This document shows positions 1 through 64,000 of a stretch of DNA of 64,000 nucleotides, piece by piece. How positions within the stretch are numbered: position 1 is the first letter of the stretch; every line of letters begins with the position of its first letter. The notes under the pieces are model-generated. The model was given only the letters and a program-made list of their open reading frames with translations, did no database searches and had not been told where the DNA came from. The position numbers and the translations under genes are program-made. Source of the DNA: Okamejei kenojei (lineage: Eukaryota); NCBI GenBank assembly GCA_035221665.1, contig JAVHYY010000086.1, positions 62,001 to 126,000 of the forward strand. The letters run 5' to 3'.

Positions 1-355
1 CTAGATGCAGGAAGATTGTTCCCGATGTTGGGGAAGTCCAGGACAAGGGGTCACAGCTTAAGGATAAGGGGGAAATCCTTTAAGACCGAGATGAGAAAGA
101 CTTTTTTCACACAGAGCGTGGTGAGTCTCTGGAACTCTCTGCCACAGAGGGTAGTTGAGGCCAGTTCATTGGCTATATTTAAGAGTGAGTTGGATGTGGC
201 CCTTGTGGCTAAGGGGATCAGAGGGTATGGAGAGAAGGCAGGTACGGGATACTGAGTTGGATGATCAGCCATGATCATATTGAATGGCGGTGCAGGCTCG
301 AAGGGCTGAATGGCCTACTCCTGCACCTAATTTCTATGTTTCTATGTTTCTATGT
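1..355 (+). mobile_element. CR1 (family A) 3' end
   Basis: RTRGHSLRIRG/FFTQSVVSLWNSLP C-terminus and (TTCTATGT)n tail. Confidence 0.88.
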
Positions 356-756
356 TGTTCCGTACACCCGCTACCTTGTGTATTGAAAAGTTAGCCCTCA
401 AATTCCCATTAAATCTACTCCGCTTAACTTAAAACCTATGTCCTCGGTTCCTCCATTCAACTAGTTACTTTTTATCTTAATTTATTTGAGAAATAATGTT
501 AACAGATATTGTAACAGATTTAACTGTCCCCACGACGCATGAGATATCTGTGGCAGAGAGTTCCAGAGACTGTGTAAATATTTCACAGGCGACTCTGTCT
601 CGGCCGTCGCATTGTTCCAATGGAAATTGTCATTGCATTCCGGATGCGGATCACCTTCTTGTATGGCTCTACATGCCAACCGTAAATTAACGTAAATGAC
701 ACCCAGATTAAGGCGGCAACATTGTTAGTGTCATGGCGTTCGAGTTTAACAGCGCC

Positions 757-1012
757 ACACACGCACACACACAGACACACAGACCACACACCATACACAC
801 ACGAACACACANNNNNNNNNNNNNNNNNNNNNNNNNNNNNNNNNNNNNNNNNNNNNNNNNNNNNNNNNNNNNNNNNNNNNNNNNNNNNNNNNNNNNNNNN
901 NNNNNNNNNNNNNNNNNNNNNNNNNNNNNNNNNNNNNNNNCACGCAACCACACGCACGCAGTACGCACACACACGCACGGACATACACATGCACGCGCAA
1001 ACGCACACACAC
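757..1012. repeat. Imperfect (CA)n microsatellite spanning an assembly gap (N at 812-940)
   Basis: Seen directly; a homologous (CA)n lies at 46974-46997. Confidence 0.95.
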
Positions 1013-1519
1013 ACGTGCCTACGCTTTCTATCAAATTCGCACATATGGCTAACCCTAATTATTCTCCCCACATTCACATGATATTCACGTTTTCCAGGCT
1101 TCAAGGTCAGTTTATAGTCACATGTACCAGTTAAGGTACAGTGAAATTTGAGGTACCCTACAGCCGTACGAAGAGCAAAGCCACTAGACACACAACCATA
1201 TAAAACTTAACATGTACATTCTCCACAATTCATTCCATCGAATTTAAATTCACGATCGATGCCCCCGTCCGGGTGATGGAACTCTCCCCGCGGCATGGAG
1301 CTATCGAGTCGGTTCTTCTTACCAGAGACCGCGGCTACACGATGTTAAAGTTCACAGGCCAAGTTGGAACTTCGATCCCCGATAAAGGGATGACAGGCTA
1401 CGCGATGTTAACATCTCAACGGACTGTTGGCCTACATCCACTGCTGATGTTCTGCCATTCGTCTACCATTCATCAACGAGTAACAATGTGTGATGGCCTA
1501 CCGACGGGCTCACCACCAT

Positions 1520-1918
1520 GTTTAGTTTAGTTTAGTTTAATTTAGCTTACTTTAGATCCGTTAAGTTCAGTTTAGTTTAGTTTAGTTTAACTTCGTTGTG
1601 TTTCGTTTCGTGTAGATTAGTTTAGCGCGGAAACGGGCCCTTCAGCCCCTTGAGTCCGCTCCCACCAACGGTCTCCGCTCAATAATATTATCTACTCACA
1701 CTAAGGAGAATTTTTATTTATACCAAGCTAAATACCCTGGAAACATGCAAGTATTTGGAGTATGGGAGGAAACCGAAGATCTCGGAGAAAACGCATGCAG
1801 GACACGGGGAGTGTACAAACTCCATACAGACATGCACCCGCAGTTAGCATCGAACCCGACACCCGGGGCTCTTGCGCTGTAAGGCATCAACCCGAACGCT
1901 GCGCCACCGTGCCGCCCT
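1520..1918 (-). mobile_element. tRNA-derived V-SINE (HE1-like) with (CTAAA)n tail
   Basis: GGCGGCACGGTGGCGCAGC head, GGTTCGA B box, GGAGTTTGTAC..GGTTTCCTCCCA core. Further copies near 13155-13440, 27545-27830, 45400-45700 (+), 48065-48437 and 51365-51595. Confidence 0.75.
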
Positions 1919-1921
1919 GGC

Positions 1922-4900
1922 ACGTTTGAGGAAGCATGAGCACATGATCGAACAACTTGACCAAAGATTCAACAGCATTCTGCCAGAGCTTCCACACTCC
2001 AAACTTTCCGAGTTGACTGTGCCTGAACACCTCTATTAGTGGATCTCCAACTTCCTGACAGACAGAAAGTAGCATGTGAGGCTGAAAAAGCACATCTCGG
2101 ACCCGCAAATGCTCAGCTTAGGAGCACCGCACGACTGAGTACTCTCTCCTCTCCTCTACTCTCTCTACACCAACGACTACACCTCCACAGACTCCTCTGT
2201 CAAGCATCTCAAGTTTGCGGACGACGTACCTCTGATTGCACTGATCCAGGTTGGGGAGGAATATGCCTGCGGACAAGAAGTGTCATAGGTGGAGTCCTGG
2301 AGCCGAGCAACAACCTAGAGCTCAATGCTCTTAAGACACTAGAATTGATTGTAGACTTCAGGAGAGCTCCCCCTCCCCTCATCACACTCACCATCATCAA
2401 CAGTCACATAGAAACACAAAAAAATAGCAAATAGGTGCAGGAGGGGGCCATTCAGCCTTTGGAGCCAGCACCGCCATTCAATATGATCATGGCTGATTGT
2501 CCACTATCAATAACCCGTGCCTGCCTTCTCACCATATCCCTTCACTCCACTGCCCCGAGAGTTCTATCCAACTCTCTCTTAAATCCATCCTGTGATTTGG
2601 CCTCTACTGCCCGCTGTGGCAGGGAATTCCATAAATTCACAACTCTCTGGGTAAAGACGTTTTTTCTCAGCTCAGTCTTAAATGACCACCCCTTTATTCT
2701 AAGACTGTGGCCCCTGGTTCTGGATTCACCCAACATTGGGAATATTTTTCCTGCATCTAGCTTGTGCAGTCTTTTTATAATTTTATATGTTTCTATAATT
2801 TCCCCCCTCATCCTTCTAAACGCCAGTGAATACAAACCTAGTCTTTTCAATCTTTCCTCATATGACAGTCCCGCCATCCCAGGGATCAATCTCGTGAACC
2901 TACGCTGCACTGCCTCAATCACAAGGATGTCCTTCCTCAAATTAGGAGCCCAAACCTGTACACAGTACTCCAGATATGGTCTCACCAGAGCCCTATACAA
3001 CTGAAGTAGAACATCTTTACTCCTGTACTAAAATCCTCTTGTTATGAAGGCCAACATTCCATTAGCTTTCTTCACTGCCTGCTGTACCTGCACGCCAACA
3101 TTCAGTGACTGGTGTGCAAGGACAACCAGGTCTCGTTGTACCTCCCCCTTAACTAACCTAACCCCATTGAGATAATCATCTGCCCCCTTGTTTTTGCCGC
3201 CAAAGTGGATAACCTCTTATTTATCTATATTATACTGCATCTGCCACGCATCTGCCCACTCACTCAACCTGTCCAGGTCCCCCTGCAACCTCCTAACATC
3301 CTCTTCACAGCTCACACTGCCACCCAGCTTTGTGTCATCCGGATATTTGCTAGTGTTGCTCCTAATTCCCTCTTCCTAATCATGTATATATATGGTAAAC
3401 AATTGCTGCCCCAACACCGATCCATGCGGCACTCCACTCGCCACTGCCTGCCATTCTGAAAATGACCCTTTCACTCCGACTCTTTGCTTCCGGTCTGCCA
3501 ACCAATGTTCTATCCATGTCAACCCATACCCCCAATACCATGTGCTCTAATTTCTGTCGTCGGTTTACTTGTCACATCCTCAAAAAATTCCAGAAGATTA
3601 GTCAAGCATGATTTCCCGTCATAAAGACATGTTGACTTGGACTAATCCTTTTACTGCTATCCAAATGCTCCATTATTACCTCTTTAAAAATTGACTCCAG
3701 CATCTTTCCCACCACCGAATCCAGGCTAACTGGTATGTAATTCCCCTTTTTCTCTCTCGTTTTTTGAAAAGTAGGATAACATTCGCTATCCTCCAATCCA
3801 CAGGAACTGATCCTGAATCTATTGAACATCGGAAAATGATCACCAATGCGTCAAATATTTCTAGAGCCACCTCCCTGAGGAACCTGGGATGCAGACCATC
3901 AGGCCCAGGGGATTTATCATCCTTCAGTCCCATTAGTCCACCCAATACTGTTTCTCGCCTAATGAAAATGTATTTCAGTTACAAAGATAGAAACATAGAA
4001 AATAGGTGCAGGACTAGGCCATTTGGCCCTTCGAGACTGCACCGCCATTCAATATGATCATAGCTGATCATCCAACTCAGTATTCTGTACCTGCCTTCTC
4101 TCCATACCCCACTATCCCTTTAGCCACAAGGACCACATCCAACTCCCTCTTAAATATAGCCAATGAACTGGCCTCAACTACCTTCTGTGGCAGATAATTC
4201 CAGAGACTGACCACTCTCCGTGTGAAAAATGTTTTCCTCATCTCGGTGTTAAAGGAATTCCCCCTTATCCTTAGACTGTGAACCCTTGTTCTGGACCTAC
4301 ACAACATCGGGAACCATCTTCCTGTATCTAGCCTATCGAACCCCTTACGAATCCCATTAAGAACCCCTTAATTGCCTCGACCCCCTTAGATCCTCCGTCC
4401 TCCAGTACATCTGGGAGATTGTTTGTATTCTCCTTAGTGAAGACAGATCCGAAGTACCTATTCAACTCTTCTGCCATTTCCTTGTTGTCCATAATTATTT
4501 CACCCGTATCTGCCTTCAAGGGACCCACATATGAGTTTGCTACTATTTTCCCCTTATCATTTCTATAGAAGCTTTTATTGTCCTTCTTTATATCCCTGGC
4601 CAGCTTCCCATCGTACTCATCTTTTCAGCCCATATTGCCCGTTTTGTTTCTTTCTGTTGTCCTATGAAATTTCCCAATCCTCCGTCTTCCGGCTACTGTG
4701 GAGACATCTGTGGAATATTTTAAGTTCATGGGAACCATCATCTCCAATGACATTAAGTGGGATGGTTACCATCGACTCCTCAGTCAAAAAGGAACAACAT
4801 AGTATGTACTTCATACGGCAGCTGAGGTAGCACAATCTGCCACAGGCAACGATGATCCAATTCTACATTGCAATGGTAGGGTCTGTTCTCACCTTCTCCA

Positions 4901-5358
4901 TCATGGTCTTATTTGACTCAGCCACCAAGCACGTCACCTGGAGGCTGTAGCGAATCAACCGATCAGCAGAGAAGGTTATTGGCTGCAACCTTCCCTCCAT
5001 TGATGAACTGTACACTTCAAGGGCCAGGAAGCAAGCGGGAAAGATCATCTCTGGCACCTCTCAACCTGGCCACAAACTCTTTGAATCACTCCCCTCTGGA
5101 AGGCGACTCCGGATTGCCAAAGCTGCCACAGCCTGACATAAAAACAGTTTTGATCCACGAGTAGTTGCTTTACTCACCAGTCAAATATCTATAGCCTCCA
5201 TTTGATCTGGTATTTTGTTGGTTCACATGCTTGATCAATGGTGTTTTATAATTAACGTTTTATTATTATTAATGTTTAAGGTTTTCTGAGCCATTCGTAA
5301 CTGTCACTCTATGTCATGTTGTTCCTTGTGGGCTGAGCACCAAGGCAAATTCCTTGTA
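1922..5358 (+). mobile_element. Rex1/Babar-type LINE split by CR1 insertions
   Basis: WISNFLTDR and NNLELNALKTLELIVDFRR (1922-2407) resume at 4697 (FKFMGTIIS, MYFIRQLR); the 3' UTR is interrupted at 5358 by CR1-B. Confidence 0.75.
2408..4697 (-). mobile_element. Nested CR1 family A fragments
   Basis: RT C-terminal ORFs 2542-3000 and 3676-3945; tails near 2408 and 3988. Confidence 0.85.
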
Positions 5359-8300
5359 GCCCTCCAGAAATCCACATCTGCGACAGGTGTGTCGAAATGG
5401 GGCTCCTAAAGGATCGTGTTAGGAACCTGGAGCAGCAGCTCGATGACCTCCGTCTGGTCAGGGAGAGTGAGGAGGTCATAGAGAGGAGCTACAGGGAGGC
5501 AGTCACTCCCAGACCACAGGAGGCAGACAAGTGGGTCACGGTTAGGAAGGGCAAGAGGCAGGGGCTATAGAGTACCCCTATGACTGTACAACTGGAAAAT
5601 AGGTACTCGGGTTTGAGTACAATTGGAGGGGACAGTCTACCTGGGGGCAGCAACACCGGCCGGGTCTCCAGCACAGAGACCGGCCCTGATGCTCAGAAGG
5701 GTAGCAAAAAGAGGAGGGCAATAGTAATAGGGGACTCTATAGTTAGGGGGTCGGATGAGCGATTCTGTGGACGCAGTCGGGAAACCCGGATGGTAGCTTG
5801 CCTCCCTGGTGCCAGGGTCTCGCACGTGTCGGAACGTGTCCAAAAGATTCTGAAAAGGGAGGGAGAGGAGCCTGATGTTGTGGTACACATAGGTACCAAT
5901 GACATAGGCAGAAAAAGAGATGAGGTCCTGAAGGGAGAATTTAGGGAGTTGAGGGGAAAGTTAAGGAGAAGGACCAAAAGGGTTACTGCCTGTGCCGCGT
6001 GACAGTGAGAGTAGGAATGGAATGAGGTGGAGGATAAATGCATAGCTGAGGGACTGGTGCAGTGGGCAGGGATTCAAGTTTCTTGATCACTGGGACCTCT
6101 TTTGGGGAAGGCATGATCTGTACAAAAAGGACGGGTTGCACTTGAACCCGAGAGGAACCAATATCCTGGCAGGGAGATTTGCAAAGGCTACTGGGGAGAC
6201 TTTAAACTAGAAAGGCTGGGGGGAGGGACTCAGGTAGAGGGGGCTAGGGGACAGGGTGTGGGGCAAGAGGCAGAGAAGGGAAGCACTCGGACCCAAAATG
6301 TAGGCGAGAAAGAGGAAAAAGATAATAGACAGAGAATAAGGGATGGTGGGTTTATAAAATGTGTATATTCTAATGCTCGGAGCATTGTAAGAAAGGTGGA
6401 TGAACTTAGCGCCTGGATTGACACCTGGAAATATGATGTTGTGGCAATCAGTGAAACATGGTTGCAGGACGGTTGTGATTGGAAACTAAATATTCCAGGA
6501 TTTCGTTGCTTCAGGTGTGATAGAATTGGAGGGACCAGACGTGGAGGTGTTGCATTGCTTGTCAGAGAGAAATATTACAGCAGTGCTTTGGCAGGTTAGA
6601 TTAGAGGGCTCGTCTAAGGAGGCTATTTGGGTGGAACTGAGAAGTGGGAACGGTGTAGCAACACTTTTAGGGGCGTATTATAGACCGCCAAATGGGGAGC
6701 GAGAATTGGAAGAGCAAATATGTAAGGAGATAGCAGATATCAGTAGTAAGCACAAGGTAGTGATTGTGGGAGATTTCAATTTTCCAAAAATAGACTGGGA
6801 AACACGTTCTGTAAATGGGCTGGATGGTTTGGAGTTTGTAAAATGTATGCAGGATAGTTTTTTTGCAGCAGTACATAGAGGTATCGACCAGAGAAGGGGC
6901 AGTGCTGGACCTCCTGTTTGGAAATGAGGCAGGTCAGGTGACGGAGGTATGCGTCCGTGAGCACTTCGGGACCAGTGATCACAATAACATTAGTTTCAAT
7001 GTAATTATGGAGAGAGTCAGAACTGGACCTAGGGTGGAGATTTTTGATTCGAGAAAGGCTAACTTTGAGGGAATGCGTAAGGATTTAAAAGGAGTGAATT
7101 GGGACACTCTGTTTTATGGGAAGGATGTAGAAGAGAAATGGAGGGCATTTAAAGGTGAAATTGTAAGAGTACAGAATCTTTATGTCCCTGTTAGGGTGAA
7201 AGGAAGTAGTAAAAACTTGGAAAGAGCCATGGTTTTCAAGGGAAATTGGACACTTATTTCGAAAAAAGAGAGATATCTGCAATAATTATAGGAGGTATGG
7301 AGTAAATGAGGTGCTAGAGGAGTATAAAGAATGTAAAAAGAATCTTAAGAAAGAAATTAGGAAGGCTAACAGAAGATATGACGTTGCTTTGGCAAGAAAG
7401 GTGAAAGTAAATCCAAAGGGTTTCTACAGCTATATTAATAGCAAAAGGATAACGAGGGATAAATTTGGACCATTAGAGAGACAGAATGGACAGCTATCTG
7501 CCGAGCCAAAAGAGATGGGGGAGATATTGAACAATTTATTTTCTTCGGTATTCACCAAGGAGAAGGATATTGAACTATGTGAAGTAAGGAAAAAAAGTAG
7601 AGTAGCTATGGAAACTATGAGATTCAAAGAGGAGGAAGTACTGACACTTTTGGAAAATATATAAGTGGATAAATCTCCAGGTCCTGATAGGATATTCCAT
7701 AGGACATTGAGGGAAGTTAGTGTAGAAATAGCAGGAGCTATGACAGAAATATTCCAAATGTCATTAGAAACGGGAATAGTGCCGGAGGATTGGCGTACTA
7801 CGCATGTTGTTCCATTGTTTAAAAAGGGTTCAAAGAATAAACCTAGCAATTATAGACCTGTTAGTTTGACGTCAGTGGTGGGTAAATTAATGGAAAGGAT
7901 ACTTAGAGATAATAGATATAAGCATCTGGATAAACAGGGTCTGAACAGTAACAGCCAACATGGATTTGTGCCAGGAAGGTCATGTTTGACAAACCTTCTT
8001 GAATTTTTTGAAGCGGTTACTAGGGAAATTGATGAGGGTAAAGCAGTGGATGTTGTCTATATGGATTTCAGTAAGGCCTTTGACAAGGTTCCCCTGGAAG
8101 GTTGGTTAAGAAGGTTCAATCTGTGGGTGTTAATGGCGGAGTAGCAAGATGGATTCAACAGTGGCTGAATGGGAGATGTGAGAGACTAATGGTGGATGGT
8201 TGTTTGTCAGGTTGGAAGCCGGTGACCAGTGGGTGCCTCAGGGATCTGTGTTGGGTCGACTGTTGTTTGTCATGTACATCAATGATCTGGATGATGGGGT

Positions 8301-9247
8301 GGAAAATTGGATAAGTAAGTATGCAGATGATACTAAGATAAGTGGTGTTATGGATAATGAAGTAGATTTTCAAAGTCTACAGAGAGATTTGGGCCATATG
8401 GAAAAGTGGGTTGAAAGATGGCAGATGGAGTTTAATGCTGATAAGTGTGAAGTGCTACATCTTGGCAGAACAAATCAAAATAGGACGTACATGGTAAATG
8501 GTAGGGAATTGAGGAATGTTGTGGAACAGAGAGATCTAGGAATAACTGTGCATAGTTCCCTGAAGTTGGAATCGCATGTAGATGGGGTGGTAAAGAAAGC
8601 ATTTGGTGTGCTGGCCTTTATAAATCAGAGCATTGAATATAGGAGCAGGGAAGTAATGTTAAAATTGTACAAGGCATTGGTGAGACCAATTCTGGAGTAT
8701 GGTGTACAATTTTGGTCGCTTAATTATAGGAAGGATGTCAACAAAATAGATAGTACAGAGGAGATTTACTAGAATGTTTCCTGAGATCCAGCAACTATGT
8801 TACAGAGAAAGGTTGAACAAGTTAGGTCTTTATTCTTTGGAGCGCAGAAGGTTAAGGGGGGACTTGATTGGGGTCTTTAAAATGATGAAAGGGATATACA
8901 GAGTTGACGTGGATAAGCTTTTCCCATTAGGGGTAGGGAAGATTCAAACAAGAGGGCATGACATGCGAATTAAGGGACGGAAGTTTAGGGGTAACGTGAG
9001 GGGGAACTTCTTTACTCAGAGGGTGGTGGCTGTGTGGAATGAGCTTCCAGCAGAAGTGGTGGAGGCAGGATCGATTTTAACATTTAAAAGTAAAGTGGAT
9101 AGGTATATGGACGGGAAGGGAATGGAGGGGTATGGTCTGAGTGCAGGTAGATAGGACTAGAGGAAAACAAATGGTCGGCACGGACTGTAAGGGCCGAGAG
9201 GGCCTGTTTCCGTGCTGTAATTGTTATATGGTTTATGGTTATATGGT
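5359..9247 (+). mobile_element. CR1 LINE (young family B), near full length
   Basis: ORF1 SGNH esterase (IGDSIVR, VHIGTND, DGLHL), APE endonuclease (NARSI, SETW, GDFN, SDH), RT (PQGSVLG, YADD) and a (GGTTATAT)n tail; several frameshifts. Confidence 0.93.
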
Positions 9248-9737
9248 TTGTATACTTGGCCAATAAACCTACTTATTGTTACTGTTACTTGCTGTTCATT
9301 TACACGCTGAATGGGCACATCGCGCTATTTCGCACAGGTAGACGTTGTTTCACAATCGCTGATTTTATAAATGTTGTCATTGCACTTTGCGTCAAACATC
9401 AACGCTATCTGCTTGTGCCTATAGTTCAGGGCAAAAGTAAATGAATACCGGGATCTCTCTCTCTCTTTCTGCTGTTTTATTGCTCAAGCTAAACACATAA
9501 CGAAAACAACGACATGAATTCCAGCCATTGTAAAACCTTCCCCTTCGACACACACCATTACCAATGCGCACAAGCAGTTTGCTTTTAAATTGTATTTAAA
9601 TAAAATGCAGCCCTCAAAATAGACCAAGCAATCAAATGGAACCTTCGAAGGTAGACGACTATGCTGGAGAAATTCAGCGGTTGAGGCGGCAACTATGCAG
9701 CGAAGGGTTCCCGCTGGCCCCCCAGCCCCACATCAGT

Positions 9738-9765
9738 CTGAAGAAGGGTCTCGACCTGAAACGTC
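9738..9765 (+). ncRNA. Minimal hammerhead-ribozyme-like motif in a Penelope-derived terminal repeat
   Basis: CTGAAGA-A-GGGTC-TC-GACCT-GAAA-C-GTC: intact catalytic boxes, stem II and the palindromic ACGT mini stem III; stem I is weak. Confidence 0.5.
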
Positions 9766-10029
9766 ACCCGTTCCGTCCCTCCACAGATACTGCCTTACCG
9801 GGTGGATTCTATCGCCTTTTTGTATAGCTTCGATTTTTCCAGCATCTGCAGTTCTTTCTTATTCAAATGGAACCCGTGCCGTTTATAATTAAAGCGGGAA
9901 TTTAGGTACAATTTATTTTGCCAACATGTTCTTCGTTCCGAGTTACAATTCCCTAATGGTTATGTACGTTGCAACCACTACAGGAAATTTTCATTGCGTT
10001 TATGGAAGAATCGGCCAAAATAGGTGATT

Positions 10030-10540
10030 TGGAAAGGAACTGGAGATGCTGGTTTATACTGAAGAATGACGCAAACTGCTGGAGTGACTCCGCGGGTAAG
10101 ATAGCATCTCTGGAGAAAAGGGACATGTGATGTTTCTGGTCGGGACCGTTCTTCCGCCTGAAAGTAGAGCCGAAGGCACTGGATGTATGTAAAGGCCACA
10201 GCAATGCAGGGCCCGCTACAGGTGGCCAGGGAAAAATTGATGACATAATCACCCATTGTTGGCTGGGCGAGGTGATACCGAACGAATACAAACATGCGAG
10301 AAGTACAACTAGTATGATGACTAGGTTGGGGCAGAGAGGGAGAGAAATGGAGGGAATCCGGGGGTATTTTGGAATTAGAGCATTCAAAGTTCAAACCACA
10401 GAATAGTAAGATGCACAAGCGAAATGTAAGGTGCTGTTCCTCCATTTTGTTTGTGGCCTCATTCTAACCGTTGACGAGGAACAGGGCAGAAAGGTTTATA
10501 TGGGAATGGGAAATGCAGTTAACAAGTGTGCAGGCGGCAC
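10030..10540 (-). mobile_element. Penelope-like element 3' end (GIY-YIG C-terminus plus pLTR)
   Basis: MEEQHLTFRLCIL..GLNFECSN resembles the PLE C-terminal LEEQHLIFRLG..GMNIEFSN and is followed by the terminal repeat found throughout the window. A related remnant lies at about 24900-25070. Confidence 0.7.
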
Positions 10541-11289
10541 ATCGCGTTACCCGAGGCGGTATTTGAGTTGTTAGCTTTGAATGGAGCTTGTTTGCTTTAC
10601 GGCATACCTCATCTGTACTTTTCCTTTCGAGAGATACTTTCCGCACTTAGAAGTTATTTACAACACGCTGTCTGTTTGGAACTTCACACAACCTAAATCA
10701 TCCGCGACAACAACAGCAGATTCTCTTTAAACCAAATGCCCCGTTAATGCGCAATCAGACGTTTTTTCGCCAATGATGAAAGGGCATAACGAATACAATG
10801 TGCTCGTATTTAAATGAACACTCGTCTTTCTACACTCGTTTTGAAAATAATATGTTCCAGCCATATGAACGCATATTCGTAAAAAAAAAAACAGTTGATA
10901 GATTAAACTATGCACCAGGGCATGCTTAGATCAGGTCGGAATCAACTGAACCCATGAGCGTATTAAGGAGCAGGGCGTAAAATGTCCACAATTTAAATGT
11001 TAGGTAGACAGAAATGTTTTAGAAACTCAAGCGGGCATCTTTGAATGGAAGGAATAGGTTGCTGCAGAAACTCAGCCGGTGAGGCACCATCTGTGGAGCA
11101 AAGGCTTACCTATTCTTTCTCTCCATCGATGCTGCCGCACACGCTGAGTCTCTCCAGCATTTTGTCTACCTTCGATTTTTCCAGCAGCTGCAGTTCTTCT
11201 GAAACTAATGTTTCAACTAAATATATGTTTTTTTCACATAAATCCGATAACCAAACGACGCACGCGTTGGTGTGACATTATTTTAACTA

Positions 11290-12197
11290 TCACTTTACCG
11301 ATTTAAATATCTTCCTAGTGCAACGGATCGGATATGTTAGCACACGGAACAACTCATCTCTGAACTTGCTCTGAGTCACAGTGTAAATGGCTGTGTTGGT
11401 GCAGGAGCTCAGCAGCTGAAGCATTGATCCAACCTTTTCCAACCCTACCATGGGGTTTGCCCAGGACCTGCGTATAAACAAACTCAAACTTCGAACAGCA
11501 ATAAAATGTGCGACACTTGTGGCCCAGAGCAGGATGAAGCAGCTCGAAATTGCCATAAGTAAAACGACCGATCGTCTGCGGTTCACCATCTCCTGATCTT
11601 TCTTTTTCTCCCCACCGCTGAGGTCTCGGAGGTTCCTGCGGACTCGACTGGCCACGAAAATGCGTCTGATGGTGAGGGCGTTAAACAACAAAATCACGCA
11701 GAATGGAATCACCGGGGTGAACAACTGATCGGTCCAAGAGAACACCATCCATTCGCGACGCATATAAAAATATACGTCTTTGACGCAGCCCAGATTCAGT
11801 TCAATTGGGATGTAAGAAACGTATGCGAAGGGCAAAGGTAGGTTCTGAAGGCAGATGCATGGGGTCATTGTCTAGATAACAATCGACGCGGTTCTCTCGG
11901 TGCAATATTTGACTTTCATATTCTGAGTAGAAATCGCAACAAAGCGATCAAATGTGAAAGCGACTGTGAACCATACAGAACAATCCACCGCCACGGGTGC
12001 CAGGAAGAGTATTATTTTGCACACATGAGTGTAGGGCAAGGAGTCGGGCCACCAATAAGTATCAGCAATCCGACGAAACATCACGTCAATGAGAAGCACA
12101 GAGAAGTCTGCGATTGCCATGGCTACCATGTAACGAGTGATGCACTTGGAGAGGCCGCACATGCCACGGGACAGGATTACAATCGCCATCAGATTCA
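11290..12197 (-). pseudogene. GPR139/GPR142-like class A GPCR, copy 1, exon 2 (one premature stop)
   Basis: Acceptor ttcccag|TGAAT at 12197. Translates VNLMAIVILSRGMCGLSKCITRYMVAMAIADF...FTFDRFVAI...SCTNTAIY. In-frame TAG at 11872-11874 where the paralogues have CTG; no frameshift elsewhere (908 nt, same length as the paralogues). Confidence 0.9.
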
Positions 12198-13549
12198 CTG
12201 GGAAGGGATGAAAAAAGAAATGATTAATTGTGTGTGGCATGGGTTGGTGGGTGAGGGTAATTTAAACGTGCGCATATTTGGGACGAAATGTTGCCTCTTT
12301 CCTTCGCTTGAAGAAGTATTCAGACCCGAAACGTTCCCTATTTCCTTCGCTCCATAGATGCTGCCTCACCCGCTGAGTTTCGCCAGCATTTTTGTCTGCA
12401 TTTCAGAACATTATGTTGAGCAATGGCATTCCGTGAGGCACTGCAATTATAATTACATACATACGACAGCGACAAACAAGCGTAACAATATAACGAGTAG
12501 TTTTTTGTGCTGAATAGCGGGCGGGCCTCCGTGCTATATCTGATAAGAACCATTGTTGAAGTATCTCACTGGCTCAAGTAGCATCTCTGGATTACATGGA
12601 AAGGCAACGTTTCAGCTCGGGTCGTTCCTTCAGTGTTCGATCGGAGGAAGGATCCCGACCCGATACGTCGCCTACGTCGGTCTTCCAGAGATGCTACAAG
12701 ACCCGCTGAGTTACCCCATACTTTGTTAACCCGGCATGATCGCTGCAGCTACAGTCTCTGTTATCTGTACTTCAAAAAATATTTCTTTAATTTTCCTCTC
12801 AAACGAGGGGGAACATATCTGACACTGTTTGTTGAGTAAGTTGTTCATACGATCATCAAATTTGTTTCTGCCAAATTATCCCTGTGAAATGTTAACAGCT
12901 TTACTGAAAATGCAGTATCAAATGACTGGACGGGGTGATTTTTTTTTCCTTTCTACCGCGTGCACTACGCACTGCGGAACAGGTAGTCTCACACACAGCG
13001 AGGAGGATGTGTCGCTTGCCCTACCAACAACACAGGTGCGGGGCATCGGTTGGGGCCAAAATGCGTGGAGTCTAAATTTGTACCAGAGTCTATGACCGGC
13101 CATCCGTCATCGAAGCCAGCGCGTTTCCTCTCTCCGAAGATGTAAATTGGTTCATTTCAGTATAGTTTAGAGGCACAGCACCGAAGCAAGTCCTCCGGTC
13201 CATCGAGTCTGCGCAGACGAGTGACCTACGCAGACCAACAATATTCCACACACACTAGCGACTTAAAACAAATATATACCAAATCAATTAGCCTACAAGC
13301 CTGTCAGTCTTGGAACGTTGGAGGAAATCGAAGATCTCGGAGAAACCCCACGCTGGCCACGAGGCGAACCTATAAATTCTGTAAAGACAAGTAACCGTAG
13401 TGGAGAGCGAGCCCTGCGCCCTCTACCGCTGCGCCTTCATGCAGCCCTTAACCGTGCCGGGTTATTCCGTATGTTCTCTTAATCTGTACTCCTCTGCGCT
13501 TTTCAATCTGTCTTTGTTAGTTCAATGACCTGTGCCGACAATTACCTAC

Positions 13550-13619
13550 CGGGTACACCAATTGCTGCAAGAATCGGGTAATACACAGATTCTATATCCA
13601 CGATCCCACTATAATACAT
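13550..13619 (-). pseudogene. GPCR copy 1, exon 1 (MYYSGIVDIESVYYPILAAIGVP)
   Basis: ATG at 13619, 70 nt, donor G|GTAGGT. The phase-1 join G|TG AAT restores the frame with exon 2 and completes TM1. Confidence 0.85.
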
Positions 13620-15470
13620 TTTAATTCGACGGTCTAGGCAATCACTCCTGGTGTTGCCACTCAGCGATTGTCAGCGAAACAAACCAATCTCTGGCACATT
13701 TATAAAGTAAATAAATCAGAAAATAGACAATTAAATAACAACCCGGTGGGCATTACTAACAGACTTGTGAACAAACAAGTACTTGTTTTCAATGTAATAT
13801 TGAGAAATCACAATCATGCGTGCGACCGCTCCATACTTTTCCAACAGCAGGCAGTGAAGCATGAATTAAAAACAATCCAAACTAACGCACGCGCAGTGAA
13901 GTTGCTCGCGATTGTACTGAGCAGCGATTTATTTCCTTGAACATTATATCCGATGACTTGACAAGGATAGTTGGAATTTCTGGCTTGTACCTGTACCTGT
14001 ACTTTAACCTGTGCAACTCGAGTTTCCAGACGGCGACAGCAGAGCGTTATGCAATATCGGCACCTGAGCATATCCACTGGGAACCTAGTGGCAGTTTTCT
14101 CAGAAAAGTGACTAATGGGGCGAAAGAGCAACAAAAGAGAGAAGAACCATCGACTTTATCAAGCATTAATAAAACACGAACATGTAAATTAATTATCGAG
14201 GCAGCGTGGTTTGTCGGCTTCGTCCCGGGGTTAGCAGCCAGAAGTCGGTAAGATTGATACGGACACGAGGGTTCATAAGGTCTTAAGGCTTCGGAGTAAA
14301 ATAAGGCCATTATTCCCATTAAGTCTCATCCCTCATTCAATCATGAATTATCTATACCCTCTCCTACACCACACTCTTACTGTCTGCTCATAACCACTGA
14401 GGCCTATACTAATGAATAATCTATCTATATCTACCTAGAAAATATCCACAGAATTAACCCCCACAGCCTTTGTGGCAAAGTATTCCACAGATTTAACATA
14501 AAGGACTATGAAGGCGTCAGATGAACAAAGGGGTCTATGAAGACATGAGAGAGGTGCTCATGCTATTCTGAAAATGACCCGTTCACAGCTGCTCTTTTCT
14601 TCCTGTCTGCCAACCAATTTTCTATCCATGTCAACACGCTAACACCAATACCAATATTGCCCGTTATTTGCTTCCAATATTGTATGTTGTCTATTGAACT
14701 GGCCAAGGTGAACTGGAAAGGGATCCGAACAGGAATGACGGTGGAAAAGAAATGGCTGGAATTTCTGGGCATAATCCGGAATACGCAGGATCATTTAATT
14801 CCAAAAAGGAAGAAAGATTATACGGGGTGTAGGAGGCAACCGTGGGTGACAAGAGAAGTTAGGGATAGAATAAAACTAAAACAAAATATGTATAACACAG
14901 TAAAGAGTAGCCGGAAGCCAGAGGATTGGGAAACTTTCATAACATAACAGAAGGAAACAAACCGGGCAATACGGGCCGAAACGATGAAGTACGAGGTGAA
15001 GCTGGACAGGAATAGAAGGACGGACAGTAAAAGCTTATTTAGATATGCTAAGCGAAAAGGAGTAGCAAAGTCAAATGCGGGTCCCTTGAAGGCAGACATG
15101 GGTGACATTATTATGCGTAATAAGAAATGAAGGAAGAGTTCAACACGTACTTCGGATCTGTCTCCGCTAAGGAAGACACAAACAACTTCCCAGATGTAGC
15201 GGAGGGCTGAGGATCTAAGGGTGTAGAGGTACTGAAATAAATTTTCATTCAGCGAGAAATCGTATTGTTTAGGCTAATGGGACTAAAGAATGAGAATCCC
15301 CTTGGCGTGATGGTCTGGATCCCAGGGTCCTCGGGCAGATGGCTCTGGAAATGGTGGACGCATTGGTGATCATTTTCCAATGTTCAATAGATTGAGAATC
15401 AGTTCGTGTGGATTGGAGTATAGCTAATGATATCCCACTTTTCAAAAATGGAGCGAGCGAGTAAACGTGG

Positions 15471-18400
15471 TATTTTACTTCGGAGTCACGTGAGTGACTA
15501 CGTGAATAGAAGCCCGTACAGCCGTTGGTGCGTCATGACGTCAGACGCTGGTGCAGTCGGGAACGGTTGGAGCAGCAGCGCTCCTCCGAGCGGTAAGTTT
15601 AAACAGGTTACACGAAAAGCTGGAGAATTCAGCGGGGGCAGCAGCATCTAAGGAGCGAAGGAGATGGGCGACGTTGCGGGTCGAGACCCTTCTTCAGACT
15701 TCACCCTCCATTCTCCAGCATCTGCAGTTTTCGTTAACAGGTTTAAACGGAGGTAAGGTTTGTTGAAATACTTTACCACAGGTCATTTTCTGCGACGGTT
15801 GGGAGTAGATATGTGGCAGAAAGTGAAGAAGGTGTCGGCGAGGCGCTCCGGGGGTAGAAAGGAGAGTGACCAGGAGAGTGTTGAGGATGGAGGCCCGTCT
15901 GGTACACCTGGTCCGGTGCTGGCTACACAGCCAGTGGTTGCGGACCCACTGCCGGGGGGCAGTAGAGGCTTGCACAGTAGGGTGGAAGGCCACTGGCAAG
16001 TCTCTGTGGCCCGTAGATGAGTCGGGCCTGGAGGTTATACCCTCCATAGGAGAGTCCGTTTGCTCACGGCTCTCCCAAGTCGAGATTCTATTACAAAAGA
16101 ATGCTCGACAGGGACCAGCTCCGTGAGGAGGAGTGGTGCCCAAGCCAGGCTGATGTAGAGCTTGTGCTAGCAGCACCTGTTTCAGGGCTGCAGAACTATC
16201 CTGCCTGTGAGGAGGATGTTCCAGCTCCTTGAGGAGGAGTGGTGCCCAAGCCAGGCTGATGGAGAGCTTGTGCTAGCAGCACCTGTTTCAGGGCTGCAGA
16301 ACTATCCTGCCTGTGAGGAGGATGTTCTATCAGGGCAGTTTGCTGACACTGTTTCTATGCTGGGGGAGAGCAGTAAATGTGTTCGATTGGAGGTAATTCC
16401 GAACATTGCTGGGAAGTTTGCTGAGTGTAGAGGCAGGAAAGGCGATTGATGTAGAATTGGCCGAAGCCATTCAGTATATGCTCTCCCACCAGTTACAGGA
16501 GCTAGCTATGGATGAAGTAGTAAAAAACTATAAAGCTCCTGTTAATTGTGATCTCCTGAAGGTACCGGTGGTTAATCACCAAATTTGCATAGATGGGTTT
16601 GCCTGCTGGGGCCCAGGAGATGAAGTTTTAAAAAAAGTGCTTAAACTGTTGTAAGCAGGTATTACAGCTGTGGTGAAAGTTATTGATGCAAATGATATGG
16701 TTGAAGCACACCAGGATGAACTGGGACTCCTTTGTAATGCATTTTGAAATGAATAATGTCGGGAGGGCCGCTATTAGGCCAGTGCTAACCCGAATTTGGC
16801 GAGTTGTGCAAACCGACTAGTGTACCACCACGAAATCTGTTGTTTGGTGGTAACCTTGCAAAAAGGGTCAAAGACTGTTATGAGGTTGTTATAACCATGG
16901 CCCTCATTAAGCCAGCTGGAAGCAAGGCGAAAAAGGTTATCTACAAGAAGTCGAGGACAACAAGGCCGCAAGGAAAGATGCTGGTAAGGAATATAACATT
17001 TGACAGACGATGAATTAACTGATGTTCCTGTTCAAATTGGGGAAGGTTAAAATTGTTCTCAAACAATGGCAGCAGTTGACATCAGATTTGTTCATACTTA
17101 GTGTATTGAAGGGGTGAAAAATTGGATTTTACTATGACAGTCTACCTAATCAACATTTTCCTAGTCGTAAACTTATTTTTCAGATGAGGAAAATGTGCTT
17201 ATTCAAGCAGAGATTCAGTCGTTACATAAGAAGGGGTAATTGAGCCTTCTGTCTATCAAAGTCAACAATTTCTGTCAAGTATATTTCCCAGATCTAAAAA
17301 GACTGGGGGATGTAGAATTATTCTGGATTTATCGAATTTGAACAAATTTGTTTGTTATAGGCATTTCAAAATGGAGAACTTTACCACGGGCAAACATCTA
17401 GTGTCCAAAGGGTATTATATGGCAACCATTGATTTAAAGAATGCGTATTACGCAGTGTCTATTCATGGTGATGATAGAAGATATTTGAAAGTTATTTGGA
17501 TGACTGAGCTGTGGCAATTCAGGACATTGCCGAATGGATTAACTTCAGCTCCTAGATTATTTACTAAATTGGTAAAACCTGTGTTAGCATTGCTTAGAGC
17601 TCAGGGGCATGTGGTAATGGCCTATTTAGATGATTTCTGATTGTTGGAAAGACTCACGCTGAAACTCAATCATCAGTTTCAGTTGTTAAAATCACTTTTG
17701 AACAAATGGGATTTGTTATTCACCCAGGTAAATCTAAATTATCACCAGTCCAAATTATTGATTATCTGGGATTTACCATTAATTCCAATCACATGTTGGT
17801 AACTTTGCCCAGGGATAAATTGAATCAGTTAATTGAGGACTGTGTTAATCTCGTTGGAGAACAACGGCCTTTGATTAGACAAGTAGCCAGTTTTATTGGG
17901 AAGTTGTTGCAGCCTTTCCGGCTGTGCAGTATTGTCCTCTGCATTATCAACAATTACAACCATCAAAGGAACAGGCACTGAGAATACAAAGGGGCTATTT
18001 TTGATAGGCCTATGCAGTTGTCAGCTGGGGCGATTGCTGACATACAATGGTGGATAGTACATGTTTCAAAAAATTTAAGGAAGGTTTCGTGGAATCAGCG
18101 TCACTGATATTACAGACTGATGTGAGTGCACTGGGTTGGGGTGCAACAGATATGTCTTCTAGTTGTGGAGGCAGATGGAATGTGGATGAGACATCGCTTC
18201 CTCAATTAAGAGGGATTGATTATTTAGAGTTGTTGGGCACCTGGTATGGGCTCAAAGCTTATTGTTCTACAAGGAGGTATCTGCATGTGCAGCTCAGATT
18301 CACAACACCACAGCAGTGGCATATGTAAACCACATGGGTGGAGTTAAGTCACAGTCTTGTGATAGACTGGCTAACCAGATTTGGAGCTGGTGTATTGACC

Positions 18401-20231
18401 AAAATATCTGGCTTTCAGCACTTTATTTGCCAGGAAGAGGTCACGTCAGTTAATGACAACATTGAATGGATGTTAAATCAGGATGTGTTTAACCAAATGA
18501 TTGATCAGTATGCATTGCCAGATATTGACTTGTTTGCATCTCGATTAAATCATCAGTTACCTAGATATGTTTCATGGTAACCAGATACTGGGGCAGTAGC
18601 AGTGGATGCATTTTCGCTGCATTGGGGGAGGAATGTTTGTGTATATATTTCCTTCATTCTGTCTCATCAGCAGATGTTTGCAAAAGATCAAGGAGGACTC
18701 CGCTTCAGGGGTATTGGTAGTGCCAGATTGGCCTACACGAGCATGGTTTCCCGTTGTATTACAAATGGCTAGGGAGCCTTACATGCTTATGCCCAAGAAT
18801 AAAAATCTACTGGTAAATCCAGTCACTGGGGATCAACATCCTTTATAGGATCGTATTGATCTGTTAATTTGCAGATTTTAAGGAGGCCATACCTGGGGAG
18901 AGGACTGTCTCATCGGACGGTGGATGTTCTCACGTCGGCCTGCAGGGATAGTACACAGCAGCAATATATCACCTATATAAGGAAGTGGGAGCAATTCTGT
19001 CTACAGCAGGATATTGTATATCACACGGCAGGGATCACGGATGTATTGGAGTTTGTCAACTCTTTATTTTGACCAAAAAATTAAGTTAGTGCAATTAATT
19101 CAGCCAGAAGTGCTCTGTCTTCTTATTTACCTAAGAATGCAGAATTGCATACAGTAGGGACACATCCGTTAGTTCACGATTCATGAAGGGAGTTTTCAAT
19201 TCTAATCCTCCTAAACTCAGGTATGCCTGTATTTGCAATGTGAGTGAGGTTTTTATGCTTCTTCGCCAGTGGGCTCCGGTTACAAGCCTATCTATAGCCA
19301 AAGTAACTATGAAGGTGGTCATGCTTCTGGTGTTGGTTTCAGCCCAACGTGTACAAACATTGCAAAAGCTACGGCTAGATAGAATGCATGTGTCGGCTGA
19401 TGCCATTATATTTTATGTCTATGATTTGCTTAAACATAATAAAAGAGGCATGACAGGATGTAAGATGGTGTTTTCAGCATACCCCGCAGATGATCGCTTC
19501 TGTATAGTCTCACATTTATCTCTTTACATTGAAATTACTAAACCTCTGAGAGGAACAGAGTTGGCTTTGTTTATTAGTCACAAAAAACCACACAGTAAGG
19601 TGTCGGTGCAAACGATTTCAAGGTCCTCGCGGCCGCAGGATGGTCCAGTGAGCTAACTTTTCAGAGGTTTTGTCACAAGCCGATTTCAAGGCTCGGGGTG
19701 TTTGCTGATTCTGGTGTCAGTAATGTTACATTTTTCCCCTGAGTTAGAGGGGTTTGTTATGATTTGTTTGTAAATAAATTGTTATTTCATTTAACAAATG
19801 TATTACTGATGCATGATTGATTGTTAACGACTTTTGAGTCAATCCAGGCAGTGTGAATGTCAGATTTGAGTCTGCGGCGTGAATTCACAGTGCTTTGAAG
19901 TCTTCACGTAGTCACTCACGTGACTCCGAAGTAAAATAGTAAGATTAAACGAGAACTTACCAGTTTGAAGTTTGATCTTTATTTTATGAGGAGTCGAGTT
20001 GAGGGACTACGTGCCCTCCGCTCCCACCCTCATAGATCTCATCTGGTAGTTCTAGTTTTATCATCTTACCGTTATACTTCGGTCATTGTTAGCTGTGAAT
20101 TCATTCCGCTGCTTTGAAGATTGACGCACCAACGGCTGTACGGGCTTCTATTCACGTAGTCCCTCAACTCGACTCCTCATAAAATAAAGAGCAAACTTCA
20201 AACTGGTAAGTTCTCGTTTAATCTTACTATT
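15471..20231 (+). mobile_element. DIRS1-type tyrosine-recombinase retrotransposon, structurally complete, coding-decayed
   Basis: Left terminal repeat 15471-15535, right 20122-20231, and an internal complementary region 19903-20013 complementary to both outer ends. Fragments of RT (IDLKNAY, LPNGLTSAP, YLDD), RNase H (QTDVSALGWGA), Dam-like methyltransferase (IDLFASRLNHQL, VVPDWPTRAWFP) and YR (SAQRVQTL) are present. Confidence 0.93.
16115..16326 (+). repeat. 106-bp tandem duplication in the DIRS gag region
   Basis: Units start at 16115 and 16221 (ccagctcc..gaggatgtt) and differ by two substitutions. Confidence 0.9.
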
Positions 20232-21599
20232 ACAGACCAGTTAGCCTGACGTCGGTGTTTGCAAAGATGCTGGTTTCGAGTATTGAACAGGTAATAATGG
20301 GGCATGTGGATAACAGTAAAAGGGTTAGTCCAAGTCAACATGGACTTATGAAAGTGAAATCATGCTTGTCTAATTTTTGAGGAAGTGACAGGCATAATGG
20401 ATAAAGGGGAGCCATTGGATGTAGTATATCTAGACTTCCAGAAAGCCTTTGATAAGGTCCCGCACGGGAGACTGGTGAATACAATTAGAGCATATGGTAT
20501 TGGGGGTTGGGTATTGACATGGATAGAAAATTGGTTGGCAGACACGAAGCAAAGAGTAGGAGTGAGCGGGTCCATTTCAGAATGGCAGGCAGTTGCTAGT
20601 GGTGGGCTGAAAGGCTCGGTGTTGGGGCCGCAATTGTTTACCATATATATTCATGATTTGGAAAAGGGAATTAGGAGAAACCAGCACGCTTTCGGATGAC
20701 ACAAAGCTGGGTGTCAACTGGGAAGAGTATGTTAGGAGGTTGCAGGGTGAGCTGGACAGGTTGAGTGAGTGGGCAGATACGTGGTAGATACAGTATAATA
20801 GAGAAAAATGTGATGATATCCACTTTGGCGGCAAAAAAGAAGGACGCCGATTATTATATCAATGGGGTTAGGTTAGGTAAGGGGGAGGTGGTGCGAGACC
20901 AAGATGTCTTTGCACACCAGTCACTGAAAGATGATGTGGAGGTACAGCAGGCAGCAAATAATGCTAATGGAATGTTGGCTTCCATAACAAGAGGATTTCA
21001 GTATAGGAGTAAAGAGGTTCTTCTACTTTTGTACAGGCTCTGATGAGATCACATCTGGAGTATTGTGTACAGTTTTATTATCCTAATTTGAGGAAGGACA
21101 TCCTAGTGATTGAGGCAGTGAAGCGCAGGTTCACGAGATTGATTCCTGGGATGGCGGGACTGTCGTGTGAGCAGAGATTGAAAAGACCGTGCTTGTATTC
21201 ACTGGAGTTTAGAAGGATGAGGGGATATCTGATAGAAAGATATTAAATTATAAAAGGACTGGACAAGCTGGATGCAGATGCAAGGGCCACATATTTTTGG
21301 AAAAAGTGGATGCCATTTAAGACTGAGTTAAGAAAATACCTTTTCACCCTGAGAGTTGTGAATTTGTGGATTCCCTGCCACAGAGGGCAGTGAGGGCTAA
21401 ATCACTGGATGGATTTAAGAGAGAGTTAGATACTCTCGGGGCTAGTGGTATCAATGGATATGGGGAGAAGGCAGGCACGGGTTATTGATTAGGGACGATC
21501 AGCCATGATCACAATGAATGGCGGTGCAGGCTCAAAGGGCCGAATGGCCTCCTCCTGCACCTATTTTCTATGTTTCTACATTTCTATGTTTCTATTCGC

Positions 21600-23295
21600 C
21601 ACCCCCTGACTAAAGACATTTCTCATCGGCTGCATCCGAAAAGAACGTCCTTTAATTCTGAAGCAATTACCTCTATTCCCAGAATTTCACACTCGTAGCA
21701 ACATCCTCACCATATCCACCAATCCAATCCTTTCACTATTGTGTATGTTTCAATGAAGTCCCCTCCATATTGTTCGAAACTCCAATGAGCACAGGCTCAG
21801 TGCCGACAAATGCTCATCTTAGGTTAACCTACTAATTAAGAGAAATATCCAAAATAGGTGCAGGAGTAGGCCATTTGGCCTTTCTAGCCTGCACTGCCAT
21901 TCAATATGATCATGGCTGATCATCCAACTCAGTATCCTGTACCTGCCTTCTCTCCATACACCGTGATCCCTTTCGCCACAAGGGCCACATCTATCTCACT
22001 CTTAAATGTAGCCAATGAACTGGCCTCAACTACCTTCGGTGATTTACGTTTGTATACTAATCTCTTATATGGGACCTTGTCGAAAGCCTTCTGAATGTCT
22101 AGTTATAACAAATCCACTGGCTGTGTTGATAATAATAAACTTCATCTGGACCCCCTCCAAACCCAGCACATCCATCCTCCGATATTGTGGCCAAAATTGC
22201 TCACAATATTCCAAATGCGGCTTTCCCGTGGCCCTATGGATACTCAGCATTACAACCCTGGTTTGGATACAAACCCTCTTGAAATAGATGCAGGCATTGA
22301 ATTTGCTTTATGTAGTACCGATTCGACTTGCAGATTAACTTTTTGGGAATCTCGCATCAGCACTCCCAAGTTCACTATCATCTCCGATTTCTGAATTATC
22401 TACCTATTTAAAAAAATATCCTTCGCCTTTATTCCTACTAATAAAATCCACACTTTGCTTCACTATTTTCCATCTTCCACCTTTCTGCCACTAACCCAAC
22501 CTGTCCAAGTCGTTTCGCACAGTTTCTGCAATCTCTGCAGCACCTGACCCTCCACCAATATTGGTATCATTCGCAAAATTGGCCACACAACCTTCAATCC
22601 CCTTATGCAAAACTTGAATATGCAATTTTTGAGTAGCGTTCTCAGAACCGATCCATGCGGAACTCCACTAGTCACTGGCAGCCAACCAGAAAAAAAGCCC
22701 CGTTTAGTGCCACGTTTTGTCTTCTGCCATCCAGCCAACCTGCTATCCATGCTAGTTAGTATCTGCCCTTTGATACCGTGGGCTTTCTTCGTCCTTAGTT
22801 GCCGCACGTGTTGCCCATTACCAAAGTCTTTCCAGAAATCTGAGTAAACAGACCACCGTTGTCTTGAGTAATCACCTCTTCAAAGGATCACGGAACAATT
22901 TGAAGCAAGACTGCCCCTTCACAAAGCCATGCAGTCTTCGAACTATTTTATTGTGAATTTCGAAGTACTATGCAACCTCAACTTAATCGTGGACTCTCAA
23001 ATCGGATCAACCAACGAAGGCAAACAACCAGCCTATAGTCCCCACTATTCTGCCTTGCTCGCTTCTTGTGCATTGGGGTAATATTGCCAATTTTCCTATC
23101 GTCTGGGACCACTCCTGCCTCTAGTGACTCTTAAATATCACTGTGAATGCCTGCAAAATCTCTGAAGCCTCCTCTTTCAGAACACTCGTGTGCAGTCCAT
23201 CAGGTCCATGTGGCTTGTGCACCTTCAGCCCGTTCAGCATCCCAAGCACGTTCTAATGAATGATATACACTACACTAACTACCACCCCCTGACTA
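21600..23295 (-). mobile_element. Old CR1 fragments
   Basis: HLEYCEQFW, WLPVTSGVPHGSVL, and a CR1 3' UTR at 21850-22040. Confidence 0.7.
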
Positions 23296-23309
23296 TATTT
23301 TTTTTAAAT

Positions 23310-24745
23310 AATCTCGAATTTGATGGTATTTGAAATATTGACTACTTTTCTGATTGTATTTTAGTTGTAGTTGTTGGAATGATAGAGGTTTTCCCATTTC
23401 ATACATATCTCGAATCATATTTATTCCTATTATTTCCTAATGGATAATTTTTTTATCAATAATAGATGGTTTGAATGAGGGATTGCCAACTATTGGGGAA
23501 AGAATCGATGTTTCTTAATTTTAAAATTAATTTTATTTGTTTCAAAATTCGTATTATGCTGTGAATACTTGGATTATTCTTATATATTATAATGTTCAGT
23601 TTTATCTGGGGAAGATTAATCTCTCCTATATTATAGGGGGGGACAATCTTCTTTCTCCATGCTTATCCAATCTACTTGTTGAGCAGAACTGTCCAACCAG
23701 TAACATATATGTTTAATATTCACTGCCGAATAGTAGTACAACGATTTAGGGTGTGTCACCCCCCCGAATTCTTTAGATTTACACGGATGTTTTCTTTGAA
23801 TTCTGTGTGATCTATAGTCCCATACGAAATTTGTAATATCAGATTATTTTAATTTATCTTTTTAATTTGGTAAATATATTGGTAATGATTGAAATAGGTA
23901 CAGTATTTGTGATAAGAAGATCATTTTTATAACATTCATTCTGCCTATTAAACATATCGGCAGTAGTTCCCAGAATGTAATCAACCCATTCAATTTAGTT
24001 TGCATATAGCTTGCAAAGGCATATAGTTTGCGTTAAATGATGATTTATATTTTGTAGTAATTTGGATACTAAAATACTTGAATGTTTCTGTTGCAATTCT
24101 AAAAGGGAATTTCAACAGATGTGTCGGCTTTTGAGGTTTTATCGTCATTATTTCGCTTTTGTTCCAGTTTATTCGATATCCTGAAAAATAACCAAATTAC
24201 TCTATTAAATTTAATATATTTGGTATGCTAATTTGCGAATTTGTAATGTATAATAATATGTTGTCTGCATATAATGAAATGTTCTTATTTGAGTGTTTGG
24301 CATTATATCCATGAATATTCGGATGACCGTACACTTTCTGCTAAAGTGCAAATAGAGGGGGCGATAATGCACACCCCTGTCTATTGTCCCTTGATAATTG
24401 GAATTTCGGCGATAATACATTATTAGTCAGTATTCTAGCCCTTGGCTTATCATTTAATAATTTTACCCATGAGATAAAATTATCTCCCATGTACATTTTT
24501 TACAATACTTTAAATAGATATTGCCATACTACTTGATCAAATGCTTTTTCTGCATCCAGTGAAATAATTGCTACGTCTTCCTCTTCAGTTTTATGTGAAT
24601 ACATTACATTAAACAGCCGTCTCAAATTGTTGAATGAGTATCTCTTGGGTATACACCCCGTTTGATCCGGATTGATTAGTTTGCTATTATGTTTACTCAA
24701 TCTTCTCGCTGGGGTCTTTGCTAATAGTTGTTGATCTGTATTTAG
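23310..24745 (-). mobile_element. L1-clade LINE RT fragment
   Basis: LINPDQTGCIPKRYSFNNLRRLFNVM...ISLDAEKAFDQVVWQYLFKVL is an L1 ORF2 motif set; A-rich sense strand. Confidence 0.82.
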
Positions 24746-25977
24746 CAGTACCATGGCTCTATAGTAAATAAGTAAGTAAGTAAGTAAGTAAATAAGTAAG
24801 TAAGTAAGTGTATAGGCCAAGTATTCACATACAAGGAATTTTCCTTGGTGCTCCACCACACAAGTAACAGCATGACATACAGTGACAGTTACGAATGTAA
24901 CTAGTATGATGACTAGGTTGGGGGAGAGGGTGAGAGGCAGGGAGACAAGCGACATACCAGATGATGTTCCTCCATTTAGTGCGTGGCCTCGCTCTAACAG
25001 TTGAGGAGGACAACGACAGAAAGGTTTATATGGGAATGGGAAGAGGTGTTAAAATGTTTGCTCGCCGGGAAAACGCAAAGGCAAATGCAGAAATTGATTT
25101 GTTACCGTGCATCCGAGCCGCAGATTCACAGATTCATAAAGTGATACAGTTTGGAAACAGGCCCTTCGTCCCAACTCGCCCACACCGGCCAACAATATAC
25201 CAGCTACACTAGTCCTACTTGCCTGCGCTTGGTCCATATCCCTCCAACTCTCTCCTATCCATGTACCTGTCAACTGTTGACTAAACGATGGGATAGTCCC
25301 AGGCACAACTACCTCCAGTGGGAGCTTGTTCCGTACACCCATCACCCTTTGTGTGAATATGTTTCCCCACGGCCTCTTATTAAATATGTTTCCCTTCTCC
25401 TTGAACATATGTCCTCTCGTCGTCGATTTTCTGGGCAAAATACTCTGTGCATTTACCCGCTCTATTAATCTCATGATTTTGTATTTATGGCTCACCTCAC
25501 CTATAGCTTTACTCCAGATATATTGTTTCCGCATACAGAAGGTGTATAAAGCACGCTTTATTTTGGAACTTTATACAATCTAGATAATCCTCTGCGAAAA
25601 CAGCAGATGCTCTTTCCACCGAAAACCTCGTCAATGAGCAATGATAGGTTATTTTTTAATGATGAAAGGAAATCACAAATACAACACGTTGCAGCTATTT
25701 AACTGAAAATCTTCACTCTTTTTGTAAGCAATATGTTCTCGGCATATGTGTACAAATTCTTGAAAAAACAGAAGTGGAATGATTTAACTGAGCATTTGGG
25801 AATACGTACACGAGGCGAGACTGAACCCATGAACCTCCGAAGACGTTGGGCGTGCACTACAGGTCAAATGAACATAAAATGTACACACATTAAATGCTGT
25901 ATTTTCATATAAACCATACATCAAAGCAGCGTATGAAGCCTAGCAGGTCACTCGTTTTTGTTATATTATTTTAACTA

Positions 25978-26885
25978 TCAATTTGCCGATTTAAATATCT
26001 TTCCAGTGCAACGGATCGGATATGTTAGCACGCGGAACAGCTCCTCTCTGAACTTGCTCTGTGTCACGATGTAAATGGCCGTGTTGGTGCAGGTGCTCAG
26101 CAGCTGAAGCATACATCCAACCCTTTCAAATTCTTCCAAAGGGTTTGTCCAGGCCTTGCGCGTAAACACTTTCAAACTTCGAACCGCAATAAAATGTACA
26201 ACACTTGTGGCCCAGAGCAGGATGAAGCAGCTCGAGATTGCCAGAAGTAAAACGACCGACCGTCTGCGGTTCACCATCTCCTGGTCTTTCTTTTTCTCCC
26301 CACCGCTGATGTGTCGGAGGTTCCTGCGGACCCGACTGGCCACGGAAATACGTCTGACAGTGAGCGCGTTAAACAACAAAATCAGGCAGAATGGAATGAC
26401 CGGGGTGAACAACTGTTCGCTCCAAGAGAACACCGTCCATTCGGGACGCGTATAAAAGTGTACAATTTTGAGGCAGCCGTGCTCTCCATCCATTCCTTGA
26501 TAAGAAACGTATGCGAAGGGCAAGGGAAGGTTTTTAAGAAAGACGAACAGGCTCACTGTCAGGATAACAATCCACGTGGTTCTCTCGGTGCAATATTTCG
26601 TTTTCACATTCTGAGTAGAAATCGCAACAAAGCGATCAAATGTGAAAGCGACTGTGAACCATACAGAACAATCCACCGCCACGGGAGCGAGGTACAATAT
26701 TATTTTGCACACAGGAGTGTAGGGCAAGGAAGCAGGCCACAAATAAATATCAGCAATCCGATGAAATATCACGTCAATGAGAAGCACAGAGAGGTCCGCG
26801 GTCGCCATGGCTAGCATGTAACGAGTGATGCACTTGGAGAGGCCGCATTTGCCACGGGACAGTATCACAATCGCCATCAGATTCA
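25978..26885 (-). CDS. GPR139/GPR142-like class A GPCR, copy 2, exon 2 (intact; 325 aa with exon 1)
   Basis: Open 908-nt exon after ttcccag, with seven hydrophobic segments when joined to exon 1. TM2 AMATADL, TM3 Cys and DRF, ECL2 Cys, TM7 CTNTAIY and helix 8 SKFR are present. Confidence 0.92.
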
Positions 26886-27926
26886 CTGGGAAGGTAAAAA
26901 AAAATAAACTGATGAATTGTGTGGGATATGTGTCGGTGGATGAGGGTTATTTAAACGTGCGCATATTTGGGACGATCAACGATTAAACGTTTGTTATAAA
27001 GATGTTCAATCGTCAGCAAATTATTAAATACATGATTATCAAAATTAGTGAGATTTCCGTGTCTATGTATCTTCACATATTTATGCCAACCGTTTAATAT
27101 TGATGCTTTGTTATCCCGGCTTGATCGCTGCAGCTACAGTCTCTGTTCTATGTACTTCAAAAACCTATCTTAAAACTGCCTCCCGAGCCGAGGGGGAACC
27201 CGTTTGTTCACACTGACGTTTTTTGTTGAGTAAGTTGTTCATACGATCTTCAAATCGGTCTATGTGAAATTATCCTTGTGAAATGTTAGGTGCTTAACAG
27301 CAAATGCTGTGCCAAATTACTGGACGGGTCGTGTTTTTCTTTCTACAGAGTGCACTACGCACTGCGGAACAGGTAGTCTCACCCACAGCGAGGACGCCGT
27401 GTCGCTTGCCCTTCCAACAGCGCAGGTACTGGGTATCGGTTGTAGCAAAAATCCGTGGAGGCTAAATTTGTACCAGTCTATGAGCGGTCATCCGTCAAAG
27501 AAGCCAACGCGTTTCCTCTCTCCTACAATGTTAATTGGTTCATTTTAGCATAGTTTAGATGTACAGCACCGAAGCGAGTACTCTGGTCTATCGAATCCGC
27601 GCAGACCAGCGATCCAAGCAGACCAACAATATTCGAAACACATTAGCGACTTAAAACAAATATGTACTAAATCAATTAACCTATAAACCTGTCTGTCTTG
27701 GACAGTTGGAGGAAACCGAAGATCTCGGAGAAAAGCCACCCTGGTCACGAGGCGAACCTACAAAGTCTGTAAAGACACGCAACCGTAGTGGGGAGCGAGC
27801 CCTGCGCCATCTACCGCTGTGCCATCGTGCAGCACTTAACCCTGCCGGGTTATTCCGTATGTTCTCTTAATCTTTACTCCTCTGCGCTTTTCAAACAGTC
27901 AATGAGATGTACCGACAATTACCTAC

Positions 27927-27996
27927 CGGGTACACCAATTGCTGCAAGAATCGGGTAATACACAGATTCTATATCCACGATCCCACTATAATACAT
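27927..27996 (-). CDS. GPCR copy 2, exon 1 (MYYSGIVDIESVYYPILAAIGVP)
   Basis: ATG at 27996, 70 nt, donor GTAGGT at 27926-27921, in phase with exon 2. Confidence 0.87.
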
Positions 27997-28859
27997 TTTA
28001 ATGCGACGGTCTAGGCGATCACTCCTGGTGCTGCCATTCAGCGATTGTCAGCGAAACAAACCAACTTCTGACACATTTATAAAGTAAATAAAGAAGAAAA
28101 CAGGCAATTAGATTCCATCCCTGTGGACATTACCAACATACTTTGGAACAAACATGTACTTGTTGTCAATATAATATTCAGAAATCACGATCATGCGGGC
28201 GACCGCTCCATACATTTCCAACAGCAGGCAGTGAAACATGATTTCAAAAAAAATCTAACGCACGCGCAGTAAAGTTGCTTGCGAATGTTCTGAGTAGCGA
28301 TTAATTTCCTTGAACCTTACATCCGATGATGGGACAAGGAAAGCTGTCATTTCTGGTTTCCACATGTGTAACTTGAGTTTCCAGGCGGCGACAGCAGCGC
28401 CAGAGCCTAACGCAATATCAGCACCTGAGCATACCAACTGGGTAACTAGAGGCAGTTTTCTCGGAAAAGTGACTAATGGGGCGAGAGAGCAACAAAAGAG
28501 AGAAGAACCGTAGAGTTTATCAAGCATTAATAAACACGACCATGTAAATTAATTTTCGTGGCAGCGTGGCTTGTCGGCTCCGTCCCAGGGTTAGCAGCCA
28601 GAAGTCAGCAATAATGATAAGGACACGGAGGTTCATAAGGTCATAAGGGTTCGGAGTAAAATAAGTCTATTCTGCCCATTAAGTCTCACCCGCCATTCAA
28701 TCATGAATTATCTATCCCACCCCCCCCCCCTCCTACCCAATTCTCCTGCCTTCTGCACATAACCACTGCCACCTGTACTAATAAATCATCAATCTATCTC
28801 CACGTTTACATATCCACTGCATTAGCCCCCACAGCATTCGTGGCAAAGTATTGCACAGA

Positions 28860-31035
28860 TTGAACAAAGGGGATTATGAATGCATCAGTTGGACAAATGG
28901 GACCATGAAGGCATGAGAGAAGACCTGGCCAAGGTAAACTGGAAAGAGATCCTCGCAGGAATGACGGTGGAACAGCAATGGCTGGCATTTCTGGGCATAT
29001 CCGGAAGACGCAGGATCATTTCATTCCAAAAAGAAGGAACGATTCTAAGGGGAGTAGGAGGCAACCGCGGCTGACAAGAGAAGTTAGGGATAGTATAAAA
29101 ATAAAGATAAGATATATAACACTGCAAATAATAGCCGGAAGCCAGAGGATTGGGAAACTTCCATTGGACAACAGAAGGAAACAAAACGGGCAATACGGGC
29201 CGAAAAGATGAAGAACGAGGGGAAGCTGGACAGGAATAGAAGGAAGGACAGTAAAATGTTAAGGGAAAAAGTGTAGCAAATTCAAATGTGGCTCCCTTGA
29301 AGGCAGACACGTGTAAAATTATTATGCGTAATAATGAAATGGAAGAAGCGTTGAACAGGTACTTTGGATTTGTCTTCCGTATGGACGACACAAACAATCT
29401 CCCAGATGTACTGGAGGGCAGAGGATCTCAGGGGGTAGAGGAACTGAAAGGTATTTCCATTGGGCGATGAATAGTGTTGGGTATGTTAATGGGACTAAAG
29501 GATGATAAATCCCCTGGGCCTGATGGTCTGCATCCCAGGGTCCTCGGGGAGGTGGCTCTAGAAACAGTGAAGGCATTGGTGATCATTTTCGAACGTTCAA
29601 TAGATTCAGGATCAGTTCCTGTGGATTGGAGGATAGCTAATGTTATCCCACTTTTCAAGAAAGGAGGAGAGAGAAAACGGGGATTTACAGACTAGTTAGC
29701 CGGTCTTCGGTGGTGGGAATGATGCTGGAGTCAAGTATTAAAGAGGTAATAATGGATCTTTGGTATAGTAGTAAAAGGATTATTTCAATTCAACATGGGC
29801 TTATGAAAGGGAAATCATGCTTGTCTATTTTTTGACGATGTGACAAATACAATGGATGAAGGGGAGCCAGTTGATGTAGTGTATTTGGACTTTCAGACAG
29901 CCGTTGATAAGGTCCCGCACGGCAGGGAGTAAATTTAGAGCACATGGTAATGGGGTTAGGGTGTTGATATGCATAGAAAATTGGTTGGCAGACAGTAAAC
30001 AAAGTTTAGAAGTGAACGGGTCCTTTTTAGAATGGCACACAGTGGCGAGTGGAATGCAGAAAGGCTCGGTGTTGGGGCGCAACTGTTCGCCATATATATT
30101 AATGATTTTGAAGAGGGAATTATGAGCAACACGGGCAAGGGTGCGGATGACACAAAGTTAGGTGGCAGTGTGAACTATGAACAGGATGTTAGGAGGTTGC
30201 AGGGTGACCTGGACAGGTTGAGTGAGTCGGCAGGTGCGTGGTAGATGCAGTATAATATTGATCAATGTGAGGTTATCCACTTTGGCGGCAAAAGTAAGGG
30301 GGCAGATTATTTGCTCAATGGGGTTAGGTTAGGTTAGGTTAGGTAAGGGGGAGGTGCAGCGAGATCTGATTGTCCTTGTACACCAGTCACTGAAAGTCGG
30401 CGTGCAGGTACAGAGGGCAGTGACGAACGCTAACGGAATATCGGCCTTCATAACAAGAGGATTTCAGTATAGTACTAAAAAGGTTCTTCTGCAGATGTAT
30501 ATGTCTCTGGTGAGACCACATCTGGAGTATTGTGTACAATTTTGGTATCCTAATTTGAGGAAGGACATCCTAGTGATTAAGGGAGTGTAGCGTAGGTCCA
30601 CGAGATAGATTCCTAGCATGGTGGGACTGGCATATGAGGAGAGCTTGAACAGACCGGGCTTGTATTCACTGGAGATTAGAAGGGCGGGGGGCGCTTATAG
30701 AAACATATACAATTATAAAAGGACTGAACAAGCAGGATGCAGGAACAATTTTCCCATTGTTGGGCGAGTGCCGAACCAGGGGACACCGTTTTCGAATAAA
30801 GGGGAGGCCACATAAAACTGAGGTGAGAGTTGTGAAATTGTGGATTCTCTGCCACAGATGGCAGTGGAGGTCAAATCACTCGAAGGATTTAAGAGAGAGC
30901 TCTTGGGAGTGGAATCAGGGGATAGGGGGATAAGGCAGACACGGGTTATTGATTGGGGACGATCAGCCATGATCACAATGAATGGCGGTGCTGGCTCGAA
31001 GGGCCGAACGGCCTCCTTCTGCGCCTATTGGTATG
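28860..31035 (+). mobile_element. Decayed CR1 family A at the position equivalent to 14690-21595, without DIRS
   Basis: Same position relative to GPCR exon 1 and the same junction sequence after the tail; KSPGPDGLHPRVL motif. Confidence 0.85.
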
Positions 31036-31159
31036 TTTCTATATTTCTATGATTCTATTCGCCACCCTCTGACCAAATACATTTCCCATCGTCTCCATCC
31101 GCAAAGAACGTCCTTTAATTCTGAATTAATTACCTCTATTCCGATACTTTCTCTTTTTT

Positions 31160-31485
31160 GAGAGAGAAGGGGAGAGAAGGGGAGAGAGAGAAGGGAGAGA
31201 GAGGGGAAGGGAGAAGAGGGGGAGAGAGAGAAAGGGGAGAGAGCGAAGGGGAGAGAGAGACGGCGGAGATAGCGAAAGGAGGGAGAGAGAAGGGAGAGAG
31301 AGGGGAGAGGAGGGGAAGAGACAGGAGAAGAGAGAGAAGAGTGGAGAGAGAGGAGGAGGGAGAGATACGAGGGGAGAGAGAGGAGGAAAGATAAGAGGGT
31401 GGAGAGAGAAGGAGAGAGAAGGCAGAGAAAGAGGGGTGAGAGAGGGGAGAGAGAGAAGAAGGGGGAGAGAAGGTGAGACGGGAGC
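31160..31485 (+). repeat. Polypurine (GA-rich) low-complexity tract
   Basis: About 325 nt of almost pure G/A. Confidence 0.95.
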
Positions 31486-32179
31486 GTGGGGTTTATTTTC
31501 CCATACAAGCCATAGGTGACTGGGCAATCTGAACCCAAGCACCAAGTTGAAAGCGGCCGAAAATGTGCATCCCTCGGGACAGCCCCCACTCCCTCAGGCA
31601 GTGTGGTAGCATCCGTGAAACCGATCGACATTGGACCTTTCGTTGGAGACTATTCATCGCGTTAGTTACTTAGTCAGTTATTTAATTAGGCCAGTTTATT
31701 GTTACGTGTACCGAGGTACAATGATAAGCTCACACTGCGTGCTATCCAGTCGGAAGAAAGACATTACATGAGTAAATCGAAACATTTACAGTGTATAGAT
31801 GCATGATAAGGGAATAAAGTTTAGTGCACCAAAAGCCAGCACCGTCCGTGCAAGGATAGCCAGAGGATCACTAAAGAAGTACATAGTTCAGCACTGCCCT
31901 CTGGTTGTTGTAGGACGATTAATTTGAACCGAAATATTACCCATTCCTTCTCTCCAGAGATGCTGCATGGCATCCGACATTTTGTGTCTACCTTCGGTGT
32001 AAACCAGCTGTAGCATTTCTTTCCTGCGGAGTAGAACGGTACTCAGGACGAGACCGTTGGAAGTGAGTAACCCACAACGGTAGAATGTAACGTTTACTTT
32101 TGCAATGGTGCTGTCCAGTCGGCGGGTCTCATTCCTACCATGACGCGTTGCAGTGAGCAAGCGCAATATACTCACGTTA

Positions 32180-32741
32180 TTTCATTTGACAAACTCCGGT
32201 CGCAATACGGGCCGAAAAGATAAAGAATGAGGGGAAGCTGGACAAGAATTGAAGGAAGGACAGTAAAATGTTAAGGGAAAAAGTGTAGCAAAGTCAAATG
32301 TGGGTACCTTGAAGGCAGACACGTGTGAAATTATTATGCGTAACAATGAAATGGAAGAAGCGTAGAACAGGTACTTTGGATTTGTCTTCAGTATGGACCA
32401 CACAAACAATCTCCCAGATGTACTGGAGGGCAGAGGATCTCAGGGGGTAGTGGAACTGAAAGGCATTTCCATTGGGCGATAAATAGTATTGGGTATGTTA
32501 ATGGCACTAAAGGATGATAAATCCCCTGGGCTGATGGTCTGCTTCCCAGGGTCCTCGGGGAGGTGGCTCTAGAAACAGTGAAGGCATTGGTGATCATTTT
32601 CGAACGTTCAATAGATTCAGGATCAGTTCCTGTGGATTGGATGATAGCTAATGTTATCCCACTTTTCAAGAATGGAGGAGAGAGAAAACGGGGATTTACA
32701 GACTAGTTAGCCGGACTTTCATTTGACAAACTCCGGTCGCA
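32180..32741 (+). repeat. 512-bp copy of 29190-29703 flanked by a perfect 25-bp direct repeat
   Basis: TTTCATTTGACAAACTCCGGTCGCA at 32180-32204 and 32717-32741. Confidence 0.9.
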
Positions 32742-33342
32742 GCAGAACAGCGCTGAGCACGTTCACACAGTCCGTACTACGCTTAGTTTCGGCATTTGTG
32801 GCTGTACCATCGAGATCACATTTGACCTTCTAGGTCTGAATGCGTTGTCAGACCTGTGCCCCTGAAGGGCTGGTTCCGGCGGGTGGCTGCTCGTATTTGG
32901 AACATTCATCGGGGACCAGGGGTGAAGCTCTATAATTCAGGCTCCGACTGTGGGTTTCCAGGCCTGAAGACTCGGAAATATCATGCGGATCTTCATCGCA
33001 CCGTTCTTCGTCGTTACATCGCTGCTCGGTTAATATTTCCGTCCCCAAAATGTTGTATTTGTATCTCGTTGCTACGTAAATTACATTGGAGAAAGGGTGA
33101 TTAGGTTGATTGAAGAAATTATGTTAATTGATATGGACACAAATGACCTACTGGAGAAAAGGAATGTGTGACGTTTCGAAACACATAAGAAGGATCTCGA
33201 TCCGAAACGCCACCCATTCCTTCTCTCCAGAGATGCTGCCTGTCCCGCTAAGTTAATCCAGTTGTTGTGTCTATCTTCGGTTTAAATCAGCATCTATGTG
33301 TTCCTCTCTATACATGTTAACTGACATATGGTTTACTGTTAG

Positions 33343-33645
33343 ACTGGAGCATCCAGGACTCGGTGGCACAGTCGGTCTCTGAAATGACATTGGAATAAAG
33401 ATGACATCGCATAGAATGCTCCTTGAGACGGCAGGGACAATCCTGAATGCTTATTATTCGTACAGATAGCGACGTGGGCAGCCGCATGCGATTGTGTTTC
33501 GGATTACGGCAAGGATACCAAAGAGAAATGGTGATCTCACTGACCGATTCTCTTCTATGTACATTAAGACAGCAAAGACCACCCAGTTAATGATCCGCGC
33601 GTCCGAGATTACCGACGCCGCCACGTATCTTTCTGCAATGGACTC
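33343..33645 (+). pseudogene. Decayed TCR alpha/delta-type V exon (V-A)
   Basis: After acceptor tgttag it reads QDSVAQSVSEMTLE, then IECS, YRxRRGQP and DRFSSMYIKTAKTTQLMIRASEITDAATYLSAMD (V-set D-x-A-x-Y-x-C motif with Cys lost). Several stops and frameshifts. Confidence 0.7.
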
Positions 33646-33684
33646 CACCTTGCTGAAGAAACACGGCGGACCTGCAAAAAAAAC
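33646..33684 (+). promoter_or_regulatory. Degenerate 23-RSS of V-A
   Basis: CACCTTG + 23 nt + AAAAAAAAC immediately after the V end. Confidence 0.55.
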
Positions 33685-34039
33685 CACCGCAAGCAATTGT
33701 GCACGGTGCCGCCAGATGGCGTACTCACTACTATTAGGGAAATACGTAAACAATGAAATAGCAACAAAGCAATTCGTTCTCCGGGGTTCAAATTGTAAGT
33801 TTATCGATACAATCTCTGACTGCGAACAATTTCTACTTCGAACTGCTGGCCGATCTAAGTTACCTTCATCAAATATCCTCAGTCCTAAACAGACGACTAT
33901 CTTTTAACTGAACTCCATCGGAAGACTGTCGTGAAAGGGAGGGGAGAAAGAATATCAAAGTATTTTATTGTGTTTTCCAGCCATCGGATTAAACAAGGAC
34001 ACCCCAGCACGACGATACACGACAGTCATGGGAAATAGC

Positions 34040-34850
34040 CGGTCCATATGGTGCCAGGACAATAACCTGGCCCTCAACACCAGCAAAACCAAGGAACTGA
34101 TTGTGGACTTTGGAAGGCGAAGGATGGGGACCCACAGCCCTGTTTATATCAACGGTCGATGGTTGAAATGGTCAAGAGCTTCAAATTCCTGGGCGCGCAA
34201 ATCTTTGAAGATCTTTCCTGGTCCGACAAGACACATGCAATTATTAAGAAAGCTCATCAGCGCCTCTACTTCCTGAGAAGATTACAGAGAGTCGATCTGT
34301 CAACGAGGACTCTCTCCCACTTCTACAGGTGCACAGTAGAGAGCTTGCTGACCGGTTGCGTCGTGGTTTGGTTCGTTAACTTGAGCGCCCTGGAGAGGAA
34401 AAGACTACAAAAAGTATTAAACACAGCCCAGTCCATCATCGGCTCTGACCTCCCTTCCATCGAGGGGATCGTTCGCAGTCGCTGCCTCAAAAAGGCTGGC
34501 AGCATCATGAAGGACCCACACCACCCTGGCCATACACGCATCTCCCTGCTACCTTCAGGTAGAAGGTACAGGAGCCTGAGGACTGCAACGACCAGGTTCA
34601 GGAATAGCTACTTCCCCACAGCCATCAGGCTATTAAACTTGGCTCGGCCAAAACGCTGAACATTAATACCCCTTTATCTGTTGTTTGCAATGTATCAATT
34701 TATTTATTCATGTGTATATTTACGTATATAATGCTATATGGACACACTGATCTGTTTTGTAGTCAATGCCTACTACGATATGGTGTGCTAAGCAAATAAA
34801 TAATTTCATTGTCCTGTCAGGGCCACAAGACAATAAACTCTCTTAACTTT
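34040..34850 (+). mobile_element. Rex1/Babar-type LINE 3' part
   Basis: WCQDNNLALNTSKTKELIVDF and KKAHQRLYFLRRL..FYRCTVESLLT..SYFPTAIRLLN. Confidence 0.85.
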
Positions 34851-37800
34851 TGAATTTGACTTTGGCTTTATCACCACGTAGTTTTCGAACTCTGCCTGAA
34901 TCTGGCGCCCTCGTCTGGTCTTTGGTTAATGGCAATGAAGAGGTGTCTCAAGAACTTAAAGAACTGCTGATGGTCGTAGTGGCGCACCGTATCGTCGCCC
35001 TGCTGCACCACAGGGACAACATGTGTATACAGGTAAAGGTAGAAACATAGAAACATATTAAAACAGGTGCAGGACTAGGCCATTCGGTCCAGCACCGCCA
35101 TTCAACATGATCATGTCACATGCTGAGAGAATGGAGTGGCTGGGCTTGTATACTCTGGAGTTCAGAATGATAAGAGGGGATCATTTTTGAAACATATAAG
35201 ATTATTAAGGGTTTGGACGCTCTCGAACTTTAAACATGTCCATATGTTGGGGGAATCCAGAACCAGGGGCCACAGTTTAAGAATAAGGGGTAAGCTGTTT
35301 AGGACGGAGACGAGGAAATACTTTTTCCTACACAGAGTTGTGAGTCTGTGGAATTCTCTGCCTCAGAGGGCGATGGAGACTGCTCTCTGGATAGCGGAGT
35401 CAGGGGATATGAGGAGAAGGCATGAACGGGGTACTGATTGGGGATGATCAGCGATGGTCATATTCAATGGCGGTGCTGGCTCGAAGGGTCGAATGGCCTA
35501 CTGCACCCATTGTCTGTTATCTGTTTGTCTATAATTGTATATGCTTCTATTAGATCCGCTCTGATCCTTCTAAATTCCATCGAATAGAAGCCCAGTCGAC
35601 TTGTTCTTTCATGATACGTCAGTCCCGCCATCTCGGGAATTAAGCTAGTGAACCTGCGCTGCACTCCCTCACTAGCAATAATGTCATTCCTCAAATTAGG
35701 AGACCAGAATTGCGCAGAATATTCCTAGTACAGTCTGAAAGACTTGGGATACAACGCAGTCAGTGTGTGCGGGCATCTTTTAACGATTCTGCGCAAACGG
35801 GACTACGGTCACGTGTGTTGTTCACTAATCGCTCCCGTTCGGGCTCCTTCTTTCATTAAATGCAGCTGATGGTCTTGAGAAGCAATACTTTATATTTTTC
35901 TATTTGATGGGGCGTCCATGAAAAGCTATTGTTTTAACATAACATTATTATTTCTACTGCGTGCACTCATTAAATAAGAAGACCATAAGTGATAGCAGTA
36001 TTAGGCCATTCGGCCCATTAAATCTACTCCGCTATTCAATACAATACAATAAAATTATACTTTATTACCGAAGTATGTTTTCCAACGTACGAGGAATTTC
36101 ATTTACCAAGTTAGTCATACAAATAATATATAATGCAACAGAACACACGAAATACATTTTAACATCAACATCCATCACAGTGACTCCTTCACATTCCTCA
36201 CTGCAATGAAGGTAAAACCAAACGTTAAATCTCTTTCTTTCTTTGTCCTGCAGCGGTCGGGGGTCTCAAACCTTCAGTTGACGGGAAGATTTTACTACCG
36301 CAGCTGGCGGTGGGTCTTCCTCGTCAGGCCGATCAGCTCCTACGTCGGTGGGGAATTTCAGTTACCACGCGCCGGCGATCTGACTTCGGGTCTAGGCTTG
36401 TCGAACGTCGTGCGACTTCCGGTGCTTCCCGACACGGTCTCTCCAGAGACTGCGAGCCCTTGAGGTTAAAGTCTGCAGGCCGTGGTTGGAGCGTCGATCC
36501 AAGGCAATTCCTCTAAACTCCAGCGAGTACAGGCTCGTGCCGTTAAGCGCTGATTATATGCTCACCCATTCCTCCCCTCCCTCTTCAGGGCCAGCACAGC
36601 CTTCATCAGATGTGTTGCCCAAACCTTCTCACAATACCTCACTCGCATTTTACAGGCCATTTCTCGATTTGCAGCTCTACCCACGTTACATAGCACAACC
36701 GCTTTAATATTACGTGTCGAAAAGAACTGCAAATGCTGGTCGAAAAAATCTGCTGGAATAACTCGGCGGGCCAGGCAGCATCTCTGGGGAGAAGTAATGG
36801 GTGACGTTTCGGTTCGAGACCCTTCTTCGGACTCTAGATTCTTCTAATATGAATAACGTTTTACGAATCAGTTTGCCCAAAACGCCGGTAATCGGAGTAT
36901 TCTTGGACTTTCGGCACGTCTGGCTGGTTCCGCATTTCTATTTGATCACGGCCGATTGCTCCAATTCAATCCCCCATCCCCCTTCATCCACATATCACTG
37001 GATCCCCCCGAGCCCCAGGAACAGATTATACAACCGTTTCAACATAGTAAATGGTGCGCTCTTCAGTTTGTATCCATATTCGCACAAATTCATCAGCTAC
37101 ATTGGCCTTGGCTATGAGAATAACACTATAAAATTATTGTTGGGAAACTGAGAAAAGTGCAGATGCTGGATTACATTAAAAATGCACAGAATGCTGGAGT
37201 AACAGAACGGGTCAGGCAGAATATCTGGAGAAATGGATGTGGTTTCAGTTCGCGGCCATTCTTCAGACTGATTGTGGTGAGGGAAGAGAGGATAACAGTC
37301 GAAAGAGAGGAGCGTTAGCTCAAAGCCTGGCCATATTTAAGGGGACACAGGAGAGAAGGGGAGTTGATAGTCAACGAGTTGGATAAAGCCCAGAGATGAA
37401 AAGACAAAAGCCCTGACACAAAAAGGAGTATACAGCCGGCAATTGCGAAGCACCTTCCACCCTTCTCCCCCCCAGTCCCAACCCGACCAGCACCACAATC
37501 AGTCTGAAGAATGGTCCTTAACCGAAATTTCATCCATCCATGAGATGCTACCTGGTTCGCTGTGTTTCGCCAGCACGATGGAGGGAGGAAAACGTACGTC
37601 TCTTTATGAGAGGCTGCTAGAAATATCCTCGGACATACGCACCAGTTGATGAGAGAACAGTTGTAGACATTATATGTCCAGCAGTGCATGTTATAAAGTG
37701 CCGCGTGGTTGGCTGCTCTGGAACGGTAGCACGAGATCCAGGTGGTTCTTGCTAAATGGGTAGAAAATCAGCATTATGGGAGAAAGCACAGTGCGGAAGA

Positions 37801-39413
37801 TATTTTTTTCGGACTGGATGCCTGCGACTAGTTGTGTGCCTCAAGGATCAGTTCTGGTCCCATTGCTGTTTGTCATTTATACCGAAGATTTGGATGAGAA
37901 TGTAGAAAGCATCATTAGAACGTTTGAAGATGACCCCACGGTGGGTGGAGTCGTAGAGAGCGAAGATGATTATCAAAAGCCACCTGAGGATCTTGATCAG
38001 TTCAACAAGTGGGCACAGCAATGTATGTTGAATTTTAATGAATATAAGTGAGAGGTTTTGGTTTTCGGGAAGACAAACAGGGCAGGGCCTTTCCGGCGAA
38101 TAACAGTGCCGTGGGGAGCACTGCAGGGCCACGGACTCCAACTTCCCGTCACGCCAACTATCTGCTCCCTGAAAGAAAGATGGAAATGCTGTTTTCTTTC
38201 ATATTTTGTGCATGTTTATTCCGTAGGTACCTTGAAGACAAAAGTGAGGTGAACGTCTGTGATATGTCTGTAATATTCGCAATGTTCGTGAAATTTCCGA
38301 GGAGTAGTGCTCACAATCGGCCTGGCGACTAGGGCTCGTAACATCGATGGACTCCTGGAGTGCAGTCTGTTTTGAGTTGTGTGTACTTGCTGAGCACTTC
38401 AAAATGAAAAATGAGTTAGGGCAGGATATTTAACATGAGCGACATTGTGTTTTTATTCGTAACAGTAAATTCAATCTGCTGTCTGCCATGGTCGTCTCCC
38501 TAGACCTTGCTGTTTTCAATCACAATCACAGCCAATGGGTGCTGTGAACGAAAGGACCCATTGTGGAAAAAAATCTATTGTTGCAACAACACGATGCAGC
38601 GCTTAAAGTCCTTGGTTTGGCCACATTTGTTGCGTTTCCGACAGTTCCCATCGTCTTATTGATGGAAAAGCGTGCAGGTTTTGGTTAGGATGCAGGCTAG
38701 GATTACTAGAATACTCGGTGGAAGGAACTGAAGATGCTGGTTTAAACCGAAGTTTGAGTATCTCTAGCTTGATACCCAGACCACTACTTGGATTAAAGGG
38801 TGCTAACTTTCAGGATAGTTGGGGCACAGTTGGTTTATTTTCCATGGATTGTCAGGGGCTCCGATCTGATTAAAGCATATGAATTTATGAGAGATATGGA
38901 AAGTGTAGGCATTCATAACGGTTGTTTCTATCACAAGGTAGAATTATAAAAGACTAGATGTCCTACCATTCAGGTGAAGCGGGCAAAACGCAAACGATAA
39001 GTACGGGTTATTTACGGAGAAAGCGGTAAATACATGGAACATGCTGCCGGGGATGGTGATAGAGGCGATACGACAATGGCTTTTAAGAGGCTTTGTGATA
39101 AACACACGGACATGCACGGAACGGAGAGATATGAGTGATTTACAGGAGCTACGATTAGTTGAGCTTTGCATCATGTTCGGCACAGACATTGTTGGCTGTA
39201 CGGCTTGTACCGAATATGTCCGTATTTCTGTTCTATGTTATCCTTCGCAGCTGATGTTTTCTGAAACAGGGAGCAATATTATGTAAAAGTGTGTTTTGTC
39301 CGCATGTCAAAACGTTCCTTTTGTTCGGCGGTCAATCTAAAAGGTTAAGCATGTTTCCCTTCCATCGTCTAACGGCCAACTAGTTTTCTTTTGACACGGA
39401 ATCTATTTCACAG

Positions 39414-39722
39414 GACAGGGCGCTGGGGAATCGGTGACTCAGAGCCAGCCTTTACTGAGACCGAGAAACGTGACTTGGTGAAACTAACCAGTACCTACAA
39501 TACTGCAGCATCCATCTATCATTTATATATGTATCGACAAATTGCCGAGGGAAATCTTGAGTTTATTGTGCTCATACGATCTTGGGACCAACGGGAAACA
39601 CTGGGAGACATATTAGAGAAACGGTTATCCACGGATCTCCAGAAAGCGACTTCAATTGTCAATTTAACTATTTGGGGTCTCCAGCTGACAGACTCTGCAG
39701 TGTATTACTGCGCCCTAAGTTC
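39414..39722 (+). pseudogene. TCR alpha/delta V pseudogene (V-B)
   Basis: Acceptor tttcacag, then GESVTQSQP, a frameshift, and LVKLTSTYNT..YHLYMYRQ..NLEFIVLI..VNLTIWGLQLTDSAVYYCALS. First Cys is Ser and the conserved Trp is Met. Confidence 0.88.
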
Positions 39723-39761
39723 GACAGTAATTGGAAGCAGTCTCTGCGCAGTGCAATAACC
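39723..39761 (+). promoter_or_regulatory. Degenerate 23-RSS of V-B
   Basis: GACAGTA + exactly 23 nt + GCAATAACC. The critical first C of the heptamer is mutated. Confidence 0.75.
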
Positions 39762-42700
39762 GCCTGTGGTGAGCCTTTCCTGTCCTTTTCTGTGTTTCCC
39801 GGGGGTTCGAGAGCTCAGATGTGGCAGCCACGTGCAGAGCGCCAATAGGTTCGCAGACACACACAGACAGGAAACCTCGGATATACGTGTCAGCCACAGC
39901 ATCCTGGTGAACTGGAGATACTAAGCAAACTTCAAACGATCCGATTTATTTCAATTCCATGATCCAGACCAATAAAATGTAAAGTGAATGATTGCTAATT
40001 CAACTCCGACGCTGCGGAAACATCTGGTCAGCGGCATAAAACAATAGCCCCTCCCGCTTCCTTCACTCTGTCTCCTGACAGTTAACCAAACAATTATCGA
40101 TACTAGTATATAGCCTCCAATACAATTGGCTCTTATCTTGTTTAACCGTTTAGTGCGGCAGGAGAATGCGGTTAGGAGGGAGAGGTAGATCCTGGTTGAA
40201 TGGCGGAGGAAACTTGATGGACCGAATGGCCTAATTCTGCTCCTATCTCTTATGACCTTTTAAAACTTTAGTTTCTTGGGACCTATCTCTGCGCCTATTA
40301 CACAGTGCATTCAAACTGCTGATATTCCAGAATTCTTGAAAATATGTATAGCATTCTGGGGCAGTGTTGTGCACATGTACATATTGATCAGATGCAATCT
40401 ATATTGCTGCTGAAGCTAAGACATTATTGGCCCATTGAGGTTTTGAAGAAGGAGTGATTCCGTGAGTGGACTGACTTCCACAGGTGTTTCCGTTCAGTTA
40501 AACGGGGGGATATCAATTGCAATGCAACGTTGGACTCGACCGCAGATTGGGTCGGAGACAAAATATGCAGCAAAGAACGTCAGATGCTGGTTTAAACCGA
40601 AGGTAGACACACATTTCTGGAATAACTCAACGGGACAGGCAGCGTCTCTTGAGAGAAGGAATGGGTGTCGTTTCTGGTCGAGACCCTTCTAAGGGTCATT
40701 CCTTGGGTCGGAGCCAAATGGACTAAGTTGAAGCGAGAACAAAATGCCTTTCACTATATTCACAATGGAATTGGTCGAATTTCCTGTGCGAATGGGATCA
40801 AGGGGTATGTGGATGATGCAGGAAATGGGGTCTGAATTCGGATGATCGAAACATAGAAACAGAGAAACATAGAAAATAGGTGCAGGAGTAGGCCATTCGG
40901 CCCTTCCAGCCTGCACCACAATTCAATATGATCACGGCTGATCAACCAACTCAGTATCCTGTACCTGCCTTCCCTCCCTTTAGCCACAAGGGCCACATCT
41001 AACTCCCTCTTAAATATAGTCAATTAACTGGCCTCAACTATCTTCTGTGGCAGAGAATTCCAGAGGCTCGCCACTCTCAGTGTGAAATATGTTTTCCTCA
41101 TCTTGGTCCTAAAGGAATTCTCCCTTATCCTTAGACTGTGACCCCTTGTTCTGGTCCTCCTCAGCATCGGCAAAAATCTTCCTGCATCTAGCCTATCCAA
41201 CCCCTTAAGATAAACAATGATCTAGTACATTCAATGCTGATGCTGAGTAAATCATTTTTCTCCATATGAAATAGATGTGAGATCAATCAAGCTTTTACTG
41301 CCTTGTGCGAGATCGCATGTTACGATCATATTAGGTGTTTTGAAGAAATAACCCTAAAAGTTTAGTGATGGAAAAGTCGTAGATATTGTATGTTCGGCAA
41401 GGCATTTGATAAACTGCCGCGTGGTTGACTGCTCTAGAATGGTAGAACGAGTTCCAGGGGGACCTCCTAACTGGGCGGAACATTACCTTCAAGGAAGGAA
41501 GCAGATTAGGATGGAGGAAGATACATTTTCAGACTAGCGGCCTACGACAAGTTATGTGCCTAAAGGATCAGATCTGGGCGCATTGCTGTGTGTCATTTAT
41601 ATCGAATATTTGGATGAAAATGTAGAAGGCAAGACTACAAATTTGCCAGATGACACAAAAGTAGATGCGAAGCGAAGATGATTATCAAAATCCACCGGAG
41701 GATCTCGATCAGTTCAACAAGTGGGCTGAGCAATGGTTGATAAGTTTTAATGAAGAAAAGTGAGAGGTGCTACATTTTTAGAAGTCAAACACGGCAGGAC
41801 ATTCCCGGCGAATGGTAGGGCCGTAGGGAGTGTCGTATTGCAAAGTCTAGAAAAGGGCATGACCCGGATTGCTGTGATCTCTTGGGGCGTCGTTGATGGG
41901 GAAAACTCTGCCTTCGACATAGTGTGTTGATTCCATCCCTATGTAGTTCATTAGGTTTCTGTACGTTAGGAATGCCATATGAGGCCATAGAGTAAACGGT
42001 CAGGATACGTTCTGCAGTACATGTTGATATTTAATGGGAGATTCGGAGAATGCAGGATCTCTTAAAACCTCTATGAAAGTATAGGCGCTGGAGTGTCAAC
42101 CTGCTGTCGAAGTTGTATCAGCACAGCTCCAATTCGGTCAAGGCAGTGCATGCCCACGCACTACAACTTTCGGCCACGCCAGCTATCTGCCCCCTTAAAG
42201 GAAAGATGGAAATGCTGCTAAATTTCATCTTCGGTGCATGTTTATTGCGTAAGACAATCGTGACGTGAACGGAAGACAACTTTGTTTCCCACATGTTCTG
42301 TGATTTGTCTTTAATATTCACAACGTTCGTGAATTTTCCGAGGAGTCAGAGATTAGTGCTCACAATCGACCTGGCGAATGTCACTCCCAACCGCCATGGA
42401 AGCCTCGAGTGTAGTCTGTTTTGCGCTGTGTGTACTTGCTGAGCACTCCAGTCTGGAAGATGTGTTATGGCAGGAGAGTTAACATGTGCGCAATTGTGTT
42501 TTTCTTCTTAGCAGGTACTTAAATCTGCTGTCTGCCATGGTGGTATCCCGGGACATTGCTGTGTCCAATGCCCACGACAGCCAATGTGTTCGGTGAACCA
42601 ATGGACACATTGTAGAAAAAGCTGTTATTGCTATAGCGATGGAGCGTTAAAGGACCTTGGTTCAGCCGCATGGGTAGCGTTGATTACAGTTCCCATCGTC

Positions 42701-43391
42701 TTATTGAAGGGAGAGCGTGGAGGTTTTGGATAGGATGCATACTAGGATTACCAGGAAGGATCTGCAGATGCTGATGTAAACCGACAATAGTGTCGCCAGC
42801 TTCATTACCAGAATACTACTTGGATTGGAGGGTGCTAACTTTCAGGGGTGTTTGGGCAGAGTTGGCTTGTTTCCCGTGGATTGTTAGAGGCTGAGACCTG
42901 ATGGAAATATATGAACTGATGGTGAAAGTTAATATTCTGATGGCAAAGTGAAAGCAGTCAGAAGGTTTTGTGCTTCCCAAGGTGGAAATATTATAGAGTA
43001 GGAGGGGCAAAAATCAAACGAAACGTACGAGTTATTTATGGAGAGAGAGAGATAATACCTGTGACATGCTGCCGAGCATGGTAATAGAACCGATACGACA
43101 GTGGCTTTTAAGAGGCCTTTAGATAAACACAAGGATATCGACAATGTGTAGGAGGAGATACGATTAGTTCAGCTTGGCATTATGTTTGGCACGGAGATTG
43201 TGGGCAGAACGGCTTCATCCCGTGCTGTCCGTTTCTTTGTTCCATGTAACCTTTCGCAACTGATGTTTTCTAAAGCAAGGAACAATGTTGTGTGAAAGTG
43301 TGTTTTGTCCGCATGTCGAAACGTTCCATCTATTCCCTTCCACCGTCTAACGGCCGTTTTTTTTTCTCTTGACCCGGAATCCATTTCACAG

Positions 43392-43699
43392 GGCAGGCCG
43401 CTGAGGATTCCGTCACTCAGAGCCAGTCTTCACTGTGACCAGGAAAAAGTGATTTGGTGAAACTAACCTGTACCTACAATACTACAGCATCCGCTTGTTG
43501 TTTATATTGGTACCGACAAATTGATGCGGAAAATCCTGAGATTATTGTGCTGATACAGTCCTTGGCCCAACAGGTACAACGAGGAGACATATTAGAGGAT
43601 CGATTCTATGCGGTCTCCAGACAGCACTTCAATTGTCCATTTAACTATTTCGGGTCCCCAGCTTACAGACTCTGCTGTGTATTACAGCGCCCTGAGTTC
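43392..43699 (+). pseudogene. TCR alpha/delta V pseudogene (V-C), paralogue of V-B
   Basis: Acceptor tttcacag, then EDSVTQSQSSL*, LVKLTCTYNTTASACCLYWYRQ, a frameshift, and VHLTISGPQLTDSAVYYSALS (second Cys lost). Confidence 0.88.
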
Positions 43700-43738
43700 C
43701 ACAATGATTGAAAGCAGTCTCTTCGCAGTGCAAACACT
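43700..43738 (+). promoter_or_regulatory. 23-RSS of V-C
   Basis: CACAATG + 23 nt + GCAAACACT. Confidence 0.78.
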
Positions 43739-46700
43739 GCCTGTGGTGAGCCTTTCCTCTCCTTTCTGTGTTTCGCAGGAGTTCAAGGGCACAATGTGGC
43801 CGCCATGTGGAGAACGCCGATAGGTGCTCAGTAGCACGCTGACAGGACACCTGAGAAACCTCGTATGTACTAGTGAGCCGCAGCATACTGGTGAAGTCGA
43901 GAAACAACCAAGCTTCAAACGACGCAACTTCTTTCAATTCCAACATGCAAAAAACTAAAAAGTAACGTGAAATGTAGCTAACTCAACTCCGAATCTTGCT
44001 CCGAAACCTCTGGTTACCGGCAGAAAACAATACCCTTTCCTAACTCAGCCTTCTCCTAGTCAGCCAAATCTCTCCATGTTGGCATCTAACCTCTAATACA
44101 ATGGGCTCTTATCTTGTTTAGCTGTGCTCCGCGCGACATCTGATCAAAGGACTTGCAAAATGTCAAGCAAGTAACATCCACTTACTCTCAATCGTCTATT
44201 AAAGGTGTTGCTTCTCAAACAACCACGGCAGTTTCCGACAGTTTTGGGATTAGGTTCGATCTACCCTTAGCAAACCCATGGTAACTGTGTCCTATTTTAT
44301 CGTGTGGTTCCAAGCACGCCGAAACCGCATTCTTAATAATGAAGTCGGAAATCTTACCAACCACTGAATGCATCGCAGTGTCGCCACTGTATCCGAAGTG
44401 TGTTCATACACGGTTATCTCTCTCTGGTCCACACCGCCATGGAGAACGTTGGTAATTTCTCATCGACACTGTTATTCTAACCTTTCCTATGCCGTACGTT
44501 ATGTCTTTTGCAAAAATCCTGCTTAATTTGTCCAATCTCAAGGCAGAAACAATGAACTGCAGATGCTGGTTTAAAAAAAAAGAAGGCTTAAAGTGCTGAA
44601 TTCTCCTATTCTTATTCTCCAGAGATGATGCCTGACCCACTGTGTTACTCCAGTACTGTGTCTTTCACCTGAAGAAGAGTTCGACCCGAGTTCGAGTCCA
44701 GCCCTCAGCAGATGCTGCATGTCTTCTGCGGTTAACAACCATCTTGTGTTTTCCTCAAAATGTCAACAACTGCGGTCTTATATGTCTCCATGATGTTAAT
44801 TTTGTCTATGCTTTTAGTTATAACGGTTAACAATTAGATCAGGCAACAACTTTGATAGAGAATTTACAGAAATTGACAAATGTTTTATATAAACCTACGT
44901 TATAATCCAGCATCTACAGTTCTTTCATATACAGCATAAAGACAAAGTCCCTTTTTATTTTATTTCATTGTCATCAAAGTACCTTGGATAATGTGTTATC
45001 CAGTGTCTTAACATTTCTAAAGAATTTACATAATTTTCGTAAGAATAACATTATAATTTCTAACAGTTTGTGAAACTTTTGCATGGATATATTAGAAACT
45101 ATTTTAAAGCAGAGATGGACATTCTTGATTGGTAAGCGTGTCCGCCGTTGTGAGAAGAAGACGGGGGAGTGGCGTTGGGAGCGAGAGATGGATCAGCCAT
45201 GATTGAGTAGCCAAGAGGTATTGATGATCCGAATTGCTTAATTCTGCTCCTAGAACATTATGAATCTAAGAAAAGTCGCAAGCCTTCCATAGTACATTAT
45301 GGAGAGCGTTTAAGAAGAATCTACATTGGAGTTCTGACGCTACTTTGTTATTATATCTGCCATTTTTAATTGATCTTCAGTTCCACTGCTTACAGATAGA
45401 GGGGTGGCACAGTGGAGCATTTGGTACAGCTGCTGCCCCACAGTGCCAGAGACCCTGGTTAGATCCCGACATTGTGTGCTATCTCTGTGGAGTTTGCACA
45501 TTGTTCTTGTGACTGTGTGTGTTTCCTGTCGGTGCTCTGGTTTGTTCTCTCATCCTAAACGTGTGTGAATTTGTAATTTAATTGACCTCTGTAGAATTGG
45601 CCCCAGTATAGAACTACTGCAACCACGTGTTTGAAGTTTTGTATGGACTCGGTGGGCAGAAGGACCCATTTCCATGCTGCATCTCTAAACTTAAATAAAG
45701 ATGGTCATATAACGATAGAATTGCTTCCTTGAAGCACCAGAGTTCAATTCTGTCCACGGGTGCCGTCAATACAGAGTTTGCAAATTCTCCCCTTGACTGC
45801 GTGAGTTTTCTCCGGGTGCTTTGGTTTCTTCACATTCATCAAGGATGTACCGGTTTGTACTGTACAATACAAACTGTGAAGGCATGATGCCATAGGTGAC
45901 TGGGCAATCTGAACCTAAGCGCCAAGTTGAAAGCAGCCGAAGGTGTGCATTCCTCGGGAAAGCCCACTCTCCCACGGCCACCATCCGCGGCCTGCGTGGG
46001 GTCTGAACTAATTGCTGACAAGTCCCGCCCCCCGGCAACGCCAAGTCCGTTATTGGACTTTTCTGTTAAGCGGGAGTCGGTCGGTTGCCCTGTATGCGCC
46101 GCCGCCTTTCACGGTAGGTGGCGTATCGACAGAGCGGCCAGCCGGTAAGATTGCTTTTAGGCGACGTAACCTTTCGGTTCATAGGAGTTTAGGCGCCCCG
46201 CCCATTCGGTTACTTTGAATTTAGGCGTCCCATCTTTTCGGTTAGTCGACGTTTCGTCTTCGGACTCTTTCTTGCTATTGAAGCAGTGCAGCGTAGGTTC
46301 ACGAGGTTAAACCCCGGGATGGCGGGGCTGTCATATGAGGAAATATTGGGAATACTGGGCATGTTATCATAGGAATTTAGGATGAGAGGGGATCTTATAG
46401 AAACAAATAAAAGTATAAAAGGACTGGATAAGCGAGAGGCCGGAAATGTTTTCCCAATGCTGGAGGATCACAGAATCAGGGGGCCACGGTCTAAGAATAA
46501 ATGTGTGGCCATTTAAAACACGTTTTCAGCCAGAGAGTTGTGAATCTGATGAATTCCCTGCCATTGACTGCAATAGCGGCCAATTATCTGGATGAATTTA
46601 AAAGAGAGTGCGATAGAGCTCTGGGGGTTCGCTGAATCTAGCGATATGTGAAGAAGGCAGGCACATGTTTCTGATTGTGGATGATCAGCCATGCTACCAA

Positions 46701-48863
46701 TGAATACAGGTGCTGTTCGAAGGGCCAAATGGCCACCTCCTGCACCTATTTTCTATGTTTTCATGTTTCTATATTTCCAAATGCAAGTAAACGTCGGATG
46801 TCGCTGTGACAAGGGAAAGAACATGGGGAGGCTCAGGGTGATGTCACACCGCAGGGATTCATTGACCGTCGAATATATTCGCGCATTAGACACCGATGGA
46901 CATTCGCAAATTAACGCAAATGACACTAGATGAAGACGGCAACAATGGTGATGGCGGTGGAGATAAACTGCAGACACACACACACACACACACACACGCT
47001 GATTGTCAATTACGAATATTTGGCTAACCCTAATTCATTCTCCCAAAATTCACATGGTCTTCAAGTTTTTCAGGTTTAAAGTTCAGTTTATTGTCACATT
47101 TGACTGGAGAGACTTGGCTTGTACTCGCTAGAATTTAGAAAACTGAGGGTGAATCTTATAGAAACTTACAACATTCTTAAGCGGTTGGATAGGCTAGATA
47201 CAGGAAGATTGTTCCCGATGTTGGGGAGGTCCAGAACAAGTGGTCACAGTCTAAGGATCAGGAGGAATTCCTTTAGGACCGAGATCAGGAAAACATTTTT
47301 CACACAGAGAGTGGTGAGTCTCTGGAATTCTCTGCCACAGGAGGTAGTTGAGGCCAGTTAATTGGCTATATTTAAGAATTAGATGTGGCCCTTGTGGACA
47401 AAGGGATCAGGTGGTATGGAGAGAAGGCAGGTACAGGAAACTGAGTTGGATGATCAGCCATGATCATATTGAATGGCGGTGCAGGCTCGAAGGGCCGAAT
47501 GGCCTATTCGTGCACCTACTTTCTATGTTTCTATGTTTCCATGTACCAGTTAAGGTACTGTGAAATTTGTCATACCATACAGCCATACTAAGTAAAAAGC
47601 CACAAAACACACTACCACATAAAACCGAAGATGTACATTCACTACAGTGGGTTCCATATTCCCCACTGTGATAGAAGGCAATAAAGTTGAATCAGCTTCC
47701 TCTTCCTCTCCTGCGGTCGAAACAGTGAAGCCATCCGCAGTCGAAGAGATCAAAACATCCGCAGGCGACGATCGAAGCCCCCGTCAGGATGATCGAAACT
47801 CCCCGCGGCGGGGCGGTTGAAACTCTCCCCGCGGCATGGAGCTCCCGAGTCGGCTTCTTCTTACCAGAGACCGCGGGCTTCACGATGTTAAAATTTACAG
47901 GCTCCGACGTTGGAACTTTGATGCCCGACAAAGGGATGGCAGACTTCGCGATGCGAACGTCTCAACAGACTGTTGGCGAGTCATCCACTGCTGATATGCT
48001 ACCATTCATCTACCATTCATCAACGAGGAACAATGTGCGATGGCCAACCAACCGGGTCACCACCAAATTTAGTTTAGTTTAGTGTACTTTAGTTTAGTTC
48101 AGCTCAGTTTAGTTTAGTTTAGATTCGTGTAGATTAGTTTAGCGCGGAAACTGGCCCTTCAGCCCATCGAGTGCGGACCCAACAACGATGCCCGCACACT
48201 AACATTATCTACACAAACTAATGGGCAATTTACATTTATACCAAGCCAATTACCCTGCAAATCTGTACCTATTTGGAATGTGGGAGGAAACCGAAAATCT
48301 TGGGGAAAACCCATGCATGTCACGGGGAGAATGTACAAACTCCGTACAGACATGCACCCGTTGTTAGCATCGAACCCGGGACCCGGGTCTCTAGCGCTGT
48401 AAGGCAGCAACTCTAACGCTGCGCCACCGTGCCGCCATGGCATGTTTAAGGAAACAAGAGCACATGGTCCAACACAACATTGTCGAAGTCGCGGAGCAAT
48501 ATGACCAAGGATTCATTTACGCGCTGAATTGCCACATCGCGCTATATAACACGGATAGCCCCATTACATAGACGTTGTTTCACAATCGCTGATTTGATAG
48601 ATTTTTTTATTGCACTTTGCATCAAACATCAACGCTATCTGCTTGTGACTATAGTTCAGGGCAAAAGTATATAAATACCTGGATCTCTCTCTCTCTCTCT
48701 CTTTCTTTCTGCTGAAGCTAAACACAGAACGAAAACAACGCGATGAATTCCTGCTATGGAAAATCCACCCCCCCCCCCCCTTCGACAAACACAATTATCA
48801 ATGAGCGCATGAAGATTATTCGGAAATTGTAAATCAATAAAATAGCATAAACAAATGGAACCA

Positions 48864-49100
48864 TCGAAGGTAGACAAAAATGCTGGAGATATCACCGGCT
48901 GGGGCAGCATCTATGCAGGGAATGAACAGGTGACGATTCGGGTCGAGACCCTTCTTCAGCAAGCCACACATTAATCTGAAGAAAGGTCTCCATCCGAATC
49001 GTCACTTTTTCCTTCGGTCCATAGATGCTGGCGAACCAGCTAAATTCCACAAGTATTTCTGGCTACCTTCGATTATTCCGGCATCTGCAGTTCTTTCTTA
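48864..49100. repeat. Palindromic Penelope-derived terminal repeat pair
   Basis: Inverted arms (gaaggtagac..cttcttcag / ctgaagaa..ctaccttc). Related copies lie near 9645-9860, 11005-11200, 12300-12730, 15605-15740, 33150-33310, 36720-36835, 37150-37575, 40570-40690, 44545-44770 and 50865-51050. Confidence 0.75.
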
Positions 49101-49178
49101 AACAATTTAAATTTTTGTATTTTCACATAAATCAGATGCCCAAGCTACGCACACGTTGATGTGATATTATTTTAAATA

Positions 49179-50086
49179 TCACTTTACCAATTGTCCTATC
49201 TTTCCAGTGCAACGGGTCGCATATGTTAGCACATGGAGCAACTCATGTCTGAACTTGCTCTGGGTCACGGTGTAAATGGCTGTGTTGGTGCAGGAGCTCA
49301 GCAGCTGAAGCATAACTCCAATCCTTTCCAGTCCTTCGAAAGGGTTGATCCAGGCCTTGCGCATAAACAATTTCAAAATTCGAAACGCCATAAAATGTGC
49401 GACACTTGTGGCCCAGAGCAGGATGAAGCAGCTCGAGATTGCCAGAAGTAAAACGACCGACCGTCTGCGGTTCACCATCTCCTGGTCTTTCCTTTTCTCC
49501 CCACCGCTGAGGTCTCGGAGGTTCCTGCGGGCTCGACTAGCCAAGATAATACGTCTGATGGTCAACGCATTAAACGACACAATCAGGCAGAATGGAATCG
49601 CAGGGGTGAACAACTGTTCAGTCCAAGAGAACACCATCCATTTGGGCTTTATGTAAAAATATATTGTTTTGACGCAGCCCAGAGACATGTCAATTGGCCT
49701 ATAAGGAACGTATGCAAAGGGCAAAGGTACGTTCTGAAGGCAGACGAATGGGGTCACTGTCAGGATAACAATCGACGCAGTTCTCTCGGTGCAATATTTG
49801 GTTTTCATCTTCTGAGTGGAAATCGCAACAAAGCGATCAAATGTGAAAGCGACCGTGAACCATACAGAACAATCCACCGCAACTGGAGCCAGGAAGAGAA
49901 TTATTTTGCACACAGGAGTGTAGGGCAACGAAACATGCCACCAATACATATCAGCAATCCGACGAAACATCACGTCAATGAGAAGCACAGAGAGGTCCGC
50001 GGTCGCCATGGCTATCATGTAAATAGTGATGCACTTGGATAGGCCGCACTTGCCACGGAGCAAGATCACTATCGCTAACAGATTCA
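49179..50086 (-). CDS. GPR139/GPR142-like class A GPCR, copy 3, exon 2 (intact; 326 aa with exon 1)
   Basis: Acceptor ttttttcccag|TGAAT, then an open 908-nt exon with the same 7TM motifs as copies 1 and 2. The N-terminal extension in the ORF track (50087-50219) is intronic. Confidence 0.92.
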
Positions 50087-51698
50087 CTGGGAAAAAATGA
50101 AAATAGTAACTGATTAATTGTGTGATGAACGGGTTGGTGGGTGAGAGCAGACGGAGTAATTTAAACCTGCCTCGCCAGTAGTAGAGACTATTTATTAAAC
50201 GAATGAATATTTGGGACAATCATCCGTCAAACGTTTGCAGGTAGTTGTTCAATCAGTAAATTATTAAATTCCTGGATACCAAAATTAGTAGGATTGCCCT
50301 ATGTAGAAAGGAATGACATGAAGATGGAAATATTAGTACATATATCAATCCCATTTTGGTAAACGGGAATATAATCTGCAAATGATTAAAATCCTTTTTG
50401 CCAAAATTAGACGGATTGCCTTTTGTACTAATCTTCACAACATTATGCCGATCGTTTGAAGTTGATGTAAAATATAGAACATTTTCAACAGGTCACACAG
50501 TGTATCTAAAATTAAATTAACAGTCCACATAACCATCTATCCAATCAGAATTAAGAGGGTATCCTTCCAATATCCAATATGTGATTTCATTTTTACAACG
50601 GTAAATTCAAATGCGCAGTGTGGTTGTTATTGCTGAGACGTGACTAACTTTTGTGTCGGGGCATTGAGTCAATCGTGGTCTGGATTAATGCGGACTGTTT
50701 TCCATTTGGCCTTCGAGAATGCATTTCCGAACATGAGACCAAGGAAAGGAATTTAGTGAAGCACTGCAAATATAATTACAAACATCCTTCACAAACACGG
50801 CTAACAACATAACGGGCAAGTATTTTCTGCCAAACAGCGGGCGTGCCTCCGTACAGTACCTGACAAGAAAAAGTGCTGGAGTATCTCAGTGGTGCAAGCA
50901 ATATCTCTGGAGGACATAGATAGGCCAATTATCAGCTCGAACCTCTTCTTCGGACTCCGATTGGAAGAATGATCCCAAACTGATTGGTCGACTGCGTCGG
51001 TCCTCCAGAGATGCTGCAAGACTGGCTGAGTTAACCAGTTCTTCGTTTTCACTGCAAGATTGCTGCATGTGTAGTTGTTTTTATCTGCAATCTGTCTTTG
51101 TTGAGAAGGTTGTTCGTGCGACCTTCAAATCAGTCTCTGCGAAATTATTTCTATGAGCATTTAAGAGCGATACAAACAATGCAGTGCCAAATTACTGGAC
51201 GGTGTGTATTTCTCGTTCTTCCTAATGCAGTACGCACAGTGGAACAGAAACGACCTTACATTGATTTTAGTAAAAAGCAGTGAAGGCGACATTTCTGCCA
51301 GCTTCAATGACCGGCATCCAGCAAATATAGCAACGCGCTTTCTCGCTCCAAAGATGTGCTTTGCCTATTTTAGTTTAGTTTCGGCAAACAGCGCGAAAAC
51401 AGGACCACCGACCCACCGATCGCGCAAACTAACATCAGCCTACACGCACAAGGGACAATTGATTTCAATATTATAGAGCTTGGGAAGAAAACAGAGATAT
51501 CAGGGAGAAACCCGAAGGATACGGGGAGAACCTGCAAACTCCGTACAGACAAGCGCTGTAAGGCAGTTGCTCTAGTCCTGTGCCAGCGTGCCGCTCTAAT
51601 CGCTGCTGGACTATTCGGTATGTTCTCTTAACCTTTAATACTCTGCGCATTCCAAACAGTCGTTGTTAGTTCCATGAGATGTGCCGCCAATTACCTAC

Positions 51699-51771
51699 CA
51701 GGGATACCGATTGCTGCCAGAATCGGATAATACACAAGTCCTATTTTCTTCTCGATCTGAATCCCATGCAT
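51699..51771 (-). CDS. GPCR copy 3, exon 1 (MHGIQIEKKIGLVYYPILAAIGIP)
   Basis: ATG at 51771, 73 nt, donor GTAGGT at 51698-51693, phase 1; homologous to exon 1 of copies 1 and 2. Confidence 0.87.
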
Positions 51772-52074
51772 TTTAATGCGACGATCCAGGCGATCACTCC
51801 TGATGGAGCCGCTCAATAGTTGCAGCGAAACATACCAATATCTCGCATTCTTATAAACAAAATAAAGGAGAAATCCGGCAACGAGATTACATCCCTGTGG
51901 ACATTACTTACACACTTTTGAACAAACATCTACTGTTTCCATGTAAAATTCAAAATCACAATAATGTTGGCGACATTTCCAACAGCAGGCAGTGAACATT
52001 GGATTTTGCAAATGCCAAACTATCGCACCCGCAGTGGAATTGCCGGCGAGTGTTCTGAGATGGGGTTAATTTCC

Positions 52075-52415
52075 ATATAACCGTATAACCATATAACAAT
52101 TACAGCACGGAAACAGGGACTCTCGGCCCTTCCAGTCCGTGCCGACCATTTGTTTTCCCCTAGTCCCATCTACCTGCACTCAGACCATACCCCTCCATTC
52201 TCTTCACGTCCATATACCTATCCACTTTACTCTTAAATGTTAAAATCGATCCTGCCTCCACCACTTCTGCTGGAAGCTGATTCCACACAGCCACCACCCT
52301 CTGAGTAAAGAGGTTCCCCCTCACGTTACCCCGAAACCTCTGTCCTTTAATTCTCATGTCATGCCCTCTTGTTTGAAACTTCCCTACCCTCAATAGGAAA
52401 AACGTATCCACGTCA
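52075..52415 (-). mobile_element. CR1 family B 3' fragment upstream of GPCR copy 3
   Basis: 3' UTR and tail flanked by an AATTTCC TSD (52068-74, 52416-22); the site is empty in copies 1 and 2. Confidence 0.9.
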
Positions 52416-52634
52416 AATTTCCTTAAACATTACATCAGATGACGGGCTAAGGAAAGTTGTTCTTTCGAACTTGTACCTATTCAACTCGCATTTCCAAAGA
52501 ACAACAACAGGGAGAGAGGGCGACGCAGGACAGGAACGTCAGCATATCTGGTCACACAAGGTCGGATATCTCCGTAAAGTGGCACTTTGCTGGAAAGAGC
52601 AACAAAAGAGAGAACAGTAGAATTTAGCTCATAT

Positions 52635-53590
52635 GAAGGCGTCAAGAGAGTTTATTGTCATATGTCCCATATAGGACAATGAAATTCTTGAGTTGCATCA
52701 GCACAACGGAATATAATAGGCACGAATACAGAACATATCATATCAGTGAGTCCATATACCATTCTATAAATATAGACACACATTAATAAATAAGCAGATA
52801 AAGTGCAAATAAACAGCTAATGGTCTATAAGTGTTCACAGATTTGTTTCAGTTGCGTTTAATAGCCCGATGGATGTGGGGAAGCTGCTATTTCTGAACCT
52901 GGACGCTGCATTCGTCAGGCTCCTGTACTTTCTACCTGAAGGTAGCGGGGAGGTGAGTGTGTGGCCAGGATGGCATGGGTCCTTGATGATGCTGCCATCA
53001 TTTTTGTGTCAGTGACTACGATAAATCCCCTCGATGGTAGGGTGGTCAGAGCCGATGATGGACTGAGCAGTGTCTACCACTTTTTGTAGTTTTTTCCGCT
53101 CCTGGGCGCACAAGTTACAGAACCAAGCCACGATGCAACCGGTCAGCATGCTCTCTACTCCACACCTGTAGATGTTACAGAGAGTCCTCCTTGCATACCG
53201 ACTCTCCGTAATCTTATCAGGAAGTAGTCGCTGATGTGCTTTCTTAATAATAGCATCAGTGTTCTCGGATAAGGAGATATCTTCAGAAATGTGCACGCCC
53301 AGGAATGTGAAGCTCTTGGCCCATTCCACCATCGTCCCGTTTATCTAAACGGGACTAGGGGTCTCCATCATATCCCTTACAAAGTCCACAATCAGTTCCT
53401 TGGTTTTGCTGGTGTTGAGGGCCAGGTTATTGTGCTGGCACCATTTGGTCAGTCGGTCGACCTCACTTCTGTACTCTGACTCGTCCCCATCTGTGATACG
53501 TCCCACAACAGTGGTGTCGTCTGCGAACTAGATGATGGAATTCGAACTATATCCGGCTACGGAGCCAAGAGTACAGAGTGAGTACAGCAG
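52635..53590 (-). mobile_element. Rex1/Babar-type LINE 3' part
   Basis: FADDTTVVG and IIKKAHQRL..YRCGVESMLTGCIVAWF; same family as 34040-34850. Confidence 0.82.
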
Positions 53591-54869
53591 TAAAACAGTA
53601 ACATGTAAAATAATTATCGGGCAGGGTGGCTCATCGGCTCCCTCCCAGGGTGAACGGTCAGAGGTGGGAACGATTGTTATGGTCATTGGAATTTTCATGC
53701 CGCTTGATTGCTTTTCTCTAGAAGACGCTTCAGCGCCCAAGTTACCGCTTTTTCTGACTGGCATATCCCCGCTGTAAGCCGAAATCACGGCGCAGAAGTT
53801 ATATTTCCAAGCCAAACTCCGGCAGGCCGCGACATATCAACGGACTTCAGTAGCCGGATCCGCTTCCAAATAAGTAGTTGAGAAAATCTGAATCTACCAT
53901 AAGAGAGAAGGGCCTTTTTGGCAGAAATGCTGAGTGATTTGTTTGTTTAGTCTGTGGAGCATTAAATTCCACAGGCCAGATCTCTGGATAAGGCGCCCGC
54001 CATTTAAAACGAGTTGGCATTAATATATGCGATAATCTGCCCCAATGGCAAGTAGACGCCCTGTCATTAAATATTCAAGCAAGAGACGGATAGGTTTTGA
54101 GATGGGAATCATTACATTGAAGGGGAATACGACGTAATCTGATCACAATAAAATACAGAACAGTTTTGAGCAGTCGAGCGCCCGCGTCTTCCTCCTATTA
54201 TTAGGTTTTACAGTGGCAGGGACGAATAACACACATTGTTTCTTGTAGCGGTTGCTTTTTCTGAAACCTATTCCAGAAAAAAAACATTCCTTCACCGAAC
54301 GAATTAAAAAGGCAGCTCAGTGACAGCGCCCTCCGACCCTGCCGTCTGCCTGAAACTGCAATCTCCTTGTTCCACTACATGGGCCCCTTCATTCTGAGCA
54401 TTGTTATTCGGGGAGAATCGGCTCTCGGCCCAACTGTAATACCGCACTCTTGTTTCGTGCATATCACCTAGTAAGCAAGTAAATGTTATTTGTATAGCAC
54501 GTTTAAATCAACTCGCGTTGAATCCAACGTGCTTTCCATGGAAGAAATGAGTACGTTTCCGTACATCGATGGTACTAATTGTTCGTTTCTGTACATCACG
54601 TGGTACTAATTGTCCATTTTACCTATCCTTGCTCCCTCACCAAATAAATAAAAGAGGCATTCACTTTCCTGCATCTTTGGGGTGTTGCAATGGCGACCAG
54701 CAGCCATTCCTGAAAGAACTGCTCCCACCTTAAACCTATATCTTCTGACTCACGATTCCTAATCAACCTCCTGCGCTCCAAAGGAATACATTCATAACCT
54801 GCTCACCCCCTCCCTCGATCACAGGCCCTCGAGTTCTGTGAGTGCTCGAGTCCTCTGAACTTGATAGCA

Positions 54870-56032
54870 GTTCAGTGACGGCCACATGAGTGGCAGATGC
54901 TGTATAATGTGGATACATATGAGGTTGTCCACTTTCGTGGCAAGAACGAGAAAGGAGATTATTATCTGAATGGTGTCAGATTCGGAAAACGGGAGGTGCA
55001 ACGAGACCTGGGTGCCCTTGCTCATCAGTCACTGAAAGTATGCATGAAGGTACAGAAGTTAGTTAAAAGAAAGCTAATGGCATGTTGTCCTTCATTGCGA
55101 GAATATTTAAGTTGAGGAGCAAAGAGGTCCTACTGCTGTTGCACAAGTCCCCGGTGAAACCACAACTGGAACATGGTGTGCACTTTCGGTCTTCTAATTC
55201 TTGCTATAGAGGGAGTGAAATGCAGGTTTACCAGATTAATTTCCGGGATGCCGGAAAATAAATATCATGAAGCAATGGGGTGACTGGGCTTGTATTCACT
55301 GGAATTTAGGATGAGAGGGGGTCATATAGAAACATAACATTCTTAGCGCATTAGACGATACACAACAGGGAATAGGTACAGGAGTAGGCGAAACGGCCCT
55401 TCAAGCCAGCACCGCCATTTAATGTGATCAAACTGATCATTCACAATCAGTACCCCGTTCCTGCTTTCTCCCCATATTCCCTGACTTCGCTATCTCCAAG
55501 ATCCCGATCTAGCTCTCTTTTGAACGTTTCTAGAGAACCGGTCCCCACCGCCCTCTAAGGTAGACAATTCCACAGACACACAACTCTCTGTGTGAAAAAG
55601 TGTTTCCTCATCTCCGTTCTAAACGGCTTTCCCCGTATTCCTAAACTGTGCCCCTGGTTCTGGACTCCAAAAATATCGGGAAAATGTTTCCTGCCTCTAG
55701 CTTGTCCAAACACTTAATAATCGTAACTGTTTCCATAAAATCCCTTCTCATCCAACTAAATTCCAGAGTATACAAGCCAGGCCGCACAGTTCTCTCAGCA
55801 CGTGACAGTCCCGCCATCCCGGAAAATGAGCTTGTACTACGCTGCACTCCCTCAATAACAGGAATATTGGAGCGGCTAGATGCAGGACATTTCTTCTGGA
55901 TATTGAGGGAGTCCAGAAACCGGGCGTCACAGTCTACGAATAAGCGGTAGGCCATTTAGAAACAAAGAAACAGAACATTCGAATAAGGAGTAGACCATTC
56001 GGCCCTTCGAGACAGCACCGCAATTCAATATG
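54870..56032. mobile_element. Mixed-orientation decayed CR1 family A fragments
   Basis: YYLNGVRFGKREVQRDLG, RTRG and CR1 3' UTRs. Similar fragments lie at 35040-35730, 40850-41210, 46270-46775 and 47100-47540. Confidence 0.75.
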
Positions 56033-59000
56033 ATATAACCATATAACCATATAACAATTACAGCACGGAAACAGGCCCTCTCGGCCCTTCCAGTCCGTGC
56101 CGACCATTTGTTTTCCCCTAGTCCCATCTACCTGCACTCAGACCATACCCCTCCATTCCCTTCACGTCCATATACCTATCCACTTTACTTTTAAATGTTA
56201 AAATCGATCCTGCCTCCACCACCTCTGCTGGAAGCTCATTCCACACAGCCACCACCCTGAGTAAAGAAGTTCCCCCTCACGTTACCCCTAAACTTCTGTC
56301 CCTTAATTCTCATGTCATGCACTCTTGTTTGAATCTTCCCTACCCTCAATGGGAAAAGCTTATCCACGTCAACTCTGTCTATCCCTTTCATCATTTTAAA
56401 GACCTCAATCAAGTCCCCCCTTAACCTTCTGCGCTCCAAAGAATAAAGACCTAACTTGTTCAACCTTTCTCTGTAACATAGTTGCTGGAACCCTGGCAAC
56501 ATTCTAGTAAATCTCCTCTGTACCCTCTCTATTTTGTTGACATCCTTCCTATAACTAGGCGACCAAAATTGTACACCATACTCCAGAATTGGTCTTACCA
56601 ATGCCTTGTACAATTTTAACATTACTTCCCTACTCCTATATTCAATGCTCTGATTTATAAAGACCAGCACACCAAAGGCTTTCTTTACCACCCTATCTAC
56701 ATGCGATTCCACCTTCAGGGAACTATGCACAGTTATTCCTAGATCCCTCTGTTCCACAGCATTCCTCAATTCCCTACCATTTACCATGTACGTTCTATTT
56801 TGATTTGTCCTGCCAAGATGTAGCACTTCACACTTATCAGCATTAAACTCCATCTGCCATCTTTCAGCCCACTTTTCCAAATGGCCCAAATCTCTCTGTA
56901 GACTTTGAAAATCTACTTCATGATCCACAACACCACCTATCTTAGTATCATCTGCATACTTACTTATCCAATTTTCCACCCCATCATCCAGATCATTGAT
57001 GTACATGACAAACAACAGTGGACCCAACACAGATCCCTGAGGGACCCCACTAGTCACCGGCTTCCAACCTGACAAACAGCCATCCACCAATACTCTCTGA
57101 CATCTCCCATTCAGCCACTGTTGAATCCATCTTGCTACTCCGCCATTAACACCCAAAGATTGAACCTTCTTAACCAACCTTCCATGGGGAACCTTGTCAA
57201 AGGCCTTACTGAAATCTATATAGACAACATCCACTGCGTTACCCTCATCAATTTCCCTAGTTACCGCTTCAAAAAAATCAAGAAGGTTTGTCAAACATGA
57301 CCTTCCAGGCACCAATCCATGTTGACTGTTCCTGATCAGACCCTGTTTATCCAGATGCTTATATATATTATCTCTAAGTATCCTTTCCATTAATTTGCCC
57401 ACCACTGACGTCAAACTAATAGGTCTATAATTGCTAGGTTTATTCTTTGAACCCTTTTTAAACAATGGAACAACATGCGCAGTACGCCAATCCTCCGGCA
57501 CTATTCCCGTTTCTAATGACATTTGAAATATTTCTGTCATACCTCCTGCTATTTCTATACTAAATTCCCTCAATGTCCTAGGGAATATCCTGTCAGGACC
57601 TGGAGACTTATCCACTTTTATATTCTTCAAAAGTGTCAGTACTTCCTCCTCTTTGAATCTCATAGTTTCCATAGCTACTCTACTTTTTCCCCTTAACTCA
57701 CAGAGTTCAATATCCTTCTCCTTGGTGAATACCGAAGAAAGGAAATTGTTCAATATCTCCCCCATCTCTTTTGGCTCTGCAGATAGCTGTCCATTCTGGT
57801 TCTCTAATGGTCCAATTTTATCCCTCGTTATCCTTTTGCTATTAATATAGCTGTAGAAACCCTTTGGGTTTACTTTCACCTTTCTTGCCAAAGCAACCTC
57901 ATATCTTCTTTTAGCCTTCCTAATTTATTTCTTATGATTCTTTTTACATTCTTTATACTCCTCTAGCACCTCATTTACTCATTGCCTCCTATAATTATTG
58001 TAGATATCTCTCTTTTTTTCGAAACAACTGTCCAATTTCCCTTGAAAACCATGGCTCTTTCCAATTTTTACTATTTCCTTTCAACCTAACAGGGACATAA
58101 AGATTCTGTACTCTTACAATTTCCCCTTTAAATGTCCTCCATTTCTCTTCTACATCCTTCCCATGAAACAAAGTGTCCCAATTCACTACTTTAAAATCCT
58201 TACGCATTCCCTCAAAGTTAGCCTTTCTCCAATCAAAAATCTCCACCCTAGGTCCAGTTCTGACTCTCTCCATAATTATATTGAAACTAATGGTATTGTG
58301 ATCACTGGTCCCGAAGTGCTCACCAACGCATACCTCCGTCACCTGACCTGCCTCATTTCCTAACAGGAGGTCCAGCACTGCCCCTTCTCTGGTCGATACC
58401 TCTATGTACTGCTGCAAAAAAACTATCCTGCACTCATTTTACAAACTCCAAACCATCCATCCCATTTACAGAATGTGTTTCCCAGTCTATTTTTGGAAAA
58501 TTGAAATCTCCCACAATCACTACCTTGTGCTTACTACTAATATCTGCTATCTCCTTACATATTTGCTCTTCCAATTCACGCTCCCCATTTGGCGGTCTAT
58601 AATACACCCCTAAAAGTGTTGCTACACCGTTCCCACTTCTCAGTTCCACCCAAATAGCCTCCCTAGATGAGCCCTCTAATCTATCCTGCCAAAGCACTGC
58701 TGTAATATCTTCCCTGACAAGCAATGCAACACCTCCCCCTCTGGTCCCTCCAATTCTATCACACCTGAAGCAACGAAATCCTGGAATATTTAGTTTCCAA
58801 TTACAACCCTCCTGCAACCATGTTTCACTGATTGCCACAACATCATATTTACAGGTGTCAATCCAGGCTCTAAGTTCGTCCACCTTACTTACAATGCTCC
58901 TAGCATTAAAATATACACATTTGAGAAACCCACCATCCCTTATTCTCTGTCTATTATCTTTTTCATCTTTCTCGCCTATATTTTGGATACGAGTGCTTCC

Positions 59001-59267
59001 CTTCTCTGCCTCTTGCCCCACACCCTGACCACTAGCCCCCTCTACCCGAGTCCCTCCCCCCAGCCTTTCTAGTTTAAAGTCACCCCAGTAGCCTTTGCAA
59101 ATCTCCCTGCCAGGTTATTGGTCCCTCTCGGGCTCAAGTGCAACCCGTCCTTTGTGTACAGATCATGCCTTCCCCAAAAGAGGTCCCAGTGATCAAGAAA
59201 CTTGAATCCCTGCCCACTGCACCAGTCCCTCAGCCACGCATTTATCCTCCACCTCATTTCATTCCTA
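56033..59267 (-). mobile_element. CR1 LINE family B, 5'-truncated in ORF1
   Basis: 551-aa open RT ORF 56236-57891, endonuclease ORFs at 57995-59021, tail (ATATAACC)n on the + strand. Confidence 0.93.
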
Positions 59268-59373
59268 ATGAATGATCATCTGAAATTAGTACCCCGTCCT
59301 GTTTAATCCCCATACCCCTTGATTCGTTTAGCCCCAAGAGCTAAATCTAACTCTTTCTTGAAGTATAGGGGGG

Positions 59374-62100
59374 CAGTGATCACAATCCCATTAGTTTCAA
59401 TATAATTATGGAGAGAGTCAGAACTGGACCTATGGTGGAGATTATTGATTGGAGAAAGGCTAACTTTGAGGGAAAGCGTAAGGATTTTAAAGGAGTAAAC
59501 TGGGACACTTTGTTTCATGGGAAGGATGTAGAAGAGAAATGGAGGACATTTAAAGGGGAAATTGTAAGAGTACAGAAACTTTATGTCCCTGTTAGGTTGA
59601 AAGGAAATAGTAAAAATTGGAAAGAGCCATGGTTTTCAAGGGAAATTGGACACTTGTTTCGAAAAAAGAGAGATATCTATAATAATTATAGGAGGCATGG
59701 AGTAAATGAGGTGCTAGAGGAGTATAAAGAATGTAAAAAGAATCTTAAGAAAGAAATTAGGAAGGCTAAAAGAAGATATGAGGTTGTTTTGGCTAGAAAG
59801 GTGAAAGTGAACCCAAAGGGTTTCTACAGCTATATTAATAGCAAAAGGATAACGAGGGATAAAATTGGACCATTAGAGAACCAGAATGGTCAGCTATCTG
59901 CAGAGCCAAAAGAGATGGGGGCGATATTGAACAGTTTATTTTCTTCGGTATTCACCAAGGAGAAGGATATTGAACTCTGTGAGTTAAGGGGAAAAAGTAG
60001 GGTAGCTATGGAAACTATGAGATTCAAAGAGGAGGAAGTAACCATATAACCATATAACCATATAACAATTACAGCACGGAAACAGGCCCTCTCGGCCCTT
60101 CCAGACCGTGCCGACCATTTGCTTTCCCCTAGTCCCATCTACCTGCACTCAGACCATACCCCTCCATTCCCTTCACGTCCATATACCTATCCACTTTACT
60201 CTTAAATGTTAAAATCGATCCTGCCTCCACCACTTCTGCTGGAAGCTGATTCCACACAGCCACCACCCTCTGAGTAAAGAAGTTCCCCCTCACGTTACCC
60301 CGAAACCTCTGTCTCTTAATTCTCATGTCATGCCCTCTTGTTTGAATCTTCCCTACCCTCAATGGGAAAAACGTATCCACGTCAACTCTGTCTATCCCTT
60401 TCATCAATTTAAAGACCTCAATCAAGTCCCCCCTTAACCTTCTGCGCTCCAAAGAATAAAGACCTAACTTGTTCAACCTTTCTCTGTAACATAGTTGCTG
60501 GAACCCTGGCAACATTCTAGTAAATCTCCTCTGTACTCTCTCTATTTTGTTGACATCCTTCCTATAACTAGGCGACTAGTACTGACACTTTTGAAAAATA
60601 TAAAAGTGGATAAGTCTCCAGGTCCTGACAGGATATTCCCTAGGACATTGAGGGAAGTTAGTGTAGAAATAGCAGGAGCTATGAGAGAAATATTTCAAAT
60701 GTCATTAGAAACGGGAATAGTGCCGGAGGATTGGCGTACTGCGCATGTTGTTCCATTGTTTAAAAAGGGTTCAAAGAATAAACCTAGCAATTATAGACCT
60801 ATTAGTTTGTCGTCAGTGGTGGGCAAATTAATGGAAAGGATACTTAGAGATAATATATATAGGCATCTGGATAAACAGGGTCTGATCAGGAACAGTCAAC
60901 ATGGATTTGTGCCTGGAAGGTCATGTTTGACAAACCTTCTTGAATTTTTTGAAGCGGTAACTAGGGAAATTGATGAGGGTAAAGCAGTGGATGTTGTCTA
61001 TATGGATTTCAGTAAGGCCTTTGACAAGGTTCCCCATGGAAGGTTGGTTAAGAAGGTTCAATCTTTGGGTGTTAATGGCGGAGTAGCAAGATGGATTCAA
61101 CAGTGGGTGAATGGGAGATGTCAGAGAGTAATGGTGGATGGCTGTTTGTCAGGTTGGAAGCCGGTGACCAGTGGGGTGCCTCAGGGATCTGTGTTGGGTC
61201 CACTGTTGTTTGTCATGTACATCAATGATCTGGATGATGGGGTGGAAAATTGGATAAGTAAGTATGCAGATGATACTAAGATAGGTGGTGTTGTGGATAA
61301 TGAAGTAGTTTTCAAACTCTACAGAGAGATTTGGGCCATTTGGAAAAGCGGGCTGAAAGATGGCAGATGGAGTTTAATGCTGTTAAGTGTGAAGTGCTAC
61401 ATCTTGGCAGGACAAATCAAAATAGGAAGTACATGGTAAATGGTAGGGAATTGAGGAATGCTGTGGAACAGAGGGATCTAGGAATAACTGTGCATAGTTC
61501 CCTGAAGGTGGAATCGCATGTAGATAGGGTGGTAAATAAAGCCTTTGGTGTGCTGGCCTTTATAAATCAGATCATTGAATATAGGAGTCGGGAAGTAATG
61601 TCAAAATTGTACAAGGCATTGGTAAGACCAATTCTGGAGTAAGGTGTACAATTTTAGTCGCCTTGATATAGGAAGGATGTCAACAAAATAGAGAGAATAC
61701 AGAGGAGATTTACTAGAATGTTGCCAGGGTTCCAGCAATTATGTTTCAGAGAAAGGTTGAACAAGTTAGGTCTTTATTCTTTGGAGCGCAGAAGGTTAAG
61801 GGGGGACTTGATTGAGGTCTTTAAAAGGAGGAAAGGGCTAGACAGAGTTGACGTGGATACGTTTGTCCCATTGAGGGTGGTGGCTGTGTGGAATGAGCTT
61901 CCATCAGAAGTGGTGGAGGCAGGATCGATTTTACCATTTAAGACTAAAGTGGATAGGTAGATGGACGTGAAGGGAATGGAGGGGTATGGTCTGAGTGCAG
62001 GTAGATGGGACTAGGGGGAATCAAATGGTCGGCACGGACTGGACGGGCCGAGAGGGCCTGTTTCCGTACTGTAATTGTTATATGGTTATATGGTTATATG
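59374..62100 (+). mobile_element. CR1 LINE family B, 5'-truncated, interrupted at 60040/60578
   Basis: ORFs 59408-60049 and 60495-61439 are colinear with the other B copies; GTATA TSD at 59363-67 and 62101-05. Confidence 0.92.
60041..60577 (-). mobile_element. CR1 family B 3' fragment inserted antisense into another family B copy
   Basis: Tail at 60041; AGTA duplicated at 60037-40 and 60578-81. Confidence 0.9.
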
Positions 62101-62642
62101 GTATACATTGAATTCTTCTTCACTGTCTTCTGTGGCAGAGAACCCCACAGATTCACAACTCTCTGGGTGAGGAAGTTTTTCCTCATGAGGTAGATAGTAT
62201 TGCAGGCTGCTCGCGAGTTATGTTAGGATGGTTAAGTTCCTGATAACTGCAGGGAATAAACTGTCCCTAAATCTGGAAGTGTGAGTTTGCACACTTCAAT
62301 ATCTTCTGCCTGATTGTAGCGGGGACTTTGCCTTCACCCTATCTACTACCCCCAAATATTCAGTTGCCTGAATGGTTCAAATGTTCTACTGAACGTCAGA
62401 AAAACGCGAGAGCCCATCAGATGCTTCACATCAGATGCCAGGCCACCAAACAAATCATCAGATTTAACAATCCCCGTCTCAAATTCTCCCTCTCGTCGCA
62501 CATCGATTTTCATATATTCCCAGAAAACCGCCGGCACTGGGAAAGGCCAGCTGCGGTTCCGGCTCATTCTCCTGGACAGGGGCAGGATCTGTCGGGGGAC
62601 CTGGGCTCGTCACGTAAACCATTTTTTACCGGACAACGCGCG

Positions 62643-62683
62643 ATGGGAATCCTCCTGTTTTTGTACTGTCCTTCTGCTTAGCC
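62643..62683 (+). pseudogene. Leader exon of the NAR-type V (frame disrupted)
   Basis: ATG GGA ATC CTC CTG TTT...TGCTTAGCC|GTGAGT: hydrophobic signal-like exon with a strong donor 150 nt upstream of the V acceptor. As written it contains an in-frame TAG. Confidence 0.7.
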
Positions 62684-62833
62684 GTGAGTACCGATGCCTT
62701 ACTCCCACACGGTGCGGGTTTAACATAAACAACTCGAGTCCACTCCGACTTGAATTTCAAACACTGTCCGCTATTTATCCTTCCGTGGTTCGCCTCGAAT
62801 TCCAACTCACCTTTCCCTGTGCTTAATCTACAG

Positions 62834-63114
62834 ACACTTCCGCCAACCAGTGACCCAGAGCCCGAATGCGGTGACTGGAAAAGAGTCCAAACTGTCACAA
62901 TCACCTGGCTTTCCCAAGAAGGATCCTGGAATTTGATGCAGGACATTTATTGAAGCAAGCACAATCCTGTGCTCATTGGCCGCGGATTACAACAGGTGCA
63001 CGGGTAATTGTGTCGACCAATAAAGCGAAAAAGACCATTACGTTGAAAATTCTTGGTTTGATAGTTGAGGACATGGCCACATATTACTGTCAAGCTGAGT
63101 ACAGGTGGATTAAG
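62834..63114 (+). pseudogene. NAR-type (NAR-TCR/IgNAR-like) V exon, pseudogene
   Basis: Acceptor tctacag, then PVTQSPNAVTGKE / QTVTITW / DIY / KQAQSCAHWPRITTGARVIVSTNKAKKTITLKILGLIVEDMATYYCQAEY. Only about 16-17 residues lie between the C-strand Trp position and the D-strand Arg, versus 30 in V-B, so CDR2 is absent. At least two frameshifts; first Cys is Trp. Confidence 0.75.
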
Positions 63115-63201
63115 CACAGTGATGGGCCTGCGGTTCCAGCAGGCCAATCAATACAAAATTAAGCACAGTGATGGGCCTACGGTTCCAGCAATACAAAAAT
63201 C
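63115..63201 (+). promoter_or_regulatory. Tandemly duplicated V RSS
   Basis: CACAGTG(63115-21) + 31 nt + ACAAAATTA, then CACAGTG(63164-70) + 22 nt + ACAAAAATC(63193-201). Confidence 0.85.
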
Positions 63202-63562
63202 CTGAAGGCAAATTCAAGAAGCAACATGGGTCAATCCTCCGGTGAACCCATGGACCCGCTTCAGCCCGCCTGCCCTGTCTTCTAGGTTGCACCGGATGAA
63301 ATGAGTACGATTCAAACAATGGGTTTTCTCTATTTGGCCAGTGCGGCTGGATAATGCTCCCTTTACCGAAAATGGTGTAAAAGAAATGTCATCGAGAATG
63401 TTTGTCCACTCTCTGATGCACAACTACAGACGAGGTCCAGTTACAGAAACTGCAATCTGAAAAATTATTTCGTTGAATGCTTTCTCCTGCCCGCCCATCT
63501 CCCCGGGCGCCTGGGGATTTAAAGCGACGCGAAACAACGTGAAAGTGAAGTGAAACAACGTG

Positions 63563-63605
63563 CGGGAATTGGATATCCACAGTGGAGCAGAGTCGAATAA
63601 AAACT
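63563..63605 (+). other. D gene segment (CGGGAATTGGATATC) with 3' 12-RSS
   Basis: A 15-nt G-rich core is followed by CACAGTG(63578-84) + 12 nt + ATAAAAACT, and preceded by the heptamer-like CAACGTG (63556-62). Confidence 0.72.
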
Positions 63606-63913
63606 CACCCCATTCAACATATATGTTCTTGAGTTCGGAACCAAAATCCAACGATTGTTGTTCCTGACGCTGTAATCCAGCCAAGTTGCACAAGGATGGC
63701 CACATTCAGTAAACATTACTTAATAATTGGTTCTGCGTTTGTCAAAGCACACCATTCTACGTGGGGCATCATTCTGCTCATAGCTCTGTTTCTTGGCGGG
63801 AACCGGTTGACCAAGCGAGGATTGGGCAGCAAGGACAGTTGCTACCTGGTGTGAAACTCCTGGAATAATTGGACAGCGATACTTATGGTTGCCAGGGAAA
63901 TCGAGGTGAGGAC

Positions 63914-64000
63914 TCTTTTTGTACTGCGAGCATCGAGAGACGGGGCACTGTGGCTTCATGGGACACTTACTATCAGGAGGGGATGGCGACTACGGTGACT
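63914..64000 (+). other. 23-RSS and J gene segment (truncated by window end)
   Basis: TCTTTTTGT(63914-22) + 23 nt + CACTGTG(63946-52), then WDTYYQEGMATTVT. This is a G-strand-like J without the canonical F/W-G-x-G, resembling NAR-type J segments. Confidence 0.78.

Follow-up and report, generated by a model that had tools for sequence, protein, structure and literature searches.

Two-exon orphan receptor genes interleaved with T-cell receptor alpha/delta-type V pseudogenes in a skate: co-residence in one stretch of DNA

Introduction

How do genes for G-protein-coupled receptors (GPCRs) come to lie between the V segments of an antigen-receptor locus, and does their position tie them to the duplication, the regulation or the rearrangement of their neighbours? 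That non-immune genes reside in such loci, as the earlier note on this DNA stated, is borne out by the olfactory receptor (OR) genes found among the 5' TRAV segments of mammals: human OR10G2 and OR4E2 lie between TRAV1-1, TRAV1-2 and TRAV2, and mouse Olfr1507-1509 between TRAV1 and TRAV2 (PMC4574546). In human and mouse, and also in sheep, class-A GPCR genes of a multigene family thus stand between T-cell receptor (TCR) alpha V segments and would be lost once a more 5' V joins (PMC4574546), as would the receptors described here. The two cases differ in several respects. The receptors of the skate belong to another family, with no OR among their solved-structure matches; they are two-exon genes, all of them antisense to the V segments; and three lie within 40 kb, whereas mammalian TRAV holds two or three OR genes at its 5' edge only.

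This article describes the receptor genes, the V segments and a NAR-type cassette in one window, the 64,000 nucleotides analysed here from Okamejei kenojei (contig JAVHYY010000086.1, positions 62,001 to 126,000), and weighs the explanations for their interleaving.

Organization of the Window

The gene order across the window is G1(-), G2(-), V-A(+), V-B(+), V-C(+), G3(-) and NAR-type leader-V-D-J(+), where G1 to G3 are the receptor genes (Table 1). The earlier note had read the same order and strands, including the interleaving and the antisense orientation of the receptors, and it was equally correct in seeing a NAR-type V-D-J, for which leader, V, D, J and recombination signals (RSSs) were located. 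Its calls of intactness also hold: G2 and G3 are open, G1 has a single in-frame TAG (11872-11874, with CTG there in G2 and G3), and all four V segments are pseudogenes. A tblastn search with the G3 ORF found exactly three receptor copies in the window, all on the minus strand, and all three match Pfam 7tm_1.

Head-to-head pairs are formed by G2 and V-A and by G3 and the NAR leader, an arrangement that leaves room for shared regulation. The DNA separating the members of both pairs is mostly recognisable transposon, and LINE fragments and other repeats occupy most of the 10.9 kb from G3 exon 1 to the NAR leader. The window, NAR-TCR module included, is probably V-region DNA from the TCR alpha/delta locus of a batoid (skate-like) animal.

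Table 1. Features located in the window; a slash before a sequence marks an exon boundary.
Feature	Positions	Strand	Remarks
G1 exon 2, TM1 end to stop codon, 908 nt	11290-12197	-	length equal to G2 and G3, without indels
G1 exon 1, ATG, MYYSGIVDIESVYYPILAAIGVP plus 1 nt	13550-13619	-	donor G/GTAGGTAA
G1 conserved 5' flank	13620-13960	-	TTTATAAA motif; putative promoter/5'UTR
G2 exon 2	25978-26885	-	open; 7tm_1, E 2.8e-17
G2 exon 1	27927-27996	-	no difference from G1 exon 1 in the 69 coding nt compared
V-A, heavily decayed TCR alpha/delta-type V pseudogene	33366-33684	+	23-RSS CACCTTG-23-AAAAAAAAC
V-B, TCR alpha/delta-type V pseudogene	39425-39761	+	dead RSS GACAGTA-23-GCAATAACC
V-C, pseudogene, tandem paralogue of V-B	43403-43738	+	RSS CACAATG-23-GCAAACACT
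G3 exon 2	49179-50086	-	open; 7tm_1, E 3.3e-15
G3 exon 1, MHGIQIEKKIGLVYYPILAAIGIP plus 1 nt	51699-51771	-	
G3 conserved 5' flank	51772-52074	-	G1/G2 homology stops at start of LINE block
Young LINE fragments, nested (APE plus RT; 94-97% alike between copies), with other repeats	52073-62102	.	self-comparison
NAR-type leader exon	62643-62683	+	frameshift leading to in-frame TAG; donor GTGAGT next
NAR-type V exon (pseudogene) with tandemly duplicated RSS	62834-63201	+	
NAR-type D, core CGGGAATTGGATATC (63563-63577)	63535-63605	+	3' RSS CACAGTG-12-ATAAAAACT
NAR-type J, RSS TCTTTTTGT-23-CACTGTG	63914-64000	+	coding from 63953 (ASWDTYYQEGMATTVT...); cut by window end

V Segments and the NAR-Type Cassette

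V-A, V-B and V-C all carry stops or frameshifts and have each lost a canonical Cys. V-A (33366-33646) has several stops and frameshifts and Ser in place of Cys104, V-B (39425-39723) has a frameshift in FR1 with Cys23 changed to Ser and Trp41 to Met, and V-C (43403-43700) has an in-frame stop in FR1, a frameshift in FR3 and Cys104 changed to Ser; the heptamer of V-B has in addition lost its CAC. Against Pfam V-set, V-B scores E 1.8e-5 and 25.4 bits, just below the 26-bit cut-off. Among solved structures it comes closest to TCR alpha V domains (E 4.5e-12) and next to delta, and its ORF gave no usable match when searched against proteins. V-A and V-C match TCR alpha/delta V more weakly than V-B does, and the FR3 piece of V-A matches TCR alpha chains only (E about 0.02).

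In the NAR-type V exon (62834-63114) the frame is broken by one stop and two or more frameshifts, and Trp stands at the position of Cys23. Of its two RSSs, one has a heptamer beginning at 63115 and a 31-nt spacer, the other a heptamer beginning at 63164, a 22/23-nt spacer and the nonamer ACAAAAATC. The distance from Cys to Cys is about 61 codons, against 73 in V-B, as in a short V without the CDR2 region, and the FR3 piece matches VH and VNAR chains (E 1e-11 to 4e-6). On its 5' side the D segment has a degenerate RSS (CAACGTG; GAAACAACGTG, internally duplicated). With a 23 spacer on V, 12 on the 3' side of D and 23 before J, the geometry of the cassette obeys the 12/23 rule.

The cassette resembles NAR-TCR, the doubly rearranging shark TCR delta (described in PMC12227049, which cites its ref. 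28), in having a leader, a short V with an Ig/VNAR-like FR3 and a D and J of its own. A complete NAR-TCR module is defined by a leaderless supporting V-delta a short way downstream that is spliced to the NAR J. Like NAR-TCR, the cassette sits among TCR alpha/delta V segments; unlike it, this copy is a pseudogene, with lesions in leader, V and J. The window stops inside this J, and the position of a leaderless supporting V-delta falls past its end.

Since all four V segments are dead, the stretch might lie outside the working locus, as a decaying duplicated block beyond the functional TCR alpha/delta V array in which no rearrangement crosses the receptor genes. The lesions just listed, those of the NAR leader and J included, are what such a graveyard of orphons would contain, and the transposon load is both heavy and recent. 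V arrays, however, normally contain many pseudogenes, and we regard this explanation as unlikely, while giving it more weight than the other alternatives to passive co-residence considered below.

Structure and Family of the Receptor Genes

Each receptor copy is a two-exon gene with its ATG in an exon 1 of 70-73 nt; the gene models of the earlier note were right in exon 2 and its intactness and had overlooked this first exon. Exon 1, with the sequence ATG...YYPILAAIG(V/I)P, has a phase-1 donor at its end; joined at the acceptor (C/T)TTCCCAG/TGAATCTG, the two exons restore ...P-V-N-L..., as in annotated skate proteins. ATG, donor and acceptor are conserved in all three copies (GT/AG, phase-1 junction), and the N-terminus of P0004 from Amblyraja shares 22 of 23 residues with G1 exon 1. 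The protein searches and the AlphaFold model took the exons separately. A search for sequencing runs yielded none recorded as RNA. When reads of three small runs of uncertain type and of one DNA run were compared with positions 49100-51900, coverage was confined to an intron repeat and 40 nt of conserved sequence, with no splice joint, a result that does not amount to absence of transcripts.

The best protein matches are Leucoraja and Amblyraja 'probable GPR139' proteins (76-78% identity), the best 120 matches are all elasmobranch and spread over many contigs of different sizes, and relatives at E<=1e-30 form 98 clusters (50% identity). Judged by sequence, the window receptors are members of a large, elasmobranch-only family of two-exon class-A orphan receptors that NCBI names 'probable GPR139'. 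The elasmobranch proteins annotated as 'probable G-protein coupled receptor 139' are 46-78% identical to them over full length, have the same N-terminal exon sequence split in TM1 (...YYPxLAxxGxP / VNLxAIV...) and show no essential difference. The family tree consists of lineage-specific expansions, with the window receptors nested in a skate clade (a seven-row clade with SH-aLRT 100 in a quick tree). G1 stands beside the skate proteins P0003/P0004 and not with G2 and G3, and the receptor duplications are therefore old.

The label 'GPR139/142-like' given by the earlier note survives as the name of a nearest neighbour and not as a statement of orthology. Human GPR139 (7VUG, 9M42) is the nearest solved sequence, with the class-A 7TM fold in common and the best stretch in TM1-TM3, and yet its phmmer score of 28 bits (E 1.1e-5) is barely above that of 5-HT2B (25 bits) and is exceeded by unnamed other GPCRs at about 71 bits. 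Foldseek with the receptor model returned class-A receptors as all of its top matches and did not single out human GPR139, which came 33rd, after many peptide receptors. As a further difference, the window receptors read DRF for DRY and NTAIY for NPxxY. Orthology to GPR139 is thus ruled out.

Ten long GPCR gene models were scanned, and none contained a fused V-set domain. A hemopexin domain was seen in one of these ten models. We found no account in the literature of the elasmobranch 'probable GPR139' family, of its gene locations or of GPCRs in shark TCR loci.

Selection on the Receptor Genes

Between copies, exon 2 has dS of 0.22-0.25 and dN/dS of 0.51-0.53, the latter a sign of only moderate constraint. 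Exon 2 comprises exactly 906 codon-aligned nt in each copy with no indels, whereas 8-16 gap events separate each pair of introns, and a divergence of 13-15% in exon 2 has left one stop in total across the three genes; had 131 changes been random substitutions, the absence of any stop would have a probability of about 0.01. On the AlphaFold model (seven helices plus helix 8; pLDDT 70.7; split-codon residue V prefixed for numbering), the extracellular half holds more than its share of the replacement sites (odds ratio 2.6-2.9, p about 9e-5). About 340 bp 5' of the ATG are more conserved than the introns: the flank of G1 is 87% identical to that of G2 and 75% to that of G3, as against 75% and 67% for introns.

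These figures also bear on the possibility that the copies are recently dead or never-expressed duplicates with open frames inherited from a functional parent elsewhere. Such duplicates could already carry a stop, as G1 does, the dN/dS of 0.5 is compatible with them, and no transcripts turned up in the runs above, but exon 2 would hardly have diverged so far with no indels and one stop while the introns of the same copies accumulated gaps, its replacements would not follow membrane topology, and the duplications would not be old. This explanation is accordingly held to be quite improbable; the receptor genes appear to be real and under selection, and their open frames look selected.

Duplication Units and the Question of Coupling

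Co-duplication of the receptors with the V segments, which the earlier note had proposed, is not supported in the window, where self-comparison separates receptor-only from V-only repeat units. The former measure about 3-5 kb (11113-15475, 25949-29686 and 47818-52074), and the latter is the V-B/V-C tandem unit of about 2.5-3.7 kb (37655-40144 versus 41371-44120). In a sensitive DNA comparison, neither a remnant of a V segment upstream of G1 nor another copy of the NAR cassette came to light in the window. Receptors and V segments could still be joined in repeat units larger than the window.

A functional coupling would demand more, namely that the receptors share divergent promoters or chromatin opening with the V and NAR genes, that developing lymphocytes express them and that V(D)J recombination deletes them clonally or regulates them. 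Their orientation is always antisense, two of them stand head to head with V-A and the NAR leader, although across DNA that is mostly transposon, and a conserved 340-bp block lies upstream of them. This block, however, belongs to the receptor unit alone and ends before any V, and no repeat unit joins a receptor to a V. The adjacent V segments are dead beside intact receptors and their fates are therefore uncoupled, while the mammalian OR/TRAV neighbours show co-residence with no need for coupling. Coupling is on these grounds very improbable: what the window offers is evidence of co-residence, and nothing was found that ties the receptors to V(D)J rearrangement. A wider version is the most speculative of all and less probable still. 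It takes the elasmobranch 'GPR139-like' set to be a large chemoreceptor-type repertoire and supposes that, throughout sharks and rays, the TCR alpha/delta V array captured one subclade, which would have divergent promoters and chromatin opening in common with the V and NAR cassettes and would be deleted clonally by V(D)J recombination; if true, lymphocytes would be somatic mosaics in both the copy number and the expression of a non-immune receptor array.

Conclusions and Perspectives

The likeliest reading, and on the whole a probable one, is passive co-residence of the receptors in a duplication-prone TCR alpha/delta V array, by analogy with the mammalian case. A local subclade of an elasmobranch-wide family of two-exon class-A orphan receptors would sit inside the TCR alpha/delta V region and would owe its multiplication there to local tandem duplications of 3-5 kb units, independent of those of the V segments. 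The interleaving would then arise because both families show birth-and-death turnover in one duplication-prone, repeat-rich region. The receptors most probably act as ordinary 7TM receptors, with ligand pockets that have diversified and G-protein-facing surfaces that are conserved; they would be expressed, and their residence in the locus would be a passive one. Because V(D)J joining is deletional, the joining of V segments further upstream to D/J would delete the receptors in T-cell clones as a by-product, which requires a functional upstream V and downstream D/J/C, both outside the window.

Canonical olfactory receptors are reported to be very few in elasmobranchs (PMC11979771), and a hundred or more selected orphan receptors are notable in such animals. 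If the interleaving is conserved across elasmobranchs, this would be, after the mammalian ORs, a second, independent and much larger case of a GPCR family inside a TCR alpha V array, and it would provide a natural test both of V arrays as duplication 'nurseries' for unrelated genes and of whether the somatic deletion of passenger genes matters.

Anatomy of the antigen receptor segments

Inspection of the window segment by segment bore out the anatomy described in the earlier note, which is real and somewhat richer than was given there. The positions and lesions of every segment confirm the order G1, G2, V-A, V-B, V-C, G3 and NAR-type V-D-J, with the three orphan G-protein coupled receptor (GPCR) copies (G1-G3) on the minus strand and the TCR alpha/delta-type V segments (V-A to V-C) and the NAR-type leader-V-D-J cassette on the plus strand, as well as the death of all four V by stops, frameshifts and lost cysteines. 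The window is repeat-rich vertebrate DNA throughout (GC 38-48%). An assembly gap (812-940, 129 N) lies inside a (GT/CA)n-like microsatellite, and a GA-type purine-rich low-complexity array of ~470 bp between G2 and V-A (31160-31630) yields long artificial ORFs on both strands.

Coordinates of receptor exons, V segments and NAR-type exons, with basis or state
Feature	Coordinates	Strand	Basis or state
G1 exon 1	13619-13550	-	N-terminus search, splice junction
G1 exon 2	12197-11290	-	ORF, splice junction
G2 exon 1	27996-27927	-	N-terminus search, splice junction
G2 exon 2	26885-25978	-	ORF, splice junction
G3 exon 1	51771-51699	-	N-terminus search, splice junction
G3 exon 2	50086-49179	-	ORF, splice junction
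V-A	33366-33646	+	V family other than V-B/V-C
V-B	39425-39723	+	Opens GESVTQSQ..., then frameshift
V-C	43403-43700	+	Tandem paralogue of V-B
NAR-type leader	62643-62683	+	Frameshifted
NAR-type V exon	62834-63114	+	At least two frameshifts, one stop, Trp at Cys23 position

In V-B, Cys23 is replaced by Ser and Trp41 by Met while YYCALSS is retained; its recombination signal sequence (RSS) reads GACAGTA-23-GCAATAACC, the heptamer lacking CAC, and among solved structures V-B comes closest to TCR alpha V domains (E 4.5e-12), then to delta. V-C carries an in-frame stop, an FR3 frameshift and YYSALSS. V-A is a different V family; sensitive blastn detected no DNA similarity between its exon and those of V-B or V-C. 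It has several stops and frameshifts, and its FR3 piece matches, weakly, TCR alpha chains only.

The FR3 piece of the NAR-type V matches VH and VNAR chains, and the Cys-to-Cys spacing (~61 codons vs 73 in V-B) fits a NAR-type V without the CDR2 region. In the cassette, the V has a 23-RSS, the D a 12-RSS on its 3' side and the J a 23-RSS; the J itself runs off the window end. The V RSS (63115-63201) is duplicated in tandem (TTAAG-CACAGTG-...-ACAAAA twice): copy 1 has ~8 extra nt and a 31-nt spacer, copy 2 a normal 22/23-nt spacer. Another internal tandem duplication lies 5' of the D (63535-63577, GAAACAACGTG twice, 21 nt apart), because of which the D 5' RSS is ambiguous, the nonamer-like GGATTTAAA standing 11 or 32 nt from the CAACGTG heptamer.

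Most of the gap between G3 and the NAR-type leader (52073-62102) is occupied by a nested young LINE with APE and RT domains and copies 94-97% identical. The same family, whose copies are nested in both orientations, also occurs at 6012-9250, has an open RT frame of 551 aa at 56236-57891 and may have been recently active. A short repeat in the G3 intron (51450-51637) reached a summed contig depth of ~490,000 in a DNA run, vs ~100-300 for its neighbours, and its loose ends read GGATCGAACCCGGGTCTC, which suggests that it is probably a tRNA-derived SINE. Two repeat-derived ORFs (34159-34659, plus strand; 53009-53332, minus strand) share ~80% DNA identity; the first matches Pfam ALKBH8_N (E 1.8e-11), probably as a transposon tail domain and not a host gene.

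A family of two-exon receptor genes

A tblastn search of the window with the longest GPCR ORF as query returned exactly three minus-strand copies (~11293-12246, 25996-26943 and 49182-50219), each matching Pfam 7tm_1. Alignment with the best database relatives indicated that before VNL the window ORFs translate a pyrimidine tract, unlike the annotated skate proteins, which start M(Y/H)Y...YYPILAxIGxPVNLMAIV. A search with the skate N-termini located a short upstream exon for all three copies, with canonical junctions (donor G/GTAGGTAA, acceptor (C/T)TTCCCAG/TG) and a split codon that rebuilds P-V-N-L; G1-G3 are therefore two-exon genes, with introns of 1352, 1041 and 1612 nt, respectively. The frame is open over both exons in G2 and G3. 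The sole lesion of G1 is a TAG at 11872-11874 (CTG in G2 and G3), with zero indels, and this copy looks like a recent casualty. Exon 1 of G1 (13551-13619) and G2 (27928-27996) is identical (69/69 nt), with flanks at ~87% and exon 2 at 87% identity, a contrast that local gene conversion could explain, as could a very strongly constrained N-terminus.

Several features, taken together, argue for functional receptor genes with putatively diversifying ligand pockets. Pairwise dS is 0.22-0.25 and dN/dS 0.51-0.53; exon 2 aligns gap-free in all three copies, and the introns, at 58-75% identity, differ by 8-16 gap events. In a simple simulation, only ~1% of trials kept a stop-free frame after 131 random substitutions. 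Variable positions, mapped on an AlphaFold model (pLDDT 70.7), are concentrated in the extracellular half (odds ratio 2.6-2.9, p ~9e-5), and the 340 bp 5' of the ATG, which carry the TTTATAAA motif, are 75-87% identical among copies, above the introns. Exons 1 and 2 were taken separately in database searches and folding. Over G3 (49100-51900), three small runs of uncertain type cover only the extremely abundant repeat of the intron and a 40-nt conserved stretch, with zero splice joints.

The closest matches are 'probable G-protein coupled receptor 139' proteins of Leucoraja erinacea and Amblyraja radiata (76-78% identity), and the best 120 protein matches listed are all elasmobranch, on contigs that vary widely in size. 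In a protein library clustered at 50% identity, 98 representatives were found at E<=1e-30, beyond which there is a sharp fall to generic class-A receptors (24-30% identity). Among sequences with a solved structure human GPR139 comes nearest, yet with a score of just 28 bits (E 1.1e-5), near that of 5-HT2B, and Foldseek ranked it 33rd amid many peptide receptors; orthology of G1-G3 to GPR139 was therefore rejected, and 'GPR139-like' is a nearest-neighbour label. Distant relatives (~30% identical) with the same NCBI name occur in salamanders, coelacanth, a teleost and a nemertean; the vertebrate ones (among them P0229, P0235 and P0247) suggest that an old vertebrate orphan receptor, other than true GPR139, may have been ancestral to the elasmobranch expansion. 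A quick maximum-likelihood tree displays lineage-specific expansions and unites G1-G3 with four skate proteins in one fully supported clade, where G1 is sister to P0003/P0004 (SH-aLRT 82), so that some duplications are older than the split from those skates. No description of this elasmobranch expansion was found in the searchable literature.

Relationship between receptor and V units

The earlier note had also proposed that the receptors co-duplicate with V segments, which is unsupported within the window, since self-comparison resolved separate GPCR-only and V-only blocks. The block 11113-15475 matches 25949-29686, running on into a common transposon (20230-21688 / 29685-31151), and 47818-52074 matches the G1 body and flanks, with no V inside any of them; V-B and V-C form a V-only tandem (37655-40144 vs 41371-44120, 74-76% identity). 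Sensitive searches of the window detected neither a V remnant upstream of G1 nor a second NAR copy. Units of GPCR plus V bigger than the window are possible.

Regulatory coupling of the receptors to the TCR locus has no support so far. The head-to-head orientation of G3 with the NAR-type leader (10.9 kb between) and of G2 with V-A (with transposon in between) is suggestive; however, the conserved 5' block is confined to the GPCR unit.

Mammals are already known to have class-A GPCR genes amid their TRAV segments: OR10G2 is found between TRAV1-1 and TRAV1-2, OR4E2 between TRAV1-2 and TRAV2, and mouse Olfr1507-1509 between TRAV1 and TRAV2, an arrangement kept in sheep (PMC4574546). A 2025 elasmobranch antigen-receptor locus map covers the TCR alpha/delta region and NARTCR V segments and makes no mention of GPCRs (PMC12227049). 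The skate receptors, likewise inside a TCR V array, belong to a different and much more numerous family. The likeliest mechanism is passive co-residence in a duplication-prone locus, where receptors and V segments would undergo birth-and-death turnover independently of each other. T-cell clones would be expected to lose the receptors as a by-product, as yet unproven.

Follow-up and report, generated by a model that had tools for sequence, protein, structure and literature searches.

The closest described relatives of the receptors reported here are GPR139 and GPR142, which respond to L-Trp and L-Phe; zebrafish and human GPR139 orthologues are 70% identical (PMC7318219). The residues reported as critical for GPR139 activation are F3x33, H5x43, W6x48 and N7x38 (PMC5430874). 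GPR139 and GPR142 are reported to share an origin with the protostome MIP, FMRFamide, proctolin and myosuppressin receptors (PMC8514136). The orphans GPR210A/B have been proposed beside them in coelacanth, gar and teleosts (Rinne et al. 2019, PMC6504862); that survey deals with small gene sets, the words "shark" and "cartilaginous" do not occur in its main text, and an elasmobranch expansion is not described there. Sharks are reported to have comparatively few GPCRs (PMC8455134). The chemoreceptor sets known from sharks are small: 65 genes are reported for the catshark, and sharks have very few OR, TAAR and V1R genes, with ~65 chemoreceptors in all (PMC6368271).

The window (the whole 64,000 nt stretch of DNA analysed here) contains three two-exon class A GPCR paralogues, G12, G26 and G50, of which G12 carries an in-frame stop. 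Their exons, and two extracellular loops (ECLs) of G26, are located as follows.

11290..12197, minus strand: G12 exon 2, a probable recent pseudogene, with an in-frame TAG at 11872-11874 (codon 132, TM4)
13550..13619, minus strand: G12 exon 1, encoding the same amino acids as G26 exon 1; intron 1352 nt
25978..26885, minus strand: G26 exon 2 (second half of TM1 to the stop), intact; spliced protein 325 aa; Pfam 7tm_1 E 3e-17
26137..26175, minus strand: G26 ECL3, residues 261-273
26437..26514, minus strand: G26 ECL2, residues 148-173, a predicted beta-hairpin whose Cys is expected to pair with C3.25
27927..27996, minus strand: G26 exon 1 (ATG, short N-terminus, first half of TM1) with a GT donor; intron 1041 nt
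49179..50086, minus strand: G50 exon 2, intact; spliced protein 326 aa; Pfam 7tm_1 E 3e-15
51699..51771, minus strand: G50 exon 1; intron 1612 nt

In each copy, exon 1 lies 1.0-1.6 kb upstream and codes for the N-terminus and half of TM1. The codon that is TAG in G12 is CTG in G26 and G50. Every sequence string quoted in the sequence-only reading of this DNA can be located in the window. However, that reading put all three ECL2/ECL3 sets within 25978..50086, where just two copies lie; the first pair it quoted (YIPIEL.../SLSLF...) belongs to the stop-broken G12 at 11290-12197, outside 25978-50086. It also listed the N-terminus as divergent, which is true of G50 alone; G12 and G26 show 0 differences over the 34 residues of N-terminus plus TM1. 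Nor is a very short N-terminus a special trait or a family novelty, as single-copy relatives likewise have 13-15 residues before the TM1 YY/FY motif.

The three copies score 57-63 bits against Pfam 7tm_1 (cutoff 30.5), the sole domain matched, and have seven TM helices and helix 8. N1.50, D2.50, C3.25 with the ECL2 Cys, D-R3.50, P5.50, W6.48 and N7.49/Y7.53 are present in all of them, and P6.50 and P7.50 are replaced by Thr. Loss of P6.50 is not new to the family; Thr is also found in 46 of 50 coelacanth-type proteins, one of the control sets described below. AlphaFold gives a 7TM model of G26 (pLDDT 83, pTM 0.81), the closest folds of which are the peptide receptors CCK, galanin and orexin (Z ~25, tied); because of such ties, receptor subfamilies cannot be ranked by fold.

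GPR139 is the nearest human relative of these receptors and their best PDB sequence match (profile E 2e-18, 70 bits). Like GPR139 and GPR142, they have two exons (PMC7318219), a retained W6.48 and an atypical TM7 motif, and they group with GPR139-like genes; they thus belong to the broad GPR139/GPR142/GPR210 clade. However, orthology to GPR139 is ruled out. Identity to the human protein is ~21% (phmmer 27 bits), and the equivalents of F3x33, H5x43, W6x48 and N7x38 (numbering assigned in this analysis) are P, Q, W and S/C/V, so that only the W of these four residues is kept; unlike GPR139 and GPR142, the window family is also multicopy and pocket-variable. GPR210A/B resemble it as orphan GPR139/142 relatives from the same neighbourhood without a human orthologue, the comparison being one of type. 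A coelacanth-type and an amphibian/sturgeon orthogroup score 152-218 bits on the family profile, versus 70 for GPR139.

Other receptor families offer functional parallels. FPR and MRGPR are innate or sensory peptide receptors with lineage-specific expansion and extracellular diversification, as in the present family, but they are not close in sequence: they are absent from 55 PDB profile matches at E<=1e-8, and FPR1/2 occur only among the tied fold matches of the model. With OR, TAAR, V1R/ORA, V2R and T2R the family shares many copies, clusters, pseudogenes, a short N-terminus and a variable pocket on a conserved signalling face. It differs from them in its GPCR lineage (only Pfam 7tm_1 matches) and its two coding exons. 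Among its Atlas feature neighbours are clusters in which 17-74% of members carry Pfam Srw, and the srw genes of nematodes encode chemoreceptors.

Divergence among the three copies is biased to the loops, as the sequence-only reading proposed: 27 of 50 ECL sites are variable versus 65 of 265 elsewhere (Fisher p=7e-5) and 8 of 41 in the intracellular loops (ICLs; p=0.001). By loop, the counts are 16/26 in ECL2, 7/13 in ECL3 and 4/11 in ECL1. The companion claim, that intracellular and core TM segments are almost invariant, applies to TM3 (2/34 variable), ICL3 (4/24) and TM6 (5/31) but not to TM4 (10/23), TM7 (8/24), TM5 (10/32) or the intracellular C-tail, which varies at 11 of 28 sites. Only 6 of 25 pocket positions are variable within the trio and TM3 is nearly fixed, so G12, G26 and G50 may share ligands.

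Two related orthogroups that appear single-copy (amphibian and coelacanth-type) were used as controls; these are sets of orthologues rather than ordinary recent paralogues. At an equal overall mean p-distance of 0.20, the window trio and 22 amphibian orthologues differ in opposite places: 0.43 vs 0.17 in the ECLs, 0.13 vs 0.33 in the ICLs and 0.17 vs 0.01 at the 25 pocket positions. The amphibian/sturgeon sister thus conserves its pocket and varies on the interior side (ECL/ICL ratio 0.52), and the window paralogues reverse this (3.3). At an overall distance of 0.40-0.41, 31 family members and 50 coelacanth-type orthologues give 0.63 vs 0.26 for the pocket and 2.0 vs 0.93 for ECL/ICL. At position 6.51, all 22 amphibian proteins carry K and all 50 coelacanth-type proteins carry R; family members have Y, N, L, F, S, Q and others there. 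Among 44 family representatives clustered at 50% identity, entropy is 2.69 bits in the pocket versus 1.86 at other outer-TM sites (p=1e-5) and 1.13 in the inner TM. Family-wide, variability is highest in the ligand pocket, and the TM pocket varies as much as the loops; R3.50 and N5.58 are found in 44/44 representatives, D3.49 in 43/44 and W6.48 in 42/44. Pocket and loops are thus more variable than the intracellular face, beyond what is seen in single-copy relatives.

The family is large. One search gave 1,923 protein clusters (90% identity) at E<=1e-10 among 5,775 candidates. Of the best 120 matches 118 are named, and all 118 are from elasmobranchs (sharks or rays); no chimaera member is among them. 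Within these best 120 matches alone, Heptranchias has at least 40 clusters on 19 contigs and Heterodontus at least 34 on 14 contigs; with one of the three window copies broken by a stop, this is the pattern of a lineage-specific multigene family with birth and death. In quick trees, from which true GPR139 and GPR142 are absent, the family falls among the GPR139-like genes of vertebrates and amphioxus, and invertebrate outgroups branch separately. Its 19 sampled members (family node 82-83) are sister to the amphibian and sturgeon orthogroup (SH-aLRT 99), an orphan that appears single-copy and is represented in Xenopus by XP_031757816.1; the coelacanth-type orthogroup stands apart and has shark orthologues of its own. 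Subclades contain both sharks and rays. Neither of two further matches demonstrates splicing: P0025, the one read-derived match long enough to check, has no exon-1 junction, and the start of P0074 falls within exon 2.

The label that NCBI gives to nearly all family matches derives from GPR139. Among the papers listed for GPR139/GPR142 with shark, cartilaginous fish or chimaera, none appears to describe the elasmobranch expansion; the catshark genome supplement or the whale-shark supplementary files, of which 12 of 24 were covered, may list the family. A large shark-and-ray family of GPR139-related receptors is thus apparently so far undescribed. The ratios and pocket distances above and the size of the expansion support the claim that these receptors, in contrast to a single-copy receptor, have diversified on the ligand side while the signalling scaffold stayed fixed. 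The family is very probably a GPR139-related elasmobranch multigene repertoire in which loops and TM pocket have diversified and the intracellular face is fixed.

Loop dN/dS above neutrality, which the sequence-only reading had expected, was not found. The three pairwise NG86 values are 0.77, 0.95 and 1.05, with bootstrap intervals of ~0.4-2.4 that span 1 and only three sequences behind them. Loop divergence at nondegenerate sites significantly exceeds that of flanking non-coding DNA in none of the three pairs (best p=0.07). Positive selection is therefore not demonstrated from the window, and relaxed constraint accounts for a loop dN/dS of ~1 equally well. The intact copies are under purifying selection, as nondegenerate sites of the core diverge by 6-10% compared with 17-26% in non-coding DNA; dN/dS over the whole exon is high (0.53-0.56). 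Loops also evolve faster than the core in the orthologue pair P0003/P0004 (ECL2 5/26 versus TM5-ICL3 3/77). The ECL2 of G12 differs from its skate counterparts at 2/26 and 3/26 positions versus 11-12/26 from its window neighbours, so at least this loop type has been kept across species. Signals of gene conversion are weak: four-fold sites diverge less than non-coding DNA in two tests with G50 (p ~0.04-0.05, uncorrected), one TM6 residue is common to all three window copies and found in 0/4 other skate copies, and relations among the paralogues are mosaic, segment by segment. Strong conversion is not taken to be the main cause of the fixed core.

Around the window copies lie V pseudogenes of T cell receptor (TCR) alpha/delta type and a cassette resembling NAR-TCR.

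38180..39761, plus strand: TCR alpha/delta-type V pseudogene, with a candidate leader exon at 38180-38222, a frameshifted V exon at ~39414-39722 and a degenerate 23-spacer RSS at 39723-39761
42206..43738, plus strand: second TCR alpha/delta-type V pseudogene (leader, frameshifted V, 23-spacer RSS), a tandem duplicate of the first
62643..64000, plus strand: broken NAR-TCR-like V-D-J cassette, with a leader, a frameshifted V that has duplicated RSS (63115 and 63164), a D with a 12-RSS at 63578 and a J with a 23-RSS at 63946-63952

The first V pseudogene matches V-set Pfam (E 2e-5), and its top PDB matches are TCR alpha chains (E 5e-11). The cassette has VNAR and VH matches (E ~7e-6), and its layout suggests the label NAR-TCR. 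A link to TCR/Ig loci is not general in the family: members lie on many contigs, none of 47 long gene models contains a V-set fusion, and six of these 47 proteins are fused to unrelated neighbours (hemopexin, hexokinase, Na channel, trypsin, integrin alpha, uromodulin-like).

A varied ligand side on a fixed signalling side, opposite to the single-copy relatives, suggests an overlooked chemical-sensing repertoire. We put the chances of a chemosensory role for the repertoire at about even, and give the same even weight to the fuller reading of the trio as tandem members of a large elasmobranch expansion, with a diversified ligand side, a fixed intracellular face and a shared G protein. The robust V2R expression reported for the catshark nose (PMC10116579) counts against this reading, as does a brain and olfactory library with no GPCR among its 50 most specific genes (PMC11979771). 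The main rival, a recognition repertoire of innate or immune cells, seems rather unlikely. Such receptors would resemble formyl-peptide or MRGPR-type receptors on leukocytes or skin nerves and would be diversified against microbial, venom or host-defence peptides. Ligand-side diversification fits this equally, as does the predicted ECL2 hairpin of peptide-receptor type; the window copies lie among TCR alpha/delta V genes beside the NAR-TCR-like cassette, the gene model of one divergent member (P0177) clusters with a RING-domain protein, and the reported lack of MAS1 and its relatives in sharks (PMC8455134) would leave the niche open. However, the unrelated neighbours and many contigs speak against it, and the GPCRs reported to flank TCR alpha/delta in tetrapods are olfactory receptors (PMC3457774), so location does not discriminate between an immune and a sensory role.

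Receptors for co-diversifying endogenous or conspecific peptides (neuropeptide, reproductive or pheromone) would suit an ancestry among MIP, FMRFamide and sex-peptide receptors, given the origin shared with protostome receptors noted above (PMC8514136) and the tied peptide-receptor folds of the model. Yet a fixed endogenous ligand usually goes with a conserved pocket in its receptor, which is what both control orthogroups show, and this explanation is improbable. We know of no matching co-diversifying peptide family, which also counts against it. It is just as hard to credit mostly neutral copy-number drift, in which segments prone to duplication multiply, the G-protein face is kept for folding, loops and pocket decay and gene conversion homogenises the core. 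The dN/dS values, the broken copy, the adjacent V pseudogenes and the hints of conversion are compatible with drift; purifying selection on the intact copies, the subclades that unite sharks and rays and the ECL2 type kept across skate species are not, and decay does not predict that pocket-facing sites should vary more than other outer-TM sites.

Under the chemosensory reading, an ancestral receptor with a fixed ligand and a basic residue at 6.51 would have duplicated in the shark-ray lineage and then lost its fixed pocket. Segmental and tandem duplications would have dispersed the copies, with gene birth and death turning them over, a process of which the stop-broken copy among the three in the window may be an example, and loop types were probably mixed by segment swapping between paralogues. 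Each paralogue would recognise its own ligand set through ECL2, ECL3 and the tops of TM3, TM5, TM6 and TM7, and would signal through the conserved DRF/ICL2/TM5-TM6/ICL3 surface to one shared G protein. The ligands may be many water-soluble small molecules or short peptides.

It is conceivable, though we hold this tentatively, that one more chemoreceptor family of vertebrates exists in sharks and rays, drawn from the GPR139/neuropeptide-receptor lineage by independent recruitment, with tens to >100 genes per genome, possibly outnumbering all their known smell and taste receptors together and hidden under the automatic label "probable GPR139". Single sharks have at least 34-40 distinct protein clusters of this family, which bears the sequence signature of a recognition repertoire, and whichever tissue uses it the shark chemoreceptor/GPCR count would change. 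A sensory role would mean that a chemoreceptor family had arisen anew and independently in vertebrates; an immune role would mean a new innate receptor system. In the search for the ligand of the ancestral GPR139-group receptor, the sister genes of amphibians and fishes, whose pockets are invariant, offer clean targets.

The window DNA is vertebrate and LINE-rich. It carries one GPCR in three minus-strand copies, G12, G26 and G50 (76-77% identity between copies by tblastn), and TCR-type elements on the plus strand:

51771-51699 and 50086-49179, minus: G50, intact, two exons
27996-27927 and 26885-25978, minus: G26, intact, two exons
13619-13550 and 12197-11290, minus: G12, in-frame TAG in TM4
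37655-40144 and 41371-44120, plus: tandem duplicated unit (74-76% identity), a V pseudogene in each
62643-64000, plus: broken leader-V-D-J cassette, NAR-TCR-like in layout

Each GPCR copy begins with an exon 1 of 70-73 nt, which encodes a short N-terminus and half of TM1 and ends at a GT donor; exon 2, 908 nt long, follows a CAG acceptor. The TM4 stop in G12 is TAG versus CTG in G26 and G50; since this needs two changes, a read error is less likely than real pseudogenisation of G12. Copies share flanks (12718-14552 and 27103-28920, 83% identity; 1277-1954 and 47818-48474, 81%) and thus reflect segmental duplication. In database searches the nearest proteins (79-84%) come from two skates, Amblyraja radiata and Leucoraja erinacea. 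Young CR1/L2-type LINE copies (93-97% mutual identity) lie at 56033-59267 (-), 5571-9250 (+) and 59374-62102, one with an open RT frame of 562 aa (56236-57924). Fragments at 17230-19656 (+), with RT/RNase H and tyrosine recombinase pieces, presumably represent a DIRS-type retroelement. An assembly gap of 129 bases (812-940) lies within a CA microsatellite.

Segments were set by conserved class A anchors, and an AlphaFold model agrees (pLDDT 83, ECL2 hairpin). Over residues 10-325, stop codon excluded, the three copies differ at 27/50 ECL residues versus 65/265 elsewhere (p=7e-5) and 8/41 in the ICLs (p=0.001), which bears out the loop-biased divergence proposed in the sequence-only reading. 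Variability peaks in ECL2 (16/26) and ECL3 (7/13). The fixed core and intracellular side proposed in the same reading holds for TM3 (2/34) but not for TM4 (10/23), TM7 (8/24) or the C-tail (11/28). The N-termini, said to differ, are identical in G12 and G26, and the first pair of loops quoted for 25978..50086 belongs to the broken G12, outside that interval.

Loop dN/dS is 0.77, 0.95 and 1.05, with wide intervals, and intracellular-half dN/dS is 0.34-0.47; in the intact copies, the G-protein side evolves under purifying selection. Nondegenerate sites of ECL2 and ECL3 differ by 23-25%, versus 17-26% in alignable non-coding flanks, with no significant excess of loop over flank divergence (best p=0.07). 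The loops have therefore diverged at about the neutral rate, not above it as had been supposed, and three sequences do not separate relaxed from diversifying selection. The pocket was represented by 25 positions numbered from the anchors, a chosen standard class A set which we take to be ligand-pocket sites. Only 6/25 vary in the trio, so divergence here is mainly loop-borne, as first read; family-wide it reaches the pocket too.

The family is distinct from GPR139. The best PDB match is human GPR139, but it scores only 70 bits on the family profile at about 21% identity, whereas zebrafish and human GPR139 orthologues are 70% identical (PMC7318219). Two other orphan groups score higher. Group A (P0226, P0275-P0294; amphibians and sturgeon) reaches 218 bits, with one cluster per species among 25 matches, none of them amniote or teleost. 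It is labelled GPR139 yet is not its orthologue, and has N at 2.50 and a nearly invariant pocket (entropy 0.04 bits). Group B (P0233, P0318-P0435; coelacanth-type, also GPR139-labelled) scores 183-198 bits and is shared by sharks, fishes, amphibians, turtles and squamates; the named matches listed include neither birds nor mammals. In B, S/C replaces W6.48. In quick ML trees, from which true GPR139/GPR142 were absent, the family joins A (SH-aLRT 99), its own monophyly reaches only 82-83, and B stands apart with its own three shark orthologues. Rinne et al. (PMC6504862) proposed GPR210A/B for orphan receptors of coelacanth and fishes that lie next to GPR139/142; the main text of that survey makes no mention of sharks. 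B is possibly a GPR210.

In most GPCRs, loops are more variable than helices, so relatives were compared at equal overall divergence; both controls are orthologue sets rather than ordinary recent paralogue sets. At 0.20 overall, the trio exceeds 22 amphibian A proteins in the ECLs (0.43 vs 0.17) and pocket (0.17 vs 0.01), and falls below them in the ICLs (0.13 vs 0.33). Between 31 family members and 50 named B proteins (overall 0.40 vs 0.41), ECL/ICL is 2.0 vs 0.93 and pocket divergence 0.63 vs 0.26; three shark B proteins give an ECL/ICL of 0.75. Entropy across 44 near-full-length 50%-cluster representatives, fragments excluded, is highest in the pocket (2.69 bits) and ECLs (2.60), followed by other outer-TM positions (1.86), ICLs (1.52) and inner TM halves (1.13). 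Position 6.51 is basic in A (22/22) and B (50/50, all R), is R in aligned human GPR139, and is free in the family. The family has thus diversified its ligand side as its apparently single-copy relatives have not, in line with the contrast originally drawn with a single-copy receptor.

A search with G26 exon 2 returns 1,923 clusters at E<=1e-10 among 5,775 candidates. Of the best 120, 118 are named, all 118 from sharks or rays and nearly all carrying the name 'probable G-protein coupled receptor 139'; these 120 include 40 clusters on 19 contigs in Heptranchias and 34 on 14 contigs in Heterodontus, counts possibly inflated by alternative gene models. Among 50%-identity representatives there are 98 matches at E<=1e-30; amphibian, coelacanth and teleost sequences aside, 12/12 divergent matches looked up near or above that threshold are elasmobranch (including P0198, P0176 and P0177). 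NCBI models often miss the tiny exon 1, run into the intron or fuse with neighbours. Exon-1-type TM1 is present in only about 52/120 best-matching models, which makes N-termini and family sizes taken from public models unreliable; members labelled vasopressin V2, allatostatin-A or capa receptors (P0303, P0304, P0043, P0063, P0151) make name-based counts too low. Fusions to hemopexin, hexokinase, Na-channel, trypsin, integrin and uromodulin-like domains (6/47 models scanned) indicate many unrelated neighbourhoods, the TCR location being one site among many.

Loop types appear to persist across species and to be shuffled between paralogues, as the segment-wise affinities of G12 and G26 conflict. 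Among seven skate sequences, G12 ECL2 differs from the skate relatives P0004 and P0003 at 2/26 and 3/26 positions and from its window neighbours at 11-12/26, while its outer TM6-ECL3-TM7 segment differs from both relatives at 13-14/33. The N-terminus of G26 is the one seen in G12 and P0004, and the G26 ECL3 segment is nearest skate P0001 (6/33). Direct evidence for core gene conversion is weak.

Between G26 and G50, on the strand opposite the GPCRs, each duplicated unit carries one frameshifted V gene with a candidate leader exon and a degenerate 23-spacer RSS; the top PDB matches of the first V gene are TCR alpha chains (E 5e-11). The V of the cassette resembles VNAR/VH (E about 7e-6), and the layout suggests NAR-TCR, which in sharks is encoded in the TCR delta locus (PMC5931798). 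Its V heptamer and spacer are tandemly duplicated (63115 and 63164), with a good nonamer only in the second copy; a supporting V-delta would be expected past the window end. From the V pseudogenes and the cassette, the window is most likely part of a TCR alpha/delta locus.

This location would fit an immune role, as would the reported absence of MAS-related receptors in sharks (PMC8455134), but the tetrapod GPCRs adjoining TCR alpha/delta are olfactory receptors (PMC3457774), and we consider an immune role unlikely. That the members are receptors for endogenous peptides is less probable again, and neutral drift of the family marginally less so still. External chemosensation, for which we judge the chances about even, is favoured because human members of the lineage respond to amino acids, Atlas neighbours of the protein include clusters with partial Srw annotation, and the known shark chemoreceptor repertoires are small (PMC6368271, PMC10116579).

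The genes are already annotated in NCBI under a borrowed GPR139 name, and expanded GPCR repertoires in general are known; to our knowledge, no vertebrate repertoire expansion has previously been recognised in the GPR139-related lineage. No description of this one was found in the literature searched (mostly open-access), nor any match for the family in the supplementary files consulted (one from PMC6504862, 12/24 from PMC8455134). Each paralogue would recognise a ligand set of its own, and all would feed a single pathway.
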